From Candidatus Pyrohabitans jungbluthii (GTDB lineage: Archaea; Hydrothermarchaeota; Hydrothermarchaeia; Hydrothermarchaeales; BMS3B): a DNA stretch of 64,000 bases. The position numbers and the translations under genes were made by a program. Position 1 is the stretch's first letter; each line of letters opens with the position of its first letter. The stretch covers positions 320,001 to 384,000 of the forward strand of contig MTMD02000008.1 in NCBI GenBank assembly GCA_002010065.2, in the 5' to 3' direction. The notes beneath the pieces were generated by a model that was not told the origin of the DNA, searched no databases, and saw nothing but the letters and a program-made list of their open reading frames with translations. Shown piece after piece: positions 1 through 64,000 of this stretch.

Positions 1-2
1 GG

Positions 3-182
3 CCTTCGGATGAGATTATAAAGTTTGTGAATCAGCAAGGCGATATTGACCTCATAGTAATTGCACCCACCGGGAAGAGCCACCTCTTCAAGCTGTTTCT
101 CGGGAGTACCACCGAAGCTTTGATAAGCGAACTGGGAAGGCTTCTGCGCGTTCCTGTGCTTGTTGTTCCAAAGCCTGAGTAG
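3..182 (+). CDS. universal stress protein, C-terminal part (truncated by window edge)
   Basis: Frame 3 reads PSDEIIKFVNQQGDIDLIVIAPTGKSHLFKLFLGSTTEALISELGRLLRVPVLVVPKPE*, with USP-type DLIVI...LGS...PVLVV motifs. Confidence 0.8.
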   Translation, partial: PSDEIIKFVNQQGDIDLIVIAPTGKSHLFKLFLGSTTEALISELGRLLRVPVLVVPKPE

Positions 183-433
183 GTAACAGAGGGGGTATGC
201 GCATTTTTGCAAAACCATTAGTAAAATTTAAATATTGCAATGGTTATCATTTTCCCGATTGTTTCCAAAATTTATCCAAACTCCTCTAGGAGGTAGATAG
301 GAACGTTTGTTTTATGGTCCCAGGCATCGAATATTAGTGTTTATAAGGTGCACAAAGGGTTTGGTTTTGTCCCCTTCGCTGCGCGTGCTGAAGTCTCTGA
401 GCTTGCTTCAAAACTCCATGAGGTGGTTGTACA

Positions 434-2155
434 ATGAACCTAGAGAAAGTGATTCCTGCGATTTCCTGGTTGAAGAACTATAAATCCAGGTATTTCTATT
501 TTGACCTTATTTCTGGGATAAACCTTGGTGTAAGCATGATACCCAAGGCTATGGCCTACGCTTTAGTCGCGGGTTTGCCGCCGATTTACGGCTTATATGC
601 AAGCTTCGTGGCACCCCTTGTGGCGATACTCTTCGGGAGCAACAAGCTCTTATTCACAGGTCCGGTTGGCGTCATGACCGTCCTGGTTTTCACCGCCCTC
701 TCGCCTCTTGCTGAGCCGGGCACCCAGGAGTACATAAACTTGGCGGCAATGCTATCCCTGATAGTCGGGTTCCTAATTCTGCTCATAGCCCTGCTTCGCT
801 TCACCTTCATTCTAAACCTCATATCACACGCAGCGGTTATAGGCTTTGTAAATGCAGCAGCGCTTATAATCACAGCGACGCAGCTCAAGTACATCTTTGG
901 CGTTCACGTACCCAAAGAAGAGTACGTCATAATGATGTTCCTGGAGATATTCAAGAGCATCCCCGAAACAAACCTGTACGTGTTTGCTTTGTCAGTAGTC
1001 GCCTTTGCCTCAATAATTTTCCTTCACAAGCGCTATCCAAAGCTCCCTGAAACGCTTATAGTGCTGGTCACTTTAACCCTGCTGGTCTACTTCATGAACC
1101 TGGAGGAGAAGGGTGTTGAACTCGTGGGCAGCCTGCCCCAGGGGTTGCCAATGCCCACCCTGCCAGGGGTGGACCTCTCAAGGTTGGGAGCGCTTATCGC
1201 CTCCGCTGTTGTCATAGCTATAGTTGGCATGACTGAGACCTACTCCATCTCGAAGATCGTAGCCTACAACACAAAGCAGAAGGTAGACTTCAACCAGGAA
1301 TTTATAGGCCAAGGGCTTGCGAACATAGTCACGGCGTTCTTCAGGGGCTACCCTGTGTGCGGTAGCTTCTCCGGCACAAGCGTCAACTGGTCCAGTGGTG
1401 CGCGCACCGGCGTATCCATAATAATCTTCAGCATACTCGCCCTTCTCTCCATAACAGTGCTCACGCCGGTGTTCTACTACCTGCCCAAGTTTATGCTGGC
1501 TGTGATTGTGATACTCGCAGTGATTAAGCTGTTCCAGCCAAAGCAGCTTGTGGAGATATACAGGATAAATAAGTACGACGGCATCGTCGCCTTCACAACC
1601 TTTGCAGTCTCTCTTCTGACGAAACCCGATGACGGGATAATCGTCGGCGTTGTGCTCGCGTTGGCGCTTTACGTGTGGAAGACCATGCACACCCGCGTAT
1701 ATTTCATCACCAAGGACAAGGAGACCGGCTACTTCATCGCCTGCCCGGAGCTGGAAAACTCTGAGTGCGAGCAGCTCCTCATCCTGAAGCCCGAAGGCCC
1801 ATTCATCTATGTGAATGCGGAGCACATGCGAGACGAAATCCTCCGCCTGGTGGGCAGCCATAAAAAAGCGAGATGTGTGATCCTCGACATGGCGGCGGTG
1901 TACTACATGGATACCTCGGGCATAGATGCTTTGAAGGACCTTATTGAAGAGCTGCACAAGAAGAATGTGAAGCTTCTGCTGATACACGTGGAGGACGAGG
2001 TGCTGGATGCAATCGCAAAGGAAGGCTTAATAGAGCAGCTAGAAGTCCATGAGACCAAGAAAGAGGCGATTTCCAGCGCATTCAAATACCTTGACAAAAG
2101 TATATGTAAGGAATGTGACAAAGATATATTCAGCGAGTGCAAAGAGAGGAGGTGA
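434..2155 (+). CDS. SulP/SLC26 anion permease with C-terminal STAS domain
   Basis: PKAMAYALVAGLPPIYGLY and NQEFIGQGLANI SulP motifs; STAS motif VILDMAAVYYMDTSG. Confidence 0.95.
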   Translation: MNLEKVIPAISWLKNYKSRYFYFDLISGINLGVSMIPKAMAYALVAGLPPIYGLYASFVAPLVAILFGSNKLLFTGPVGVMTVLVFTALSPLAEPGTQEYINLAAMLSLIVGFLILLIALLRFTFILNLISHAAVIGFVNAAALIITATQLKYIFGVHVPKEEYVIMMFLEIFKSIPETNLYVFALSVVAFASIIFLHKRYPKLPETLIVLVTLTLLVYFMNLEEKGVELVGSLPQGLPMPTLPGVDLSRLGALIASAVVIAIVGMTETYSISKIVAYNTKQKVDFNQEFIGQGLANIVTAFFRGYPVCGSFSGTSVNWSSGARTGVSIIIFSILALLSITVLTPVFYYLPKFMLAVIVILAVIKLFQPKQLVEIYRINKYDGIVAFTTFAVSLLTKPDDGIIVGVVLALALYVWKTMHTRVYFITKDKETGYFIACPELENSECEQLLILKPEGPFIYVNAEHMRDEILRLVGSHKKARCVILDMAAVYYMDTSGIDALKDLIEELHKKNVKLLLIHVEDEVLDAIAKEGLIEQLEVHETKKEAISSAFKYLDKSICKECDKDIFSECKERR

Positions 2156-2160
2156 CCTTT

Positions 2161-2922
2161 TTGAATATACTGCTCTTGGTGTGCCCCCCCTATTCAGAGA
2201 TTGAAAAGCTCCTCAAGGTTGCTGAGAAGATCGGCGCCGCCCTAGGGGGCAAGATAACAGCGCTGTGCGTGAGGAGCGAAATTGCGCAGAAGTACTACTC
2301 ACCCTTCAGCATCCAGCTCGGGAAGGTGGATAAAGAAGAGGAGAAAAAGGTATTTGAGGAGATAACCCGGGTGCTGGGGGATGAGGTTGTGAAGATGAGC
2401 CGCGGCGGAGAGTTGGTCTCCCAGGTGCTCGATGAGATTGAGAAAGGCGGTTACAACATGCTCATCTTTGGGGATGTAGACAAGAAGCTGACAAAGAAGA
2501 TTGCTGAGTACTCCCACGTTCCCACCTTTATATACCGGCGCGGCGAGCAGCTTTCTCGCTTTCTGGTGTGCACCGATGGGAGTGAGCACTCCCTTCGCGC
2601 TGCGCGTTTCGCCGGCAAGCTTGCAAAGGCTATGAAGGCGAAGCTTACCCTCCTCTCTGTGGCCAAAAGTGAAGAAGAGCGCTCATTCGCGGAGGAGGCG
2701 ATACGCAAGGCAAAGGAGGCGCTGGCAGAGGTATCCGTCAGCGAAGTGGAGGAAAAAATTGGAATCGGTAGGGTGAGGGAGGTCATCCTCGCAGAAGAGA
2801 AAGACTACGACCTGCTCGCACTCGCTCCTCGTGGGCTGAGCAAGCTGGAGCGAGTGGTGCTGGGGCATGTCTCTCTGCATGTTCTCGAAAAAGCGGAGAG
2901 CAACATCCTGCTCGTCCGTTAA
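2161..2922 (+). CDS. tandem-domain universal stress protein
   Basis: LVCTDGSEHS and RGLSKLERVVLGHVS motifs; TTG start after GGAGGTGA SD. Confidence 0.85.
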   Translation: MNILLLVCPPYSEIEKLLKVAEKIGAALGGKITALCVRSEIAQKYYSPFSIQLGKVDKEEEKKVFEEITRVLGDEVVKMSRGGELVSQVLDEIEKGGYNMLIFGDVDKKLTKKIAEYSHVPTFIYRRGEQLSRFLVCTDGSEHSLRAARFAGKLAKAMKAKLTLLSVAKSEEERSFAEEAIRKAKEALAEVSVSEVEEKIGIGRVREVILAEEKDYDLLALAPRGLSKLERVVLGHVSLHVLEKAESNILLVR

Positions 2923-2927
2923 GTTTT

Positions 2928-3770
2928 TTATTCCAGTTCTGGGCAGCTCTTAACTATAAACACATTTGTCTCTGCATGTGCTACCAGCGCCAGGGAGACA
3001 TGTCCCATTAGCAAACGCTGGAGCTTGCTCAAGCCGCGGGAGCCGAGGAGCACCAGGTCGTAATTTTTGGTCTCTTCCAGTATAGAATCCCTAACCTTGC
3101 CCACCTTCACCTGAGTCTCTGCCTCAACCCCATGCTTCTTTGCTATATCTACACCTTCCTCCACATTTTTCTCTGCAATTTCCCTGAGCCCCACTTCCCT
3201 TGCCACTGAAAGCAGCGTGAGCTTTGCATTCATATTCTTAGCGAGGTAGGCGCCCAGCTTCACAGCACAGTTCGCAAGCTTGGAGCCGTCGGTGCACACC
3301 AGCATGTTCCGAATCTCAGCCTCCTTCCTCACTACGAGAACAGGTGCCTTGGAGTACTCCGCCACCTTGCTTGAGACGCTGCCGAGTATTGAACGCTGGA
3401 CTCCGGTGCTACCTGAAGTGCCAACTGCGGCGAAGTCGTAGTTGCCAGTTTCAATCTCCTGCACAATCTCCCTGGCGGGGTCTCCAACGACGTATTTCGT
3501 CTCAACCTTTATTCCGTACTCACCCAAGGTTGTGCTCACCCTCTCAAAGACCTTCTCCGCAACCCACTCAACACCGAACATATTTGCTATGGTCTCACCC
3601 TTTGGTCCGGCAGGAATGTTCAGCAGCGAGAAGTACCTCTTTGGCACCTCCGGAGCAACGTATATAGCTGTGGCTTCTCCACCCAGAGCCTTAATAACCT
3701 GCCCCGAAACCACAAGCAGGCTGTGCAGATGCTCCGCGGGGTACACACCCAGCAAAAATCTCGTTCTCAT
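2928..3770 (-). CDS. tandem-domain universal stress protein
   Basis: GTSGSTGVQRSILGSVS, LVCTDGS and GSRGLSKLQRLLMGHVS motifs; start taken at MRTRFLL. Confidence 0.9.
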   Translation of the reverse strand: MRTRFLLGVYPAEHLHSLLVVSGQVIKALGGEATAIYVAPEVPKRYFSLLNIPAGPKGETIANMFGVEWVAEKVFERVSTTLGEYGIKVETKYVVGDPAREIVQEIETGNYDFAAVGTSGSTGVQRSILGSVSSKVAEYSKAPVLVVRKEAEIRNMLVCTDGSKLANCAVKLGAYLAKNMNAKLTLLSVAREVGLREIAEKNVEEGVDIAKKHGVEAETQVKVGKVRDSILEETKNYDLVLLGSRGLSKLQRLLMGHVSLALVAHAETNVFIVKSCPELE

Positions 3771-3771
3771 T

Positions 3772-5577
3772 TTAATAACCTCCAATACCCGCAAATTCCC
3801 TCGCTCTGTCGAGCAGGCCGTCGGGGAACCCCACAATGCTGTACACCAGCACAAATGTGAATATCCACATTATTACAAGGCTGAGCAGGAATATCCCTAC
3901 CCCGTACTTTATGAAATCACTTGCACTGAGCATGCGCTCTCCCGTGTCTGGATACCTGCCCAAGGCGTAAACTATTACGTTGTTCGGCGTACCTATCACA
4001 AGGATGTGGGCAAAGCTCGTTGCAAAGGCTGTGGCCAAGCCAACTGCCCAAGGTTCGGCAGAGTTGCCGCTCAACAAGCCCATAGGCAATGTTATTGGAC
4101 CCAGAAGCGCAGTTGTGGCAGCATCGCTCATAAAGTTGGTTATCACACCGCTGAGCAGACTAACAAAGATCCAGAGCATCAAGCCGCTGGGTTCCACGAT
4201 GCTCGACATTGTGTTCATAAAACTCCTCGCCAGCCAGAGCGCTGCACCAGTTTCCTTCATGAATGCGCCCAAGCCGAGGGCACCGATATAAACAAACCAG
4301 GCATCCCAGGCGATGCCCTTTAACATCTTCTCCCAGTTGATTATCCTCAGAAATATTGGAGCAAGCATTGCAAACAGCGACGCAGCGCCGAGACCGCCTA
4401 TCTCAAAGAGTTCACCAAAAACCCAGCCTATGATTGTTATCACCAGTATGAGTGCCACCAGCTTCTCATCCCTGCTCATCGGTCCGCGTTTTCGAATCTC
4501 CTCTTTTATCGCCTCAATGCCAGGGGTCAGGTCTCTTACCCTGGGCTTGAACACCACCATTGCGTAGACACCAACTGCAACGCCAAGCACAGGCACCATG
4601 GGTAAGCCGTAAAGCATCCACTGGGCAAAGCTCATGGGCACGCCAAAATGTTCAAAATACTGAAGCATTATGGCATTTCTCGCACCTGCTGCGGGAGAGC
4701 CCACACCGCCTACGTTCATAGCCCACGTCAGTGTTAGAAGGAGCATCTTCGCAAGCACAGGGTCGTGAACCACCTCACCGCGCTTGCTAGCAGCGCGCAC
4801 GGCGCCATAGTAGATGCTCGCCATAACAGGTGCGAGAAAAGCAGCAAGAGCGTGAGCAGATATAAAAGCGCCCACAATTGGCATTATTATAGCAATCGCA
4901 AAAATAGGTCCACGAAAGCCGTGCGCCCACCCAAGGATGGTGGCAGCAATTCGGCTGTGCAGTCCCACCTCGGAGACTATGTATCCCAGCGCTAACACAC
5001 CCAGGATGAAGAATACCGCATCTCCCATGAAGTTCTTTGCAATGTCGCTGGGGCTTGGACCGTCAAGCACAAACACATAACCTGTCATTGGAATCAGCAT
5101 TGCCGCTGCACCGATGGGCACCGCCTCTGTTGCAAAGAAGATCACAGACATCAGTACGAGAGCTACCACAACCTTCGCCTTGAATGCCGCCTCCTTGGCA
5201 ACATGGTCCAGCCAAGCGTCACTCTTTGCTATCTTGGCACGCCACTCTTCCCTGGAGAGTATGATCTCGTCGATGAGCTTTATCTTTTCATCTTCATCCT
5301 TTGCTATGGAGAGAAGCTCATCAACCTTCTCCCTGTCTTCTTCTGGCAGAGTTATCTTTCCTGTCTCGTAGAAGTAGAGGAAGTCCCTGGCATTGCCGAC
5401 AATCTTCTTCTCCACGAACATCCTCTCAGCGTACTCATTCTCCCTGACAACTTCATAGAGACCCTCAGGTGTTGGTAGTGATATAACAGCCAAAAATACA
5501 AAAAATCCAAAAGAGGTCCACATCCTCTTATGCGCCAGAAGACCACGGTGGTCGACAGTATGCTCTGCCTCTACCAT
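3772..5577 (-). CDS. SLC13/DASS family Na+/anion symporter
   Basis: TEAVPIG, NVGGVGSPAAGARN, TNFMSDAAT and IGTPNNVIVY DASS motifs; many TM helices. Confidence 0.9.
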   Translation of the reverse strand: MVEAEHTVDHRGLLAHKRMWTSFGFFVFLAVISLPTPEGLYEVVRENEYAERMFVEKKIVGNARDFLYFYETGKITLPEEDREKVDELLSIAKDEDEKIKLIDEIILSREEWRAKIAKSDAWLDHVAKEAAFKAKVVVALVLMSVIFFATEAVPIGAAAMLIPMTGYVFVLDGPSPSDIAKNFMGDAVFFILGVLALGYIVSEVGLHSRIAATILGWAHGFRGPIFAIAIIMPIVGAFISAHALAAFLAPVMASIYYGAVRAASKRGEVVHDPVLAKMLLLTLTWAMNVGGVGSPAAGARNAIMLQYFEHFGVPMSFAQWMLYGLPMVPVLGVAVGVYAMVVFKPRVRDLTPGIEAIKEEIRKRGPMSRDEKLVALILVITIIGWVFGELFEIGGLGAASLFAMLAPIFLRIINWEKMLKGIAWDAWFVYIGALGLGAFMKETGAALWLARSFMNTMSSIVEPSGLMLWIFVSLLSGVITNFMSDAATTALLGPITLPMGLLSGNSAEPWAVGLATAFATSFAHILVIGTPNNVIVYALGRYPDTGERMLSASDFIKYGVGIFLLSLVIMWIFTFVLVYSIVGFPDGLLDRAREFAGIGGY

Positions 5578-5835
5578 CCAACTACCTCCTTTAGATACAA
5601 GATTACTTTTATTGCGTTAAAAATTGATTTGCGACTATTTAAATTCAGTGGTTACTGTGCCGCACGGCTCTGACAAACTTTCAAATAATAACGGATATTT
5701 TTAAAAAGCTAAAATATCTTTGGAAACGACCCATACACAGGCGGCCTATTTCGAAGCCCGGAAATACTTCCAAAACAAATATATAGTGAGACCAATTTTA
5801 TATACCAGACCAGTACATCGCGGAGAGTAGTAGGC

Positions 5836-7167
5836 ATGGAGCCAGCTCAGATATTTGCAGCCACGGTGCTTTTAGTTTCATATGCTTTGATTGTCACAGA
5901 AAAGGTGCATCGCACAGTTGCCGCCATGGGAGGCGGAGCGCTGATAATCGCCCTTGGCCCCCATTTCGGGCTCATCGACAGGGCAAGCTACCCCAGCGAA
6001 ATCCACTTCATGCGCGAGGCAGTGGACTGGAACACCATAGGCCTCCTCCTAGGAATGATGATAATAGTGGGCATACTGAAGGACACAGGTGTATTCGAGT
6101 TTATCGCCGTAAAAACTGCCAAGCTCTCCAGGGGCGACCCCTGGAAGATAATGCTCCTGTTCGCCTCCACTACAGCTCTGCTTTCCGCCTTCCTGGACAA
6201 CGTTACCACAGTGCTGCTCATCGCCCCTGTCACTGTAAGTATAACCCTGAGCCTGAAGCTCAATCCCGTGCCATTTTTAATATCCGAGGTGCTAGCCTCC
6301 AACATAGGAGGCACTGCCACGCTCATAGGTGACCCGCCGAACATAATAATAGGAAGCGGCGCAGGACTCAGCTTCAATGAGTTCATCATCAACCTAGGAC
6401 CAATAGTCGTCGTCGTGTTTATTCTTTCGTTATTTTTCCTGAAATACGTCTTCAGAGCCCATCTGTCGCAGAAGCCAGAGAACATAGACGAAGTTCTTGC
6501 GATGAACGAGTGGGACCAGATTAAGGACCCCGTGCTACTCAAGAAGTCCCTCGCGGTGCTCGCCTTTGTTATAATCCTGTTCTTCCTGCACTCTGCTCTG
6601 CACCTAGAGCCATCGACGGTGGCGCTGCTCGGCGCCTCAATGCTCCTGCTTTTGAGCTTTGAGCATCCTGACAAGGCGCTCCACCAGGTGGAGTGGAGCG
6701 TGTTGCTATTCTTTGCAGGGCTGTTCGTGATAGTAAAGGGCGTGGAGGAGGCTGGCTTAATAGAGAGGGTTGCGATATTCGCTGTTGAGCTGACAGGCGG
6801 GGACCTAATTGTTGCCATGTTTGTAATACTGTGGATCTCGGCCATAGCAAGTGCCATAATAGATAACATCCCTTTCACGGCGACGATGGTACCACTGGTG
6901 CACAGCATGAGCTCGAGTCCAGAGCTGGCATCGCAGATAGCCCAGCTTAACGGAAACCCCCTGTGGTGGGCTCTCGCTCTGGGCGCCTGCCTTGGTGGAA
7001 ATGGTACGCTGATTGGAGCCTCCGCAAATGTCGTTGTCGCTGGAATAAGCGAGCGAATGGGATATCCGATATCCTTCAAGGAGTTTCTGAAGTACGGCGC
7101 ACCTGTAACATTCCTATCTGTGCTGATCTCCGGGATACTTCTTTATGTTAAAACCTTTATAATATAG
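5836..7167 (+). CDS. ArsB/NhaD-family (IT superfamily) permease
   Basis: SAFLDNVTTVLL, SNIGGTATLIGDPPNIII, DNIPF and GGNGTLIGASANVV motifs. Confidence 0.92.
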   Translation: MEPAQIFAATVLLVSYALIVTEKVHRTVAAMGGGALIIALGPHFGLIDRASYPSEIHFMREAVDWNTIGLLLGMMIIVGILKDTGVFEFIAVKTAKLSRGDPWKIMLLFASTTALLSAFLDNVTTVLLIAPVTVSITLSLKLNPVPFLISEVLASNIGGTATLIGDPPNIIIGSGAGLSFNEFIINLGPIVVVVFILSLFFLKYVFRAHLSQKPENIDEVLAMNEWDQIKDPVLLKKSLAVLAFVIILFFLHSALHLEPSTVALLGASMLLLLSFEHPDKALHQVEWSVLLFFAGLFVIVKGVEEAGLIERVAIFAVELTGGDLIVAMFVILWISAIASAIIDNIPFTATMVPLVHSMSSSPELASQIAQLNGNPLWWALALGACLGGNGTLIGASANVVVAGISERMGYPISFKEFLKYGAPVTFLSVLISGILLYVKTFII

Positions 7168-7179
7168 GTGAGGAGGAAA

Positions 7180-8070
7180 ATGAAGATACTCGCAGCGGTG
7201 AAGTTTTCAGACGAAAAGAACCCTGTGGTGGAGACGAGTATAAACTTCGCATGCCATACCAAATCCTCTCTGCGCTTTCTTCATGTTGTGGACAGAACTC
7301 CGCTCAAGCGAAGCTTTGTCAGAGAGATGCCAGAGAGTATGAAGGAGTACCTGGTGAAGAGGGGGGAGGAAATTCTAAAGAATGCGAAGAAGCAGGCTAA
7401 GAGGTGCGGAATTTCTGTGAGAACAGCGCTTCTTGAAGGCAACCCCAAGGAAATTATATTGAAGGAGGCTGAGAAGCACGACCTCTTGGTTATGCGCTCC
7501 AGGGTTTTCAGCCCATCGGAGAAGCTGGGCAGCGTTGCCGAGCAGGTGCTCTCCAAGGTTACAAAGCCGGTGATGCTTGTAAATGAGACGAAGGCGAACT
7601 TCGACGTGTGCCTGGTACCGGTTGACGGCTCAGACGCTTCGTTTAAATCCCTGTATGAGATAAAGAACAAAAGCAAAATATACAATTTCAAAAAAATTAT
7701 TATCCTTTTGATTCACAGTAAGAGTAAGGAAGAGGTAGTTAAGGAGGAAGTGTCCAAGGATTCAAAGAAGGAGATCCTCTCCGGCACAGGTGAGCTTGAC
7801 CTGTATGGACACCGCGTCATAATGGAGGCCGCTGAGAACATAGTTGAAAACGCTGCTCCAGAGGTGGTGTCAGAGGTTGTCCACATAACGCATGGCGATG
7901 TTGCAGATGCCATTTTAGACTACTCTGCAAAGAAGCAGGTGGACATAATATTTATGGGTATGACGGGGAAAGGAAGAATCTCGCGCTTTTTCATGGGCTC
8001 CGTCTCACGAAAGGTGGCGTCTTTCTCCAAGGTGCCTGTGGTTATCTTTCCAGAGCCATACGTGCCCTGA
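7180..8070 (+). CDS. tandem-domain universal stress protein
   Basis: LVPVDGSDAS and DIIFMGMTGKGRISRFFMGSVS motifs. Confidence 0.9.
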   Translation: MKILAAVKFSDEKNPVVETSINFACHTKSSLRFLHVVDRTPLKRSFVREMPESMKEYLVKRGEEILKNAKKQAKRCGISVRTALLEGNPKEIILKEAEKHDLLVMRSRVFSPSEKLGSVAEQVLSKVTKPVMLVNETKANFDVCLVPVDGSDASFKSLYEIKNKSKIYNFKKIIILLIHSKSKEEVVKEEVSKDSKKEILSGTGELDLYGHRVIMEAAENIVENAAPEVVSEVVHITHGDVADAILDYSAKKQVDIIFMGMTGKGRISRFFMGSVSRKVASFSKVPVVIFPEPYVP

Positions 8071-8092
8071 TTAAAAAGAAAAGGTAGAGAAT

Positions 8093-8467
8093 TTAGTCCT
8101 CCTCGTCATCCTCCTTCTTATCAGGGTCGAAGTCCAGGTATTCCTTCATCTCTCCCGGGAATATCTCTATTACCTCGTCGCCGCGCTTTAAATGGGTGTA
8201 AACCACCTCAAGATAATCCTCAAACTTCACCTTGTACTTCTCATGAAAGTCAGGTAAATCACGGGGGAAGTTTATCCATCGGGGATTCTCCACCTTAACC
8301 TCAACGGTCTCGTTGATCTCCTGAATCAGGTTTTTCCTTTCATCGAAGTGACGGCGCACCTCAAAGACAAGCACATCTCCCGGCTTAATGTCGTACTGTG
8401 TCTTCATGGTGTAGTTTATGTACATCTCGTCGTCGCTCTCTATGCGGTTTATCTCCCTGAGTGGCAT
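8093..8467 (-). CDS. hypothetical acidic protein
   Basis: 124-aa ORF with GGAGG SD and plausible composition; no recognised motif. Confidence 0.7.
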   Translation of the reverse strand: MPLREINRIESDDEMYINYTMKTQYDIKPGDVLVFEVRRHFDERKNLIQEINETVEVKVENPRWINFPRDLPDFHEKYKVKFEDYLEVVYTHLKRGDEVIEIFPGEMKEYLDFDPDKKEDDEED

Positions 8468-8538
8468 TGCTTTCGCCTCCCTTAACTTTTTCTTACCAAA
8501 GTTAGCTAAACTATCTTAACCTGTTAAACTTTGGAGGC

Positions 8539-9039
8539 ATGGCAATGGCGGAGTTACCCACTGTACCCTATCATCCTACACCTCATGACAAGGCTAAGGA
8601 GCTTCTATCTTTGGCGGAACTCAGCGAGGGCGAGGTGCTCTTTGACCTGGGCTGCGGCAAGGGAAATATACTCATAGTTGGCGCCGAGGAGTTCGGAGCG
8701 CGATGCGTTGGAATAGAGAAGGATGCAGAGCTGGTGAGGGAAGCGTGGGAAGAGGTTAAGAGGCGCGGACTTGAGGACAGGGTGGAGATAATCCATGGGG
8801 ATATCTTTGCTCCCGAGTTCTGGGCGCACTTAGGCGGCGAAGGCAGCGCAGTTGTGCGCAACGCAGACGTCGTGGCAATATACCTCAACTTCGACATGCA
8901 CGAAGTGCTAAAGCCCATGCTTGAGAAGGAGCTGCGCGATGGCACTCGCGTGGCGAGCTTTGAGTTCTTTGTGCGCGGCTGGAAGGTTTATAAAGAAAAG
9001 CCAATGATGTTTGTTTTCAAGAAGGGAGATGGATTTTGA
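8539..9039 (+). CDS. class I SAM-dependent methyltransferase (aKMT/FAM173-like protein lysine methyltransferase)
   Basis: VPYHPTP, LFDLGCGKG motif I, ADVVAIYL, LEKELRDGTRVASFEF. Confidence 0.85.
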   Translation: MAMAELPTVPYHPTPHDKAKELLSLAELSEGEVLFDLGCGKGNILIVGAEEFGARCVGIEKDAELVREAWEEVKRRGLEDRVEIIHGDIFAPEFWAHLGGEGSAVVRNADVVAIYLNFDMHEVLKPMLEKELRDGTRVASFEFFVRGWKVYKEKPMMFVFKKGDGF

Positions 9040-9040
9040 G

Positions 9041-9054
9041 GTTCCAGAGGAAAC
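9041..9054 (+). promoter_or_regulatory. ORB-like (Orc1/Cdc6-binding) motif, single copy
   Basis: GTTCCAGAGGAAAC resembles the archaeal ORB core GTTCCAGTGGAAAC; no G-string and no second copy seen. Confidence 0.3.
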
Positions 9055-9110
9055 ACAGGAAACTGAGGCGAAGTAATAGAAAATATTTTATACTATGATG
9101 TACAATAATA

Positions 9111-9268
9111 GACCTGCGGGCTCGGTAAGAGCTCGGCGACGCTGCTTCGGCAGCAACGCCGGCACAGGCCTCCTCCTTGAGGAGAGCTATGTGTGAGAGG
9201 AAGGCTGATCTGCCTCTTTGAGGCAAGAGAGCCAGACTCTCGGCCTTGCCGAGCCCGCTCTCATTTTT
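9111..9268 (+). ncRNA. candidate structured ncRNA (closing helix plus three hairpin arms)
   Basis: 9116-9129 pairs with 9245-9258; internal hairpins include a cUUCGg loop; G-U wobbles favour the + strand; TTTATA at 9087-9092; T5 tract at 9264-9268. Confidence 0.7.
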
Positions 9269-10496
9269 ATGCTGATTTTCTTCTGTGCAGTTCCTCCGCC
9301 AGCATGGGCAAAAACACACCTATGTCGGTGACCACACCCAATGCTTGAGCGGTACCTCGGTCTGTGAGCTTTGTTACCGTCGCGGGGTTTATGTCCACGC
9401 ATATCGTTTTGACACTGCTGGGCAATATGTTGCCCACAGCTATGCTGTGCAGCATTGTGCACATCATAAGCACCAAGCCTACGCCTCGAAGATGGCGGCG
9501 CATCTCGCGCTGAGCCTCAAGCACATCTGTAATCACCTCAGGTAAGGGTCCGTCGTCGCGTATGGAGCCAGCGAGCACATAGGGTATGCCGCGGCGAATC
9601 ACCTCGTACATTATTCCAGCCTTAAGCTTACCCTGCTTAACAAGCTCCGCTATGCCACCAGCCTTCATAACCTCATTTATCGCGTAGAGGTGGTGGCGGT
9701 GACCGCCTTCAGCAGGCCTCCCTGTCTTGATGTTTACTCCCAGAGAGGTGCCGAAGAGCTGAGCTTCGATGTCATGCACCGCTAAGGCGTTGCCAGCGTA
9801 GAGCACGTCTATGTAGCCCTCGCGTATCATCCTCGCCAAAGCTGGCGCTGCACTCGTATGAACTACCGCAGGCCCGACAACAGCCAAAACCTTCTTGCCC
9901 GAGCGCTTCACCTCGAGTATTGCCTCGGCGATCTGTCTGATCAACGGCTCCGCAGGCTTTTCACTGCTCACGCGGCTGCGCATGAACTCAAATACAGAAA
10001 AGCCCCGCGGCCTCTCCGGAGGCTCAATGCGAATTCCGCTCTGCCCTACAACGACGAGGTCCCCCTTCTTAATCTCGCCTATGGGCTTGCAGTAAGCGCG
10101 CTTCTTCTCTGGTTCAACCACAATTGCTGTGTCCATCTCAATGTCCTCTACCTCAACCCACTCGCCATCAAGGAGCACGTAGGTGGGGTGGTTGGTGGTG
10201 GAGTAAAAGCCATCGGGAAGAGTCCTGTCTTTTGGCGCGGGCTTTAACCTCAGCTCCTCAACTTCAGGAACTCTCGCTCCAACCTTTCGCAGCTCCCCCA
10301 GAATTTCATCAAGTTGCTCCCTTGTCTTCGCCTTTACCAGTATTCTGGCATAGCTGGGGTCGGTTTTGTGCTTTCCTATGTCGAACTGGAGCACCTCAAA
10401 GTCGCCGCCCATGTCCATTATGGTGTCAAAAACCTTTGGGAGAATGAAAGAGTCAATTATATGCCCTTTAAGCTCAATCTCTCGCACTGCCACCAT
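9267..10496 (-). CDS. TIGR00300 family protein (archaeal ornithine cyclodeaminase-like)
   Basis: [40 protein letters not shown] and [10 protein letters not shown] motifs. Confidence 0.9.
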
Positions 10497-10546
10497 ACTA
10501 CCACGCTAGAGGAGTATATATACCAGACTATTAATAACTTTTCTCT

Positions 10547-11311
10547 ATGCGTGCCCTCATCAACCTGAAGCTTACCATGGAAAGTGGCCAGCCGCCTGAG
10601 TTTCTCTGGAATAAAGAGGGCGAAAGATACTGGCGGGAGCTTGGCGATGGTCGTTGTTGCTACCTGTGGCAGCGGAATGAGGAGCTATTATACCAGGGTT
10701 GCACCGAGAGTTATGTACGTGAGTTTCTCAGGCTGGATGACAACCTTGAGGAGATTTACGCGGTTATCTCAGCCGAAGACGAGGTTATGACGCGAGCTAT
10801 TGAGCGCTTCCGCGGGTTAAGAATAACAAAGAATGACCCGTGGGAGACCCTCGTAGCCTTCATCTGCTCCATAAACAACAACATCCCGCGAATAAGGAAG
10901 AATGTGCAGTGCCTTCTCAGCGGGGGCTGTGTATTGCCTCCGGAGCAGCTTGCCGCAGCAGACTTGACCAAAGCAAAGCTGGGCTTCAGGGAGAGATACC
11001 TTAAAGCCACCGCAGCGAGAGTCGCTAACATGGACTTCAAAGCTCTTGGAAAGCTGAGCTACACCGAAGCCAAGCAGGAGCTTATGAAGCTCCAGGGTGT
11101 TGGGGAGAAGGTTGCTGACTGCGTGCTCCTCTTTGGCTTCGGCTACCTTGAGGCTTTTCCTGTGGATGTGTGGATAGCCCGTGCTATGCGTGCATATTAT
11201 GGCATCGATAAAATTAAGGAGATGCGCCACTTTGCCCGCGAGAGGTGGCACCCCTACGAGGGCTACGCCCAGCAGTACCTCTACATGCTGGTGAGGGAGG
11301 AGAAGCCGTGA
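10547..11311 (+). CDS. ogg: 8-oxoguanine DNA glycosylase (HhH-GPD family)
   Basis: DPWETLVAFICSINNNIPRI, HhH motif LQGVGEKVADCVLLF, FPVDVWI, GYAQQYLY. Confidence 0.9.
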   Translation: MRALINLKLTMESGQPPEFLWNKEGERYWRELGDGRCCYLWQRNEELLYQGCTESYVREFLRLDDNLEEIYAVISAEDEVMTRAIERFRGLRITKNDPWETLVAFICSINNNIPRIRKNVQCLLSGGCVLPPEQLAAADLTKAKLGFRERYLKATAARVANMDFKALGKLSYTEAKQELMKLQGVGEKVADCVLLFGFGYLEAFPVDVWIARAMRAYYGIDKIKEMRHFARERWHPYEGYAQQYLYMLVREEKP

Positions 11312-11317
11312 GGGTAA

Positions 11318-12979
11318 CTACAACCTCCCGCTCCTCAGAATGCTGAGCAGGAGCACTGTGCCCAGAACGCTGGCGAACAGAAAGCCAAGGATGCCAAAGA
11401 CCGGGTATCCCAGGAAGCTTGGCCCCTTATCTGTCTGCATTATAAGCGCCGAGCCTACAACTATAGCTGAGGTTATGAGCGCGAAGGAGATGCGGTTGCT
11501 CATCACCTCAAGCTCATATATCAGCTCGCTGAAGCCGCGGTGCTGCAGGGTGAGCTTGCCCTCCTCCGCGCGCCTCAGCACCGCCTCGGTAGCCGTGGGA
11601 ATCCTCCTCAGCGCCTGTACCAGAGATGAAAGCTCGCGAATAAAATCTCTGGCAAGGCGGCGTGGAGCTAGGCGCTGGCGTATCATCTCCTTTACGAAGG
11701 GCTTGGCGGCAATGGTGAAGTTGAACTCAGGGTTCAGCGTTCTGGCAACGCCCTCTATTGTAACCATGCTTTTGATTAGGAAGGCGAAGTTAGGGGGCAT
11801 CATTACGCGATGCTTTAGCGCAATCTCCAGCATCTCGTTGAGCAGGGCAGCGACGTTCACCTGGCTAAGCTTGGTGTCGTAGTACTCAAGGATTAAGTCT
11901 TCAATATCACTGCGGAACTCACTCAAATCGCTCTCCGGCGTTACTACCCCTATGCGCAGAAGCTGCTCCACAACGCGCTCAACATCCTTATCAACCAGCG
12001 CTATCGCTAGGTCAGCGAGCTTGTCGCGCAGCTCGCTCTCTATGCGCGCCACCATTCCAAAGTCCACCATGGCTATGCGCTCGCCTTCAAGCACCAGCAG
12101 GTTGCCCGGGTGAGGGTCTGCCTGGAAAAGCCCATCCACAAAAAACTGCTTCATGAACGCCTGGGCGAGCCTCTCAGCGAGCAGCTCAAGGTCGTAGCCC
12201 CTGTTTTTGAGCTCCTCAACTTTGCTTATCTTCACCCCCTCAATATACTCCATGCATAGCACCCGCTTTGTGGTGTACTCCCAGTATATCTTTGGTATCT
12301 TTATGTAGTCTATGTCAGAGAAGTTCTTTGCAAAGCGCTCCGCATTTCTCCCTTCCCGCATGAAATCCAGCTCACGGCGAATAGTCTTGGCAAACTCGTT
12401 AACTATGCCAACGAGGTTGTAGCGCCTTGCCTCGCGCACACGAGCTTCAACCAGCGATGCAAGCTGGTACAGCAGGGAGATGTCTGATTCGATAGTCTTT
12501 GCTATATTCGGGCGCTGCACCTTGACAACGACGCTCTCCCCGCTCTTGAGCTTCGCCCTGTGAACCTGCGCCAGTGAGGCGCTGGCTATGGGCTTGCGCT
12601 CAAAGTAAGCAAAAACCTCCTCTAAGCTCTTACCAAGCTCCTGCTCCACTACACCCTTTACTTCATCGAAGCTCAACGGCAGCGCTTCATCCTGAAGCTT
12701 GCTCAGCTCGTCGATATACTCCTTGGGTATTAAGTCTGGGCGAGTGCTCAGAATCTGCCCTAGCTTTATGTAGGTAGCGCCCAGCTCCTCCAGGATAAGG
12801 CGCACCTTCTCAGGCGTTGTAAGCCCCTCTATCTCCTCCGGGAAGAGCCTTCTCTTAAAGGGTATGTAGGAGTAGAGACCAGCGCGTTTTAGTACAATAT
12901 CGAAGCCATACTTGCTGACAACACCTACTATCTCACGCAGCCTGGCTACGTTGCCTATACCTCGCCTTCTGTGTAGCAT
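11318..12979 (-). CDS. AarF/UbiB/ABC1 family atypical kinase
   Basis: YIKLGQILSTRPD, ASASLAQVHRA, VVKVQRP, FQADPHPGN, DFGM. Confidence 0.95.
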   Translation of the reverse strand: MLHRRRGIGNVARLREIVGVVSKYGFDIVLKRAGLYSYIPFKRRLFPEEIEGLTTPEKVRLILEELGATYIKLGQILSTRPDLIPKEYIDELSKLQDEALPLSFDEVKGVVEQELGKSLEEVFAYFERKPIASASLAQVHRAKLKSGESVVVKVQRPNIAKTIESDISLLYQLASLVEARVREARRYNLVGIVNEFAKTIRRELDFMREGRNAERFAKNFSDIDYIKIPKIYWEYTTKRVLCMEYIEGVKISKVEELKNRGYDLELLAERLAQAFMKQFFVDGLFQADPHPGNLLVLEGERIAMVDFGMVARIESELRDKLADLAIALVDKDVERVVEQLLRIGVVTPESDLSEFRSDIEDLILEYYDTKLSQVNVAALLNEMLEIALKHRVMMPPNFAFLIKSMVTIEGVARTLNPEFNFTIAAKPFVKEMIRQRLAPRRLARDFIRELSSLVQALRRIPTATEAVLRRAEEGKLTLQHRGFSELIYELEVMSNRISFALITSAIVVGSALIMQTDKGPSFLGYPVFGILGFLFASVLGTVLLLSILRSGRL

Positions 12980-12980
12980 A

Positions 12981-13292
12981 CTACTTCTCGCCAGCCAGCT
13001 TGGCAATGGTGCGCTCGAGCTTTTCTATCTTCTTGCTCAGCTTTTCCACGTCCTTCTTGGAGGCGACACCTGTTTTAGCTAAAGCCTTCTCAACCTCCTC
13101 CGCGACTCTCTTCTGAAGCTCCTTCTTCTGCTTCTCCCGCTCAGCGAGAAGCTCTCTCACGAGGGCCTTGCCCTCCTCCCTGCTCAGCTCCCCCTTCTTC
13201 TCAAGCTCCGCCACAAACTCGCGGAGTTTCTCCTCTGTTATGGCAGCAAGACCTATTCCCAGAAGTAGAGCTTTCTTTATCAAATCCTTCAC
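12981..13292 (-). CDS. phasin-like (PhaF/PhaI-type) helical protein
   Basis: KKALLLGIGL...KKGELSREEGK...ASKKDVEKL pattern; typical partner upstream of UbiB kinase. Confidence 0.8.
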   Translation of the reverse strand: MKDLIKKALLLGIGLAAITEEKLREFVAELEKKGELSREEGKALVRELLAEREKQKKELQKRVAEEVEKALAKTGVASKKDVEKLSKKIEKLERTIAKLAGEK

Positions 13293-13347
13293 ACCAAATC
13301 CCTCCTAGTGTAATATGGGCACGGAGGATAAAAAAGTTTGTCATGAT

Positions 13348-13382
13348 AGGAACTTCGTTACCCTATCGCCTATCGGCGAGAC
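13348..13382. repeat. isolated variant copy of the double-hairpin repeat
   Basis: AGGAACTTCGTTACCC-TA-TCGCC-TATC-GGCGA-GAC; same architecture as the 14063-14176 units, with an altered but still paired second stem. Confidence 0.7.
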
Positions 13383-13412
13383 CTCCTGCTACCATAGATT
13401 CAAGTTTGAATG

Positions 13413-13634
13413 TCAGGAGATCAGGCAGTAGTGGTTCACCCCGTTTATCTTAACCTTTCGCAGGTACCTGTAGAGCATGTGGTAGTAGATGAACATCTTT
13501 ATGTGCCCTTCGTTAACTTTATACCCTCTCTCCGCCAGCCTCTCTGCTATTGTGCGCCCATCCACCACTTCACCAGGCTTAATGACCTCTAAAATCGCCC
13601 TAACCTTATTCGCGGTGTTCCCGAACTTCCTCAC
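13413..13634 (-). CDS. small basic winged-helix protein
   Basis: RAILEVI...DGRTIAERLAERGYKVNE helix pattern plus a beta-wing; GGAGGTG SD. Confidence 0.65.
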   Translation of the reverse strand: MRKFGNTANKVRAILEVIKPGEVVDGRTIAERLAERGYKVNEGHIKMFIYYHMLYRYLRKVKINGVNHYCLIS

Positions 13635-13728
13635 CTTTCATCACCTCCTTCAGGTATAAGTCGAGGGCTACCCCGAGAGCAATGCTTGCCCCGGCGAAGA
13701 GCGCAGTTATGATTATGTCCATTCTCAT
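13606..13728 (-). CDS. 40-aa single-TM microprotein (not in ORF track)
   Basis: MRMDIIITALFAGASIALGVALDLYLKEVMKGEEVREHRE; GGTGA SD (fits the second ATG at 13722); overlaps the start of the wHTH gene. Confidence 0.55.
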   Translation of the reverse strand: MRMDIIITALFAGASIALGVALDLYLKEVMKGEEVREHRE

Positions 13729-14062
13729 CACCTTTTGATAAAATATAGTAGTACCCATAATATTTATTATTTTTCCAGCAATAATGGATGTTTTAATAAT
13801 AATTGGCGTTTAATTGGTCGCTTTAATGTTCACAAATGTTTATATTCGTGTATTATTGTAAAACAAGCCAATACCTCTTTTTGCGCTTTAGTCCACATCT
13901 ACGAAATATAAAAATTCATGGCCGTTATGTTTCGAAAAGTTTCTCTGTGGTCATTTCCATAATATATGCCAGATTTATTGGCATTTGGTCAAATCATGGT
14001 AATCAATGCGTCATTACACAGCTACCTCGCCAAAATCGTAGGTATTTTGGCTACTTCATTCC

Positions 14063-14176
14063 AGGTACTTCGTCACCCTATCGTGCTTCGCACGAAACGG
14101 GTAACTTCGTCACACCGGAAGCTTCGCGAGACGGGTAACTTCGTCACCCTATCGTGCTTCGCACGAGACGGGTAAC
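14063..14176. repeat. tandem array (~3.2 units) of a 37-bp double-hairpin repeat
   Basis: Unit GGGTAAC-TTC-GTCACCC-TA-TCGTGC-TTC-GCACGA-GAC at 14063, 14099 (degenerate), 14133, and partial at 14170. Confidence 0.9.
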
Positions 14177-14216
14177 CCCCAGTAAAAAATTTATTCCCCG
14201 CCAGCCTGGTTATACC

Positions 14217-15143
14217 ATGGACATCGTTGCGATAGGGCATGCCAGCGTCGACTTGGTTAGAATCTCCGGCAAGGAGAAGAATCAGCTTGGTGGAGCAGCG
14301 GTTTACTCCGCGCTTGCAGCTAAAATCTTTTCTCGCGCTGGCGTTGTAACCCGCGTTGGTACCGACTTTCCCGGTGAGTTTTATTCCCTGCTCAGAAAGG
14401 CAGGAGTTGACACCTCTGGAATAAAGCAGGTTCAGGGAAAAAGCACAAGCTTTGAGATTGAGTACGACGATAATGGGCAGGCGCACTACAAAAGCTACAA
14501 TCTCGGAGTGGGCATACACATTCGCCCCAAGGACATACCCAGGAGCTACCTCACCGCCAAGGCATTTCACATCGCTCCTATGGCTGCGAGCAAGCAGCAC
14601 TCGTTTGTCAGCTACCTCAGGGAGCACACTTACAGCTTAATTTCCCTCAACACCCATGTGGCGTACTTCCAGAGGTATAAAAAGGAGCTTCTCGACCTCA
14701 TAGGTGAGGTAGATATATTTACGATAAACGACGACGAAGCTATGCGCTTAACCGGTACGCGCAGCCTTGAACACGCGATAAACGCCCTGAAAAAGCTCAA
14801 GCACAGCATTATCGTCGTGACGATGGGGGTTTACGGCAGCATAATACTCGAGCACGGAGAGGTCAGCTTCTCGCCTTCAGTGATTCAGCGGCGCATCGTG
14901 GATTTAACTGGCTGCGGCGATGCCTTTGCCGGCTCATTTCTGGCGAGCTACCTCAAGACAGAGAACGCCGTGAAGGCTGCGAACATCGCAAATAGCGTCG
15001 CTGCGATAAACGCCAGCGACTGGAATTTCAGGGCACTCGCCAGGCTCTCCTTCCCCAGTTTAGAGGCATTTCAGGAGTTCGTCGTGGCGAGGCAGCGCAG
15101 GCTGAGCAAAAATCAGCGCAGCTTGGAGCACTTTCTGGGATAG
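14217..15143 (+). CDS. PfkB/ribokinase family kinase
   Basis: LGGAAVYSA and DLTGCGDAFAG signatures; start at MDIVAIG. Confidence 0.92.
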   Translation: MDIVAIGHASVDLVRISGKEKNQLGGAAVYSALAAKIFSRAGVVTRVGTDFPGEFYSLLRKAGVDTSGIKQVQGKSTSFEIEYDDNGQAHYKSYNLGVGIHIRPKDIPRSYLTAKAFHIAPMAASKQHSFVSYLREHTYSLISLNTHVAYFQRYKKELLDLIGEVDIFTINDDEAMRLTGTRSLEHAINALKKLKHSIIVVTMGVYGSIILEHGEVSFSPSVIQRRIVDLTGCGDAFAGSFLASYLKTENAVKAANIANSVAAINASDWNFRALARLSFPSLEAFQEFVVARQRRLSKNQRSLEHFLG

Positions 15144-17417
15144 CTATCTCCCCTCTTCTATCCGCTTTGCCGCTATGTAGCACTGCCCCAAGGCGATGCC
15201 TCCATCTCCCGGCGGGACTACGCGATGCTGTACAAGCGTAAATCCTTCTCTCTCCACCACCTTCTTTATCCTTCTCACAATCGCGTCGTTGTAGGCAACG
15301 CCTCCGGTAACGCCTATCTTCTCCACGCCCTGCCGCTCAGCAGCAGCCACAGCAAGCATGGCAATACCCTCAGCGAGCGCTGCTTGAGCGCTTGCGGCTA
15401 TATCCTCTCGTCGCTCGCCTTCGCGCAGGTACTCCAAGGCTTTTGCAACGACGCCGCTTGTGTTGAGAACCTCGGAGCCACCTTCTCTCTTTATCTCCAC
15501 AGGCATCTCCAGCTCAGCCTTGCCCTTCACAGCAAACGCTTCCAGCTTAATCGCCGGCTCGCCCTCATAGGTTCTCTTTCTGCAAACCCCAAGAAGCGCA
15601 GCTATTGCATCGAGCACCCTGCCCATACTTGAGGTCTCCACAACGTTAAAGCCCCGCTCAAGCTGTCTCACCACAACATTAGCCTCGCCCTCGCGCATCC
15701 CCAGGCTTGAAAGAAGCCCGATAAGCTCCTCTCTGGAGTAACGGGGGTGTAACATGCCCGCGAGCATGCGCAGAGGATAGCGAGTTGCTAGGTCTCCACC
15801 TGGAGCGGGGTTGTACTCCAGATGTGCCTCCCTGGAAAATTCATATCCTGAGCAGTAGAGCACCTCACCCCCCCAGGCACTGCCATCTTCGCCATAACCA
15901 AAGCCGTCTATAGCGATGCCCACAAGCTCCTCCTCGCCACTCTCAGCCATAAGCGCAGCGATATGAGCGTGGTGATGCTGCACCTGCATTATCTCGCAAC
16001 CATAGAGCGAGGCGAGCTCCTCCGCAAGCTTAGAGGTGGCAAACTCCGGGTGAAGGTCACGAGCTATGCAGGCGAGTTCGTCCACCCTATTTAGCTCCAT
16101 AAGGGTGGAGCACGCCTGCCTGAGAAACTCAAGCGTTGGGAGCTTCTTTGTATCGCCGATGTACTGGGTAAGAAAGGCACGTTTGCCGGAGAGCACGCAG
16201 CCGGCGACATTCTCCTCGGCGCCAAGAGCGATAATTGCACCTTCAAATTCTATATTAAGCTCTATGGGTAGAGGAACGTATCCCCGGGAGCGGCGCAAAT
16301 ATGCGGTGCTACCCGCCACCAGCTTGAGCACGCTGTCGTCAATGCGATTGCGAATCCTGCGATTGTGCACCAGAGAGTAGTCTTGGTAGCCGAGGCTCAG
16401 CACATCCTCACGGGTAATCGCCATTGGCTCTCCCGGCACATTGGCGGAGGTCATAATAAAAGCTGGCTCCTTCGAATAGTGGAAGAGGAGGTGGTGTACC
16501 CCCGTATAGGGAAGCATAATCCCCACATTGCTGAGCCCTGGTGCCACAAGTGGTGAAAGAGGCGAATCCTCACGCCTGCGCAGGAGTACTATTGGGCGCT
16601 GGGCACTGAGAAGGAGCTTCTCCTCCACCTCGCTAATGTGGGCAAATAGCCTCGCCGCCTCTATATCGCGTGCCATTATTGCAAAGGGCTTCTCAGGCCT
16701 GCGCGAAGTTCTGCGGAGCCTCTCTATCGGCTCGTCCTCCGTAACCTTCGCCGCTAAGTGAGTGCCTCCCAAGCCCATTATCGCCACTATATACCCTTCA
16801 TCAAGAAGCCTGGCAGCCTCACGTATGACATCGCTAACCTCAACCCTATTTTCGCCCTCATAAAGCTCATAGCTGGGGCCGCATTTCGGGCAGGCTATGG
16901 GTTCAGCATGAAAGCGCCTGTCTTCTGGATTACGGTATTCCCGGGCGCACGCATCGCACATGCTAAAGTCGCGCATCGTCGTGTTCTCCCTGTCGTAGGG
17001 CAGAGCCTCAATAATCGCAAACCTGGGACCGCAGTCTGTGCACACTGTGAAGGGGTACATGTAGCGCCTATCGCCGGGGTCGAACATCTCCTTTAAGCAA
17101 GCGTCGCAAATCGCAACATCCGGCGGTATTACGGAGCCCTCGCCACCCTCCTGCGAGCTTTCAAGCACCAGAAAATCATCATAGTGATCCTTATCGCCTG
17201 CCGGAAGCTCCTCTATGGAATGAATCTCCGCCAGGGGTGGAAGCTCCTCTCGAAGGCGATTGATAAAGCGCGCCACATCGCCAATCGCAAGAATCTCAAC
17301 GCTGTTTCCACGGTTGCGAACGTAGCCACGGATTCCCAGACGCTTGGCTATGCGGTAAACGAAGGGTCTGAAGCCCACGCCCTGCACAACGCCACGGATA
17401 AGAAGGCGCTTCTTCAT
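15144..17417 (-). CDS. hypF: hydrogenase maturation carbamoyltransferase HypF
   Basis: GVVQGVGFRPF acylphosphatase domain, CxxC zinc fingers, QHHHAH, PPGDGGIALGQ. Confidence 0.97.
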   Translation of the reverse strand: MKKRLLIRGVVQGVGFRPFVYRIAKRLGIRGYVRNRGNSVEILAIGDVARFINRLREELPPLAEIHSIEELPAGDKDHYDDFLVLESSQEGGEGSVIPPDVAICDACLKEMFDPGDRRYMYPFTVCTDCGPRFAIIEALPYDRENTTMRDFSMCDACAREYRNPEDRRFHAEPIACPKCGPSYELYEGENRVEVSDVIREAARLLDEGYIVAIMGLGGTHLAAKVTEDEPIERLRRTSRRPEKPFAIMARDIEAARLFAHISEVEEKLLLSAQRPIVLLRRREDSPLSPLVAPGLSNVGIMLPYTGVHHLLFHYSKEPAFIMTSANVPGEPMAITREDVLSLGYQDYSLVHNRRIRNRIDDSVLKLVAGSTAYLRRSRGYVPLPIELNIEFEGAIIALGAEENVAGCVLSGKRAFLTQYIGDTKKLPTLEFLRQACSTLMELNRVDELACIARDLHPEFATSKLAEELASLYGCEIMQVQHHHAHIAALMAESGEEELVGIAIDGFGYGEDGSAWGGEVLYCSGYEFSREAHLEYNPAPGGDLATRYPLRMLAGMLHPRYSREELIGLLSSLGMREGEANVVVRQLERGFNVVETSSMGRVLDAIAALLGVCRKRTYEGEPAIKLEAFAVKGKAELEMPVEIKREGGSEVLNTSGVVAKALEYLREGERREDIAASAQAALAEGIAMLAVAAAERQGVEKIGVTGGVAYNDAIVRRIKKVVEREGFTLVQHRVVPPGDGGIALGQCYIAAKRIEEGR

Positions 17418-17456
17418 TGGTAAGAGTATTGGCGGCGTTGCTTAAAGGCTTTGCCT

Positions 17457-18062
17457 CTATTTTTCCTGCTTCCTGCCTTTCATAAAGGCATAGGTGTAGA
17501 AGATTCGCTCCAGCGCTGTGGAGTGGGAAAGCAATGCAACGAATGCCAGCGCGTAATATAGTGCACGTTCTGCTTCCATAAAGCCAGCAAGGCTAGCGGC
17601 AAGGGCGACGATAATTATTATAAGCCTCTCGGCGCGCTCCCCTAAACCAACGTCGCAGCGCGGAATGAAGAGCTCCGCCCTTGCACGAGTATAGCTCACC
17701 ATGAAGCTGCCGAGAAGCGCGAGGAAGGCGAGCAGGTAGTGGCTCTCGAGATACAGCGCAATACCAATTATAACCGCAGCATCTGCATACCTGTCCAGGG
17801 TCGCGTCGAAAAAGGCGCCGAAGTCGCTAACGCGTTGCGTTAACCTCGCAACAGCGCCGTCAATGACATCGAAGAAGCCTGTGAGCAGAAGAAGTACAAA
17901 GGCAAGGTCGAGACGCTTGGCTGCAAGGGCAAAGGCAGTGGCAACGCTTGCAAGCAAACCAAAGATAGTTAGAAGATTGGGTGCTATACCAAGCGCTGCG
18001 AATAGCCTGGCGATTGGTACGATGAAGATATTTGCAGTGCTTCTAAAACGGGCGCTCAGCAT
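17457..18062 (-). CDS. CDP-alcohol phosphatidyltransferase (archaetidylinositol-phosphate synthase-like)
   Basis: PNLLT, DVIDGAVAR...GAFFDATLDR and SYTRARAE motifs. Confidence 0.92.
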   Translation of the reverse strand: MLSARFRSTANIFIVPIARLFAALGIAPNLLTIFGLLASVATAFALAAKRLDLAFVLLLLTGFFDVIDGAVARLTQRVSDFGAFFDATLDRYADAAVIIGIALYLESHYLLAFLALLGSFMVSYTRARAELFIPRCDVGLGERAERLIIIIVALAASLAGFMEAERALYYALAFVALLSHSTALERIFYTYAFMKGRKQEK

Positions 18063-18106
18063 GCTTGGATTTAAAACCTTTACTCGTTAAAATACTTATC
18101 GCGGAT

Positions 18107-19609
18107 ATGAAGGTGCTCATAGTTACGGGGAAGCTCGCAGCAGAGCGCGCTCTCGCAATAGCCAAGCGCTTCTCCGCAAAGGTACACATAACCAGCGAGG
18201 AGGTGGCCAGCCTTTTAACTCCAAGAAAGATTGCAAAGAGCTTGGGCAGGGTTCGCGACGCAGAGATGGTGCTCGTACCCGGCTTGATTAAGGGCGACGT
18301 CGCTGAGGTGGCTCGCGTAACCGGTGTACCCGTGTATAAAGGCACCCGTGACATCGCTGATTTGGAGATTCTCCTTAAAAATCTGGATAATATTGAACTC
18401 TCCACCACCACTCCAGCGGATGCCCTGCTTGAAGACAGGGTTATAGCTCAAGCGCTGCGCGAGCTCAAGCGCGTCGATTCCGCGAAGGTAAAAGAGAAGC
18501 TGCTCAAACGCAGGAGGAACATGCTAATAGGCAGCCTCGCTGTGGGCAGGGACTTTCCAATGCGAGTGCTGGCTGAGATTGTGGGGATAGAGCATCTGAG
18601 CGATGATGAGATTCTCAGGCGGGCGAACTACTTCAAGCGCAGCGGCGCTGACATAATAGACCTGGGGATAATGGAGTCCTCGCCCAAGCGCGTCGCAGAG
18701 GTTATAGAACTGCTCAAACCTCTGGAAGTGCCCCTCTCCATTGATACCATGGAGGCGAGGAACATCGCCTCCGCCATAGATGCTGGGGCTGATCTCATTC
18801 TGAGCTTTGACCACGAGCTTTTGAAGGAGTTCTCTGGCATAGAAACGCCGAGCGTTATAATCCCCCGTCGAGGAGGCGAGGTTCCCAGGCGGGCAGAGCA
18901 ACGGGTAAAGCTCCTGGAGGAGAACATAGCTTTAGCAGAGGAACAGGGATTTAAAAAGATTATAGCCGACCCTCTGCTATCTCCTCTCAATTTCGGCTTC
19001 ACCGAGAGCGTGGAAGCGTATCGCCGTTTTGGGGAGCGCAACCCTGAGCGGGTGATGCTCTTCGGCCTGGGCAATGTGAGCGAGCTGCTCGACGCGGATT
19101 CCACGGGCGTAAACGCTGTCCTCGCGGGCATAGCCAGCGAGGTGGGGGCGAGCATCCTCTTCACCCCAGAGGCAAGTGCTAAAACTAAGGGGAGCGTGCG
19201 CGAGCTGAGCGTAGCTGCGAAAATGATGTTCCTAGCGAAGCAGCGTGGAGCGATGCCCAAGGATCTGGGGCTCAGCTTGCTCGTGTGCAAAGAGAAGCGA
19301 ATAAGGCGGGAGCCTCTGCCAGAGGAGGTAAAGCGAGCTAAGGCGGTAAAGGCTGAGCAAAGCGCCTCGCATGCATGGGATGCAAAGGGCTACTTCAAGA
19401 TATACGTAGACGACGCGATGATTTACTGTGCCCATTTCATGGACGGGAAGCTCAACCTTGTTGTGACTGGCGAAAGCGCAAAAGACATAGGCGACACACT
19501 GCTGCGCCTGGGTTTAATAGGCGAGCTTTCCCATGCTCTGTACCTGGGCCGCGAACTTCAGCGCGCCGAGGATGCCCTTCGCCTTGGGAAGGGTTATGTT
19601 CAGCGGTGA
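18107..19609 (+). CDS. dihydropteroate synthase-like protein (TIGR00284) with C-terminal DUF4346-like domain
   Basis: MKVLIVTGKLA, GADIIDLG, LSIDT, GNVSELLDADSTGVN, HALYLGREL. Confidence 0.88.
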   Translation: MKVLIVTGKLAAERALAIAKRFSAKVHITSEEVASLLTPRKIAKSLGRVRDAEMVLVPGLIKGDVAEVARVTGVPVYKGTRDIADLEILLKNLDNIELSTTTPADALLEDRVIAQALRELKRVDSAKVKEKLLKRRRNMLIGSLAVGRDFPMRVLAEIVGIEHLSDDEILRRANYFKRSGADIIDLGIMESSPKRVAEVIELLKPLEVPLSIDTMEARNIASAIDAGADLILSFDHELLKEFSGIETPSVIIPRRGGEVPRRAEQRVKLLEENIALAEEQGFKKIIADPLLSPLNFGFTESVEAYRRFGERNPERVMLFGLGNVSELLDADSTGVNAVLAGIASEVGASILFTPEASAKTKGSVRELSVAAKMMFLAKQRGAMPKDLGLSLLVCKEKRIRREPLPEEVKRAKAVKAEQSASHAWDAKGYFKIYVDDAMIYCAHFMDGKLNLVVTGESAKDIGDTLLRLGLIGELSHALYLGRELQRAEDALRLGKGYVQR

Positions 19610-19678
19610 GTTAAAAATTGTTACCGTTGAGACTGCTCGGCCTAATTGCGGCTTCACAAGGCGAGAGAGGTTATAGGC

Positions 19679-21409
19679 GTGCCCAGGGTAAAGATTACCG
19701 ACACAACTTTTCGCGATGCGCACCAGAGTTTGGCCGCAACCCGCATGCGGATGCGCCATATGCTGCCCATAATTGAGAAGATGGATGAGGTTGGCTTCTT
19801 CTCTATGGAAGTGTGGGGCGGCGCCACCTTCGATTCGTGCATCCGCTACCTGAATGAGGACCCATGGGAGCGCATCCGCACCTTCAAGAAGCACATGAAG
19901 AACACACCCACGCAGATGCTCCTTAGAGGGCAGAACCTCGTAGGCTATAAACACTACAGCGACGACATAGTGGAGAAGTTTGTGGAAAAGGCCTACGAGA
20001 ACGGCGTGGATATATTCCGAATATTCGACGCCCTCAATGATATCCGTAACATGGAGTTTGCAATACGCGTCGCTAAGCGCCTAGGTGCGCACGTTCAGGG
20101 TACAATATGTTACACAATTTCGCCCGTGCACACCATTGAGAGCTACGTGGAGCTTGCGAAGAAGTTGGAAGAGCTTGAGTGCGATTCGCTGTGCATAAAG
20201 GATATGGCAGGGCTCATCTCCCCTCAGGCAGCGCGCGACCTCGTTAGGGCGCTGAAAAAGGAGATTTCCATACCTATAGACCTGCACTCCCACTGCACCT
20301 CCGGTATGGCGCCCATCGCCTACTTCGCCGCCATCGAAGCGGGTGTGGATATAATTGACACCGCAATGTCCCCCTTTGCGTGGGGCACCTCGCAGCCACC
20401 CACGGAGAGCATGGTGGCCGCGCTTAAAGGTACGCCCTACGACACAGGCATTGACCTCGAGGCTTTTGCTGAAATAACACCCTTCTTCAAGGAGGTGCGA
20501 AGGCGATACGATGCGATTATCGAGGACATCTCAGAGATGGTCGACGTCAACGTGCTGCTATACCAGATTCCCGGGGGGATGATGTCTAACTTAATAGCCC
20601 AGCTCAAAGAGCAGAACGCCCTGGACAAGCTTCCCGAGGTTCTTGAAGAGGTGCCACGGGTGCGAAAAGACCTGGGCTACCCGCCTCTGGTGACGCCCAC
20701 GTCGCAGATAGTAGGCACGCAGGCGGTTATGAATGTCCTTGTGGGAGAGCGCTATAAGGTGGTGCCAAAGGAGGTTAAGGATTACGTTCGTGGCCTATAC
20801 GGCAAGCCCCCCGCGCCCATAGACGAGGAGGTCAAGGCGAAGATAATAGGCGACGAGGAGGTTATAACCTGCCGCCCCGCAGATTTGCTCCCGCCTCAGC
20901 TACACCAGCTTAAAGAAGAGGCGGAGAAGCTGGGGATAATTAAAAAGGAGGAGGATCTGCTAACCTATGCCCTCTACCCGGCGATAGCGGTGAAGTTCCT
21001 CAAAGGCGAGTTACGCGAGGAGCCCCTGCCAGAGAAGCGCGAGGCTGCGGAGAAGGAGGAGAAAGGCATCCCCACGGAATACGTGGTAGAGGTGGATGGC
21101 GAGGAGTTCAATGTGCGCGTAAAGCCAGTGGGTGGCTTCATCGAAATCTCACAGGCGGCGAGGGCAGCACAGCAAAAAGCCCCGCCAAAGGATGTGGAGG
21201 GCGGCATTAAGGCACCGATGCAGGGGATGATAGTGAAGATCAATGTAAAGAAGGGCGACAAGGTGAACAAGGGCGACGTCGTAGCTGTGCTCGAAGCCAT
21301 GAAGATGCAGAATGACGTCATCGCAAGCCACGACGGCACAGTTGAGGAGATCTTCGTGGAGGAGGGGGCGAACGTCGCAGCTGGGGACGTTATAATGGCT
21401 GTGAGATGA
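19679..21409 (+). CDS. pycB: pyruvate carboxylase subunit B / oxaloacetate decarboxylase alpha (biotin carrier)
   Basis: RDAHQSLAATR, WGGATFD, YPPLVTPTSQIVG; biotinylation motif EAMKM. Confidence 0.93.
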   Translation: MPRVKITDTTFRDAHQSLAATRMRMRHMLPIIEKMDEVGFFSMEVWGGATFDSCIRYLNEDPWERIRTFKKHMKNTPTQMLLRGQNLVGYKHYSDDIVEKFVEKAYENGVDIFRIFDALNDIRNMEFAIRVAKRLGAHVQGTICYTISPVHTIESYVELAKKLEELECDSLCIKDMAGLISPQAARDLVRALKKEISIPIDLHSHCTSGMAPIAYFAAIEAGVDIIDTAMSPFAWGTSQPPTESMVAALKGTPYDTGIDLEAFAEITPFFKEVRRRYDAIIEDISEMVDVNVLLYQIPGGMMSNLIAQLKEQNALDKLPEVLEEVPRVRKDLGYPPLVTPTSQIVGTQAVMNVLVGERYKVVPKEVKDYVRGLYGKPPAPIDEEVKAKIIGDEEVITCRPADLLPPQLHQLKEEAEKLGIIKKEEDLLTYALYPAIAVKFLKGELREEPLPEKREAAEKEEKGIPTEYVVEVDGEEFNVRVKPVGGFIEISQAARAAQQKAPPKDVEGGIKAPMQGMIVKINVKKGDKVNKGDVVAVLEAMKMQNDVIASHDGTVEEIFVEEGANVAAGDVIMAVR

Positions 21410-21430
21410 GCTACTCAAAAATCTACTATT

Positions 21431-21445
21431 TTTCAGAATTCGAAA
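21431..21445. promoter_or_regulatory. palindromic box TTTCAGAATTCGAAA
   Basis: Followed by gaaaaagc-ATATATAA; exact reverse complement of 63780-63794. Confidence 0.6.
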
Positions 21446-21581
21446 GAAAAAGCATATATAAGCAGCAAATAAAATATTAGATACTTTAATGGGGCCTAAC
21501 GGGGGGAGGGGGAACCCTCTTATTTTCATTTTTCCAGCGGTATGCAAAAGGATTTAATAGCCCTGTGCCTTACTCTTTTTA

Positions 21582-22598
21582 ATGCTTGAGTTAACCTATG
21601 AGACCTTCGCGAGGAAGAGGGCGAAGCTAAGGGAGAAGATGATAAAGCTGCTACACAGTGAAGAGTTGAGCAGGTACCGCGAACTGTGGCACAGCTTTGA
21701 GCCCGAGGCGGGGCAGAGCGTTATTGCCGCCGTGGACGGAAGCAGCAACTACAAGCGCTACAAGAGCCTGCTGCTCTACGCGATTAACGCTGCGGTGGTG
21801 AGCTACGACGGCTCTCTTAAAGAGAAGGGATACGCGGATGTTGACTTCCTCACACCCTACAAGTACCTCACTGAGAGGCTTGACCTTTACCGCGCAACCC
21901 TTGAGCTAAAGGCAGCCCTTTCGGTGATAGATGAGGTGGAGCTTCTACTTCTTGACGGCTCACTCCACAGCAGCTTAACTGCGCCGAAGCAGTGGTGGAG
22001 GTTTATGGAGAGAGAAAAGGTAGAGGAGGTGCTTAACTATCTCCCCTTGCTGGAGGAGAGCGAGGAAACAGAGCTAATCTCAAAGGAAATAGCCGAAGAG
22101 TTGGAGGAAGCAGAGAAGATTATGCTGCTAGAGTACCTGGAGTACCTTGTGGCGATTCAGAAGTTGGTTGAGAGGGGGGTGAATAAGGTGGTGGGAGTAG
22201 CCAAAACTTCGACGGACACCAGCTTTAACAGGGGTATTCCAGATATAGCGGTGTTTGAGGAAATCACAAGCAGCGCTGGCTACTCTTCGCCGAGAGACAA
22301 GTTTATAAACATGCGCTACCCCATCTACGATGACTTCTTCAGAAGCCTAGTGTTCACAACCTTCTATGCCAGGCTTGAGAGGGGTAAGGGCATGCTCATG
22401 ATTGAGCTTCCGCGAGAGGCGAGAGAAGAGGAAATCCACGAGCTGCTTGCAAAGCTCAGAGGCATAAGCGTAGACGGTTACCCCTACCTGCTAAGAAAAG
22501 CCCACAAGAGAGTAGTAATAACCGGAAAGGACATGGAGAAGTTTGCAATCTCCCTAGGCATAAGCGAGAAAACTGGGAGGGAGGTGCTGGCATGGTAG
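21582..22598 (+). CDS. nurA: DNA double-strand-break repair nuclease NurA
   Basis: AAVDGS, LLLDGSL, GVAKTS, GYPYLLRKAH. Confidence 0.92.
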   Translation: MLELTYETFARKRAKLREKMIKLLHSEELSRYRELWHSFEPEAGQSVIAAVDGSSNYKRYKSLLLYAINAAVVSYDGSLKEKGYADVDFLTPYKYLTERLDLYRATLELKAALSVIDEVELLLLDGSLHSSLTAPKQWWRFMEREKVEEVLNYLPLLEESEETELISKEIAEELEEAEKIMLLEYLEYLVAIQKLVERGVNKVVGVAKTSTDTSFNRGIPDIAVFEEITSSAGYSSPRDKFINMRYPIYDDFFRSLVFTTFYARLERGKGMLMIELPREAREEEIHELLAKLRGISVDGYPYLLRKAHKRVVITGKDMEKFAISLGISEKTGREVLAW

Positions 22599-24073
22599 AG
22601 GTTATAGGCGTGTGCATCGGCGAGGCTTCGCCCTCAAAAGTGTCCTTTATAGCAAAGAAAATGCCAAAACTTGGCGAGTATGTGGTGCTTGAGTTTGACG
22701 GCATGCGTGTGCTCGGCATGGTGGAAGCTCTAACCAGAGGTAACCCAAGCATCTCAGGGGACATCCTCGACCCCGAGGTGGTAGAGCGCATCCTTTCCTT
22801 CGAGAGTCAGGAGGAGCAATACATACGCGCCAGCCTTCGCCTTCTCGGGGAGATTTCGTCTCTAACCATGCCCAAGGTTCCACCGCCGCCAGGCACAAAG
22901 GTTTACCGCGCCGATGCACAAACGCTGAGGAGCATTTTTGGAGGAGGGAACATAAAGATAGGGAGGCTCATCTCCCACCCTGAGGTGGAGGTTTACGTGG
23001 ATGCGAACAAGATGATCACTAGGCATCTTGCGATTCTTGCAATTACCGGTGCTGGGAAGAGCAACACTGTTAGCGTAATCGTCGATGGTATCCTCAAGCT
23101 CAAGGGCATGCCCGTGATATTCGACATGCACTCCGAGTATGTAAATGCAGAATTTTCAGGTGGAGTTAAGCGCATCCTGCCAAAGCTTAATCCTATTTAC
23201 CTGCTGTATGGCGAGCTGAAGCGTCTTGTGAACATCGATGAAAAGGCGTATATCCAGGAGAGGTACCTGCGCGAAGCTTATAACCATGCCATGGACCAGG
23301 TTAAGACCTCGCCCGCAAGCTTAATAGATGAGATGCTTCTTTATCTTCAAGAAGTCTACTCCAGCGAAGAAACCAACACCAGCGAAAAGAACTCCATCTC
23401 GGGCGTTATTGGCAAGCTTTTGGACTTCCGGGAGAAATACGGTGATATCCTGGATGAGCACGCCCCTGAGATAGTTGAACTGTTTGAGCAGGGAAAGGCA
23501 AACGTCATAGACCTGGGAAGCGTTGACGAGGACTACGCCGACGTTATAGTGAGTCATGTGCTGAGAAAGCTTCTGTACAAGCGGAAGCTTCGCGGGATAC
23601 CTCCGGCTTTCTGCATTCTCGAAGAGGCGCACATCCTCGCCCCCGCGTACCGCCCCACGCTTTCAAAGTACTGGATTGACCGCATCGCTCGCGAGGGGAG
23701 AAAGTTCGGCGTGGGTTTGTGCCTGGTGAGTCAGCGTCCAAAGAGCTTGGACGCAAACTCGCTATCTCAGGCGAACAATGCGATAATAATGCGCCTTGTT
23801 GAGCCCAGCGATCAACGCCACGTTCAGCAGGCGAGCGAGAGGCTGAGCGATGACCTTTTGGCTCAGCTTAGCTCCCTTAACATAGGCGAGGCGGTTGTGC
23901 TCGGGCTGATGACGCGCATACCAGCGCTGGTAAAGATAGACAGATTTGAGGGTAAGCTCTCAGGCGGGGACCCGGACATAATCGCAGAGTGGGAGAGGAT
24001 GAAAAATAGCGCTGAGGAAGAGGCTGAACAAGCTAAGAGAGAGGTGGAGGAGCTTTACTCAGGGATGGAGTAG
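22592..24073 (+). CDS. herA: HerA helicase/ATPase
   Basis: N-terminal HAS barrel, RHLAILAITGAGKS, EEAH, IAREGRKFG, SQRP. Confidence 0.93.
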   Translation: MVEVIGVCIGEASPSKVSFIAKKMPKLGEYVVLEFDGMRVLGMVEALTRGNPSISGDILDPEVVERILSFESQEEQYIRASLRLLGEISSLTMPKVPPPPGTKVYRADAQTLRSIFGGGNIKIGRLISHPEVEVYVDANKMITRHLAILAITGAGKSNTVSVIVDGILKLKGMPVIFDMHSEYVNAEFSGGVKRILPKLNPIYLLYGELKRLVNIDEKAYIQERYLREAYNHAMDQVKTSPASLIDEMLLYLQEVYSSEETNTSEKNSISGVIGKLLDFREKYGDILDEHAPEIVELFEQGKANVIDLGSVDEDYADVIVSHVLRKLLYKRKLRGIPPAFCILEEAHILAPAYRPTLSKYWIDRIAREGRKFGVGLCLVSQRPKSLDANSLSQANNAIIMRLVEPSDQRHVQQASERLSDDLLAQLSSLNIGEAVVLGLMTRIPALVKIDRFEGKLSGGDPDIIAEWERMKNSAEEEAEQAKREVEELYSGME

Positions 24074-24370
24074 CTATATCCTGACCATCTGCGCATGAGG
24101 CACGCCACACACGCGGAGCACATTCTCCTTGTCTATTATCCCTTCTTTTATTGCGATGGAAACAACGCTTTCCCCAGCGAGGTTTGCGATTGTTGCCTCC
24201 TTCAGGAACACCACAACCTGCTCCTCCGTGAATGCCTCATCGCCGTAAAACTCCTTCCTTATATCAAGGACAAGTTCCCCTTCCTCGAATACCTTCCCAC
24301 GAATATCCTCGTCGCACACCGCAACGAGAACCTCATTCTGCACCCGGTATACCTTGGCATAGTACTTCAT
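24074..24370 (-). CDS. DUF424 family protein
   Basis: LVAVCD, EFYG, ATIANLAG, GVPHAQ. Confidence 0.85.
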   Translation of the reverse strand: MKYYAKVYRVQNEVLVAVCDEDIRGKVFEEGELVLDIRKEFYGDEAFTEEQVVVFLKEATIANLAGESVVSIAIKEGIIDKENVLRVCGVPHAQMVRI

Positions 24371-24408
24371 TTCACCCAGGCGGCGCAGTTTAACGTTTTA
24401 CGCCAATC

Positions 24409-25122
24409 TTAAACACGTTTGAACCTGCCAATCTTGGGCTCGTATATCTCGCCTTCGCTAAGAAGCTCATTAAGTACTTCTTCCAGCTGCTCCTCTTCCA
24501 GAGCGCTCTCCCTGAGGAGGGTGATGTACTTCACACCATCGCCGTCGTCAAGCTCCTCGATGAGGTGGAGCACCTTCAGCTTCGGCTCCTCCTTTTCCTC
24601 GCGCTCGACGAGTTCAGCTGACTCAGCGTTTTCTACGCCTACAACCTCTTCCTCTACCACTGGCTCTTCAAAGCTCGCCTCAGCGGCACTCTCCTCTGCC
24701 GGTGCCTCCACCTCTGGCAACCGCCTCTCAGCTATCGCAAGCTCAAGCTCACGCACCAGCTCCCAGTTGGGATCGTCGATTACTCTTACCACCTCTGCAA
24801 GGATGTAAATCTCACCATCGTACTCCTTCACCTTGCCCACCACATCGACGGTATCGCCCACGCTAACCTTAACCAGAGGGTCAACCTCGCGGAAGGCGCG
24901 CACAGCTATCGTAGCCGAGGCGTCATCAAGGGTTATGCTGGAGTATTTGCCATCATCGCTCACAAACTTGGCAACGACAACACCCATAACGCGTACCCTC
25001 GAGGCTTTTACGCCTCGCCTCGTGATTATATAATTGGGCTCAAAGCGTTCACTGCTGCGGTGAAAACTAGCTTCCACCACATCTTTAATTCTGAGCTTTA
25101 CTGCAGTGCCCCTCTCAATCAT
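24409..25122 (-). CDS. OB-fold RPA32-like / RPA-associated protein with C-terminal wH domain
   Basis: SRVRVMGVVV, ITLDDAS, VDVVGKVKEY; C-terminal GEIYEPK. Confidence 0.8.
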   Translation of the reverse strand: MIERGTAVKLRIKDVVEASFHRSSERFEPNYIITRRGVKASRVRVMGVVVAKFVSDDGKYSSITLDDASATIAVRAFREVDPLVKVSVGDTVDVVGKVKEYDGEIYILAEVVRVIDDPNWELVRELELAIAERRLPEVEAPAEESAAEASFEEPVVEEEVVGVENAESAELVEREEKEEPKLKVLHLIEELDDGDGVKYITLLRESALEEEQLEEVLNELLSEGEIYEPKIGRFKRV

Positions 25123-25131
25123 CTCCTACCC

Positions 25132-27174
25132 TCATGTAGTTTTAAAGTGGTCGTACTTTGGCTCAAATATATCGCCTTGCTGGCGCAGCTTCTCTATAAG
25201 CTCCTGCGCAGTGCTCTTAGAAATGCCTCTTTCCTCGGCCAAGCTGAGAATCTCAGAGCGCTTGGCAGTGCCGTACTCATCCTCAAGCTCCTTTATTATG
25301 CTCAATATCTCTTTAATCTTGTCCCTCTGGGACTTGGTGACGCCCACGTAAATCTTATCTATGTCTACCCTGCCTGTTTCTAAATCCAGACCCGCCTGCG
25401 CCAGCGAGGTTTTGACCAGCGCGATGGCGCGATGGGCATCCTCTGCCGTAACTACGTTGCTCAGCCTCACCCGTGCACTTGCTTTGGCTAACCTAACTAT
25501 CGCCCAGAGCTGCCTCGCAGTAAGAGGTATTGGCACATCTTCGCTGCGCTGCGCCACCTCGCGCATCTCCACGTAGAAGTCCTCAATGGCTCGGCGCGCC
25601 TCCTCGCTGAGCTCAGGGAACACGTTCTGCCTAGCGTAGGCGATGTACTTTTTGAGCAACTCCGGCGGTATGGGTGGCTTTATGCTCTCAGGCGAAGAGG
25701 CTGTATCCAGTATGTGCCTTGCAATCTCGCGCGTCTTTGAGAGGTCATCTTTAACAAAAAAGATCAAATCAAAGCGGGAGAGTATCGTGGGTGGGAGATT
25801 AACCTGCTCTGAGATTGGGCGGTACTCATCGAAGCGCCCATACTTGGGGTTCGCCGCCGCAAGGATAGCGCAGCGCGAGCGAAAGGTGGCGAGGATGCCA
25901 GCTTTGGCAATGCTTACACTCTGCTGCTCCATTGCCTCGTGCATGGCTGAGCGATCACTCGGATCCATCTTGTCAAACTCGTCAATACATGCGATTCCAC
26001 GGTCGGCGAGTACCAGGGCGCCTGCCTCCAAGCTCCAGCCACCATCGCCAAACTCATCCTTTACAGCGGCTGCTGTCAAGCCAGCGCCGCTGGTGCCCTT
26101 ACCGCTCGCATAAACTCCACGGGGAGCAAGCTCCTTGGCGACATACTGCAGTATCTCGCTTTTACCTGTGGCGGGTTCACCCATGATTATTATGTGGGAA
26201 TCGCCGCGAATTCGTCCTCCATCTGGCAACTCCACGGCAGGAGCAGAGAAAAGCTGATACATTATTGCCTCTTTAATCTCCTCGTAGCCGAAAATGTGGG
26301 GAGCTATGCTTTTGCGAATCCTCTCGTAAATCTCTGGGTCGCGGGAGAGCTCTATAATCTTCTTTTCATCCTCCTTTGAGATGCGAACCTCCTCAAACTC
26401 TATTTGCACTGGATTGAAATTATTCGCCTCAATGAATATGTCGAAGACGCGAGACTTCGCATTGCCCATCTTTCGCCTCGCCGCACGGAGAATGCCTATA
26501 ACCTCAATAGAATCGCCAGGTGTGATTTTCCCTGTCAGGTCGTCCTCCAGAAGCACAGTTATCTGCTTTGGATGCTCTCCTCCGCGCAGGTCTTCCAGAT
26601 TCTCCTGAACAAGAATCTTTTGAGAGTCCACAAACACCGAGTTGTCCACATCAAGCTTGAAAGGACCGCGCTTTTCGCAGCTTTCGCACAGGTAGGGCTC
26701 CTTCAGCGAGTCGTCGTTCTGGGGGATGTGCATTATGTTTCCGCAGCGCTGGCACTCAAAGGCACCAACCACCAGCTTGGGGCGCACATCGGTGGCTTTC
26801 CTCACTATACCCTCGACAGCAATAAGCCTACCCACGTCGGCGCTGCGGATGTCGCGTATCAACAACCTACTCGTGGGTGGAAGATTGGTAAAGCGAAGGT
26901 TGAGTCTTATTGAGGGGTAATCCACGGGTAGCTCAATTTTGGTAAGGGCACGCTGAGCGGCAGAAATCGCAACGTCCGGGTTGCTGAGCACCTCGTCAGC
27001 AAGGGATATGTCGTACCTATCTAAATCTTCAAAGTTGACAACAAGGCTCTTCTCCTCAGGATAACCACGCACCACACGCAGAATCTCCCGCGAATAGTAC
27101 GCCCGGAAGAACCTGTCGAACCTCTCCTCCAGGTCAGTTGCTTGAAAAACCTCCGCACTATGTTCAGCCTCCAT
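25132..27174 (-). CDS. mcm: replicative helicase MCM
   Basis: C4 zinc finger, GEPATGKS, LEAGALVLADRGIACIDEFDKM, SRFD; no intein. Confidence 0.97.
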   Translation of the reverse strand: MEAEHSAEVFQATDLEERFDRFFRAYYSREILRVVRGYPEEKSLVVNFEDLDRYDISLADEVLSNPDVAISAAQRALTKIELPVDYPSIRLNLRFTNLPPTSRLLIRDIRSADVGRLIAVEGIVRKATDVRPKLVVGAFECQRCGNIMHIPQNDDSLKEPYLCESCEKRGPFKLDVDNSVFVDSQKILVQENLEDLRGGEHPKQITVLLEDDLTGKITPGDSIEVIGILRAARRKMGNAKSRVFDIFIEANNFNPVQIEFEEVRISKEDEKKIIELSRDPEIYERIRKSIAPHIFGYEEIKEAIMYQLFSAPAVELPDGGRIRGDSHIIIMGEPATGKSEILQYVAKELAPRGVYASGKGTSGAGLTAAAVKDEFGDGGWSLEAGALVLADRGIACIDEFDKMDPSDRSAMHEAMEQQSVSIAKAGILATFRSRCAILAAANPKYGRFDEYRPISEQVNLPPTILSRFDLIFFVKDDLSKTREIARHILDTASSPESIKPPIPPELLKKYIAYARQNVFPELSEEARRAIEDFYVEMREVAQRSEDVPIPLTARQLWAIVRLAKASARVRLSNVVTAEDAHRAIALVKTSLAQAGLDLETGRVDIDKIYVGVTKSQRDKIKEILSIIKELEDEYGTAKRSEILSLAEERGISKSTAQELIEKLRQQGDIFEPKYDHFKTT

Positions 27175-27325
27175 CACAACACCCACTTCCCATTCTATCC
27201 CTATCCTTTTAACCACTTTCGATTGCCTCAGCTTTACTTCCCATGCTTCTCTTGCAGGTTGTGGAGTTTATATTAAGAAGGAGAGTAAAGAGACTTTGCC
27301 GAGAGAGCGCAGGAAAAGTTAAAAC

Positions 27326-28207
27326 TCAAACAAACACCCCGTAAGTGCGCTCCACCTCCTCCTTGTGAATCCTCCAGATATCCTCTTCGCTGAGCAGCCC
27401 CTCCGCGTAGAGTTTCTTAGTAACCCTGGGCACACTCCGCGGGGATACCACCGCTCCCGGACGGGAGGCATCATCGATATAATCTGACTCCATGAGAAAC
27501 CTCGTCCCCTGCTCCAACGCGGCGACTATATTCTTCCTCGTGGCTATAAGCGAGGGCATTATCCTCAACTCCCTGCTTTTTTTAATCAAAGGCGGGGAGA
27601 AGTGTTTCACAACGCGCTCCCTGCGCAGCCCAGCCTTGTCCGCAAGCTCAGCTATCGCAGTGAAGCCAGCTTCATCTATGCTCTCAGTGTGGAGCTGCAC
27701 AGCGCAGTCTGCATCGCGGGCTAACTCAAAGGCATAGAGCATCAAAGCCTCGCACGCCTCGCGTATCTCGTTTGACACAGGATAGTGGGGTCTGCCCACC
27801 TCGCCTATAGCGAAAGCCTCGCCATCGCACACATGCTTAGCGGCGAGCTCAAGCGCCTTCTCCGCGATTTCTTTAGCCTCCTCGAGGCTTCGCTGCCTTA
27901 CCATGAAGTGAAACTCCGCCGGGTGAACCCCAAGCACAGGGAAGGCGCGCACTCCAAGCTCACTAACCAGCTCTGCAAGCTTTATGGTCTCCTCGTAGAG
28001 CCTCGCAAAATTCTCCACACTAACCCCACTCAGCCCCAGGTCTTTGGTCAGCTTGTTCACTAGGAATATATTTTTGCCGCCCTCGCGGACGAACTTTTTA
28101 ACCGCCTCTATGCCCTCGCCATTCCTAGGATCGAGATGCATGTGGTTGTCTGTGATGGGAAACTCCTTCTTGAAGAGGGTGGCTTCCCTGCTAAGAACAG
28201 CCGCCAT
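27326..28207 (-). CDS. TatD-family metal-dependent hydrolase
   Basis: DNHMH, GVHP, IGEVGRPHY, QLHTE, ESDYIDD. Confidence 0.88.
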   Translation of the reverse strand: MAAVLSREATLFKKEFPITDNHMHLDPRNGEGIEAVKKFVREGGKNIFLVNKLTKDLGLSGVSVENFARLYEETIKLAELVSELGVRAFPVLGVHPAEFHFMVRQRSLEEAKEIAEKALELAAKHVCDGEAFAIGEVGRPHYPVSNEIREACEALMLYAFELARDADCAVQLHTESIDEAGFTAIAELADKAGLRRERVVKHFSPPLIKKSRELRIMPSLIATRKNIVAALEQGTRFLMESDYIDDASRPGAVVSPRSVPRVTKKLYAEGLLSEEDIWRIHKEEVERTYGVFV

Positions 28208-28210
28208 TGG

Positions 28211-28906
28211 CTACACCTTCTGCGGCGATGAGGAGCAGCTCCGCGATGCTTCGTGGGCGACCTCCTCTATACCTAACCTCATTGTACGCAGTATCTCCTC
28301 AAGGTTGACCTCTGTTTCCACGCAGCCATCCTTGAGGAGGGGCACGCCCATGACAGCACAGCTCTTACGGGAGATCTCGTGCATTCCCATGTTTAAGTCA
28401 CGGTGACATGCTACTCCGAGAGCAGCCTTGGGTTTCGTCGCCTTGATTATTCTCTTCACAAAGCTGCCCCCTGGCACTATGTAGAACTTGTAGCCAAGGC
28501 GCTCCGCTTCAGCTTTTAAGTCCTTAATTATGCACATCCCACAATCCTTGCAGCTTATGCCGGTCTTCGCATCCAGACGTGCGGGACAGCGTATGTGGCG
28601 GATGCACTGGGGCACAACTAGAATGCGCTCGCTCGGCGGTGTGCGCGCAAACTTCTCGCGGTTGAGATGGTTTCTAACCTCTATTCCAATGGCATCCACA
28701 AGCTTCTCACTCAACCCGAAGGCGCGGGCGACCTTCTTGAACTGCAGGTAGAGGGCGTCCATGGTGAAGAGCAGCAGGTGGGGCAGAATCAGCTTCTTCT
28801 TTTTAATCAGAAGCAGGCCGAGAAGCAGGGATACTAGGAGGAGCGCCAGTAAAATCGCCAGCGAATATACCGCCAGCCTCCCTACAATCTCATAAAAAGA
28901 AACCAT
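28211..28906 (-). CDS. DUF116 family protein
   Basis: PQCIRHIRCPA, CKDCGMC, VPGGS, GVAC, DGCVET. Confidence 0.88.
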   Translation of the reverse strand: MVSFYEIVGRLAVYSLAILLALLLVSLLLGLLLIKKKKLILPHLLLFTMDALYLQFKKVARAFGLSEKLVDAIGIEVRNHLNREKFARTPPSERILVVPQCIRHIRCPARLDAKTGISCKDCGMCIIKDLKAEAERLGYKFYIVPGGSFVKRIIKATKPKAALGVACHRDLNMGMHEISRKSCAVMGVPLLKDGCVETEVNLEEILRTMRLGIEEVAHEASRSCSSSPQKV

Positions 28907-29009
28907 CTTCCCACCTGTCTAATGTTAGCATGAAGTGCTTAAATATTTTACCTGTGCTGTGGTTGCAACCGCAGCAACCTTTTTATCCAATCTTTCACAA
29001 TATTCTTTT

Positions 29010-29210
29010 GTGGCTGAAGAATTCTCCACCCGCGAGGGGGTTAAGTACATCCTGCTAATCCTAGCTCCGGCTGTGGTGATAGTGGCAGCCTCGCTTATGA
29101 TATCCTCCGGAAGGCTGGGACTGGTGGCTGGTGCCGGGGTAATACTTGCCTCCTATGCCGCTGTTTACGCAGTGGTGAGGAGTTTCAGAAAGAGATTTCT
29201 CTCCAAATAA
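29010..29210 (+). CDS. small 2-TM hypothetical protein
   Basis: Two hydrophobic segments and a basic tail; start uncertain. Confidence 0.55.
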   Translation: MAEEFSTREGVKYILLILAPAVVIVAASLMISSGRLGLVAGAGVILASYAAVYAVVRSFRKRFLSK

Positions 29211-29277
29211 GTAACACAGATTAAGACTTCAGACAGCACAGATAAAACTAAATACATTAAGAGTTAAAAGACCTAAC

Positions 29278-29496
29278 ATGGCAGTTTTGCCCATCTTTGG
29301 CGCACAGGAAAGCATGGTGATTTTTGGAGTTGCTGTTCTCTCTATATGGGAGATTTTCTGGAAGGGTATTGCCCTCTGGAAGGCTGCTAAGGCTGAGCAA
29401 AAAGGATGGTTTGTTGCCATGCTTGTACTTAACACCGCCGGGATACTGCCAATTTTGTACATCTTTGTTTTCCAGAAAGGCAGAAAGGGGATCTAA
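29278..29496 (+). CDS. DUF5652-like small membrane protein
   Basis: WKGIALWKAAK...WFVAMLVLNTAGILPILY. Confidence 0.75.
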   Translation: MAVLPIFGAQESMVIFGVAVLSIWEIFWKGIALWKAAKAEQKGWFVAMLVLNTAGILPILYIFVFQKGRKGI

Positions 29497-29516
29497 TTTT
29501 TTGATTTACCGAACTC

Positions 29517-30197
29517 CTAATTATCCACCAGCGACACGAAGATCTCGCCGAATAACTCCTCCTGCCACACATTGATTTTCCGCTGGGAATCTAGATAAAG
29601 AAGGCAGAGCAGGGTTTCAACCACAGCAAGGCGATTACTCCTGTCCTCTACGATGTCGAAAAAGTGGATAACCCCTGAGAGGGAGCAAAGGCGCTTGACC
29701 TTCTCGTACACCTTCGCAATCTTCTCCTTTATGCCCTCCTCGTCCACCTGAATCACGAGCTTGGGCTTCTCGCGCGTGCGTGGAAAGTTGCGGCGAATCA
29801 TCTCTTCACCAAGAGCGCGCTGCAGTGCCTCTACAAGCTCGAATAGCGTGGTCCTGCGCTCTTCTCTGCGACGCATAGGCACGGGTATCGCGGGTATGTC
29901 GTCAATGCGCTTCTCTATGTCCACCTCTTCCTCAAGGGGTTCAAAGTACTCCTCCTCTTCCTCAGTTTCTTCTCGCGGCAAAAGCGACTCGCTCTTCATG
30001 CGCAGCAGTATCGCCGCAGCTAAAATAGCACGACCGCTTAAGCGCAGGTTGAGCTTCTGCATGCGCTTAACCTTCTCAAGAAAGCGCTGCGCAATGTCGG
30101 CGATATCAATATCCCAGGGGTCCATTTCCTCACTGATAACCAAATCAACAAGCATGTCCACCGGGTGGATCTCCTCGTAGAGCTCAGACTCTAACAT
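29517..30197 (-). CDS. scpA: segregation/condensation kleisin ScpA
   Basis: MDPWDIDI, AAILLRMKS, LLYL...QEELFGEI; directly downstream of smc. Confidence 0.93.
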   Translation of the reverse strand: MLESELYEEIHPVDMLVDLVISEEMDPWDIDIADIAQRFLEKVKRMQKLNLRLSGRAILAAAILLRMKSESLLPREETEEEEEYFEPLEEEVDIEKRIDDIPAIPVPMRRREERRTTLFELVEALQRALGEEMIRRNFPRTREKPKLVIQVDEEGIKEKIAKVYEKVKRLCSLSGVIHFFDIVEDRSNRLAVVETLLCLLYLDSQRKINVWQEELFGEIFVSLVDN

Positions 30198-33100
30198 CCT
30201 CCAGCTCCACCCCTATAACCTTAGAAACTCCATCCTCGTTGGTAACACCAAAAAGCTGGTCCGCTGCCACCATCATGTTGTCGCGCAGGCTTACGACTAT
30301 GAACTGCGCCTCCTTCGATGCTTCTTTAATCATCTCTGAAATCTTCTTAACGTTGTTGTCGTCCAGAAACATGTCTATCTCGTCGAGAATATAGAAGGGC
30401 GCGGGCTGGAAGCGCTGTATCGCAAAGAGGAAAGAAAGCGCCGTCAGGGTGCGCTCCCCGCCTGAGAGCAGCTCTATGTACTGCGGATTCTTCCCAGGGG
30501 GCTTAGCCTGAATTTGTAACCCGCCCTCCAGCGGGGCTTCCTCGTCGAGTATCAGCTCAGCTTCGCCGCCTTCGCTGAGGCGGTTGAAGATTCGCCTGAA
30601 GTTCATCGCAACGTTCTCAAAGACCTCCATGAACACCGCCAGCTTGCGCTGCTCTATCTCCTCCATTAGCCTGAGAATCGCCTCGCGCTCCTCCTCAAGC
30701 TTGTGTATGCGAAACTCCAGCTTGTCGTACTTCTCCTTAACCTCCTCGTAGTCCTCCACGGCGCGCATGTTCACCGGCTCCAGCGAGCGGATCTCCGCCT
30801 CCATCTTTGCAATCTCCTTCTCAAGCTCCTCCGTCTCTATAGGCACAAGAAGCTCCACCTCAACGTCGGCGAACTCCTTTAGAGCTTCGCGCAGGCTCTC
30901 CTGCTTTGTCTGAAGCTTTGCCTGCTCTATCTTCGCCGCCTCCAGCTTCTTCCTGAGCTTGGCCTCGCGCCGCTGGAGTTCCTCAATTTTATGGGTAATA
31001 AGCTTAATAGCATGGGAGAATCTCTCTCGGCGCTGCTTCATCTCCTGAAGCTCGCGCTTAACCGCCTGCTCCCGCTCCTGCGCCTCTCTAAGCTCTCTCT
31101 CGGCGCTGCGCAGCTCCTCGCTAAGCTTGTTCTTAACTTCGCGCGCAGTACGCCTCGCCTTGAGAGCCTCAAGAAGAGCGTGGCGCAGTGCATTAGCCTG
31201 CGTCTCCACAACCTCCTTCAACCTCGAGCGAAGGAAGCGCATCTCTCCGCGAAGTGTCTCAAGAGCGCGCTCCTTCTCCAGCATCGCCTCCTCCTTCGCT
31301 CGAATCTCCTTAAGCAGAGCCTCAGCCTCAGCGGTGCGCAGCTCCTCCTCCAGCAGGCGCTTCTCCTCAGTTAGCTTACTCACCTCTTCCCTTAACTTAT
31401 GAAGCTCTGGCTCTAACTCTTCCCTTCTCCGCCTTATCTCGCTCAGCTTAGCCCTGCGCTCCCTCAGCTCTGCCTCTACTTTAGCAAGCGCTTGCGAGAG
31501 CTCCGCCTTCTCCGCCTCAAGCGTAGCTATCGTCGCGCCCAAAAGCTCAACCCTCTTCTCAGCCTCTAGAATCTCCCGATCAAGCTTATCCTTCAGCTCA
31601 AGCTTCGTCTCAAGCTCCGCCTCAAGCTTATCCCTGCGCTGCTGAAGCTCAGCCACCTCGCGCTCAAGCTTGGTAAGCTTGCTTCCCGAGATTTCCAGCT
31701 TGACTCTGCGCTGGTAGTATCCGCCTGTGATTCTTCCCGAAGCCTCGATGAGGTCACCCTCAAGCGTGACCATGCGCGCCTTGCCTATCTCTCGCCTGGC
31801 AAAGGCAAGGTCCTCCACGACAACGGTATCGCCAAAAACGTGAGAAAACGCTGGGTAAAAGCGGTCGTCGAAATCCACTAAATCGAGAGCGAAGCCATAG
31901 CTCCGCGAGGCAAGCTCCTCTGCCTCTCGCGAAATTCGCCTTGGCTTAATCTTGTTCAACGGCAGGAAGGTCGCTCTGCCTATCTTGTTCTCCTTAAGAT
32001 ATCGGATGCACTCCTCAGCCACAGCGTCGCTCTCAACAACGATGCTGCGCAGGCCTCTGCCTGCGGCAACCTCTATCGCGAGGGCAAACTTCTCATCAAC
32101 GCTTGCAAGCTCTGCTATGGTGCCGTAAATACCGGCGACTTCACCCGAGTCGCGCAGCTTGAGCACCGCCTCCACTGCGGCGTCGCCGCTGCTGCGACGC
32201 ACCTCCTCAATCGCACGCTGCTTCGCCTTTAGCTGGGAGAGCTCATCGCGCTTGAACTCGAGCTCGCCAGCCACTTTAGCTAAGCTGCTTTTAAGCTCCT
32301 GCACCTTCTCAGAAGTCTTCGCTGCACTTTCCCTCGCTCTGGCAAGCTCTTTCTCACTCTCTGCAAGCTCACCTTTGCTAAGCTCAAGCCGCGAGCTTAC
32401 CTCTGAGTACTTCTCCTTCAACCTGGAGAGCTCCTCCTCCAGGCTTTTTAGCTGGGCGCTGCTCTCCTTCTCCCTATCGCTAAGGAGCGCCTCCTCCCGC
32501 TCTGCCTTTAGAAGCCTGTCTCTCGCCTCCTCTAAGCGCGCAGCAACCTCGCCAAGAAGCTCACGCTTTCCAGCGCTGTGCTCGTCCAAGCTGCGAAGCT
32601 CAGCGTAAAGCTCCCTCACCTCTTCACGAAGCGTCGCAAGCTGAGACTCAGCCTCTCTAGTCTCTTCCTCAAGCTCCGCAAGCCTCTTTGTCGCATCCAC
32701 ACGCTCCCGGTGCAGTGCAAGCAGGCCGCGCTTAGCCTCTTCCAGCTTCTGGCTGTGCTCCTGTATCTCCCGCTCCACAGTGGCGAGCTTCTCGCGAAGA
32801 TAGTTTGCTCTGCTCCTCGCCTGCTCCACCCTGCGGAATATCTCGTAATGCTCACTCTCCTCCTTCACTGCAATCTCACGGTTTATGCGCTCCATCTGCT
32901 CCTTCTTGACCTGCTTTTTAAGACTGAGGATCTCCATGTGCCTTGCTATTCGAGCAAGCGCAGCTTCGCCCTCAGTGAGCTGCTCCTCAAGCTCCTCCAG
33001 CCTCTCCTGAATCTCTAAAAACCTGGAGTTGAGCACCAGCGCCTTACTCCTCCTAACCTGCTTTGTAAGCTCCTCATAGCGCAGCGCCGCCTCCCTCTCG

Positions 33101-33720
33101 CGGGCGAGCTTCTCAAGCTGAGAGCTCACCTCATGGAAAACGTCCTTGGCACGGGTGAGGTTATCCTGCACCTTCTCCAGTTCACGCATGGCTTTATTCT
33201 TCTTCTCGTCGTACTCCGCTATGCCGGCGATTTCATCGATAATCTTCCGCCTCTCAACAGGATTCATCTCTATTATCCGCGTAATATCCCCCTGAAGGAT
33301 TATGTTATGCCCGTCGGGGCGAATATTCGCCTGCCTGAGAATGTCGAGAATCTCAGCCCTCGAGACGCGCTTCCCGTTCAGCCTGTAAACGCTGTTGCCG
33401 TTAACGTCTATGCTTCGGGTAATCTTCACCTCCCGCGTTGGCACTGGAAGCTCCCTGCCCGAGTTGTCGAAGTATATACTCACCTCCGCCTCCTTCGCAG
33501 GTTCGCCCTTCTTACCCCCATTGAAAATTAGGTCAGAGAAACGCTCAGCGCGCAGGCTCTTGGCACTGCTCCTCCCCAGCACAAAACATATGGCGTCGAC
33601 GATGTTGCTCTTCCCCGAGCCATTGGGACCGACGATGGCAGTAAATCCCTTGGGGATAGGCAGGCTAACCCGCTTGAACGACTTGAAATTCTTAAGGGTT
33701 ATCTTTGAGATGTGGATCAC
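30184..33720 (-). CDS. smc: chromosome segregation protein SMC
   Basis: NFKSF, GPNGSGKSN, hinge GRATFLPL, LSGGE, LDEID; long coiled coils. Confidence 0.97.
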   Translation of the reverse strand: MIHISKITLKNFKSFKRVSLPIPKGFTAIVGPNGSGKSNIVDAICFVLGRSSAKSLRAERFSDLIFNGGKKGEPAKEAEVSIYFDNSGRELPVPTREVKITRSIDVNGNSVYRLNGKRVSRAEILDILRQANIRPDGHNIILQGDITRIIEMNPVERRKIIDEIAGIAEYDEKKNKAMRELEKVQDNLTRAKDVFHEVSSQLEKLAREREAALRYEELTKQVRRSKALVLNSRFLEIQERLEELEEQLTEGEAALARIARHMEILSLKKQVKKEQMERINREIAVKEESEHYEIFRRVEQARSRANYLREKLATVEREIQEHSQKLEEAKRGLLALHRERVDATKRLAELEEETREAESQLATLREEVRELYAELRSLDEHSAGKRELLGEVAARLEEARDRLLKAEREEALLSDREKESSAQLKSLEEELSRLKEKYSEVSSRLELSKGELAESEKELARARESAAKTSEKVQELKSSLAKVAGELEFKRDELSQLKAKQRAIEEVRRSSGDAAVEAVLKLRDSGEVAGIYGTIAELASVDEKFALAIEVAAGRGLRSIVVESDAVAEECIRYLKENKIGRATFLPLNKIKPRRISREAEELASRSYGFALDLVDFDDRFYPAFSHVFGDTVVVEDLAFARREIGKARMVTLEGDLIEASGRITGGYYQRRVKLEISGSKLTKLEREVAELQQRRDKLEAELETKLELKDKLDREILEAEKRVELLGATIATLEAEKAELSQALAKVEAELRERRAKLSEIRRRREELEPELHKLREEVSKLTEEKRLLEEELRTAEAEALLKEIRAKEEAMLEKERALETLRGEMRFLRSRLKEVVETQANALRHALLEALKARRTAREVKNKLSEELRSAERELREAQEREQAVKRELQEMKQRRERFSHAIKLITHKIEELQRREAKLRKKLEAAKIEQAKLQTKQESLREALKEFADVEVELLVPIETEELEKEIAKMEAEIRSLEPVNMRAVEDYEEVKEKYDKLEFRIHKLEEEREAILRLMEEIEQRKLAVFMEVFENVAMNFRRIFNRLSEGGEAELILDEEAPLEGGLQIQAKPPGKNPQYIELLSGGERTLTALSFLFAIQRFQPAPFYILDEIDMFLDDNNVKKISEMIKEASKEAQFIVVSLRDNMMVAADQLFGVTNEDGVSKVIGVELEDVRV

Positions 33721-33960
33721 GGGTGCACCTCTTTAGGTTAGCTAAATTCTTTTCCCCGGGGTATTAAGAAACTATTGCCCCCGCAGCTTTTAAATCTTTT
33801 GATATAAATTTTATTAACTTTTAACACCCGTATGTATCGAAAAGTTAATCGATAACACACTGCCTTTTATGATGGAGCACTGGAGTTAAAATTCATAACC
33901 ACATTGCTTTTGAGCTTTTGTTGTAGTATGTGAAGTTTCCGCTAAAATAAAGGTGCATCC

Positions 33961-35136
33961 ATGGGTAAGGGCAAGCTTTTGCTGGTGAGCTTCACGAGTA
34001 GTGTGCTTACTGCGCTGCTTGTGCTCGCTCTTCTTTACCAGGCAGGAGTTCTCTCCAAGGAGGGGAGCTATACCATTATAATATATGGGGATAACCCGGA
34101 AAAACTCTCCGTGCCCAGGGGGATAGAGAAGGTTAACCTGGTCTTTGTGAACGGCTCGCTGGTGCAGGAGGAGATTGTTACCCGTATCTTTGAGGAAACC
34201 CTTCCTAGCGTGGTGCACATTACCACAGAGCGAAACGCAGTGGGATTCTCCCACCCTGTTCCAATAGAGGGCACGGGCACAGGGATAATTATCCGTGAGG
34301 ACGGGTACATCCTGACCAACGACCACGTTGTGAGCAACGCCAGCAAAATAATCGTGGTGCTCTATACAGGTGAGGAGTACGAGGCAACGCTGGTGGGCAC
34401 AGACCCGATGACTGACATCGCCGTGATTAAGATACCTGCCCGCAACCTCAAGCCTGCGAATTTGGGCGACTCCTCACAGCTTAAGCCAGGACAGCTCGCC
34501 ATAGCCATAGGCAATCCCTTCCGCTTTGACAACACTGTTACGGTTGGTGTGATAAGTGCCCTCAACAGAACCATAGAAGCAAGCAAGGGCTATAAGATAC
34601 GCGATATTATCCAGACAGACGCTGCAATAAATCCTGGTAACAGCGGCGGACCTCTGATAAACTCCCGCGGCGAGGTTATAGGCGTTAACACCGCTATCTT
34701 CTCCACCAGCGAGGGCTTTCAGGGCATAGGGTTCGCGATACCAATAAACACCGCCAAGGAGGTTGCAGAGAGCATAATTGAGAAGGGGAAGGTCATACGC
34801 CCGTGGATGGGCATCACTGGCGTGGATTTAACACCTCCTCTTGCGGAGAAGCTCAACCTGAGCATAAAGCAGGGGGCGATTGTGATTGACGTAACCCCAG
34901 GTTCGCCGGCAGAAGAGGCTGGCCTACAGGGAAGCGAAGGTACACCCGGCGAGGAGGACTTCAAGCTGGGCGACGTTATTGTGGAATTAGCCGGCATAGA
35001 AATTAAAAACATGGACGATGTTATTCGCGTTGTGCTCATGCACAACATAGGGGATACCATCGAGGTGAAGTACTACCGCGATGGAGAGTTTAATGTGACA
35101 TACGTAACTCTGGGGGAACGTCCTCCCAACCTTTAG
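33961..35136 (+). CDS. htrA: HtrA/DegP-like serine protease with PDZ domain
   Basis: LTNDHVV, DIAVIK, QTDAAINPGNSGGPL; N-terminal TM; C-terminal PDZ. Confidence 0.95.
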   Translation: MGKGKLLLVSFTSSVLTALLVLALLYQAGVLSKEGSYTIIIYGDNPEKLSVPRGIEKVNLVFVNGSLVQEEIVTRIFEETLPSVVHITTERNAVGFSHPVPIEGTGTGIIIREDGYILTNDHVVSNASKIIVVLYTGEEYEATLVGTDPMTDIAVIKIPARNLKPANLGDSSQLKPGQLAIAIGNPFRFDNTVTVGVISALNRTIEASKGYKIRDIIQTDAAINPGNSGGPLINSRGEVIGVNTAIFSTSEGFQGIGFAIPINTAKEVAESIIEKGKVIRPWMGITGVDLTPPLAEKLNLSIKQGAIVIDVTPGSPAEEAGLQGSEGTPGEEDFKLGDVIVELAGIEIKNMDDVIRVVLMHNIGDTIEVKYYRDGEFNVTYVTLGERPPNL

Positions 35137-35759
35137 CGCCACTTTTCTTCGTACCTCTTAAGAAAATCGTAGGTTCTTGTGCCTGCGCCGTGGTGCATGA
35201 ACTCGCGTATGTCCTCTACCGTATCTATGTCCAAGGAGAGGTAGAAGGAGTCGTAGACCTTCACGGGCACGCGAAGCTTTGCTGCGACGCGCTGAATGTC
35301 TGTGAAGCTGCTCTGGGTGAACACCTCATGAATAACATCTGGAGGGCGGCGATATATTATTCCCACTCCACCCTTCCGCGCCGGAGAGATTACGAGCGGG
35401 TGCTTCTTTCCCAGGTTCAAAACCTCTTCCACGTGGTGCTTTTTTATTAGAGGCACATCCGCGGGCACGAAGAGCGTTGCCTCCGCGCCCTGCGACATGG
35501 CATAGGAGTTGCCCCTCCTCACCGCCTCGGCTAGGCCTCTCTTCTCCTCCTCGAGGATTAGCTCATAGTCTCTGCTCACGTATTTTTCCAGGTTTGAGGG
35601 GCTGACCACCACGGGGGTAACAACTCCCTCGAGCGCGTCCAGCACATCCTCAAGCATGCACAGCAGAAGCTCAGCCCTCTCCTGAGGTGTGAAAACCTCA
35701 CTCAACCTAGTTTTGGCTCGCTCAAGCTGATTTACCGGAATTATGGCAAACGCTTGCAC
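35133..35759 (-). CDS. cofC: 2-phospho-L-lactate/PEP guanylyltransferase CofC (F420 synthesis)
   Basis: IIPV...AKTRLS, MLEDVL, PADVPL, DIDTVED; GTG start assumed. Confidence 0.88.
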   Translation of the reverse strand: MQAFAIIPVNQLERAKTRLSEVFTPQERAELLLCMLEDVLDALEGVVTPVVVSPSNLEKYVSRDYELILEEEKRGLAEAVRRGNSYAMSQGAEATLFVPADVPLIKKHHVEEVLNLGKKHPLVISPARKGGVGIIYRRPPDVIHEVFTQSSFTDIQRVAAKLRVPVKVYDSFYLSLDIDTVEDIREFMHHGAGTRTYDFLKRYEEKWR

Positions 35760-35879
35760 GGGGTTAAGGGCGAGGTTTGTGGATAAATAGTTTTCTGTTG
35801 GCATACCATTCTAAGCACCCATAGCCTATTCCGAACATTTTCGGCACAAATGTATTAAATTAGGCAACCCTAATTATTA

Positions 35880-36167
35880 ATGGTGATGGCAATGGTAGAT
35901 GAAAGCAAGGTTGTTGAGAAGCTTAAGGGCGTTATAGACCCCCACACGGGGCAGAGTGTTTACGACATGGGGCTTATCGAAGACCTTAACGTCTCTGAAG
36001 CTGGAGTTTCCCTCAAGTTCAGACCCTCCTCGCCCTTCTGCCCCCTCGGGGTGCAGCTGGCAAAGAGCATAAAGGCGGCGCTGAGAGAGGTTGCAGAGAA
36101 GGTAGACATTACAGTAGTAGGATATATTAATGAGGAAGAGTTAAATAAGCAGTTGAGGGAGGAATAG
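35880..36167 (+). CDS. DUF59/SufT-like Fe-S cluster assembly protein
   Basis: VIDPHTGQSVYDMGLI and SPFCPLG motifs. Confidence 0.88.
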   Translation: MVMAMVDESKVVEKLKGVIDPHTGQSVYDMGLIEDLNVSEAGVSLKFRPSSPFCPLGVQLAKSIKAALREVAEKVDITVVGYINEEELNKQLREE

Positions 36168-36192
36168 CTATGTATGGCAAGGGGGGTGTTGT

Positions 36193-36399
36193 ATGGAGAC
36201 TTTGGATGTAAGGGGGTTACCCCACAGCGAGAGACCCCAGCTTATATTAAAAAAGCTTGAGGAACTGGGAGAGCTTGAGATACTGGTGGAGGTCAAGCCT
36301 GTACCAGTAATAACCATGCTGGAGAGTAAGGGCTACACCTGCGAGGCGGAGCAGAGCCAGGGAGTATGGCGGGTTAAGATAAGAAAGAAGCAGGGATAA
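36193..36399 (+). CDS. DUF2249 family (SirA/TusA-like fold) protein
   Basis: LDVRGLPHSER...PVP...WRVKI. Confidence 0.75.
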   Translation: METLDVRGLPHSERPQLILKKLEELGELEILVEVKPVPVITMLESKGYTCEAEQSQGVWRVKIRKKQG

Positions 36400-36401
36400 G
36401 T

Positions 36402-37586
36402 ATGAGAAGAATGCTGAAGCTTTTACCCATAAGATTTCTTAGTGCCGCCCTTATCTACCTGGTGGCAGGCATTACTTTAGGAACTCTTGACGCCCTCGGC
36501 TATGGAAGCTTTAAGTCTGTGCACTCCCACCTTCTTGCAGGTGCCTTCTTCACCCTCGTTATAATGGGCTCCATGTACCAGCTCCTTCCCACCATAATAG
36601 GAGCAGAGCTGAAGCACCGCTCGCTGGCGGAGTTTCAGTTTATACTTGCAAATTTGGGCTTCATCTCTCTTGCATATTCCTTCCTGAGCAACTACAGCTT
36701 TCTTAAAGTAGCAGGGCTAATAGCCTTTATCTCCTTCATACTCTTTGCATTTGAAATCTTTGCCACCGCATTAAGCGTAAAAGACTTCTATAGGCGAAGC
36801 TTGGCTATATGGTTCTTCCTTGCGGCAGTGGTTTACCTCGTCGTTGGCTCCGCCTATGCATTAGCAGGGGTTCTTGGCATAACCAGCTTCAGCGCTGCGA
36901 GGCACGCTCATATATTAACCCTCGGCTTCGTGGCGATGACCAACTTCGGTGGACTCTATGAACTTTTCCCCATGCTCTCCTTAAAAAAGCTGCATTCGCG
37001 GAGGCTGGGCGAGGTTCACTTCTTTATCGCCAACATCGCGGCGATTGGCATGTTCCTGGGATTCCCTGAGCGAGGCAACCTCTTTATCCTCTCCTCCCTC
37101 CTCTTCCTGGCAGGCTTCTACCTCTTTGCGTACAATCTTACCAGAACCTATTTCAGCAAATCTCATGGCCCTGAGGTGGAGATGGATATAAGCGCGAGGT
37201 TTATGGCCTACGCTTTAGCCTTTGGTGTTGCAGGCGTCACCGCTGGCTTTACCAGCGCCACGCTCGGCTTCCCTGGCAGCTTCACTCATGTGCATCTAAT
37301 CCTCACAGGCTGGGTGGGCTTGACGATAGTAGGCGCGATGTACCACATTGTACCCATGCTCACCTGGCTTGAGAAGTACAGCACGAAGGTAGGGCAGGAG
37401 GGCGTGCCTCTCATTCAGGACCTGTACAACAAACCCCTCGCAAAGGCGCTCTTTATCACGCTGAATACAACTTTAGCGCTGTTTGCCTTCAGCAGCCTTT
37501 TGCCAGCGCTCAGCATTTTTGCAGTTCCCCTGGCAATCGCCTTCCTTGTATTTGCTGTGGAGATGCTGCTGGTGCTGGGGAGGTAG
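36402..37586 (+). CDS. multi-TM His-rich membrane protein (heme-copper oxidase subunit I / NnrS-like)
   Basis: Three repeats of HxH-x(14)-G-x2-Y-x3-P; about 12 TM helices. Confidence 0.7.
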   Translation: MRRMLKLLPIRFLSAALIYLVAGITLGTLDALGYGSFKSVHSHLLAGAFFTLVIMGSMYQLLPTIIGAELKHRSLAEFQFILANLGFISLAYSFLSNYSFLKVAGLIAFISFILFAFEIFATALSVKDFYRRSLAIWFFLAAVVYLVVGSAYALAGVLGITSFSAARHAHILTLGFVAMTNFGGLYELFPMLSLKKLHSRRLGEVHFFIANIAAIGMFLGFPERGNLFILSSLLFLAGFYLFAYNLTRTYFSKSHGPEVEMDISARFMAYALAFGVAGVTAGFTSATLGFPGSFTHVHLILTGWVGLTIVGAMYHIVPMLTWLEKYSTKVGQEGVPLIQDLYNKPLAKALFITLNTTLALFAFSSLLPALSIFAVPLAIAFLVFAVEMLLVLGR

Positions 37587-37639
37587 TTATTTTTCATTTT
37601 ATTTTTTAACACAAAATAGAGAAATAGCCTCAGAGAGCT

Positions 37640-40600
37640 TCATTCCACCTCCCGTATCGAAATCCTGAACTCCTTGCCCTCTATTTTCCAGACCTTTTCG
37701 TAACCTTCATGGGTAAGCTGCGTGGCTATCTCAAGCTGCTTGGAGCGAGTCTCCCTCGCGATGTACTCGCGCTGTGCTTCCAAGTAATCCACGATTTCCT
37801 CATCGCCAACGCTCACCTTTGTGGAGATATAGGCCTCCACCGCTAAATCAAGCTCCTTGCGCATCTCCTGTATCCTGCGTACCACCTCGCGAGCGTAGCC
37901 GAGTTCCAGAATCTCTCTCGTCTTCGTGGCGTCTATGTATACAACGCCGTGGTCGAAGCTGGCAGAAGCCATATTCTCAGGCAGGCGCTTCTTAAACTCC
38001 ACATGCTTCTCCTTTATAAGTACCTCCTCACCCTTTACCGTAAGCGGGTAGCCCTTTTCTATACCAGCGTGGAGCTTCCTCGCGTCCTCCCTCCTAATCG
38101 CCTCAGCCACATCCTTGGCCAAGCCCTTAAACTCAGGACCCAGCGTGGCGAAATTCGGCTCCGCTACCAGCTCTACCTCAGCAGGCTCTTCCCCTGGCGG
38201 GAGAATCACCAGCTCCATAGCGTTGCCCTGCCTCTTTATGAGCTCCTCCAGATGCTTCGCAGCCTTAGCTGCCCTATCATCAATGGGAGAGAATATTAGC
38301 CTCAGCACCGGCCATCGCCGTTTTACGCCCAGCTTTTCCCTTGCGCTGGCAGTAGCCTCCACTACGCCCCGAGCTACAAGCATGTCCTCCTCAAGCTCTT
38401 TATCGATGTACTCCTCATGAGGCGAGGGGAACTTTTCGAGGTGAACGCTGTCCTCGCCTATCCCGAGGCTCGCCACGAGGTTTTGATAAATCTCCTCGCT
38501 CACGTGTGGCGCTATTGGTGCAAGAAGCTTCGCAAGGTGGCACAGAACGCGATAGAGCACCGAGTAGGCTGCGATTTTATCAATGCTCTCCTTCTCCACC
38601 CAGGTGCGCGGTCTCACAAGCGTAATGTACCACCTGCTCAAGTCCTCGACTATAAACTCATTCAGAGCGCGGGTTGCCTTGTACAGGTGCAGCGTATCAA
38701 AGGCTTCAGAAACCTCCTTAATCACAGAGTTCAGCTTGGAGAGAATCCACTTATCCTCGCTGCGGCAGTGCTTTCGCAGGTTAGGGGGAACCTTCTCTGG
38801 CGTAAACCCATCGAGGCTCATATAGGTGGTAGCAAAAACGTAGACGTTCCACAGGATGTTGAACATCTTCGATACAACCTTCACCTCTTCCCAGTTGAAG
38901 CGCAGATCCTCCCAAGGCTTGTTTGCCCACAGCACGTAAAAGCGAAGGATGTCAGCGGAGAAGCGCTCTATAACCTCCTCCGGCGTAACAACATTGCCCA
39001 GGCTCTTGCTCATCTTCTCCCCTTTCTCGTCGAGGGTGAAGCCATGCATCAGTACCCGCCTGTAAGGCACCTCGTCAAAGGCGAGCAAACCGCAGCCCAG
39101 CTGGGAGTAGAACCATCCGCGAGTCTGGTCATGCCCCTCTGTTATAAAGTCCACAGGGTAAAGGGAGCGGAAGGGTTCTTCCTTTGCCGGGTAGCCCAGT
39201 GACGCCCAGCCGGCGACGCCTGAGTCGAACCAAACGTCGAGCACATCGCTAACGCGACGCTTCTCGCCCCCGCACTCGCAAGCGAAGCTCACATCCACGT
39301 AGGGGCGGTGAAGCTCCTTCACCTTGCCCGCCTTTGCCTCCAGCTCAGCCTTTGAGGCGATAACCTCCATGCTTCCGCAGCTATCACACACCCACACCGG
39401 CAAAGGGATACCCCAGTAGCGCTGCCTTGAGATGGTCCAGTCCTTTGCATTTGAAATCCAGTCCTTAAAGCGGGCGCTGCCCGCCCACTCGGGAATCCAC
39501 TCAACGCGCTCTATCTCGCTGAGCATCTTCTCTTTAAGCTTTGTAATCGCAATAAACCACTGCTCTGTGGCGCGGTAGATTATGGGCGACTTGCAACGCC
39601 AGCAGTGACCGTAGCGGTGGGTGATGTGCTCCGCCTTAAGCAGAGCCCCCTTCTTGCTTAAATCCTGGATGATTACCTTGTCATCCTTCTTTGTTTTATA
39701 TCCTGCGTATTTGCCAGCTATTTCAGTAAATCTGCCCTCCTCGTCCACAGGGCAGATCGCAGGTATACCATAGCGCTTCGCTGCCTCGAAGTCCTCGGGA
39801 CCATGCCCAGGAGCGCAGTGCACTAAACCTGTGCCCTCGCCCAGGGTTACGAAATCTGCCAGAATAACCCTGTAAGCGTTCTCCGGAGCCTCCACCTTTA
39901 TGTAGTCCTTCAGCGGGTTCTCGTACTGCAAGCCTTCAAGCTCTCTACCCTTGAACTCCTCTAACACCTCGTAGCTGAGCCCGAACTTGTCTTCAAGAAG
40001 GTGCACCAGCTCTTTTGCTATTATGAGCTTCCCCTGAGAAGTTTTCACCTTAACGTAGTCGAAATCGGGGTGAACCACAACCGCGAGATTGCCTACCAGC
40101 GTCCAAGGCGTAGTTGTCCAGATGAGCAGGTATTCGTTCTCAGCACCAACGACTGGAAACTTCACATAAATGCTCGGGTCGGTGCGCTCCGCATACTCTA
40201 TCTCAGCGTCAGCAAGCGCAGTCTCACAGCGCGGGCACCACGTTACGACGCGCAGGTCTCGAGTGAGGAGGCCCTTTTCGTGCGCTCGCTTTATCGTCCA
40301 CCAGGCTGACTCGATGTAGTCATCCTTCAGCGTCATGTATGGCTCATCCCAGTCCATCCACACGCCTAGACGCTTAAACTGGGAGGTCATTATTTCCACG
40401 TGGCGCAGAGCCCAGTTTCTGCAAGCCTCGATGAAGGCTTCGACGTTCTCCTCAATCTCCCGCTTGTTCTTTATGCCCATCTCCTTCTCTACCTTCACTT
40501 CGATGGGCAGGCCGTGACAATCCCAGCCAGGCTGGCGGCGCACATTATAGCCGCGCATCGCCAGGTAGCGCAGTATCGCATCCTTCATTATCTTATTCCA

Positions 40601-40777
40601 AGCGGTGCCGAGATGAATCGCTCCGCTCGCATAGGGAGGACCGTCCAGGAAGTAGTACGCAGGCTTATCCCTTAGCGCCTCCTTGCTCTTTTCATAAACC
40701 TTATGCTCCTTCCAGAACTTCTGAACCTTCTCCTCCAGCTTTTTCAGGTCGATGTTTCGCGGTGCCGGCGCTATCAT
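37640..40777 (-). CDS. ileS: isoleucine--tRNA ligase
   Basis: DGPPYASGAIHLGT, GWDCHGLP, WTTTPWTL, DQTRGWF, KMSKS. Confidence 0.98.
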   Translation of the reverse strand: MIAPAPRNIDLKKLEEKVQKFWKEHKVYEKSKEALRDKPAYYFLDGPPYASGAIHLGTAWNKIMKDAILRYLAMRGYNVRRQPGWDCHGLPIEVKVEKEMGIKNKREIEENVEAFIEACRNWALRHVEIMTSQFKRLGVWMDWDEPYMTLKDDYIESAWWTIKRAHEKGLLTRDLRVVTWCPRCETALADAEIEYAERTDPSIYVKFPVVGAENEYLLIWTTTPWTLVGNLAVVVHPDFDYVKVKTSQGKLIIAKELVHLLEDKFGLSYEVLEEFKGRELEGLQYENPLKDYIKVEAPENAYRVILADFVTLGEGTGLVHCAPGHGPEDFEAAKRYGIPAICPVDEEGRFTEIAGKYAGYKTKKDDKVIIQDLSKKGALLKAEHITHRYGHCWRCKSPIIYRATEQWFIAITKLKEKMLSEIERVEWIPEWAGSARFKDWISNAKDWTISRQRYWGIPLPVWVCDSCGSMEVIASKAELEAKAGKVKELHRPYVDVSFACECGGEKRRVSDVLDVWFDSGVAGWASLGYPAKEEPFRSLYPVDFITEGHDQTRGWFYSQLGCGLLAFDEVPYRRVLMHGFTLDEKGEKMSKSLGNVVTPEEVIERFSADILRFYVLWANKPWEDLRFNWEEVKVVSKMFNILWNVYVFATTYMSLDGFTPEKVPPNLRKHCRSEDKWILSKLNSVIKEVSEAFDTLHLYKATRALNEFIVEDLSRWYITLVRPRTWVEKESIDKIAAYSVLYRVLCHLAKLLAPIAPHVSEEIYQNLVASLGIGEDSVHLEKFPSPHEEYIDKELEEDMLVARGVVEATASAREKLGVKRRWPVLRLIFSPIDDRAAKAAKHLEELIKRQGNAMELVILPPGEEPAEVELVAEPNFATLGPEFKGLAKDVAEAIRREDARKLHAGIEKGYPLTVKGEEVLIKEKHVEFKKRLPENMASASFDHGVVYIDATKTREILELGYAREVVRRIQEMRKELDLAVEAYISTKVSVGDEEIVDYLEAQREYIARETRSKQLEIATQLTHEGYEKVWKIEGKEFRISIREVE

Positions 40778-40839
40778 GAGGATCCCTCGCTATCTTAAAG
40801 AGGTTATTTTATTAAGGCTGGGAGGATATAAAGGTTAGC

Positions 40840-41226
40840 GTGGGAGAGCCGAAAAATGCTAAAGGAAAGGTCGAGCAAGCGCTCATGCTCCTCGCCAGCG
40901 TTGAGGCTGAGAGCATAAGTGTTAAAGAGGCAGTGGAGATTGTGGAGCTTGTCACCGCCGTGCCTGAGCTCGTGAGGAGAACAATTGCCATAGCTGAGGA
41001 AAGGGGCATTGTCAAAAGAGAGGGTGGCAGGCTGGTAATAAGGGAAAGAGTCGTTGGGACAAAGGGGCATGGTGTCCAGGTTAAGCGCCGAGAATGCAAT
41101 GCTCAATGCATGCGCTGTGGACGGAGGATTTCCACATGCTTCTTCCTTATCGTCGCTGAGTCTGAATTTGGCCCCTTCGGTAGCGAATGTATAAAGAGGC
41201 TCAGGCTAGGAACGCAAAGGTTATAA
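40840..41226 (+). CDS. conserved archaeal protein (wHTH plus CxxC...GxxC zinc site; DUF5830-like)
   Basis: ISVKEAVEIVELVT, CMRCGRRIS, FGPFGSECI. Confidence 0.7.
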   Translation: MGEPKNAKGKVEQALMLLASVEAESISVKEAVEIVELVTAVPELVRRTIAIAEERGIVKREGGRLVIRERVVGTKGHGVQVKRRECNAQCMRCGRRISTCFFLIVAESEFGPFGSECIKRLRLGTQRL

Positions 41227-41262
41227 GGACATGCACGTTATGAATATCAATCAGGTGCTGCT

Positions 41263-42459
41263 ATGCGTTTAAATGCAGAAGAACTTGAGAAAAGGGGAAA
41301 GCTGGTAAAGAAGGATGAGCGCTATGAGGTCTACGACATAGAGATGGAAGACCTAGTGCTCTCCCTCACAAAGCTCTTCCCTGGCAAAGCCACGTCTGGA
41401 CACTACCACGAGGATAGCGAGGAGGTGTACTACTTCCTGAGTGGTAGGGGCAAGATAAAGCTAGGCGAGGAAGTGCACGAAGCTCAGGCTGGGGACATAT
41501 TCACAGTGCCCAAGGACACCTTCCATCAGGTTATCAACACTGGCGATGATGTGTTAAAGTTTATAGCTGTATTTGAAAAGTATGAAGGGCGGGGGACGAA
41601 GCTCAAGGCGATAATTCCCGCGGCTGGACACGGAACGCGCTTCCTTCCAATAACCAAAGCTCAGCCAAAGGAGATGCTTCCGGTTTTTGATAAACCTGTG
41701 ATTCAGTATGTGGTTGAAGAGGCTCTGGACGCGGGCATCGACAACATTTTAATAATCACAGGCAGGGGTAAGCGCGCCATCGAGGACCACTTCGACCGCT
41801 CACCTGAGCTGGAGCAGTTCCTCGAAAAGGCAGGGAAGCTGGAGTACCTTGAAGAGATAAGAAAAATCAGCGAGCTTGCAAACATAACCTACATACGCCA
41901 GAAGGAGGCTCTTGGTCTTGGGCATGCGGTGCTCCAGGCGCGAGAGTTTGTGGGCAACGCCTACTTCGCGGTGCTCCTGGGAGACGTTATAACAAAGCCC
42001 GCGTGCATAAGGGATATGCTGGAGGTGCACAAGCGCTACAGAGCCAGCGTAATTGCCCTGCAGGAAGTGCCCAAGCAGGAAGTTAGCAAGTACGGCGTCG
42101 CTGAGCTGGGCAAGAGCCTGGGAGAAGGAGTGTATGAACTAACTGATGTGATAGAGAAACCCTCACCCGAAGAAGCGCCCTCCAATCTCGCCATCACTGG
42201 CAGGTACATCCTGAGCAGTAAAATTTTCACCTACCTTGCACAGGGTGAGCGAGGCTATGGTGGCGAGATTCAGCTCACCGACGCGATCAGGAAGCTAATC
42301 CAAGATGGAGAGCGCGTGGTAGGTTACATCTACCCAGGCAAAGTCTTCGACATAGGAAACAAGCTGGACTGGATTAAGAGCACCATAATGCTCAGCCTGG
42401 AGAGTGAGTTCAGGGAAGAGATAGAGAGGTTTCTCAGAGAGCTTGGCTACGCCCACTGA
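41263..42459 (+). CDS. galU: N-terminal cupin fused to UTP--glucose-1-phosphate uridylyltransferase
   Basis: Cupin GHYH...EVY...VP...H; GalU AIIPAAGHGTRFLPITKAQPKEMLP, GLGHAV, EKP, GEIQLTDA. Confidence 0.9.
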   Translation: MRLNAEELEKRGKLVKKDERYEVYDIEMEDLVLSLTKLFPGKATSGHYHEDSEEVYYFLSGRGKIKLGEEVHEAQAGDIFTVPKDTFHQVINTGDDVLKFIAVFEKYEGRGTKLKAIIPAAGHGTRFLPITKAQPKEMLPVFDKPVIQYVVEEALDAGIDNILIITGRGKRAIEDHFDRSPELEQFLEKAGKLEYLEEIRKISELANITYIRQKEALGLGHAVLQAREFVGNAYFAVLLGDVITKPACIRDMLEVHKRYRASVIALQEVPKQEVSKYGVAELGKSLGEGVYELTDVIEKPSPEEAPSNLAITGRYILSSKIFTYLAQGERGYGGEIQLTDAIRKLIQDGERVVGYIYPGKVFDIGNKLDWIKSTIMLSLESEFREEIERFLRELGYAH

Positions 42460-42682
42460 TTTTGACACCATACTCAGCACTTATGTAAATCTGTATTCTG
42501 TAAATAGGAGGTATTGTAAACATTAATACACAATATTTATATATCATTAATTGTTAATAATTATTTCCATAGGATGCATAGGAAGCAAAGGTGACAAATA
42601 AGGGAAGTGGTGGGTGTGAGAGTGGTGTTGCCCTGCAGGGGGGAAAGCGGTGCAATTTCTCCGGGGAAACTTCTGGTGTAAG

Positions 42683-42697
42683 TTTCGAAAGCTGAAA
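42683..42697 (+). promoter_or_regulatory. palindromic box TTTCGAAAGCTGAAA
   Basis: 7-bp spacer, then TTTATG; upstream of the 42760-44335 operon. Confidence 0.7.
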
Positions 42698-42759
42698 AGC
42701 AAAGTTTATGTAAGCTCCTATAGTAGGAATTACTTAACAAATAAAAGGGGGAGTGGGTC

Positions 42760-42999
42760 ATGAAGTCATCTCTTCGCTGTCCAAAGTGCGGAAGTTTAAA
42801 TGTAGAGAAAGGACATCAAGAAGTATTTCCCAGCACTTTTATGAAAGATACTAAATATTCGCTGATAAAGGCTCTTACAAGCTCCAAAGAATTTGAAATA
42901 TACGCCTGCATGGATTGTGGATACGCCGAATGGTATATCCAGGAGAAGTACCTTGAGGATGGAAACCGGGCAAAGGCTGTTGCAAGTTCCAGAGCCTAG
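42760..42999 (+). CDS. zinc-ribbon small protein
   Basis: CPKCG...CMDCGYAEWY. Confidence 0.8.
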   Translation: MKSSLRCPKCGSLNVEKGHQEVFPSTFMKDTKYSLIKALTSSKEFEIYACMDCGYAEWYIQEKYLEDGNRAKAVASSRA

Positions 43000-43016
43000 A
43001 TTTCCAACTCCTTCAG

Positions 43017-43970
43017 ATGAAGGAGGTTATAGGCGTGAGAAGAGCCAGGAATACAAAGAAGAATGGGCCAATTTACATCTTCAACGACTTCTACGACAGG
43101 GGCAATGACCTTTATCTCTACGACTCAAAGGAGGAGCGGCGTTACTACGTGACCAAATCCTTCTTTCAAGCGGGTATAGATAAAAATAAGCTCTGCATTT
43201 ATGCATTTCCCAGGAAACAGGATAGATTCCAGTTCAAGAGCTTTTCTGGTGATGCTTTTCGTGAAATAGAGCTCATAAGAGGGAATATAAAGATGCTAAA
43301 AGGGAGGGACCTAGAAGCATTTTATTCTGATTTTGAGGAGCTCAAGGATTATGCAAAAGATAATGGATATGAGGGCATCCACCTGAAAATCGACTTCGGC
43401 AAAGTTAGAGATGATATAATCGACGAAGTTATCGAGCTTGAAAAAAAGCTTCATAATTCCACGAATGGCATTCCCGTAGCCTCAATAAGCTCATACAACA
43501 TGAATTTTCTCAACCAGGATGCTGTTAACAGCCTCACAAAGCTTCATGACAGGGTGATGATAACCACCGAAAAAGGGGAAACTTCAATAGCATTTTTCCA
43601 GCAGCCAAAAGCAAGACCGGTGCACATCCCGAGAATTGAGGTTATTTCTTCGAAAATGATGGAGCAGATCGTCAAGAAGTCTCTCCAGATTATAATTCTA
43701 TCCCTCCTGAAGCAGCAGCCCATGTGCGGGTTTGACATAATCAAGAGCCTGGTGCACAACTTCAATGTGCTTCTCAGCCAGGGCACGGTGTATCCAATTC
43801 TGTACTCGCTGGAAAAGGAGGGATACCTCAAGACGGTTATAAAGTCGGATAACAAGACAAAGCTTTATGTGCCCACAGAGATGGCCCATGAGTACATAGA
43901 GCGCCAGATACGAGAGTATATCCAAGCTCAGGAGAAGATACTCGCCCTTATCGCGAGGGGATTGAAATGA
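43017..43970 (+). CDS. MEDS-like sensor domain fused to PadR-family wHTH regulator
   Basis: N-terminal FFQAGIDKNKLCIY...IELEKKL...LH pattern; C-terminal IILSLL...GFDII...LSQGTVYPILYSLEKEG. Confidence 0.8.
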   Translation: MKEVIGVRRARNTKKNGPIYIFNDFYDRGNDLYLYDSKEERRYYVTKSFFQAGIDKNKLCIYAFPRKQDRFQFKSFSGDAFREIELIRGNIKMLKGRDLEAFYSDFEELKDYAKDNGYEGIHLKIDFGKVRDDIIDEVIELEKKLHNSTNGIPVASISSYNMNFLNQDAVNSLTKLHDRVMITTEKGETSIAFFQQPKARPVHIPRIEVISSKMMEQIVKKSLQIIILSLLKQQPMCGFDIIKSLVHNFNVLLSQGTVYPILYSLEKEGYLKTVIKSDNKTKLYVPTEMAHEYIERQIREYIQAQEKILALIARGLK

Positions 43971-44335
43971 AGATAATGGTCGTGGACGACGATGATATAA
44001 TCATCGAAGCCATGAAGAATATCCTCACGCCTGAAGGGTTCACAGTCATTGGGGCGAGAAGCGGTGAGGAGTGTCTGCGCATACTTGAAAGGGAGAAACC
44101 AGACTACATCTTTATAGATATCCAGATGCCAGGTATGGACGGTTGGGAAACCCTGCGGGAGATCAAGAAGAGGGAGGAACTTCGCCACATTCCCATTGCA
44201 ATGCTCACCGCCCAGCCTCTGACAAAGGAAACCCTGAAAAAGGACGACATCTACGCGCTTGTGGATTACGTGGTCAAGCCCTTCACTAAGAGGGATATAA
44301 CAGAGACCCTGAAGCAGGCGCTCGTGCTCGTCTGA
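43967..44335 (+). CDS. stand-alone response regulator receiver
   Basis: VVDDD, DIQMPGMDG, MLTA, KPF. Confidence 0.93.
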   Translation: MKIMVVDDDDIIIEAMKNILTPEGFTVIGARSGEECLRILEREKPDYIFIDIQMPGMDGWETLREIKKREELRHIPIAMLTAQPLTKETLKKDDIYALVDYVVKPFTKRDITETLKQALVLV

Positions 44336-44726
44336 GGCACTCAGATTTTTTCATGCTTTTTCGTCGTCAAAGTTGAGATTTGGCTTCTCGTGCTCGGAGA
44401 GTTGTTATAAAGCCGAGATGTTTGATGTTCCACCACGCGGTGTCTTTTACTTCTATTTTTGGTCTCTATATTTATCATGCTGAGCCTCTAAAAGAGATCC
44501 ACTATCCTGGGTGTCTTTAGCTAACCGTTTCTGTGCTTAATTTTCAGTGAGGCTCCAGAACTTTTTGTTGTGTGAGTTTAGAATTACCAAGAGGGGAGTA
44601 TGGAGCTTGTGAGCAGGCGTCTCGGCTAGCAGAGAGCGCCGCAACAAAAATCAGAAGGAACAGAATAATCCGGTGCTAACCAGCGGGAGAAAGCCACAGG
44701 GTTTAGATTGGATGCGGACGACGGGT

Positions 44727-45386
44727 TCACACCCAATTTCTAACGAAGATGGAGCGAATCCCGCTGGGCGAAACCCTGGTGATTTCGCTCATTGTTCCGC
44801 CCACTGGCAGGATTGTTATTGTGAACTCCTTGTTTCCCTCAAGCGGATATGCTCTGTTGTTGGCCTCTATCCAGAAGTGCAGCTCTACATATTCCCCCTT
44901 CTCAAGCACATTGTTGTGGTTCTGCTCAAACACAGGCACCACGTAAAAATCAGCCACCCCGTTCGCTATACCAGAACTGCTGTTTGTGCTGTTCTCCGCG
45001 AGGCTCAAGTCGTTAGTAATGGTCGCGTTATGCCTTATCCCGCTTATGTATACATCTCCGGAGTAGTAGTTTAAAATTATATCGTCATAGCGTATTTCAG
45101 AGCTTCCCGGCGCAAGGGTTACCAGGATTATGAGCTTTGTTATGTTTGGTCCGCCGTTGTTCCAAGTTTCGTTGGCGTAGGCGTAACCGGTTAAGTCCAC
45201 TATCTTAACATTGGTGGAGACCTCCTTCGTCGCCTCCTCGCCGGTAGACCTTGCCTTTGATTGAAGCGTGCCCGTAGTTTTAAGGAGCACGCCTGCAGTG
45301 ATTGCAGCCACCATTACCATTGCTATGAATACTATAAGCGTTCCAATACCAATCTGCGCACGGTTGTTCATTGAAATCGCCGGCAC
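44727..45386 (-). CDS. arlB: archaellin
   Basis: Class III signal RA/QIGIGTLIVFIAMVMVAAITAGVLL; start may instead be ATG 45371. Confidence 0.92.
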   Translation of the reverse strand: MPAISMNNRAQIGIGTLIVFIAMVMVAAITAGVLLKTTGTLQSKARSTGEEATKEVSTNVKIVDLTGYAYANETWNNGGPNITKLIILVTLAPGSSEIRYDDIILNYYSGDVYISGIRHNATITNDLSLAENSTNSSSGIANGVADFYVVPVFEQNHNNVLEKGEYVELHFWIEANNRAYPLEGNKEFTITILPVGGTMSEITRVSPSGIRSIFVRNWV

Positions 45387-45441
45387 TTTAATTTTTATTC
45401 CCCCGTTTTAATCTGGTAGAGTATATTATATAAACATTTTT

Positions 45442-45456
45442 TTTCTTATTCTGAAA
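45442..45456 (-). promoter_or_regulatory. palindromic box (minus strand TTTCAGAATAAGAAA)
   Basis: 7-bp spacer, then TTTATATA; upstream of archaellin 44727-45386. Confidence 0.7.
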
Positions 45457-45461
45457 ATTGG

Positions 45462-45902
45462 CTAGGTGTTAAAGTAATATTCATCCCACACATCCATTTT
45501 TACCAGAGCTTTGATGACGTAGCGCCCTGAGGGAAGTGCGGTTATATTTGCTTCAAGAACCTCATTAGGATCCCACAGGGAATTTTGAAGGTTTGTGCTC
45601 CTGTTAACTATCCGCGTGCCCAGAATGTTCACTCTCTCCCCGTTGAGGAAGAGCATCAAGCTATCTTTAGTGAGTATCGTGCTCCCAGCGTTCAGGATGT
45701 AAACCGACGTGTTGTCGCTTCCGGGATAAACATGAATCACCTTTATCTCAGTGTTTAGCCTCTCTGATATAAGATGGGACTTCTGGGAAATTCCTGTTTT
45801 GACCGCCTGAGAAGCTTCGCTAACCACACCTGCCACGCCAGCAGCAATTATGACTGCAGCGATGAAGAAAATTGCATGCGCTGCCGTGGTACTGAATCCC
45901 AT
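45462..45902 (-). CDS. archaellum accessory protein, ArlF/ArlG family
   Basis: MGFSTTAAHAIFFIAAVIIAA N-terminal TM; YILNAGS; LWDPNE. Confidence 0.8.
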   Translation of the reverse strand: MGFSTTAAHAIFFIAAVIIAAGVAGVVSEASQAVKTGISQKSHLISERLNTEIKVIHVYPGSDNTSVYILNAGSTILTKDSLMLFLNGERVNILGTRIVNRSTNLQNSLWDPNEVLEANITALPSGRYVIKALVKMDVWDEYYFNT

Positions 45903-45903
45903 C

Positions 45904-46350
45904 TCAGCTGCCACCTTTAAACCTGTAATAGGGGGTCCAGAGGTTCCTGTTGAGCACTGCAACGTAGTTCCAGCCCTGTATAAGGCTGGCTGTGAGGTTT
46001 ATCTCGATTATCTCATTCAGACCCCACAGCTCGTTTCCGCGTGGGTTTATCACCTCTATCGAAGAAGGTTCAACCCACTCCCCGTTTATCCTCACTTTAC
46101 TCTGGTCGGGGTCCAGAGCCACGCTTCCCACATTTTCCACATAGATGGAGAGGTTATTCCCCTCGGTATTCACATGCACCACCTTTATGCCTCCCACAAG
46201 CTTCTCCTCAAGCTCTGACTTTTTTGCCAGCGCATTGCTTTCCATGTGGGATACCTGCTGGTTCAGCACACCCACCAGACTTGCTGCCACCACCACCACG
46301 CCTATGAAGAGAATGACCGAGGGCAGGGATTCAGACACTGCTAATCCCAC
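45904..46350 (-). CDS. arlG: archaellum accessory protein ArlG-like
   Basis: VILFIGVVVVAASL TM; IYVENVGS; WGLNE. Confidence 0.75.
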   Translation of the reverse strand: MGLAVSESLPSVILFIGVVVVAASLVGVLNQQVSHMESNALAKKSELEEKLVGGIKVVHVNTEGNNLSIYVENVGSVALDPDQSKVRINGEWVEPSSIEVINPRGNELWGLNEIIEINLTASLIQGWNYVAVLNRNLWTPYYRFKGGS

Positions 46351-47045
46351 CCGTAGTTGTAGTTATCCGCAGGCAGAGTGTGCGCATGAGGCAGAGCCTC
46401 ACCCACGCGGTATTCATCCCAGACGCCGTTCTTCACAATCACCTTGACGCTGCTCTGCACACTGCGCTGGGTGGTTATCTCTACCACATCCCCAGGTCTC
46501 CAGTAGAAGCTGGGAGAGGTATTCGTAGCCACAAACTTGCCGGTTGCAATGGTTATGTTGAACCACCCCACTATACCATAAAGCTGATCAGGAGCCGGTG
46601 TGGAGGGGTTGTATACCTGGGTGTCGTCCTGGGTTGTTAGAGTTAAGGAGGGGTTTGCGCTGCTGTCGTGATATGCACCCTTAACCAAGTAGGTCTTGTT
46701 AACATAGCTCACCTGGAAGTAGCCTAGGGCGCTCACAGTATACGCATCGCTCTCGAGCCATGCGCCATCTATAACCAGAGACACATAGTCAGGGTCTAAA
46801 GTGGTGCTTCCTGTGTTCTCCACATAGATTAAAGTATTTCCTCCGCTTTCGGTTATATTCACTATCTCTATTTTGGTGCTCAGCACCTCCAGGTCTCGCT
46901 TTGACTGCTCCTTTATATTCTCGGCAAGCGTGGTCAGGTAGCTCTCGCCAGCGCTTAAAAGCTCCACCGCTGCAGTTATGCCTGCCATGAAAATTATAAG
47001 AAAGGCCGCAGCGGTGGCAAATCCCAACCCACCACCCCCTATCAC
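46341..47045 (-). CDS. arlF: archaellum accessory protein ArlF-like
   Basis: GFATAAAFLIIF TM; VENTGSTTL, LVIDG, YWRPGD, VKNG. Confidence 0.75.
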   Translation of the reverse strand: MIGGGGLGFATAAAFLIIFMAGITAAVELLSAGESYLTTLAENIKEQSKRDLEVLSTKIEIVNITESGGNTLIYVENTGSTTLDPDYVSLVIDGAWLESDAYTVSALGYFQVSYVNKTYLVKGAYHDSSANPSLTLTTQDDTQVYNPSTPAPDQLYGIVGWFNITIATGKFVATNTSPSFYWRPGDVVEITTQRSVQSSVKVIVKNGVWDEYRVGEALPHAHTLPADNYNYGWD

Positions 47046-47950
47046 ACTATGCCCGACTCATCGAGCTGGTTTACAACCTCTGAGTAAAGGGTGGGGCTTA
47101 CATCCATTCCCTGAAGCTTGATTATGAAGAAGAGGGAGATGATGTGCTCTAGGATGGTGAGTTTTCGATTGCCTCTCGAAGCACGTGTACCGCCGAGGTC
47201 GCGGGAATACTTTATTATCTGGTCCCTAACCTCCTTGGTTATCCAGCCAACCTCCTCATAGAATAGCAATGTTTTTATCATGCCCTGGTAGCCCACCTTC
47301 TTTATAAGAAAGTCCAACCACTTGAAGAGGAGGAGCAGCGAGTTGGGGTCGTTGTTTATCCGCGTTAGCCTCACCACTGCACCATCTGGCTTTATATCCA
47401 CCATCCCCTTTTCCACCATGCGCTCCTCTAGCATCTGCCCTTCAGAAGTAGCCGACAGCACAGATTTCTTCTCCTTTTTCTCCAGCTCATTACCATTCCC
47501 GTTTTCAATCCCGTTGGAATACCCTATAAATGGATTTATCTCATTGGTCACAAGCTCATAAACAGAGAGCAGACCTTCCATATTTTTCTCAATCTTTGAT
47601 ATCCTTTCATCAAAACCGCTAACAAGGTTCTCAATCTTTGCCACTGTATCGCTTATCTCTGAAACCCTTTCCTCGAGCTGGGAAATAGCTTCCTGGGACA
47701 CAGAAGCGGCTGGGCTAAAGCTCTCCTCCGCCGGTGCCTCCCCGAAGGGCGGAGCATCACTTGCTTTATCTTCAGCCTCAGAAAAGAAGGGCGGGAGGTC
47801 CTCATCCTCTGCGTCTGTTTTCACCACCTCTCCAAAGGGCGGCACCTCTGATTTTTCCTCTTCCAGCGCCTTTTCGTTCAGTTCCCCAAGGTCGATCTTC
47901 TTATCCTTCAATCCGAGAACCAGCCCAACGCTAAGCAGTTCAAGCATCAA
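47042..47950 (-). CDS. ArlC/D/E fusion (archaellum switch complex)
   Basis: ArlC-like LSVYELVTNEINPF; ArlD/E-like KWLDFLIKKVG...FYEEVGWIT...EHIISLFFI. Confidence 0.88.
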   Translation of the reverse strand: MMLELLSVGLVLGLKDKKIDLGELNEKALEEEKSEVPPFGEVVKTDAEDEDLPPFFSEAEDKASDAPPFGEAPAEESFSPAASVSQEAISQLEERVSEISDTVAKIENLVSGFDERISKIEKNMEGLLSVYELVTNEINPFIGYSNGIENGNGNELEKKEKKSVLSATSEGQMLEERMVEKGMVDIKPDGAVVRLTRINNDPNSLLLLFKWLDFLIKKVGYQGMIKTLLFYEEVGWITKEVRDQIIKYSRDLGGTRASRGNRKLTILEHIISLFFIIKLQGMDVSPTLYSEVVNQLDESGIV

Positions 47951-48554
47951 TTTTTATCCCCTCTCTCCTCGTATTTACCTGGTTGACCGGTATATCACGC
48001 CTCATTCTGAGAAGTTCCACTTCTTTTCTGGCGGATCTCAACTCTCTCTCCAGCTCTTTTATCCTTCTTCTCAGGTTTCTTATGTTTATCTCCTTTATTA
48101 TTCCTAATCTGTACCATTTCTCGATTTCTTTTGCTGCCAAGGTGGGGTTTCTGAGATTCTGAACCTTCGATCTTTTAAACCACTCTTCGAGTTCCTTCAA
48201 ACTGTAGAGCAGCTCCAGGTCTTCACTGGGCAGGTTTATGCCGCGCACCTCCCCCAGCACAGGCTGCGATATCCTCTTTTTTACAGGTATGGGATCGCTC
48301 ACATTCATCCTGCCCTTCAGGAGAGCGCCGTAGGTTATCAGAGCAATGGCGGCGAAGGCTACGTAGAGAATAAACCAAGTCGCCAGGTTACCTTCCTTGT
48401 TTACCACAAGATTTACAGGTAGTAGCATTATAAGCATGCCCACTGTCGCTGTCAGTGACCAGTATAGACTCCACACCATCTTATTCTTCCTCTTTATATA
48501 ACTCTCAAGTTCATCCATCAGCACAGCATCTGGCGAGGTCTGGATTATATACAT
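47940..48554 (-). CDS. 2-TM plus coiled-coil hypothetical protein heading the arl operon
   Basis: Two TM helices and a C-terminal coiled coil; overlaps the arlCDE start. Confidence 0.75.
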   Translation of the reverse strand: MYIIQTSPDAVLMDELESYIKRKNKMVWSLYWSLTATVGMLIMLLPVNLVVNKEGNLATWFILYVAFAAIALITYGALLKGRMNVSDPIPVKKRISQPVLGEVRGINLPSEDLELLYSLKELEEWFKRSKVQNLRNPTLAAKEIEKWYRLGIIKEINIRNLRRRIKELERELRSARKEVELLRMRRDIPVNQVNTRREGIKIDA

Positions 48555-48606
48555 CCCCCCATGTATGTTATAATAACCCCATTTTTCTGTCTATTTAAAG
48601 GTTGTT

Positions 48607-48621
48607 TTTCGGAAAATGAAG
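48607..48621 (-). promoter_or_regulatory. palindromic box (minus strand CTTCATTTTCCGAAA)
   Basis: 7-bp spacer, then TTTAAAT; upstream of the arl operon. Confidence 0.65.
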
Positions 48622-48659
48622 CTGGAAGAAAAATAAGCCATATAGTTTTTCGAATCTTT

Positions 48660-48674
48660 TTACGTTTTTCGAAA
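48660..48674 (+). promoter_or_regulatory. degenerate box TTACGTTTTTCGAAA
   Basis: 7-bp spacer, then TATATC; upstream of the 48723 micro-ORF. Confidence 0.5.
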
Positions 48675-48722
48675 CTAAACCTATATCTACCTTAATTGAT
48701 AATTTTGAAGAAGGTGTTAAAA

Positions 48723-48869
48723 ATGTGGAGCTGTCCTGTTTGCGGATCAACGGAGTTTGTTCTAACGCCAAATGGGGGTAAAGTGCAGAAGGTACGCTGC
48801 GCTACATGCGAACGTACCTTTATACTTGAGGAGCTCCGCCTCCTTGACGGATACAGCAGAAACTGGTAG
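48723..48869 (+). CDS. 48-aa CPxCG zinc-finger microprotein (not in ORF track)
   Basis: MWSCPVCGSTEFVLTPNGGKVQKVRCATCERTFILEELRLLDGYSRNW; AGGTG SD. Confidence 0.75.
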   Translation: MWSCPVCGSTEFVLTPNGGKVQKVRCATCERTFILEELRLLDGYSRNW

Positions 48870-48870
48870 C

Positions 48871-49353
48871 TCACAGTTCTCTCACGCCTTCCCTCACGGT
48901 TCTTACCAAGAGCTTCCCGGAAGAGGTGTCAAATTCCAGGGTTCTCCCAACATTTCCACCGGTATCTTCAGCAACTATCCTTATATCTTCTTTTTCAAGG
49001 ATATTTTTTACAGCGATGACATTTTTTCTTCCTATATAGTCATTTTTTGGTGTAAAATAGAACATCTTCGCCCCACCTGCTATCTTTGCAACAATTCTGG
49101 ATTTTGATGCTCCGAGTTTCAGCATCTTCTCAATTGCCAGAGGAATAGCGGTGTCCACATACTTTGCTCTGTTCTCCACTGGTTGGAAATTCCTGCTGCT
49201 GGGCAGCATTATATGAGCTAAAGACCCAACCTTGGACGTGGAATCGAAAAGGGCGACGCCAACACAGGAACCCAACCCAATACTCACCAGCTTCGCTGGT
49301 TTGGTCGCGGCTTTAACGTCGGCGATGTCTACAACAATCACCGGCGGAGACAT
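48871..49353 (-). CDS. cheD: chemoreceptor glutamine deamidase CheD
   Basis: GLGSCVGV, HIMLP, AKIAGGAKMF, EDTGGNVGR. Confidence 0.96.
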   Translation of the reverse strand: MSPPVIVVDIADVKAATKPAKLVSIGLGSCVGVALFDSTSKVGSLAHIMLPSSRNFQPVENRAKYVDTAIPLAIEKMLKLGASKSRIVAKIAGGAKMFYFTPKNDYIGRKNVIAVKNILEKEDIRIVAEDTGGNVGRTLEFDTSSGKLLVRTVREGVREL

Positions 49354-49355
49354 GC

Positions 49356-49979
49356 TCAGGCACCCATCCCCACCTTCTCCCTGAGAAGGGCGATTATCCT
49401 GTCAAGAGACTCCGGATCAGGCATGAGAAAGATTTTCCCTGTTATCTGCTTCTGCTGGAACATGAACTTGGTTTTGAAAAGTATAACCTCATTCGCTTTT
49501 TGCGCCTGCTCGAGCATGATAAAGTCCAGAATGGCGACGCCCATATCAACTGCTAAAGCAGGAGGCGCGGGCATTATCTTCAATCCCAGAAAGTCTGCAA
49601 GTGCATTTGAGAAGTGAGAGGCCATTATGTTGCCCACCTCCTGTAAAACAGACACCTCCATATCGGAAAGCTCCTCCGATGCAGATGGCATACCTGTGAT
49701 CTGGGTCACGAGTTCCACCACCGAGGCTATATCAAGGAGAAGCATTATGACACCGCATATATCACCCTGAAGCTCCACATACACCCCAGCCACGAGGTCT
49801 TCTCCTCCCTCGCTGGCGAGCAGTTCTTCCACAGGCTTTATCTCAAGCGCCGGCACCTCTATGTCCACCTTAGTATTCGTCAGCTCAGCGAGGGAGTTTG
49901 TGGCGTGGCTAGCGCCAATGCTCCCCACCTCGCGCAACATATCCTTCTCAAGCTCGTTCAACATCACTTGCCCTACCAT
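49356..49979 (-). CDS. cheC: CheY-P phosphatase CheC
   Basis: DMLREVGSIG and SVLQEVGNIM repeats. Confidence 0.93.
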   Translation of the reverse strand: MVGQVMLNELEKDMLREVGSIGASHATNSLAELTNTKVDIEVPALEIKPVEELLASEGGEDLVAGVYVELQGDICGVIMLLLDIASVVELVTQITGMPSASEELSDMEVSVLQEVGNIMASHFSNALADFLGLKIMPAPPALAVDMGVAILDFIMLEQAQKANEVILFKTKFMFQQKQITGKIFLMPDPESLDRIIALLREKVGMGA

Positions 49980-51862
49980 TCTCCAACCCCCAGAGAAGCT
50001 ATGTCAAGAATTAGAGACACTCTGCCATCGCCCAATATGGTTGAGCCTGCAAACCCACGTACGTCCCTCAGCTTTCCATCCAGGCTCTTTATCACTATCT
50101 CCTGCTGTCCTATAAGCCCGTCAACCGCAAGGCCTATGAGGTTGCCTCCCTTCTCCACTATCACAACGGGACGATTATGCTTGCTGTTGGTTCCCGAAGA
50201 TTTTCCTAGAAGGGAGAGAAGGTCATACACCGGCAGAATCCTGCCCCTAAGCTGAATAACCTCCTGTCCCATTACAGTACTTATATCCTCCGCCTTCACA
50301 TTCAGAATCTCATTCACGTTGTTCAATGGAATGGCGTATATCTTCCCGCCAGCGGAGATGAGCAACGCCTTTGTTATCGCAAGCGTTAGAGGCAGCTTGA
50401 GCACAAACCGTGTGCCCTTATCCACCTCAGATTCAAGCTCAACGGTCCCACCGAGGGAGAGTATCTTGTTTCTCACCACGTCAAGCCCAACGCCTCTACC
50501 TGAGATGTCGGTTACCTTATCCGCAGAGCTGAAGCCAGGGGTAAATATAAGCATCTTTGCTTCGTCGTCGGACATCTTTGCTGCTTCACTTTCGCTTATT
50601 AACCCCTTCTCGACGGCGATTCTCTTTATTTTCTCTGGGTCGATTCCTCTGCCGTCGTCCTCGACGATTATCTCAACGTGGTCCTTAACCCTCCTTGCCT
50701 TAAGTAGTATCCTTCCCTTCTCATCCTTTCCCTTTCTAACCCTCTCCTCCGGTGCCTCTATGCCATGGTCTATGCAGTTCCTGAGGAGGTGTACCAGAGG
50801 GTCACCTATCTCATCTAGCACCGTCCTGTCAAGCTCTATGTCCTTACCCTCAATCACAAACTCAACAAGCTTTCCCTCCTTCTTGGCGAGATCTCTGACC
50901 ATCCTCGGGAACCTGTCAAAGACATACCTCACCTCCACCATTCGCATCTCCTGTACCTCTTCCTGTAGGCTTGTGGTGAGTTTGTCAATGTAGGCAAGAG
51001 TTTCGTTGAGTTCGTCAATCGCATACTTGTTTTTAATTTGGAAGAGCCGGCTCTTGCTTATCACAAGCTCCCCAACGAGGTTCATCAGAGAATCTAGGCG
51101 CTCTATTGACACGCGCACCGTTTGCACGCTCTTTATATCTCCCACTTTTTTAGCCTTGCCCTCTTTTGCAGGTGACGCTTCACCTGAGTAAATCTCTACC
51201 CTGCTCACCTCGCTCACTTTTTTAAGCCTTGCCCTTATTTCCTCCTCGCTTGCGTTGGTTTTCAGAAATATTGAGAAGCTGCGGTCGAAGTTGCCGTCCT
51301 CCAGCTTCTCCTCGTCGGGGATGCATTTTACAATCTCTCCCAGCTCCCTGAGTTCCCTGAAAGCCATGTAAACCCTTACCGACTTAAGGGTGCAGTCCTC
51401 GTCAAGCTGTATATCAATCCTTTTAATCCCCTCCTCCGGCAAGGAGACCTCTACTTTCCTCCCCGCTGCATCTTTATCACCTTTCCTTTTTATTTGAGTG
51501 AATTTGCTCAGCTTCTGGCTAACCTCCTGGGCGTCGATGTTCTCCTCATCGCTCTCTGAGAGGGAATCCAGCGCCGACTCAAGAATATCCACAGCCTCGA
51601 ACAGGACGTCTATAACCTCAGAGCTTATCTCCAGTTCTCCATTCCTAACTGCATCGAGAAGGTTTTCCATATCATGGGTTATCTGTGCCATGCCTTCGTA
51701 ACCCATCGTAGCGGACATACCCTTAAGGGTATGGGCTGCCCTGAATATCTCTGTGATAACCTCCTTATTGCCGGGATTCTTCTCCAGCTCCAGAAGCCCC
51801 TGAGTCAGAGAGTTGATGTGTTCCATCGACTCACTTATAAAGACGTCCTTATAGTTCTCCAT
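49973..51862 (-). CDS. cheA: chemotaxis histidine kinase CheA
   Basis: FRAAHTLKG, HLLRNCIDHGIE, DDGRG, SGRGVGLDVV; C-terminal CheW domain. Confidence 0.98.
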   Translation of the reverse strand: MENYKDVFISESMEHINSLTQGLLELEKNPGNKEVITEIFRAAHTLKGMSATMGYEGMAQITHDMENLLDAVRNGELEISSEVIDVLFEAVDILESALDSLSESDEENIDAQEVSQKLSKFTQIKRKGDKDAAGRKVEVSLPEEGIKRIDIQLDEDCTLKSVRVYMAFRELRELGEIVKCIPDEEKLEDGNFDRSFSIFLKTNASEEEIRARLKKVSEVSRVEIYSGEASPAKEGKAKKVGDIKSVQTVRVSIERLDSLMNLVGELVISKSRLFQIKNKYAIDELNETLAYIDKLTTSLQEEVQEMRMVEVRYVFDRFPRMVRDLAKKEGKLVEFVIEGKDIELDRTVLDEIGDPLVHLLRNCIDHGIEAPEERVRKGKDEKGRILLKARRVKDHVEIIVEDDGRGIDPEKIKRIAVEKGLISESEAAKMSDDEAKMLIFTPGFSSADKVTDISGRGVGLDVVRNKILSLGGTVELESEVDKGTRFVLKLPLTLAITKALLISAGGKIYAIPLNNVNEILNVKAEDISTVMGQEVIQLRGRILPVYDLLSLLGKSSGTNSKHNRPVVIVEKGGNLIGLAVDGLIGQQEIVIKSLDGKLRDVRGFAGSTILGDGRVSLILDIASLGVGEW

Positions 51863-51886
51863 GAACCCCTCCCCTTTGCCTCGAAG

Positions 51887-52243
51887 CTAGCAGAGCTTCT
51901 CAATTACCTCGAGCACCTTATTCTCCTTGAAGGGCTTCACAATGAAATCCCTTGCTCCAGCATCAAGCGCTTCCTTGACCATAGCCTCCTGTCCTAGGGC
52001 ACTTACCATTACTATCTTCGCCTCCGGGTCAATTGCCATAATCTGCCGCACCGCCTCTATTCCATTCACTTCCGGCATTATTATGTCCATTGTTACAACG
52101 TCTGGCTTGAGCTCCGTATATTTCTTCACGCCTTCTGCGCCGTTCTGGGCCTCCCCAACTATTTGATGCCCGTTTTTACCCAGAATGTTCTTCAGCATCA
52201 TTCTCATAAAGGCAGCATCGTCCACAATCAACACCTTTGCCAT
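51887..52243 (-). CDS. cheY: chemotaxis response regulator CheY
   Basis: IVDDAAFMRMML, MDIIMP, FIVKPF. Confidence 0.96.
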   Translation of the reverse strand: MAKVLIVDDAAFMRMMLKNILGKNGHQIVGEAQNGAEGVKKYTELKPDVVTMDIIMPEVNGIEAVRQIMAIDPEAKIVMVSALGQEAMVKEALDAGARDFIVKPFKENKVLEVIEKLC

Positions 52244-52247
52244 GTCC

Positions 52248-53447
52248 TCACCTCCTCCTGTTTACTGGAAGTATGACCTTGCACGTGCACCCTCTGTTGC
52301 GCCCCATGCTCTCAATCTTAATACTCCCCCCATGAAACTCTATTATCTTCCTAGCAAGCGTTAATCCAAGACCTATTCCGGGATACTTCCGTGATGTAGA
52401 GGAGTCCTCCTGGTAAAAGGGTTCAAAAATCCTCTCTAGGTTCTCCTCTGCTATACCTACGCCCGTGTCCTCCACCGCTATCTCCACCATCCCATTCCTT
52501 ACATGTGTGCTCACTCTGACCAAGCCCCCTCGCTTGTTAAACTTTATGGAGTTGTCAATTATTTGCTCAACCGCATAGATTAAATAGGCGGGGTCTACCT
52601 CCACCTTTGGCAGGTCTCGAAGCTCCATCTCAACTCTCACACCCCTCTGCATGGCAAAGGGAAGCTTTTCTTTTACAGCTTTCTGGACCAGAGTGGAGAT
52701 GTTCTCTCTCCTGAACATAAGTGTCATGACGCCGCGCCGGATCTTGGATAGCTCAAGCATCCCGTCTATTATCCGGTTCTCACGCATGAGGTTTCTCCTT
52801 GCCATTAGCAGGATTCTCTTCCTCTTCTCCGTATCCTCCTCTTCTAATGCCAGGTCGATGCACCCAAGGGAGATGGTGAGGGGAGTTTTCAGCTCATGGG
52901 AAACAATGGCGAGGATGTCACTGGTTACACCTTCAAGGTCTCTCAGCCTCCTGTTGACACTCAAAAGCCTAGAATACGATCTTTCAAGTTCCGACTTAAG
53001 CCTCCGTATTACCCCTGAAAAGTCGGCTATCGCCACTAGAACCCTTCTGACATTTCCTCCTGAATCTCTGATCGGATAAAAAGTAAACTGATACGGCCCC
53101 GGAATGCCAGTGCATGGTTGCTTATCAATTATGTTGAGAGGCTCACCTGAGGCAAAGGTCTGGAGAACCGGACAGGAATGCGCAGAGAATACGCAGTTGA
53201 ATATCACCCTGCAAGAGGAGCAAACCAGTTTGTCCATGGGCATGTGCACAAGCTTTGCGAACTCATCGTTGCATGAGCATACCCTCAGCCTGCTGTCTAT
53301 CTCAACTATAGCGATTCCTACTACCCCTCCCCTATCCACAAGGGCAGTCCTGAGTTTGGCGTTCTTGCGGCTATCTAAGGCTGCGTGTGCAGATACCCCA
53401 AAATACTTGGCAACTGAGGTGTAATCCCCCCTTCCCATGTCTATCAT
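52248..53447 (-). CDS. PAS-domain sensor histidine kinase (Cys-rich PAS)
   Basis: SHELKTPL, DNSIKF, DTGVG, GIGLGL; start uncertain (53447 or 53438). Confidence 0.92.
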   Translation of the reverse strand: MIDMGRGDYTSVAKYFGVSAHAALDSRKNAKLRTALVDRGGVVGIAIVEIDSRLRVCSCNDEFAKLVHMPMDKLVCSSCRVIFNCVFSAHSCPVLQTFASGEPLNIIDKQPCTGIPGPYQFTFYPIRDSGGNVRRVLVAIADFSGVIRRLKSELERSYSRLLSVNRRLRDLEGVTSDILAIVSHELKTPLTISLGCIDLALEEEDTEKRKRILLMARRNLMRENRIIDGMLELSKIRRGVMTLMFRRENISTLVQKAVKEKLPFAMQRGVRVEMELRDLPKVEVDPAYLIYAVEQIIDNSIKFNKRGGLVRVSTHVRNGMVEIAVEDTGVGIAEENLERIFEPFYQEDSSTSRKYPGIGLGLTLARKIIEFHGGSIKIESMGRNRGCTCKVILPVNRRR

Positions 53448-53490
53448 TCTCTCCAAATTTAAAGAGAGGTGAAGGTTAATAAAGGTTATT

Positions 53491-53505
53491 TTTCAGGACT
53501 CAAAA
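53491..53505 (-). promoter_or_regulatory. palindromic box (minus strand TTTTGAGTCCTGAAA)
   Basis: 7-bp spacer, then TTTATTA; upstream of the HK-cheYACD operon. Confidence 0.7.
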
Positions 53506-53539
53506 CAGAAAAAAGAAGAGAATGGAGATACCCCTCTGC

Positions 53540-53647
53540 TCACTGTGGCCCATGAGTCTGCTCTTCCAACTCATAGGTGATGCTCTGGCCTCTTGTGCTA
53601 TAATAGACGATCTTATCCCCCACTATCTCAAAGGCATCGTATCGCAT
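53540..53647 (-). CDS. 35-aa microprotein (not in ORF track)
   Basis: MRYDAFEIVGDKIVYYSTRGQSITYELEEQTHGPQ; GGGGGGT SD; own boxed promoter at 53697. Confidence 0.55.
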   Translation of the reverse strand: MRYDAFEIVGDKIVYYSTRGQSITYELEEQTHGPQ

Positions 53648-53696
53648 CCTCTTACCCCCCAACACTTGTTTTTCAGGTCTTTAAATAAAGTTTATT

Positions 53697-53711
53697 TTTC
53701 GGATCTTGAAC
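53697..53711 (-). promoter_or_regulatory. palindromic box (minus strand GTTCAAGATCCGAAA)
   Basis: 7-bp spacer, then TTTATTT. Confidence 0.65.
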
Positions 53712-53728
53712 AACGGGTATTATCACAG

Positions 53729-53743
53729 TTTCGGCTACCGAAA
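53729..53743 (+). promoter_or_regulatory. palindromic box TTTCGGCTACCGAAA
   Basis: 7-bp spacer, then TTAATATATA; upstream of the REC-HK pair. Confidence 0.72.
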
Positions 53744-53822
53744 AGTTAAGTTAATATATATAGTTTAAATATTCCTTAGTGATATATACTGTTGAAAAAT
53801 CCATAGTTCGGAGGATTAAAAT

Positions 53823-54245
53823 TTGAAAAAAATTTTAATTGTTGACGACGAAAAGGAGATAACCCATCTTGTGAAAAAGCTTCTGGAGCCTGAGGGTCTC
53901 GAAGTAATTACCGCAAACTCTGGAAAGGAAGCTCTGTCACTTCTCAAATCCTTTACTCCAGACTTTATATTTCTCGACCTTTTCATGCCCGAGATGTCGG
54001 GCTGGGATTTGCTGAAAGAGATAAGGAAGAAGCTGAAGGATGTGCCCGTGGCAATGCTCACTGTTCAGCCCCTTTACGAATCGATTGAGAGGGAAGAAGT
54101 TGAGGAGATAGTTGACTACATAACAAAGCCCTTTGACAAGGTGGATTTGATAGAAACTCTAAAGCAAATTCCCGACTTTTTTGCGGAGGGAGATAATGCT
54201 GGAGGGGGAGATTCCAAACAGGAAACTGGTGGAGAGGATAGTTGA
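53823..54245 (+). CDS. stand-alone response regulator receiver
   Basis: IVDDE, DLFMPEMSG, KPF; paralog of 43967-44335. Confidence 0.92.
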   Translation: MKKILIVDDEKEITHLVKKLLEPEGLEVITANSGKEALSLLKSFTPDFIFLDLFMPEMSGWDLLKEIRKKLKDVPVAMLTVQPLYESIEREEVEEIVDYITKPFDKVDLIETLKQIPDFFAEGDNAGGGDSKQETGGEDS

Positions 54246-55314
54246 GCTGTCAGCAGATGCGATGTTGCTCCTGGATTCCAGAGGTAAAGTGACGTATAGC
54301 ATATGCAGCCCTTCTTTCAATCTCTGCAGCGAGCTTATGGGAAAGCCTCTGCTTGAGCTCTGGTTGCCTGAACTCAGGCGTGAGGGAGAGAGAATTATCC
54401 ACGCGGCTATGCATGGAAGGATGCTCAGGGGCATAATCTCAGGGTGGAAATCAAGCGGCCATGAGCCAGTAGTGGTTAGCCTCTCCCTCGCACCACTGGA
54501 TGAGGAAAACCCTGAGAGTGGTGTGATTGTAATTGTAAGGGACATAACCAGAGAAGTGGAGGCAGAGAAGAGGGTTAGCAGATACATTCACGAATTGATG
54601 GAGTACGTTAAGCACGTGGAGAACTCGAACCAGCTTAAAGATACCTTCGCAGATATAATGCGGCATGACCTGCTTAATCCCCTCTCTGCAATTAAAAGTG
54701 TGGCTTCCACAGGCAATATTGGAAAGGAAGGCATAGAGCTTATAAAAAAGAGTGTGGAGAGGATAGAAAAAATAGTTTCCACCTTCTCCAAGTATGCCCT
54801 CCTGCATAGCCTTGAGGACCTTGACTTCCAGGAAGACAACCTCGCAAAGATGCTGGACGAGGTTGTGGATATGCTGGCACCTGTGGCAGAGGAGAAGGGG
54901 ATAAGCATTGTGAGAAACTACCCTGCTGAAATCAGGGCACGTTTCAGCCCTTTTCTTGAAGAGGCAGTCGCCAACCTGCTTTCAAATGCGATAAAGTTCA
55001 GCCCCCCTCGCGGAGAGGTAACCCTTGAGGTTCTCGTGGACAAGTTTTACTTAACAATAAGGGTAAAAGATCAGGGCATCGGCGTGCCTGACAGGTACAA
55101 GAAAAGTATATTTGAGCGCTTCGTGAGGGGTAAAAAGGAAGGCATTCAGGGCTCAGGGCTTGGTTTGGCGATTGTGAAGCGCATAGCAGAACTCCACTCC
55201 GGCGAGGTGTGGGTGGAAGATAACGTGGTGGAGTACCAGGATAACTCGGGCAGGGTGCATCAGAAGAAGCGGGGAAGTGTTTTTGTGCTCAGGATACCTC
55301 GAGGTGTGGGATAG
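54196..55314 (+). CDS. PAS-domain sensor histidine kinase
   Basis: RDIT, RHDLLNPL, NLLSNAIKF, DQGIG, GSGLGL. Confidence 0.92.
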   Translation: MLEGEIPNRKLVERIVELSADAMLLLDSRGKVTYSICSPSFNLCSELMGKPLLELWLPELRREGERIIHAAMHGRMLRGIISGWKSSGHEPVVVSLSLAPLDEENPESGVIVIVRDITREVEAEKRVSRYIHELMEYVKHVENSNQLKDTFADIMRHDLLNPLSAIKSVASTGNIGKEGIELIKKSVERIEKIVSTFSKYALLHSLEDLDFQEDNLAKMLDEVVDMLAPVAEEKGISIVRNYPAEIRARFSPFLEEAVANLLSNAIKFSPPRGEVTLEVLVDKFYLTIRVKDQGIGVPDRYKKSIFERFVRGKKEGIQGSGLGLAIVKRIAELHSGEVWVEDNVVEYQDNSGRVHQKKRGSVFVLRIPRGVG

Positions 55315-55690
55315 AAAAAAATAAGGTACGCTTCCCAACTTCTTTAATGCCTTCGACCACAGTCTTACCGTGCTGGTGAACTTTGACTCGACGATTATAA
55401 AGGTGTCGCTCCTCCGCAAGGCACAGTAGATTACTTCATCGGCTGAGCCTCAGTTGTGTGGTTTTGGCAACAGAACCGACCTTTACAACCTAAAATAGAG
55501 CGCTATCCCGGAGTTCAACTAGTTCAATAGGAGGGAAATATGGCTGCATATACCCCACATCACCATTTATAAAATTCTCCAGTAAGCAGGACTGGTGTGG
55601 TGGAATGAGGTGTAAAATTAATTAGGGATACTAAACTTGACATAACTTCGATACCCTTTTCAATGGTGAATGTTCACGATCTCGATCAGC

Positions 55691-55822
55691 CTAAGCTCCC
55701 ATAACTTTTATATATCTCCCCTTCCACAGCCTAGAATCCCATCCACAACTTGGACAGAAGCGACTCTTATCCTGGTTAAATGGTCTTTTACAACTTAAGC
55801 ACTTGTACAGTCTTTTTCCCAC
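55691..55822 (-). CDS. 43-aa CxxC...CPxCG zinc-finger microprotein (not in ORF track)
   Basis: MGKRLYKCLSCKRPFNQDKSRFCPSCGWDSRLWKGRYIKVMGA; GTG start with GAGGAGG SD. Confidence 0.72.
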   Translation of the reverse strand: MGKRLYKCLSCKRPFNQDKSRFCPSCGWDSRLWKGRYIKVMGA

Positions 55823-55861
55823 GGTCTATGCCTCCTCATCCCCCTACATCCCATTTTTATT

Positions 55862-57208
55862 TTATATTTCCCAAGGTGGCTTCTCCTCTGATTCCTGCAT
55901 GCTCTCCTTTCTGCTTTTGATCCGCTCCTCTATCTTAGCCATGTCATCCCAGTCTTCCTGAACCTCCTCCTTCGCTGGATATGCGTTCCTCGCAAAGGTG
56001 AGGAACACCTCGCCTAGAGGAGTCATCTTAACCTCGGTAGCTGCCCGCTGCACAATCCCGTAGTATTCCAGCACCTTCAGCGCTTCGTTCACCTCCTCTT
56101 TTGGCAGGTCGCTTTTCTGCACAATCTCCTGAAGCTGCATGGTGCCCTTCTCCAGAAGATTCAGAAGCACAATATCGCTCGCCGTTGGTAGCACCGAGAA
56201 GGCATCTATCTGCTCAAGGGTAATTTCATACACACACGCAGCGCCACCTGCGTTTCTGCACTCTACCTCCCTTATTGTGACGCCAATCTTCAGGTTCTCC
56301 ATGAAGAACCTTCCCACTGCCGTCGAAGTTGTGTGACATGCCCCACCCGGCACCATTGCACAAACGTGGCAGCCCTCCACACGGAGGCGGTAGGTTAGCG
56401 GTGCCTTGCTTTGGAGCGAGACCTTTTCGCCAATTCCCGCGCGCATGAGCATGTTCTCAATCAGGAGCCGAAGCCTGTCATCCTCGAAAACACCTGTCGC
56501 GGAAGAGCGCAGAAATGCTCGCCTCGCAGCCACTGGCACTGTGATACTTTCAAGGAAATCATTAACCCTCTCTTCAACCTCAAATAATTTCTCAAAGCTT
56601 CCCAGCAGCTCTGAGAAGTTCAGAGGTTCCTCCTCAAACCCCTGAAGCTCAACATTCATTATCCTCCGGATGTCCTCCTCATTCAGATAGAAATACAGGT
56701 GACAGTAGGTGAAATCAGAATCCTGCAGGGAAGTACTGAAAAAGAGCACACCCTCCTTATTTACGCCGAGAGCTGCAAGAAGGTCCGGAATTGAGCGAAT
56801 TCTGCCTGCGCTCAAATCTGGAGAGGAGATTTTCACCTTCACCCCAAAAAAATCAGAAATCGCCTTTACGAAGGAACCTGCCATCTTTCTGCCTACTTCC
56901 TGGAGCATACCATCAAGCTCCGAAACGGAACCGGGATTACCAATACACTGACCTACTTTCAGCGCACCCTTAATAGGAAAAAAGAAGAGAAGGGTACCTG
57001 TTATTGCATCTCCAAAGGTATAGACGCTGACAATCACCCCCTCCTCTCCCACCTTCTCCGCCATATCCTTCCCCGCTATTACGTCTATCACCGGCGGCGT
57101 TATTGACACCTTTGCGCTCAGCATATCCGAGAGGGAGCTTGCAGAGTGGCTAGAGCCAATGTTTCCAACCTCACGCAGCGCATCCTTAGCAAAACTGCTG
57201 AGGTTCAC
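55862..57208 (-). CDS. CheC-like + V4R + winged-helix fusion protein
   Basis: N-terminal DALREVGNIG (CheC); EGCHVC...ACH...EVECRNAGGAACVYEI (V4R); C-terminal wHTH. Confidence 0.8.
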   Translation of the reverse strand: MNLSSFAKDALREVGNIGSSHSASSLSDMLSAKVSITPPVIDVIAGKDMAEKVGEEGVIVSVYTFGDAITGTLLFFFPIKGALKVGQCIGNPGSVSELDGMLQEVGRKMAGSFVKAISDFFGVKVKISSPDLSAGRIRSIPDLLAALGVNKEGVLFFSTSLQDSDFTYCHLYFYLNEEDIRRIMNVELQGFEEEPLNFSELLGSFEKLFEVEERVNDFLESITVPVAARRAFLRSSATGVFEDDRLRLLIENMLMRAGIGEKVSLQSKAPLTYRLRVEGCHVCAMVPGGACHTTSTAVGRFFMENLKIGVTIREVECRNAGGAACVYEITLEQIDAFSVLPTASDIVLLNLLEKGTMQLQEIVQKSDLPKEEVNEALKVLEYYGIVQRAATEVKMTPLGEVFLTFARNAYPAKEEVQEDWDDMAKIEERIKSRKESMQESEEKPPWEI

Positions 57209-57723
57209 TTATACCCCTCCTCCATCATTATGAGCTTCCCCTTCTCTGTGAGTATCCCTGCCTCTGTGCATATCCCCTCTCGCTTAAACTCCTCCAGAAT
57301 GCTCACTATCTCATCGTAATCACGCTTGACAAGGGGCATTATGTTCTCAGGCCTCCTCACACCGTGATAAAGCGCCTTAAGCACCAGCCTCTTGGCGTCG
57401 GTAAATTTAATGGCGCCCACGGTATCAGAGGCCGTGGGGAGCACGCTCATTAGGGCGTTGTAGAGGGAATAGACCTTTGGCTTCTTTCCCCCTATAAAGG
57501 TCTTGGTGTTGTCGATAACCATCACCAAGATAGAGTTTCCGCCGGCGGCGTCCTTTATCTCAGAGATGCTGACATGCTCATTGGGTATCTTTTTCCAGCC
57601 CTTATCTGTCTTTATCCAAACGTTCAAATCCGTTGAAGCAAGAACTATCTTCTTCCAGTCCTTAAAATTCGTTGAGAAGTACACATTCTCCACTTTAAAG
57701 AGAAGCTTCTCCTGCTCCGCCAT
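57205..57723 (-). CDS. cheF: short CheF-like adaptor
   Basis: WKKIVL PH-like N-terminus; C-terminal VLKALYHG...LTEKGK as in CheF; lies downstream of archaellins. Confidence 0.6.
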   Translation of the reverse strand: MAEQEKLLFKVENVYFSTNFKDWKKIVLASTDLNVWIKTDKGWKKIPNEHVSISEIKDAAGGNSILVMVIDNTKTFIGGKKPKVYSLYNALMSVLPTASDTVGAIKFTDAKRLVLKALYHGVRRPENIMPLVKRDYDEIVSILEEFKREGICTEAGILTEKGKLIMMEEGYK

Positions 57724-57725
57724 GA

Positions 57726-58409
57726 TTAGCCCCACTCAGAGATGTACTTCTTGCCGAAGGAACTGGGCGCCGTTTTCTTTACCGTGGTGGTCTGCCCTGC
57801 TTTTGGCTGAAGAATCAGGGTGAACTCCTGGTCGGGCTGAATGGGCAGATCGTTGCCCAGGTTGTCCTCAATCCAGTAGATTATCTCTACTATCTCGCTC
57901 TGCTCCAGTACAGAGTTGGGATTCTGGGGGTTCTTGTCCTTTATCCTTCTTATGTAGAACTGAGCCACGTCGGTGTCTGTACCATTTATAACATTCTCGG
58001 CTTTTGAAATTTCGTCAGTAAGACTAAGAATCCCCTGCGAGGCGTTGTTGCTTCCGGTGCCATTGAACTTTATGCCCACAATGTAGTTATCGCCGGAATG
58101 GTAGGCAAGCACCATATCCTCGTACTTCACATCCCCACTTCCTGCGGCAAGCTGCACGCGTAGTATTACCGCATTTATTCTCTCCCGAGATGTATCGTTC
58201 ACATAACCTATTACATCCACAACCTTTACATTCGTCGAGACTTCTTTGGTTGCTTGCTCACCCGTTACAGTGGCCTTCTGTTGAAGTCCACCAGAAGTGC
58301 GAAGCAGCACACCTGCTGCGACCGCAGCCACGAGAACCATGGCTATGAAGATTATCAGCGTGCCAATACCCACCTGCGCCCTGCGACAGGATAGCAAATT
58401 CCTCCCCAT
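57726..58409 (-). CDS. arlB: archaellin
   Basis: RRA/QVGIGTLIIFIAMVLVAAVAAGVLL. Confidence 0.95.
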   Translation of the reverse strand: MGRNLLSCRRAQVGIGTLIIFIAMVLVAAVAAGVLLRTSGGLQQKATVTGEQATKEVSTNVKVVDVIGYVNDTSRERINAVILRVQLAAGSGDVKYEDMVLAYHSGDNYIVGIKFNGTGSNNASQGILSLTDEISKAENVINGTDTDVAQFYIRRIKDKNPQNPNSVLEQSEIVEIIYWIEDNLGNDLPIQPDQEFTLILQPKAGQTTTVKKTAPSSFGKKYISEWG

Positions 58410-58458
58410 TTTATCTCCCCGTGTATAGTGTGAATAAATGAGAATTATAAAGGTTATT

Positions 58459-58473
58459 TTTTGGATTTCGAAA
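58459..58473 (-). promoter_or_regulatory. palindromic box (minus strand TTTCGAAATCCAAAA)
   Basis: 7-bp spacer, then TTTATAA. Confidence 0.72.
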
Positions 58474-58508
58474 ATTAAATAAAAAAGAAAAAGAGAGATT
58501 TTTCTTGT

Positions 58509-59198
58509 TTATCCCCACTCTGTGGTGTACTTCTGGTTAATCACGCTGGGTGCAGTCTTCTTGACCGTTGTTGTCTGTCCTGCCTTGGGCTGCACTGTGA
58601 GCACAAACTGATCGTCCGGGTCAAGAGGCACGTCGGTGCCGTCGTTCTTCTCAAGCCAGAAGAGTATCTCTATTATCTCCCCCGGCTCAAGCACTTCGTT
58701 GGGCGTTGAATCTCTGTCCTTCAGCCTGCGGATGTAGAACTGAGCCTTGTCGTAGTCTGTACCCGAACTGAGATTGGCATTCTCTATGCCAGAAGCGATG
58801 CCCCCACTGAGGGAGTACAGACTGTCGCTCAATGCTTTTGTACTGTTGTACTTGATGCCACTCACGTAGGTGTCTCCCTCCTGGTAGGTGAGCACTATGT
58901 CCTCATACTTGACGTCGCCGCTGCCAGAGGCGAGCTGCGCCGTGAGGATGAGTGCCCTTATCTTCTTGTTGCTCGTGGTGTCGTTACTGTAGCCCACGAC
59001 GTTCGTAACCTTGATGTTCGTTGAGACTTCTTTTGTTGCTTGTTCACCTGTCACCGTGGCCTTCTGCTGAAGTCCACCCGACGTCTTGAGAAGAACGCCC
59101 GCTGCCACCGCTGCAACCAGGATCATCGCTATGAAGATTATCAGTGTGCCAATTCCTACCTGCGCTCGCTTGTCCCTGAAAAATTTCTCACCCCTCAT
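58509..59198 (-). CDS. arlB: archaellin
   Basis: MRGEKFFRDKRA/QVGIGTLIIFIAMILVAAVAAGVLL. Confidence 0.95.
   Translation of the reverse strand: MRGEKFFRDKRAQVGIGTLIIFIAMILVAAVAAGVLLKTSGGLQQKATVTGEQATKEVSTNIKVTNVVGYSNDTTSNKKIRALILTAQLASGSGDVKYEDIVLTYQEGDTYVSGIKYNSTKALSDSLYSLSGGIASGIENANLSSGTDYDKAQFYIRRLKDRDSTPNEVLEPGEIIEILFWLEKNDGTDVPLDPDDQFVLTVQPKAGQTTTVKKTAPSVINQKYTTEWG
58988..59162. repeat. 175-bp direct repeat shared with 59704-59878 (archaellin 5' regions)
   Basis: Identical except one base (59145 vs 59861). Confidence 0.9.
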
Positions 59199-59251
59199 AT
59201 TCCAATCACCTCCATAAAATGGAAGAGAAGGCAGGGGAGGGCATTTTCTCC

Positions 59252-59914
59252 CTATCCCCACTCAGTTATGAACTGCTGGGAAATCACGCTGGGCACTGTC
59301 TTCTTGACCGTGGTAGTCTGTCCTGCCTTGGGCTGCACTGTGAGCACAAACTGGTCGTCTGGTGCCAATGGATTGGTCAGCGCCAGCTCGTTGCCGCTGT
59401 TGTCCACCAGCCAGTAGACGATCTCTATTATCTCCCCAGGCTCCAGCACGGTATTGGGAGTGGAATCCTTGTCCTTGAGTCTGCGGATTTCGAAGACCGC
59501 TTTGTTCTGTGAGTCTGCTGTAGTGTTAACATTTTCCAGCGCGTCAGTGAGACTCAGTACGCCACCATAGGCGATGCCGCTCACGTAGGTGTCGCCTTCC
59601 TGGTAGGTGAGCACTATGTCGTCGTACTTCACATCCCCGCTACCAGAGGCAAGCTGAGCGGTGAGAATGATGGCATCAACGCGGTTGTTGTTGGTATTGT
59701 TGGTGTAGCCCACGACGTTCGTAACCTTGATGTTCGTTGAGACTTCTTTTGTTGCTTGTTCACCTGTCACCGTGGCCTTCTGCTGAAGTCCACCCGACGT
59801 CTTGAGAAGAACGCCCGCTGCCACCGCTGCAACCAGGATCATCGCTATGAAGATTATCAGAGTGCCAATTCCTACCTGTGCTTTCCTGTTTCTCAGAAAC
59901 TCCCCAACCTTCAT
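59252..59914 (-). CDS. arlB: archaellin
   Basis: RKA/QVGIGTLIIFIAMILVAAVAAGVLL. Confidence 0.95.
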   Translation of the reverse strand: MKVGEFLRNRKAQVGIGTLIIFIAMILVAAVAAGVLLKTSGGLQQKATVTGEQATKEVSTNIKVTNVVGYTNNTNNNRVDAIILTAQLASGSGDVKYDDIVLTYQEGDTYVSGIAYGGVLSLTDALENVNTTADSQNKAVFEIRRLKDKDSTPNTVLEPGEIIEIVYWLVDNSGNELALTNPLAPDDQFVLTVQPKAGQTTTVKKTVPSVISQQFITEWG

Positions 59915-59974
59915 ACAACCCCTCCTATTAGGTTTTAAGAACTAACACCCTGAGAATTGTATATATAATTTTTT

Positions 59975-59989
59975 TTTCGAGCTTCGAAA
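59975..59989 (-). promoter_or_regulatory. palindromic box (minus strand TTTCGAAGCTCGAAA)
   Basis: Near-perfect palindrome, followed by A6-TTATATAT; upstream of the tandem archaellins. Confidence 0.78.
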
Positions 59990-60074
59990 CCACGGTTCAG
60001 ATTGTGTGGATATTTTATTACACAAATATATACGTATTGTAAAAATAAAATTTTCAATCCTATATATTTATATT

Positions 60075-60569
60075 TCATTTGATTAACTGCCACCATGCAT
60101 TGTGAAAATATGAAAAATCGCATGAATTATCATAAGCAGATAAGAATCTATTGGAATACCTATCCAGATAAACTTCCACGCGCCATTTTTGATTTTTTGG
60201 GTCATATTTAAATTTTCTGTCCGCAAACAATTTTTCAAGCTCCAGAGTATTTATTATAAAGAAATCATAGTCTATCGCATTCCTCTCGCTTTGGTCAAAA
60301 TGAACCCCCACTAATACATAGAAGACATTCTCGCTAAGTATCTCCCTGTGAAGCATCCTTGATATTTCCCACCAGTAGCTGTACTGCGCTCCTCTGGGTA
60401 GATATCTGTCGAAGTACTTTTTGCTTGTTTTTATCTGAAGAGCTATAAACTTATTCCTGTTATACCCGACAACATCTATTCCTTTATCTTTCACCGGAGC
60501 AAAGCTGCCAAATTCCATGTGTGTGAGGCGATGGAAGACCTCCAAAACGCCTAAGCTGCCGGTATCCAA
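60075..60569 (-). CDS. PD-(D/E)XK nuclease-fold protein
   Basis: G.LGVLEV...DKGIDVV...ALQIKTS motif; TTG start assumed; AT-rich. Confidence 0.65.
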   Translation of the reverse strand: MDTGSLGVLEVFHRLTHMEFGSFAPVKDKGIDVVGYNRNKFIALQIKTSKKYFDRYLPRGAQYSYWWEISRMLHREILSENVFYVLVGVHFDQSERNAIDYDFFIINTLELEKLFADRKFKYDPKNQKWRVEVYLDRYSNRFLSAYDNSCDFSYFHNAWWQLIK

Positions 60570-60618
60570 GGCTTCGCACCAAGTAGTTTGAAGCTCCTTA
60601 AAAAAGATATAATTTATT

Positions 60619-60633
60619 TTTCGAACTCCGAAA
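60619..60633. promoter_or_regulatory. palindromic box TTTCGAACTCCGAAA between divergent genes
   Basis: TATA-like sequences on both sides (minus TTATAT; plus TTTATAA). Confidence 0.72.
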
Positions 60634-60669
60634 CAATAAAGATTTATAACCTCTCGAGAAGGTGCTTCC

Positions 60670-61014
60670 ATGGGGGGTAATAAAAAGGAAAATCTTGAAC
60701 TACGAGCCTACAAACTTGGTTTTGAGGTCGGCTTCCACACACACGACGAATGGACAAGCTGGGTCTGGAAGGAGAAAAAGAAGATTTTTGATGAGGCAAG
60801 GAAAAGCAAACTTCTGGATAGAATAGAAGTTGCATATGAAAGGGGCAAATTTGAGGGTTTTTTGAGAAAAAAGAGAATGAAGGGAAAGGAGAGTATAATT
60901 AAGAATAAGTCAGGAATAAAAGTTATAGAAAAGCCATCATTTATCTCAAAACCTGCAATGACGGATGTTATGAAAGCAGTTCTTCTACCAAAATTTCTCA
61001 AATTTTTTAAATAG
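60670..61014 (+). CDS. basic hypothetical protein
   Basis: AYKLGFEVG...H.E...W...YERGK.EG pattern; C-terminal P-x5 periodicity. Confidence 0.75.
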   Translation: MGGNKKENLELRAYKLGFEVGFHTHDEWTSWVWKEKKKIFDEARKSKLLDRIEVAYERGKFEGFLRKKRMKGKESIIKNKSGIKVIEKPSFISKPAMTDVMKAVLLPKFLKFFK

Positions 61015-61732
61015 TTTTAAGAAGACTGGTGATTCTTATACCATTTTTAGTTATTTCGAATCTGCGGAGGTTACAATCATGCTTTGTGCCCCGCATTTTT
61101 ATTATCTGAATCGCCCGTGTCATCTGGGAATTTGAAAGAAAGTTGTGGAGGAAGATTACCCCATGGGCAAGGAAGTGCTCCGGAAGATACCTCTCCGGGT
61201 CAGTCATTTCGGAGAGCAGCAGGGTGGTGCACCCGATTTTCTGAAGCCCCCGCATAAACTCCCCCATCTGTTTCTTCTCAAACCTCGGATCGGCGCCTAT
61301 AAATTTGATGGCGGAGAGGGAGTCTATCACGAGCCTTTTAATCCCTCTGAACTTCACGTGCTCGGAGATTCTCGAAAGAAGCTGCTTGTAGGTTGGAAAC
61401 TCCACAGAGGTCTCCAGCATTTCCCCAATGTCCATGAACAGGAGCTTTCCAGATGTAACAAGTTCTTCTATTTTGAAGGAAAAGGAAGTCATATCAGATA
61501 TTATGTTCTCTACATCCTCCACAAGAGAGACAAAAAGGCCACGCTCCCCCTGCCAAGCACCGCAGGCAAGGAACTGCACTCCAAAGGTGGTCTTTCCACT
61601 GCCCGGAGGGCCACTAACCACATAAATTCTGTTGGGCAAAAGACCGCCCTCAATCAGGGAGTCCAGCCCGGTGATGCCTGTATTTACTCGAGTTTTAGGC
61701 CTAGGTGTTCTAAGAGCTGCCATCAATTTCAT
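61007..61732 (-). CDS. single-domain KaiC/RAD55-like ATPase
   Basis: TGITGLD, GPPGSGKT, RLVIDSL, IIKMRG.H. Confidence 0.9.
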   Translation of the reverse strand: MKLMAALRTPRPKTRVNTGITGLDSLIEGGLLPNRIYVVSGPPGSGKTTFGVQFLACGAWQGERGLFVSLVEDVENIISDMTSFSFKIEELVTSGKLLFMDIGEMLETSVEFPTYKQLLSRISEHVKFRGIKRLVIDSLSAIKFIGADPRFEKKQMGEFMRGLQKIGCTTLLLSEMTDPERYLPEHFLAHGVIFLHNFLSNSQMTRAIQIIKMRGTKHDCNLRRFEITKNGIRITSLLKTI

Positions 61733-61774
61733 TCCCCGTATGATGAGTTCTTAAAGAACTAATTAAAGATTTTT

Positions 61775-61789
61775 TTTCATTTCTCGAAA
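61775..61789 (-). promoter_or_regulatory. palindromic box (minus strand TTTCGAGAAATGAAA)
   Basis: 7-bp spacer, then TTTAATT; upstream of the KaiC-like gene. Confidence 0.7.
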
Positions 61790-61861
61790 CATATCCAGAA
61801 GGATTAACCTTAAAAGAATCTTATTTAAGCTAAAGTTTAGCACAAATTTCGGAGGGAATGG

Positions 61862-62884
61862 ATGGGGGAGCGCATAAAAGTACTCGTAGTAGACGACTCG
61901 GCATTAATGCGCAAGCTGATTTCAGACATGATTAATTCCTCACCAGACTGCGAGGTTATAGGCATAGCAAGAGACGGAGAAGAAGCTATTGAAAAGGTAA
62001 ACCAGCTTCGTCCGGACGTTGTTACCCTCGACGTGGAGATGCCCCGTATTAATGGCTTAGAGGCGCTGGCGCACATCATGATGCACATGCCCACGCCTGT
62101 GATAATGCTCTCGGCACTCACAAAGGAAGGCGCGGAAACAACAATGAGAGCGCTTGAGCTGGGTGCCGTCGATTTTATCGCCAAACCTGGAGGAAAGAGT
62201 ATATCCGTGGGCATAGAGGAAATAAAGGAAGAGCTTTTGAAAAAGATACGCGTGGCTGCGCGTGCGAAGCCTAAGAGGCTTTATATTCGTAGGAAAAAGA
62301 AGCATTTACTGCCGAAAAAACTGCGTGAAAACATTGCTATCGTCTTCGGCGCTTCCACAGGTGGACCGGGAACTTTGATGGATATACTTCAAGCTTTACC
62401 CGCCGACATGCCCCCTGTTTTTATAGTCCAGCACATGCCCCCTGGCTTCACCTCCTCCTTCGCGAAGAGACTTAATGCCCTTTCTCGCTTTGAGGTTAAA
62501 GAAGCGGAGGATGGGGACGTCATAGAGTCTGGGGTGGGGTATGTAGCACCAGGAGATTACCACATGGTCATCCGGAGAGGTCGCATAAGGCTCACTAAGG
62601 AACCAAAGCTGCATGGCGTAAGACCTGCGGTGGACAAGACCATGGAAAGTGCAGCAGAGGTCTACGGGAAAAACACCATCGGTGTTCTTCTCACTGGAAT
62701 GGGTAACGACGGAGCGGAGGGGCTCAAAAAAATCAGGGCCTTAGGGGGTAGGACAATCGTTGAAGACAGCTCCACCTGCGTGGTCTTCGGCATGCCCAAG
62801 GCTGCGATCGAAGCTGGGGCAGCTGAAGTTATCGCCCCCAACTATAGAATCGCTGACGAGATTATAAGGATGCTGGGAGAATGA
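61862..62884 (+). CDS. cheB: chemotaxis methylesterase CheB
   Basis: REC domain plus GASTGGP, QHMP, RPAVD, LTGMGNDG. Confidence 0.97.
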   Translation: MGERIKVLVVDDSALMRKLISDMINSSPDCEVIGIARDGEEAIEKVNQLRPDVVTLDVEMPRINGLEALAHIMMHMPTPVIMLSALTKEGAETTMRALELGAVDFIAKPGGKSISVGIEEIKEELLKKIRVAARAKPKRLYIRRKKKHLLPKKLRENIAIVFGASTGGPGTLMDILQALPADMPPVFIVQHMPPGFTSSFAKRLNALSRFEVKEAEDGDVIESGVGYVAPGDYHMVIRRGRIRLTKEPKLHGVRPAVDKTMESAAEVYGKNTIGVLLTGMGNDGAEGLKKIRALGGRTIVEDSSTCVVFGMPKAAIEAGAAEVIAPNYRIADEIIRMLGE

Positions 62885-63696
62885 TCACCTCAAGCCAGGA
62901 CTATTTCCCGCTGCTGAAAAGGAAGATTAAGGACATTATGGACTTCAATAGCGAATTCTACGAAGACAAACATCTGAGGAGAAGGGTTGCCATCAGAATG
63001 CGTGCCCTCGACATCGCCTCCTACAGAGAATACCTGAGGATACTAGAAAGGGACAGAGATGAGCGCATAAAACTTTCAAAGGTTCTCACGGTCAATGTCA
63101 CAGAATTCTTCCGCAATCCAGAGACCTTTGAGGTTATCAGGCGCGACGTATTACCTGAACTGATTAAGCTCAAGCTGAACAACAGCAGTAGGGTGCTCCG
63201 CCTGTGGAGCGCCGGATGTGCTGACGGCAAAGAGCCCTATTCTCTTGCGATGCTCATAAAAGATGTGCTCAACGGAAGAGATGACTTCATGGTAAAGATA
63301 ATGGCAACTGATATAGATATAGACAGTCTTGAAAAGGCAAGACTCGGCATATATCACAAGGACGAGTTGAGGGGGATAAGAAAGGACTACCTTAAGAAGT
63401 ACTTTGAAAAGACCGCAAGGGGCTACAGGGTAAAGGAGGAAATAAGGAAGATGGTGACATTTGAGCGCAGGGATCTAATCTCAGATAGAAAGTACAAGGT
63501 TATGGACGTAATACTGTGCAGGAATGTGATTATATACTTCTCGAAGGAGTTAAAAGAAAAGCTGTTTATGGACTTCTATGACTCGCTAAACACAGGCGGT
63601 TTTCTGATTCTGGGTAAGACTGAGAACTTGACCGGCCCTGCAAGGAAAAAATTTGTGGTGTACAACAATGTTGAAAGAATTTATAGAAAGATGTAG
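62881..63696 (+). CDS. cheR: chemotaxis methyltransferase CheR
   Basis: NVTEFFRN, WSAGCADGKEPYS, ATDID, CRNVIIYF. Confidence 0.97.
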   Translation: MITSSQDYFPLLKRKIKDIMDFNSEFYEDKHLRRRVAIRMRALDIASYREYLRILERDRDERIKLSKVLTVNVTEFFRNPETFEVIRRDVLPELIKLKLNNSSRVLRLWSAGCADGKEPYSLAMLIKDVLNGRDDFMVKIMATDIDIDSLEKARLGIYHKDELRGIRKDYLKKYFEKTARGYRVKEEIRKMVTFERRDLISDRKYKVMDVILCRNVIIYFSKELKEKLFMDFYDSLNTGGFLILGKTENLTGPARKKFVVYNNVERIYRKM

Positions 63697-63779
63697 GGGA
63701 ACCCTAAAAGGGCCCCCCTCCCCCACACCTTTCCCCGGAGGTATTGAGTTATCTGTAATAGTAATATAAGTAGATTATC

Positions 63780-63794
63780 TTTCGAATTCTGAAA
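63780..63794. promoter_or_regulatory. palindromic box TTTCGAATTCTGAAA
   Basis: Exact reverse complement of 21431-21445. Confidence 0.6.
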
Positions 63795-63963
63795 CACGCG
63801 GTTTACTGTGCCATATGTGCCATTAGTTTGTGCAGGCACCGTTGCAGCACGATGCGTTTAAGTTTTATTAATATTTCTTAAAATAAGATTTAATTATTCC
63901 TGAACTGCCCACAACAAAATGGAGAAATGTCAGAATCTGCAGCCATGCTGCTATACATTTAAG

Positions 63964-63999
63964 TTACTCCAGCTCCCTAGGGTCAGTGATTCGCCCAGT
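63964..63999 (-). CDS. C-terminal end of a probable LeuC/aconitase-family large subunit (truncated)
   Basis: Reads TGRITDPRELE*, a typical LeuC C-terminus; only 11 codons visible. Confidence 0.45.
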   Translation of the reverse strand, partial: TGRITDPRELE

Positions 64000-64000
64000 A

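What the first reader, a model, noticed from the sequence alone, without database searches (positions are those of the whole stretch)
9087..9268. Unannotated ~145-nt four-way-junction ncRNA candidate
Seen: a 14-bp closing helix GCGGGCTCGGTAAG/CTTGCCGAGCCCGC encloses three arms: CGGCG-ac-GCTGC-TTCG-GCAGC-aa-CGCCG; GCACA-GGC-CTCCTC-ctt-GAGGAG-a-GCT-a-TGTGT; and GAG-aggaa-GGCT-gatc-TGCCTC-ttt-GAGGCA-agag-AGCC-aga-CTC. Non-Watson-Crick pairs within the stems are G-U on the + strand. TTTATA lies about 25 nt upstream and a T5 tract follows. It is GC-rich between convergent genes. GCTCGG occurs twice (9120, 9131), which allows an alternative closing register. By eye it does not match tRNA, 5S, SRP, RNase P, C/D or H/ACA consensus features. 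Inference: an independently transcribed structured RNA of unknown class.
Basis: partly seen in the sequence, partly recalled or inferred. Interest (0 to 1): 0.75.

Follow-up and report, generated by a model that had tools for sequence, protein, structure and literature searches.

The report
Novel four-way-junction RNA gene in Hydrothermarchaeota
A single-copy gene in an uncultivated deep-sea archaeon encodes a very stable, cloverleaf-shaped small RNA that is conserved across much of its phylum but matches no known RNA family, so what it does is still unknown.

Summary
Window 9116-9261 (+) folds into a 17-bp closing helix, a tight four-way junction and three hairpin arms (-95 kcal/mol, z -7.1). 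It is single copy in its 2.0-Mb genome. It has no Rfam 15 match, either at gathering score or at E<=10.

Iterated covariance models found 18 homologous loci in 16 of 38 genomes of the phylum. None were found in 113 archaeal genomes sampled outside it.

Across the 18 sequences:
- 91.7% of pair cells are standard pairs, against 67.3% after shuffling, and 42 of 47 pairs change on both sides.
- G-U pairs outnumber A-C 109 to 24, which fixes the + strand.
- A TATA-like box sits 27-31 nt upstream in 16 of 18.
- A T-run follows in 16 of 18.
- A roughly 45-nt upstream block moves with the gene while the neighbouring genes differ.

So it is a real, independently transcribed structured RNA gene of a new family. 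Its function is unknown. My best guess is a stable protein-bound scaffold or decoy RNA. No expression data exist.

The parts
9042..9083 (+). Conserved upstream block. It holds a TTCC-N-GGAA dyad, repeated AGGAA-like words about 9 nt apart, and a BRE-like AGAAAA at 9078-9083. It is a presumed regulatory or promoter-upstream element.
   Evidence: An alignment of 105 nt upstream of all 18 homologues gives the consensus ttccA.agG...CA.aGGAAg..aAggt..agtaATagAAAA..aTtTATA. The block is unique in the own genome. It travels with the RNA into different gene neighbourhoods. Its function is inferred.
9087..9092 (+). TATA box (TTTATA), 29 nt before the RNA 5' end.
   Evidence: A TATA-like hexamer starts at -27 to -31 in 16 of 18 homologues by regex. 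The other two (G005, G026) show CTTATTA and CTTATAAG at the same place in the printed sequence. Its use as a promoter is inferred from archaeal promoter geometry (established knowledge); no transcript data exist.
9116..9261 (+). Predicted RNA, 146 nt: a closing helix, a four-way junction, three arms and a 3' UCU tail.
   Evidence: MFE -95 kcal/mol, z -7.1. Covariance models R1-R3. Covariation statistics.
9116..9133 (+). 5' strand of the closing helix (14 bp, bulged A at 9130, then 3 bp).
   Evidence: Pairs with 9242-9258. In the 18-sequence alignment this helix is 96.8% paired, and 12 of its 14 pairs change on both sides.
9134..9161 (+). Arm 1: two stacked helices with a small internal loop and a UUCG cap.
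   Evidence: In the 18-sequence alignment its helices 3 and 4 are 83.3% and 97.5% paired, and all 11 pairs show both-side changes.
9162..9194 (+). Arm 2: a hairpin with bulges and a CUU loop.
   Evidence: compensatory changes at 3 pairs within the genus. Each homologue folds an arm here. The arm is too variable to be aligned by the models, so only 2 of its pairs were counted.
9195..9241 (+). Arm 3: a conserved purine/pyrimidine basal helix (GAGAG/CUCUC), an A-rich 3x3 internal loop, and a distal hairpin.
   Evidence: The basal helix is 95.3% paired, with G-C to A-U switches in 9 of 18 sequences at one pair and two invariant pairs. A9201 and A9236 in the internal loop are conserved in 16 of 18.
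9242..9258 (+). 3' strand of the closing helix.
9259..9261 (+). Unpaired 3' tail UCU (ACU in 11 of 18 homologues).
   Evidence: Tail position 2 is C in 17 of 18 and position 3 is U in 18 of 18.
9264..9268 (+). T5 run, the presumed archaeal oligo-T terminator. It overlaps the stop codon of the convergent ArgZ-like ORF (9267-9269).
   Evidence: A run of 4 or more T starts within 15 nt after the tail in 16 of 18 homologues. Its terminator function is inferred.

Best explanation
Shown: window 9116-9261 (+) is a single-copy gene for a roughly 146-nt, highly structured RNA. Its 5' and 3' ends are locked in a 17-bp helix, from which a tight four-way junction carries three hairpin arms. The RNA belongs to a family of 127-165 nt members found in at least six families of the phylum Hydrothermarchaeota. 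Selection acts on the fold, not on the sequence.

Inferred from sequence geometry: the gene is its own transcription unit. It has a BRE/TATA promoter 29 nt upstream, so transcription should start at or next to the first G. A conserved upstream block probably binds a dedicated regulator. An oligo-T terminator should leave a short NCU-plus-U tail.

Inferred mechanism (my commitment, not shown): the RNA acts in trans as a stable protein-bound scaffold or decoy. It would be recognised through its overall shape, the sequence-conserved purine/pyrimidine helix with its A-rich loop at the base of arm 3, and the terminal G-C/C-G pairs with the NCU/U tail. It would not act by base pairing with targets, ligand sensing or catalysis. 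The reasons are:
- almost all nucleotides are paired;
- the arms are mostly capped by inert UUCG-type loops;
- only 5 unpaired positions are conserved.
For: Fold:
- MFE -95 kcal/mol, z -7.13, and 0 of 200 shuffles fold as well.
- 16 of 18 homologues fold on their own into a closing helix plus exactly three arms.

Conservation:
- 4 of 4 other genomes of the genus carry it at 82-97% identity.
- Model R3 finds 18 loci in 16 of 38 genomes of the phylum.
- Model R2, built only from two other genera, scores the window's genus at 78-102 bits forward and at most 27 bits reverse.

Covariation in the 18 sequences:
- 91.7% of 817 cells are paired, against 67.3% in shuffles; 0 of 500 shuffles reach the observed value.
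- Slid registers give 31.7-46.0%.
- 42 of 47 pairs change on both sides.
- Within the genus alone, 6 of 58 pairs show compensatory changes.

Strand: 109 G-U cells against 24 A-C cells.

Own transcription unit:
- TATA-like box at -27 to -31 in 16 of 18.
- T4 or longer within 15 nt downstream in 16 of 18.
- The upstream block is conserved and unique in the genome.

Trans-acting:
- Neighbouring genes differ between genera.
- The downstream gene is convergent in the window's genus and in G013, G022 and G029a.

Protein-recognition guess:
- Only 5 unpaired columns are conserved in at least 16 of 18 sequences.
- UUCG/UCCG caps are frequent.

Not a known class:
- No Rfam hits.
- The genome has its own SRP RNA, RNase P RNA and 5S rRNA elsewhere.
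- ARAGORN finds no tRNA in the window.
Against: - There is no evidence of a transcript and no mapped ends. No RNA run holding this DNA was listed.
- No partner protein is identified, and no conserved neighbouring gene points to one.
- The RNA was detected in only 16 of 38 genomes of the phylum.
- One genus-level relative (G007, 96% complete) keeps the promoter-like block but has no RNA behind it. The RNA may therefore be dispensable.
- The covariation counts come from alignments fitted to the model, which leans towards the structure. Arm 2 is barely covered.
- The 18 sequences are related, so shuffle controls overstate significance.
- The scaffold/decoy mechanism is an argument by exclusion.
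Confidence: 0.55

Rival explanations
1. It is a diverged member of a known RNA class that current models miss, such as a tRNA-like or Y-RNA-like RNA, an H/ACA guide, or an orphan archaeal GC-rich RNA such as HgcC.
For: It has a cloverleaf-like topology with paired ends and a short 3' tail. Its long closing stem plus U-rich tail resembles Y or vault RNAs (recalled). Rfam models can be narrow.
Against: - No Rfam hit at E<=10 on the element or E<=5 on 13 homologues.
- ARAGORN finds no tRNA.
- The closing helix has 12-18 pairs, not the 7 of a tRNA acceptor stem.
- The tail is ACU or UCU, not ACA, and there is no large pseudouridylation pocket.
- There is no TROVE/Ro60 gene in a genome that is 99.95% complete.
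- SRP RNA, RNase P RNA and 5S rRNA are present elsewhere.
Confidence: 0.08
2. It is a new ribozyme or a ligand-sensing RNA whose active core lies in the junction and internal loops.
For: Natural four-way-junction ribozymes exist (hairpin, twister-sister; recalled). The fold is strongly conserved. The A-rich internal loop of arm 3 keeps two conserved adenines.
Against: - Only 5 unpaired columns are conserved in at least 16 of 18 sequences, and two of them are the 3' tail. Known catalytic or ligand cores keep many more invariant unpaired bases (established knowledge).
- The junction has 0-5 unpaired nucleotides of variable sequence.
- The closing helix of 12-18 pairs is too stable for a switching P1.
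- In the window's genus and in G013, G022 and G029a the gene downstream is convergent, so there is no expression platform.
Confidence: 0.07
3. It is a base-pairing regulatory sRNA that acts on mRNAs.
For: It is independently transcribed, intergenic and small, and its promoter appears regulated by an upstream block.
Against: There is no conserved single-stranded stretch longer than 3-5 nt. Loops are mostly UUCG-type tetraloops and the sequence varies freely so long as pairing is kept.
Confidence: 0.1
4. It is a cis-acting element of the neighbouring genes: a bidirectional terminator or a 3'-UTR structure between convergent genes.
For: In the window it lies between convergent ORFs, and its T-run overlaps the stop codon of the minus-strand gene.
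Against: - The element carries its own TATA box at constant spacing and its own upstream block in every context.
- The neighbours differ between genera, and the downstream gene is sometimes co-oriented.
- G-U pairs outnumber A-C 109 to 24, which fits one strand only.
- A 146-nt four-way junction is far more than a terminator needs.
Confidence: 0.05
5. It is a repeat, MITE or mobile-element remnant, or a chance fold.
For: Long terminal inverted pairing could resemble MITE ends.
Against: - One copy in the 2.0-Mb genome.
- No match in phages or plasmids.
- Compensatory evolution across six families.
- 0 of 200 shuffles fold as well.
Confidence: 0.01

Closest known systems
Y RNAs and bacterial Y-like RNAs (YrlA), and vault RNAs: small stable RNP scaffold RNAs (features recalled)
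   Same: A small independent gene. The 5' and 3' ends pair in a long stem. There is a short U-rich 3' tail and little single-stranded sequence. The presumed protein-bound scaffold or decoy role is the same in kind.
   Different: No Rfam match. No Ro60/TROVE gene in the genome. It has a perfect four-way junction instead of a large internal loop or a tRNA-like module. It is restricted to one archaeal phylum.
tRNA cloverleaf
   Same: A four-way junction closed by pairing of the two ends, three arms, and a short unpaired 3' tail.
   Different: The closing helix has 12-18 pairs rather than 7. Arms are 22-56 nt long, with none of the D, T or anticodon loop signatures. ARAGORN and the Rfam tRNA model do not match. 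The tail is NCU, not NCCA.
Orphan GC-rich structured RNAs of thermophilic archaea (HgcC, SscA; Rfam families, features recalled)
   Same: A GC-rich structured island in a less GC-rich genome, independently transcribed, of unknown function.
   Different: No match to any Rfam family, including these, at E<=10. It was found only in Hydrothermarchaeota among the genomes searched.
Four-way-junction ribozymes (hairpin, twister-sister; features recalled)
   Same: A four-helix junction of similar size.
   Different: No Rfam hit. It lacks the extended conserved internal loops that form their active sites.
Archaeal H/ACA guide sRNAs
   Same: A stable hairpin-rich small RNA with a 3' trinucleotide tail that begins with A in most members.
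   Different: The tail is ACU, UCU, GCU or UUU, never ACA. There is no pseudouridylation pocket and no K-turn or K-loop. The hairpins are enclosed in a common closing helix.

Membership tests
Any Rfam 15 family | Score at or above the family's gathering threshold | tested here: not met
   0 matches in the 64-kb window at gathering score. At E<=10 no hit covers the RNA body (one, Trp_leader, E 8.4, minus strand, touches its last 32 nt); the best nearby hits are C/D snoRNA models upstream, at E 0.11 or worse. Nothing lies over the RNA in 13 homologous loci at E<=5.
tRNA | 7-bp acceptor stem, D/anticodon/T arms, detection by ARAGORN or the Rfam tRNA model | tested here: not met
   ARAGORN finds 0 genes in the window. 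There is no RF00005 hit. The closing helix has 17 pairs.
SRP RNA, RNase P RNA, 5S rRNA | Being the genome's copy of that universal RNA | tested here: not met
   The genome has separate copies above the cut-off: SRP RNA at C2:240017-240335 (218.6 bits), RNase P RNA at C8:80134-80490 (193.3 bits) and 5S rRNA at C2:515496-515616 (91 bits).
Box C/D sRNA | C (RUGAUGA) and D (CUGA) boxes near paired termini forming a K-turn | tested here: not met
   There is no C box in 9116-9261. The weak C/D hits lie upstream at 8993-9075, inside the end of the methyltransferase ORF, and their boxes are not kept within the genus.
H/ACA sRNA | ACA (ANA) box 3' of a hairpin with a pseudouridylation pocket and a K-turn or K-loop | tested here: not met
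   The 3' tails are ACU (11), UCU (5), GCU (1) and UUU (1) of 18. There is no large internal pocket in the folds.
Y RNA / Ro RNP | A Ro60 (TROVE) protein in the genome and a Y RNA model match | tested here: not met
   PF05731 gives 0 matches in a genome that is 99.95% complete, while the control genomes match. There is no Y_RNA hit.
MITE / dispersed repeat | Many dispersed copies with target-site duplications | tested here: not met
   One copy in the own genome, and one or two copies in relatives.
Riboswitch / cis-regulatory leader | Located in the 5' UTR of a co-oriented regulated gene, with a conserved ligand core | tested here: not met
   A T-run and a convergent gene follow it in the window's genus and in G013, G022 and G029a. 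Only 5 unpaired columns are conserved.
Independent archaeal ncRNA gene (generic) | Own BRE/TATA promoter at about -26 to -30, an oligo-T terminator, a conserved structure, and a detectable transcript | tested here: inconclusive
   Promoter geometry, T-run and covariation are met. The transcript could not be tested because no RNA run is listed.

The most novel reading that the evidence does not exclude
The RNA is the core of a previously unknown, phylum-specific ribonucleoprotein, or a molecular mimic. For example, its perfectly paired four-way junction could imitate a Holliday junction or an oversized tRNA and so titrate a nucleic-acid enzyme. Its synthesis would be switched by a dedicated activator bound to the phased AGGAA repeats upstream. 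That would make it a new functional class of archaeal RNA rather than a diverged copy of a known one.
Probability: 0.3. Interest if true: 0.8.

Novelty: categorically new. Interest (0 to 1): 0.6.

Why it matters
Archaea have far fewer described structured non-coding RNA classes than bacteria, and almost none come from uncultivated phyla. This gene has a very strong comparative signature: a compact gene unit with promoter, upstream control block and terminator, and no relation to any curated family. It is a well-defined target. The RNA can be synthesised, probed, crystallised and used as bait without culturing the organism.

If it proves to be the RNA subunit of a new RNP or a structural mimic, it would add a new functional RNA class. 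It would also be a rare example of an archaeal small-RNA gene with a conserved upstream activating element.

The label 'categorically new' applies to the RNA family. Whether its function is new is unknown.

Tried and rejected
1. Expression data. The look-up of sequencing runs listed 22 runs (13 rows hold the stretch or part of it), and no RNA holder was listed. I did not use read laying, because contigs of DNA runs cannot show a transcript.
2. C/D-box sRNA upstream at 8993-9075 (E 0.11-3.2). Rejected: the putative C box is coding sequence of the methyltransferase C-terminus and changes to ATGCTC in G003 and G002. The D box CTGA is TTGA in G001 and G004.
3. Synteny hunt. The RNA lies behind top6A in G013, G012 and G026. 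A filter-free R3 search of 14 further top6A loci found nothing.
4. Upstream block as a general stable-RNA promoter element. It occurs only at this gene in the own genome.
5. The MAFFT alignments of distant members (A3, A8) misalign the arms. I used model-guided alignments instead. Alignments A4 and A9 contained reverse-strand rows and were not used for counts.
Only 1 of the 80 listed loci (L141) holds the RNA.
7. Phage and plasmid collections: no match.
8. Literature. Four full-text searches (listings and abstract starts only) and a term search in bioRxiv 10.64898/2026.10.21.760802 (passages only) gave no description of this RNA. That preprint clusters all prokaryotic intergenic regions, and its closed supplements could contain this locus.
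9. Earlier findings of this scan: no look-alike by sequence or by words.
10. K-turn, BHB motif, leader-trailer pairing, and tail-to-junction pairing were examined by eye. None is consistently present.
12. Method caveat. The first-look filter of the genome search scores only about 20-90 candidates per genome. It missed G009 with model R1, although that locus scores 45.5 bits. 'Not found' therefore does not mean absent.

Full report
**Observation.**
- A 14-bp helix pairs 9116-9129 with 9245-9258. After a bulged A at 9130 it is extended by three more pairs (9131-9133 with 9242-9244).
- The helix closes a four-way junction whose three arms lie at 9134-9161, 9162-9194 and 9195-9241.
- TTTATA lies at 9087-9092, and a T5 run lies at 9264-9268.
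- The unconstrained fold of 9110-9275 reproduces this architecture at -95.0 kcal/mol. Dinucleotide shuffles average -64.2 (sd 4.3), giving z -7.13, and 0 of 200 shuffles fold as well.
- The reverse strand folds less well, at -84.7 kcal/mol and z -5.5.
- The flanking ORFs are convergent. One is a small class-I methyltransferase at 8539-9039 (+). The other is an ArgZ-like/LOR-SDH protein at 9267-10496 (-).
- The RNA is 64% G+C, in a genome of 51%.

**Not a known family, not a repeat.**
- cmscan against Rfam 15 gave no match in the whole window at gathering score.
- At E<=10 no hit covers the RNA body. One (Trp_leader, E 8.4, minus strand, 9230-9327) touches its last 32 nt. The other weak hits are C/D snoRNA models upstream (8993-9075), two lncRNA models, one of which (HOTTIP_3, E 4.3, 9216-9400 +) overlaps the last 46 nt.
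- ARAGORN finds no tRNA in the window.
- The genome has its own SRP RNA, RNase P RNA and 5S rRNA elsewhere, all above the cut-off.
- The element is single copy in the 1.99-Mb, 15-contig genome.
- It has no match in the phage or plasmid collections.

**Homologues.**
- BLAST found the element in 4 of 4 other genomes of the genus at 82-97% identity. Among the other 56 of the 61 genomes searched, the only hit was a 21-nt chance-level match.
- A covariance model built from these five sequences (R1) gave weak full-length hits in three more genomes of the order.
- A DNA search with one of those hits added G009.
- A model built only from the four sequences outside the window's genus (R2) scores the window's genus at 78-102 bits on the plus strand. 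The reverse strand scores at most 27 bits. This result does not depend on the sequences of the window's genus.
- R2 and then R3 (11 sequences) raised the tally to 18 loci in 16 of 38 genomes of the phylum.

| Family | Genomes with the RNA |
|---|---|
| f1 | 6 of 10, plus the own genome |
| f3 | 2 of 2 |
| f4 | 1 of 4 |
| f5 | 2 of 3 |
| f9 | 2 of 2 |
| f10 | 2 of 2 |
| f2 | 0 of 1 |
| f6 | 0 of 2 |
| f7 | 0 of 2 |
| f8 | 0 of 6 |
| f11 | 0 of 2 |
| f12 | 0 of 1 |

- In a sample of 151 genomes, all 15 hits were inside the phylum, so 0 of 113 genomes outside it had a hit. That run used Infernal's stricter filters.
- Absence calls are weak. The tool's first look scores only some 20-90 candidates per genome, and it missed G009 with R1 although that locus scores 45.5 bits.
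- One locus from a record titled as a Candidatus Hydrothermarchaeota MAG (L141) carries the genus-type RNA.

**Structure is under selection.**
- Within the genus, RNAalifold predicts 58 pairs, and 6 of them show compensatory double changes.
- On the 11-sequence model-guided alignment, 94.5% of cells pair, against 72.1% after shuffling, and 41 of 48 pairs change on both sides.
- On the 18-sequence alignment:
 - 91.7% of 817 cells pair, against 67.3% in shuffles; 0 of 500 shuffles reach the observed value.
 - Slid registers give 31.7-46.0%.
 - 42 of 47 pairs change on both sides.
- Folded alone and without constraints, 16 of 18 sequences give a closing helix of 12-18 pairs plus exactly three arms. 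G018a and G020 misfold one arm.
- Caveats:
 - The alignments were fitted to the model.
 - The sequences are related, so the shuffle control overstates significance.
 - Arm 2 is too variable to align and contributes only two counted pairs, although every member has a hairpin there.

**Strand and gene unit.**
- G-U/U-G cells number 109, against 24 A-C/C-A cells. Together with the forward and reverse model scores, this fixes the plus strand.
- A TATA-like hexamer starts 27-31 nt before the first G in 16 of 18 loci by regex. The other two show CTTATTA and CTTATAAG at that place.
- This constant spacing puts the start of transcription at or beside the first base of the closing helix. That is an inference from archaeal promoter geometry.
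- A run of four or more T begins within 15 nt after the 3' tail in 16 of 18 loci.
- Upstream of the BRE-like AGAAAA lies a conserved block of roughly 45 nt. It holds a TTCC-N-GGAA dyad and AGGAA-like words about 9 nt apart.
- In the own genome this block occurs only here.

**Context.** Neighbours differ between lineages.

| Lineage | Neighbours of the RNA |
|---|---|
| Window's genus | methyltransferase upstream; ArgZ-like gene downstream, convergent |
| Genus g2 | protein of unknown family upstream; CMD-family protein downstream |
| Genus g12 | DUF4416 protein (next to a PAN AAA ATPase) upstream; a solute-binding protein gene downstream in G027 |
| G013 | top6B-top6A upstream; BioY-BirA downstream, convergent |
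| G022, G029a | BioY-BirA downstream, convergent |
| G012, G026 | top6A upstream |

- The promoter block, RNA and T-run therefore move as one unit. This argues for a trans-acting product.
- A filter-free model search of 14 further top6A loci found no copy.
- In G007 the upstream gene end and a promoter-like block are kept, but no RNA follows. The RNA may therefore be dispensable.

**Mechanism.**
- Shown: this is a conserved, strand-specific, tightly folded RNA-type gene.
- Inferred: it is its own transcription unit.
- For function I can only argue by exclusion.
 - Only five unpaired columns are conserved in at least 16 of 18 sequences. These are two adenines of the A-rich loop next to the GAGAG/CUCUC helix of arm 3, one loop U, and the CU of the 3' tail.
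 - The arms usually end in UUCG or UCCG loops.
 - The junction has few unpaired bases, and they vary.
- This profile does not fit a base-pairing sRNA, a riboswitch or a ribozyme core. It fits an RNA that proteins recognise by shape and by a few helix positions, that is, a stable scaffold or decoy. The paired ends and the U-tail would give stability.
- I put about 0.55 on the whole statement. Of that, I put about 0.9 on 'real structured RNA gene of a new family' and roughly 0.4-0.5 on the protein-scaffold mechanism.
- A Y-RNA-like role lacks its partner, because there is no TROVE/Ro60 gene in the genome.

**Comparison and novelty.**
- Every membership test for a known family failed. The tests covered Rfam as a whole, tRNA, SRP RNA, RNase P RNA, 5S rRNA, C/D, H/ACA, Y RNA, MITE and riboswitch.
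- Four literature searches (listings only) and passages of one 2026 preprint showed no description of this RNA. That preprint's closed supplements might list the locus among millions of clusters.
- I therefore rate it a new RNA family, 'categorically new' at the family level and of unknown function, in an uncultivated archaeal phylum.
- Interest is 0.6. The comparative evidence is strong and the target is cleanly testable, but there is no transcript, no partner and no phenotype yet.

Noticed in passing
window 8993-9075: Weak C/D-box snoRNA-like Rfam hits (sn668 E 0.11, SNORD35 E 0.37, SNORD91 E 3.2) overlap the 3' end of the methyltransferase ORF. The putative C box is coding sequence and changes in G003 and G002, and the D box changes in G001 and G004. 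I judge the hits spurious.
   Followed up: yes
L021 about 1500-1560 (G007, genus g2): The end of the upstream gene and a promoter-like block (AGTAATAAAAAAACTTATG) are conserved with G005 and G009, but no RNA follows. Model R3 finds none in this genome, which is 96% complete. This is a possible lineage-specific loss of the RNA gene.
   Followed up: partly
search over the phylum; own genome G000: With the Top6A protein of G013 as query, no match at E<=1e-20 was found in any of 10 genomes of family f1 or in the own genome (99.95% complete), nor in f7, f11 or f12. By contrast, 20 genomes of the other families have it at 66-100% identity. Topoisomerase VI may be lost or strongly diverged in these lineages.
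   Followed up: no
L033 193-763 (G020): A 5S rRNA gene and two tRNA-model hits of 126 and 137 nt (probably intron-bearing tRNAs) lie 740-1300 nt from the RNA on the opposite strand, forming a small cluster of stable-RNA genes.
   Followed up: no
L027 1501-1659 and L035 1501-1656 (G018); L031 200-352 and L036 1456-1608 (G029): Two genomes hold two copies. The G018 copies differ in both sequence and context, so they are probable paralogues. The G029 copies are near-identical, including 170 nt upstream, and sit on contigs under 2 kb, so they may be strain variants of one locus.
   Followed up: partly
window 9264-9269: The T5 run after the RNA overlaps the stop codon (9267-9269) of the convergent ArgZ-like ORF. 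The two transcription units end within a few bases of each other.
   Followed up: no
L030, L031, L028, L032, L034: There is recurrent, probably ancestral, synteny: top6B-top6A, then the RNA, then convergent BioY-BirA. It is complete in G013 and partial in G029a, G022, G012, G020 and G026.
   Followed up: partly

Follow-up and report, generated by a model that had tools for sequence, protein, structure and literature searches.

A palindromic box upstream of BRE-TATA at motility and signalling promoters of Candidatus Pyrohabitans jungbluthii: probable operator of a GvpE-related MEDS-PadR protein

Genes and boxes in the window

The window analysed is a stretch of 64,000 nucleotides from the genome (G000; 1.99 Mb, 99.95% complete) of the deep-sea archaeon Candidatus Pyrohabitans jungbluthii. 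It carries archaellin, arl, chemotaxis and two-component genes and a small regulator operon (Table 1); genes were called with a simple custom caller, and some short ones were missed. An earlier note, made from the sequence alone, had listed thirteen copies of a 15-bp palindrome, (g)TTTCRR-N3-YYGAAA, in front of these genes. Each position was rechecked and each holds the box: six copies are exact when judged against TTTCRRNNNYYGAAA, four have one mismatch and three have two. Exact boxes were expected 0.12 times in the window, and boxes with at most one mismatch, of which 14 were counted, 2.41 times; none of 100 shuffles reached either observed number. The window holds six of the ten exact copies found in the whole genome. 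A weaker fourteenth copy, absent from the earlier list, was seen at 53671.

Table 1. Boxes and associated genes in the window
Feature	Position	Strand	Context
Box, exact	21431..21445	+	137 bp before nurA-herA; TATA 21453-21460
Box, exact	42683..42697	+	Before Zn-finger/MEDS-PadR/REC operon; TATA-like 42705-42712
79-aa CxxC zinc-ribbon protein	42760..42999	+	First gene of regulator operon; weak Zn-ribbon matches
MEDS-PadR, candidate activator	43017..43970	+	Pfam MEDS (N-terminal) and PadR winged helix (C-terminal)
Stand-alone REC protein	43967..44335	+	Adjoins regulator gene in most relatives
Box, 2 mismatches	45442..45456	-	Before archaellin 44727-45386; TATA 45427-45434; conserved in G001-G004
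Box, 2 mismatches	48607..48621	-	Before TM204-arlCDE-arlF/G operon 45462-48554; TATA 48592-48599
Box, 2 mismatches	48660..48674	+	Before 49-aa micro-ORF; TATA-like 48682-48689
49-aa CxxC...CxxC zinc-ribbon micro-protein	48723..48872	+	Weak Zn-ribbon matches
Box, 1 mismatch	53491..53505	-	Before PAS-HK-cheY-cheA-cheC-cheD 48871-53456; TATA-like 53476-53483
35-aa micro-ORF	53540..53647	-	Behind 53697 box; tblastn matches in G001-G004, G006, G032
Box, 1 mismatch	53697..53711	-	Before 35-aa micro-ORF; TATA 53682-53689
Box, exact	53729..53743	+	Before REC 53823-54245 and PAS-HK 54196-55314; TATA-like 53751-53758
Box, 1 mismatch	58459..58473	-	Before archaellin 57726-58409, CheF-like PH protein and CheC-V4R-wHTH; TATA 58444-58451
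Box, exact	59975..59989	-	Before tandem archaellins 59252-59914 and 58509-59198; TATA 59960-59967
Box, exact	60619..60633	.	Between divergent genes 60075-60566 and 60670-61014; TATA-like on both sides
KaiC-like ATPase	61007..61732	-	Pfam KaiC
Box, 1 mismatch	61775..61789	-	Before KaiC-like gene; TATA-like 61760-61767
Box, exact	63780..63794	-	Faces cheR 3' end, then conserved G-rich hairpin

The spacing to the TATA box, claimed for about 11 copies, proved slightly more general, a TATA-like 8-mer of at least 3.4 bits starting 7 bp downstream of 12 of the 13. At 63780 a 9-bp gap fits better than 7 bp, and at 60619 and 53729 alternating TATATA makes the gap ambiguous by 2 bp. Regarding the micro-ORFs also proposed as targets, the 49-aa protein is 63-78% identical in G001-G004 and G006 and the 35-aa frame is conserved too, but the 22-aa frame at the 21431 box had no tblastn match in relatives; the target of that box may be the nurA-herA operon or, alternatively, a short hairpin RNA rich in G. 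Five loci around non-coding stretches downstream of a box gave no Rfam match, and Pfam gave none for either divergent gene beside the 60619 box. The left half of the 48660 box reads TTAC, like haloarchaeal sites.

Specificity and conservation of the box

The box is not a general promoter feature. The housekeeping promoters seen earlier as lacking it do score low (ogg 8.2, hypF 0.0, ileS -0.6 and galU -3.5 bits, against 10.9 for the weakest listed box), and across the genome only 9 of 586 promoters are boxed, which argues against an extended BRE. Such a reading, in which an extended or back-to-back BRE would need no dedicated factor, could draw on the CCGAAA that belongs to the extended BRE of Methanocaldococcus (PMC5512572) and on the several boxes lying between divergent genes. 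However, the box ends 7 bp before TATA, outside the 7-bp BRE slot, and it also precedes non-divergent genes (45442, 58459 and 59975). At box position the right half YGAAA occurs in 7 of 586 promoters and the left half in 10; 3 promoters have both, where 0.12 would be expected. The central spacer does not deviate from 3: in the arl loci (L001-L039), 41 matches of at least 16 bits had this spacer, against 0-1 for each of ten others. We therefore rejected this explanation as extremely improbable.

The earlier note went too far in assigning the whole motility programme to the box. This is unsupported because a second che operon (C8:58901; best score 3.0 bits) and the MCP gene C1:66352 (0.2 bits) are unboxed, and because no TATA lies 7 bp from the 61775 box toward cheB-cheR.

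The box also stands before arlHIJ on a different contig of the genome, and it is kept at motility and signalling promoters in other genera of Hydrothermarchaeota. In held-out genera, 35 of 146 oriented sites had a TATA at gap 7, against 0-9 for any other gap.

The relation to EarA, from whose control the box had been called distinct, needs refining. The site is different, no EarA (PF07381) match was found in G000 or G001-G004, and neither TACATA nor A(C/G)(C/G)TACA(T/C), the published EarA sites (PMC5512572, PMC10665913), occurs in any of the four upstream regions of archaellins in the window. EarA as the box binder in G000 was rejected on these grounds. Among the 38 genomes of the phylum, eight have strong EarA matches, and in G005-G008, G010 and G011 EarA-type sites, not the box, precede arlB. 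Yet in five EarA-bearing relatives the box lies before earA rather than arlB, which suggests a cascade and is the reason why separate control can be upheld only in part. The earA promoter is boxed in five of the six genomes holding both EarA and MEDS-PadR, G022 being the exception; G036 and G037, with archaellins and EarA, have no MEDS-PadR match and no box before earA. The box is absent from all four arlB upstream regions of G032.

Candidate regulators

Three winged-helix proteins had been put forward as binders, and only MEDS-PadR (43017-43970) tracks the box. The CheC-V4R-wHTH protein (55862-57208) was rejected, having been found in 9 of 38 genomes and not in the boxed G005-G008, G011, G033 and G035. 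The 73-aa wHTH protein (13413-13634) is uninformative because it was found in 37 of 38 genomes, including unboxed ones, and was likewise set aside. So was the 172-aa PH-wH protein (57205-57723), found in only nine of the 38; it resembles CheF clusters (scores 0.91-0.92), and Pfam CheF had no match in G000. That EarA or an MsvR-like V4R protein reads the box could be argued from the control of arl operons by EarA in other Euryarchaeota (PMC10665913, PMC5512572), from a weak MsvR match over the V4R part of 55862-57208, and from the binding of MsvR to TTCG-N7-9-CGAA (PMC3729527). Nevertheless, the box is TTCG-N5-CGAA, outside MsvR spacing, and in arl loci only N5 (central spacer 3) was enriched, not N7-9; with the distributions of EarA and CheC-V4R given above, this leaves either protein scarcely credible as the reader.

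A full-length MEDS-PadR was found in 19 of the 38 genomes, and the median number of box+TATA matches, after subtraction of a reversed control, was 8 in genomes with it and 0 in those without, these genomes being related and not independent. Box matches in G007 were below control (3 vs 17). The operon itself is boxed, probably as an autoregulatory site, and its orthologue is also boxed in G001, G003, G015, G023, G033 and others; the 79-aa zinc-ribbon gene adjoins MEDS-PadR in G001-G004, G015, G022 and G023. MEDS-PadR is the best candidate for the box binder. All 23 aligned homologues share an unchanged SQGxVYP motif; the recognition helix is likewise invariant, while the MEDS domain, RecA/KaiC-like and inactive in 43017-43970, diverges. 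The predicted model (pLDDT 82) folds like Elp456 and LmrR. In the G028 homologue the recognition helix is degenerate, and its gene has no adjacent box. A scan of genome contigs with the single protein returned only four close relatives and one weak bacterial match. A paralogue at C1:72866-73774 could be a binder or co-binder.

The stand-alone REC protein is likely to be the signal input to the regulator, and REC is fused to the same PadR family in P0040, P0044-P0047 and P0204. The KaiC-like ATPase is possibly a GvpD/CirA-like modulator; KaiC genes are also found behind genes of this PadR family in gas-vesicle loci.

The box may instead be the true operator of a different factor, with MEDS-PadR a regulated member or co-factor travelling with the regulon. 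Any boxed gene co-occurs with boxes by construction, the factors profiled across genomes were four candidates and EarA, and two genomes show a box excess over control without a full-length MEDS-PadR match (G014, 8 vs 2; G030, 7 vs 2). On rechecking, however, all but one of the G014 matches failed the box+TATA filter, and where the PadR clade occurs in gas-vesicle rather than archaellum loci of other lineages, Methanotrichaceae and Methanoperedens among them, the box goes with it, PadR being there the only DNA-binding gene seen in common. We consider a different factor unlikely.

Gas-vesicle loci and GvpE

Distant MEDS-PadR homologues lie beside gas-vesicle genes in 29 of 69 loci. There the box occurs in 18 of 62 gvp/REC/PadR upstream regions against 1 of 64 for other genes, and, of 33 dereplicated loci of the family outside the phylum, 10 have a non-coding box of at least 16 bits (shuffles 0.27), the background for these lineages being neighbouring genes and shuffles rather than genome-wide counts. 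A blind dyad search of loci outside the phylum ranked GTTT-N9-AAAC second and TTTC-N7-GAAA fourth. The top dyad was CAGG-N17-CCTG.

In two of four haloarchaeal gvpA promoters, the best-scoring site, a palindrome nearly identical to the box, overlaps the GvpE activator sequence, as mapped in the available text of PMC2241852, in its distal part; H. borinquense has a weak copy (4.0 bits), and in p-vac of NRC-1 the palindrome is degraded. Elsewhere, gvpA promoters commonly carry an additional half-site 12 bp farther on, which was found at only 5 of 146 oriented Hydrothermarchaeota sites. GvpE is itself a PadR-fold protein; it matches PF03551, as does MEDS-PadR, and aligns with the family profile over 75 columns (hhalign probability 96.6). 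A tree with 28 generic PadRs placed the GvpE group as sister to the MEDS-PadR family (support 90/68), although an AU test did not reject the alternative (p-AU 0.35). With the PadR domain HMM, GvpE scored 34.7 bits against 37.6-55 bits for generic PadRs, and in tblastn with the window PadR domain it was not among the best 40 of 136 plasmid matches. We propose the kinship of MEDS-PadR to GvpE with moderate confidence.

Proposed mechanism and significance

We hold it probable that the box is the operator of the GvpE-related MEDS-PadR, whose dimer would activate the motility and signalling promoters and its own operon. From a mechanistic point of view, a dimer on the box, its downstream half-site abutting the A-rich 7-bp BRE, would help TFB and TBP to load and so switch on archaellin, arl, che, histidine-kinase, REC and KaiC genes, with positive feedback through its own operon. 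Its activity would most likely be controlled by the MEDS domain, the co-encoded REC and the KaiC-like ATPase, in the way that GvpD controls GvpE. In relatives with an EarA-type archaellum cluster the regulator may act one tier up, on earA, and gas-vesicle genes may be under this family and operator in other archaea, where additional half-sites are often present in steps of 12 bp. As for the dimeric activator proposed earlier, the palindromic site of a dimeric factor, fixed just upstream of the BRE, is indeed present; direct binding and activation are what we infer, the latter from this geometry and from GvpE.

Most bacterial PadR proteins act mainly as repressors or as dual regulators. MEDS-PadR might likewise be mainly a repressor, or a dual regulator, that crowds the BRE, whose slot the downstream half-site touches; some boxes lack a TATA at 7 bp or are situated near a gene start (C6:17909), and MsvR represses from a similar inverted repeat beside the BRE (PMC3729527). 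By contrast, none of the 13 window boxes overlaps its TATA, and the gap is fixed, which is the geometry needed for GvpE activation according to the available text of PMC2241852. BRE scores are only 2.3-2.5 in six of nine boxed promoters, under the median of 3.5. A repressor would also be likelier lost than kept in motile genomes, yet archaellins are present in 17 of the 19 MEDS-PadR genomes. Repression therefore appears quite improbable to us.

The presence of the box at swimming promoters, beside a relative of GvpE, suggests that a single family serves either swimming or floating, depending on the archaeon. Tentatively, and with some doubt, the PadR clade including GvpE could with one operator form a general positioning switch, for swimming in Hydrothermarchaeota (directly or via earA) and for floating in Methanotrichales, Methanoperedens, haloarchaea and other lineages. 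Through its MEDS, REC, PAS, DUF835 and KaiC partners, this clade would then supply a missing transcriptional output for two-component and KaiC signalling in archaea, and what was mapped as the GvpE UAS would be the palindrome plus half-sites phased at 12 bp.

To our knowledge, regulators of archaeal motility are known for a few groups only (EarA, CsmR and the Arn network). The available text of a review of this regulation names no factor above earA. The present work offers a definite operator together with a named candidate for its factor, and it points to a possible cascade onto earA. As a non-halophilic and probably heat-stable relative of GvpE with a clean palindromic site, MEDS-PadR would permit tests of binding and recruitment, both of which remain presumptions in the available GvpE literature. 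A 2022 review treats GvpD and GvpE as haloarchaea-specific, a range that would be extended by the related regulators found next to gvp genes in Methanotrichaceae. Finally, a census of archaeal two-component systems leaves the interaction of stand-alone REC proteins with neighbouring HTH proteins untested, and the REC beside MEDS-PadR, fused in other genomes, offers a direct test case.

Comparison with known systems

MsvR of methanogens (PMC3729527) also binds an inverted repeat with TTCG/CGAA halves near the BRE, but its spacer is N7-9 instead of N5, and it is an ArsR-V4R redox repressor of its own and of stress genes. At archaellin promoters the EarA site of Methanococcus maripaludis and Thermococcales (PMC5512572, PMC10665913) likewise lies immediately before an A-rich BRE; EarA differs in its family, in its TACATA-type repeats, in serving one operon where the box serves many promoters, and in being itself behind the box in the five relatives. 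CsmR/CirA of Haloferax volcanii (PMC13286277) is closer in scope, with an EarA-independent regulon over arl and che genes, a semi-palindromic site upstream of BRE-TATA and a KaiC-like modulator, whereas CsmR is a small Lrp-like protein without MEDS or PadR domain and its site is TATCA-N4-TGATA.

GvpE/GvpD (PMC2241852, PMC4390858, PMC9501494) differ from the present system in their targets, which here are archaellum, chemotaxis and two-component genes, no gvpA or other gas-vesicle protein having been matched in G000. MEDS-PadR carries MEDS at its N terminus, has a REC protein as partner and does not lie in a gvpDE operon. The GvpE UAS is described, in the available text of PMC2241852, as 20 nt with two direct 8-nt elements 4 nt apart; the window boxes are single clean palindromes without an extra proximal half-site, and their gap is 7 bp; the haloarchaeal gap, counted from the proximal half-site, is about 10-11 bp. 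Both systems nevertheless share a PadR-fold regulator with CG and LSxGTVYP motifs, half-sites repeated at 12 bp, a site that adjoins the BRE at fixed spacing, a published half-site consensus (YGAAAYGA) that fits the right half of the box, autoregulation (here probable) and a KaiC-like gene nearby, GvpD itself matching Pfam KaiC.

The Box in the Window and in Its Genome

All 13 positions at which the earlier note had placed the 15-bp palindrome TTTCRR-N3-YYGAAA (the box) indeed hold it, six exactly, four with one mismatch and three with two, and the claimed gap of 7 bp to the TATA box was likewise borne out, a TATA-like 8-mer starting there in 12 of the 13 (the exception, at 63780, fits 9 bp). 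Exact copies in the window number 6 against 0.12 expected, and copies with at most one mismatch 14 against 2.41; only 10 exact boxes exist in the whole genome (G000). According to Pfam, the genes behind the boxes are archaellins, the arlCDE-arlF/G operon, PAS-HK-cheYACD, REC-PAS-HK, the KaiC-like gene and the Zn-finger/MEDS-PadR/REC operon. Two conserved micro-ORFs (49 and 35 aa) are also targets, and the box at 21431 sits 137 bp upstream of nurA-herA. The orphan boxes at 21431 and 63780 are both followed by a common G-rich run and a short hairpin, kept in the related genomes G001-G004 where read, and the two hairpin stretches may be small RNAs.

Whether the box is a general promoter element was checked with a matrix trained on 11 window boxes. 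A box of at least 10 bits lies directly upstream of the BRE-TATA in only 9 of the 586 G000 promoters with a called BRE-TATA, so that it is not such an element; seven of the nine are training sites of the matrix, and the two held-out ones belong to arlHIJ on contig C6 and to a multiheme cytochrome gene. Both half-sites co-occur at three promoters, against 0.12 expected. Under looser criteria, matches also turn up at an MCP-like gene, at an ABC transporter and at non-coding stretches. The proposal that the whole motility programme is covered did not hold, the box score being 3.0 bits for the second che operon and 0.2 bits for the MCP at C1:66352.

The non-coding stretch on contig C8 is a candidate small RNA of the regulon; it gave no match in an Rfam search, and a two-sided change is found in 1 of 31 predicted pairs (three sequences). 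The short ORF on contig C15 resembles the "two-CW" signalling domain.

Coordinates of genes, boxes and accompanying stretches (C, contigs of G000 unless another genome is named; L, fetched loci)
Feature	Location	Observation
MEDS-PadR gene	window 43017-43970	box at 42683 precedes its operon
CheC-V4R-wHTH gene	window 55862-57208	
PH-wH gene	window 57205-57723	single PH domain, 95-98% identity within genus, resembles CheF
73-aa wHTH gene	window 13413-13634	
Hairpin stretch after 21431 box	window 21475-21530 (+)	
Hairpin stretch after 63780 box	window 63690-63750 (-)	runs antisense toward cheR end
arlH, two arlI, arlJ	C6:12068-17818	separate contig; box at C6:17858 precedes with 7-bp gap
Non-coding stretch, ~125 nt	C8:252772 onward	outside window; driven by box and strong TATA; conserved terminal helix; loci L183:2071-2270, L176, L182; present in G001, G002, G004
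Box and TATA	C2:193169	kept in G001-G004; downstream only short hairpin and T-run, antisense to neighbouring genes
Box and TATA	C15:35734 (-)	upstream of short Cys- and Trp-rich ORF, possibly frameshifted
Box and strong TATA	L232 (G015:C78), L235 (G023:C12)	upstream of FtsZ-like gene (recognised by eye)
Box and Zn-finger gene	L055 (G020:C123)	MEDS-PadR reduced to N-terminal remnant, beside arlF-like pieces

Conservation Across Hydrothermarchaeota

The comparison took in 39 loci; of the 20 archaellin-positive genomes of the phylum other than G000 and G019, 19 contributed. Boxes stand at promoters orthologous to those of the window in G001-G004, and the rearranged arl, che, kinase and REC promoters of G015, G022, G023, G032, G033 and G035 again carry them. 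The 3-bp central spacer alone was enriched, with 41 matches of at least 16 bits against 0-1 for each of ten other spacers. Among 146 oriented sites in genera outside the training set, the TATA box lies at a gap of 7 in 35, at gaps of 5 and 9 in nine each, and at other gaps in 0-4. The box before the FtsZ-like gene makes a link of the regulon to cell division or shape possible, and the G020 locus is a decaying regulon.

Archaellum clusters of two kinds were seen in the phylum, with EarA-type sites before arlB (L012, L013, L016-L018, L023) or with the box (L001-L010, L020-L021), G022 holding pieces of both. The lead arlB of G005-G008, G010 and G011 has the EarA-type 8-mer and lacks the box (at most 4.3 bits). 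A box of 15-19 bits is found upstream of the confirmed EarA gene itself in G005, G006, G007, G008 and G011; it lies one step further out in G006 and G008, where an additional half-site follows after 12 bp, and in G011 earA is directly downstream of the MEDS-PadR gene. Such an order suggests a second regulatory tier, in which control would pass through earA. In G036 and G037, where EarA is present, both a MEDS-PadR match and the box before earA are absent. Speaking against such a tier, G022 has EarA and MEDS-PadR, yet a box before its earA was not found, and none of the four arlB upstream regions of G032 has one.

The Candidate Binding Protein

Full-length MEDS-PadR occurs in 19 of the 38 phylum genomes, 17 of which have archaellins. 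The number of box and TATA matches, minus a reversed-pattern control, has a median of 8 in genomes with this protein and of 0 in those without, with the exceptions of G014 and G030, which show a box excess without full-length MEDS-PadR, and of G007, whose count is below its reversed control. Co-occurrence with MEDS-PadR was observed directly, as were the motif, its position and its conservation. The PadR domain takes up about residues 205-317 of the protein, and G000 has a paralogue at C1:72866-73774. Across 23 aligned homologues the recognition helix does not vary, in contrast to the N-terminal part; in a predicted model (pLDDT 82), the C-terminal part matches LmrR/PadR and the N-terminal part an inactive RecA-like Elp456 fold. 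As for the other winged-helix candidates, the CheC-V4R-wHTH and PH-wH proteins, each present in 9 of the 38 genomes, always occur together, and the 73-aa wHTH is found in 37 of 38. EarA has strong matches in 8 of 38, and a search for it gave none in G000-G004, G015, G023, G032, G033 and G035. A Pfam search of G000 for CheF gave no match. The same PadR domain was also found fused to TIR (Methanothrix), PAS, DUF835 and REC (P0134, P0104, P0071, P0105), and the cultured Methanoplanus endosymbiosus has a member of the family (P0110).

Gas-Vesicle Loci Outside the Phylum

From a metagenome profile scan the best 80 of 119 loci were retained, and the 69 more distant among them (L096-L164) were analysed separately. 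Gas-vesicle genes are present in 29 of these 69, often adjoining REC, PAS-HK, DUF835, PadR and KaiC genes, and the named distant members include Methanotrichaceae and Ca. Methanoperedens. After dereplication of the 67 loci having a called PadR into 33 clusters, a non-coding box of at least 16 bits was found in 10 clusters, where 30 shuffles gave 0.27 on average; a blind dyad search ranked GTTT-N9-AAAC second and TTTC-N7-GAAA fourth. Among 62 genes of the gvp, REC or PadR type, 18 have the box upstream, counting some divergent pairs that share one box and kin that are not independent, against 1 of 64 other genes (a KaiC gene). At 10 dereplicated boxed gvpA promoters, out of 27 gvpA loci, half-site-like words stand 12, 24 or 36 bp downstream in 8 of 17 cases against 1.1 expected, the word having been chosen after viewing the sequences. 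By the window-trained matrix, the box-to-TATA gap in these distant lineages is not 7 bp.

Proposed Mechanism and Likeness to GvpE

Taken together, the boxes mark a real, conserved regulon with a strong candidate activator. A literature search, mainly of openly available papers, found no account of archaella being controlled by a MEDS-PadR or GvpE-like protein, nor of this motif. We infer the binding, the sign of regulation and the partners of MEDS-PadR. From a mechanistic point of view, it is likely that a MEDS-PadR dimer would bind the palindrome beside the BRE, recruit TFB/TBP and amplify itself via the 42683 box; such recruitment was proposed for GvpE (PMC4390858) and for EarA (PMC5512572). 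Signals would probably reach the regulator through its MEDS domain, through the REC protein encoded next to it and through the KaiC-like protein; the analogy here is with GvpD and with CirA (PMC13286277). REC is indeed fused to this PadR family in other genomes.

The GvpE of pNRC100 matches Pfam PadR, and GvpD matches Pfam KaiC. GvpE can be aligned to the MEDS-PadR family, yet its HMM score is no better than that of generic PadRs. In a tree of 99 columns (34 of 54 earlier alignment rows retained, plus p-vac GvpE and new outgroups), the family is recovered as a single group (94/94) and the GvpE group is its sister (90/68), with 28 generic PadRs for comparison. The candidate regulator would work like GvpE; strict membership of the GvpE family is not established, because two of its defining features, two direct 8-nt elements as UAS and a gvpDE operon controlling gvp genes, are absent here and a tree without this sisterhood is not rejected (p-AU 0.35).

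As published, the GvpE UAS reads TGAAACGG-n4-TGAACCAA (consensus YGAAAYGA), adjoins the BRE and is intolerant of spacing changes, its distal part being functional in both orientations (PMC2241852). Four haloarchaeal gvp loci were scanned with the matrix from the window. For the c-vac locus (10.8 bits, 2 of 300 shuffles) and for Haloplanus (7.5 bits, 8 of 300 shuffles), the top-scoring position out of about 5,500 fell on the distal UAS part, both sites reading TTAC-N7-GAAA, then a half-site after 12 bp. The palindrome is weak in H. borinquense (4.0 bits, 38 of 300 shuffles) and degraded in p-vac. These sequences suggest that the GvpE UAS may consist of a window-type palindrome plus a phased half-site.
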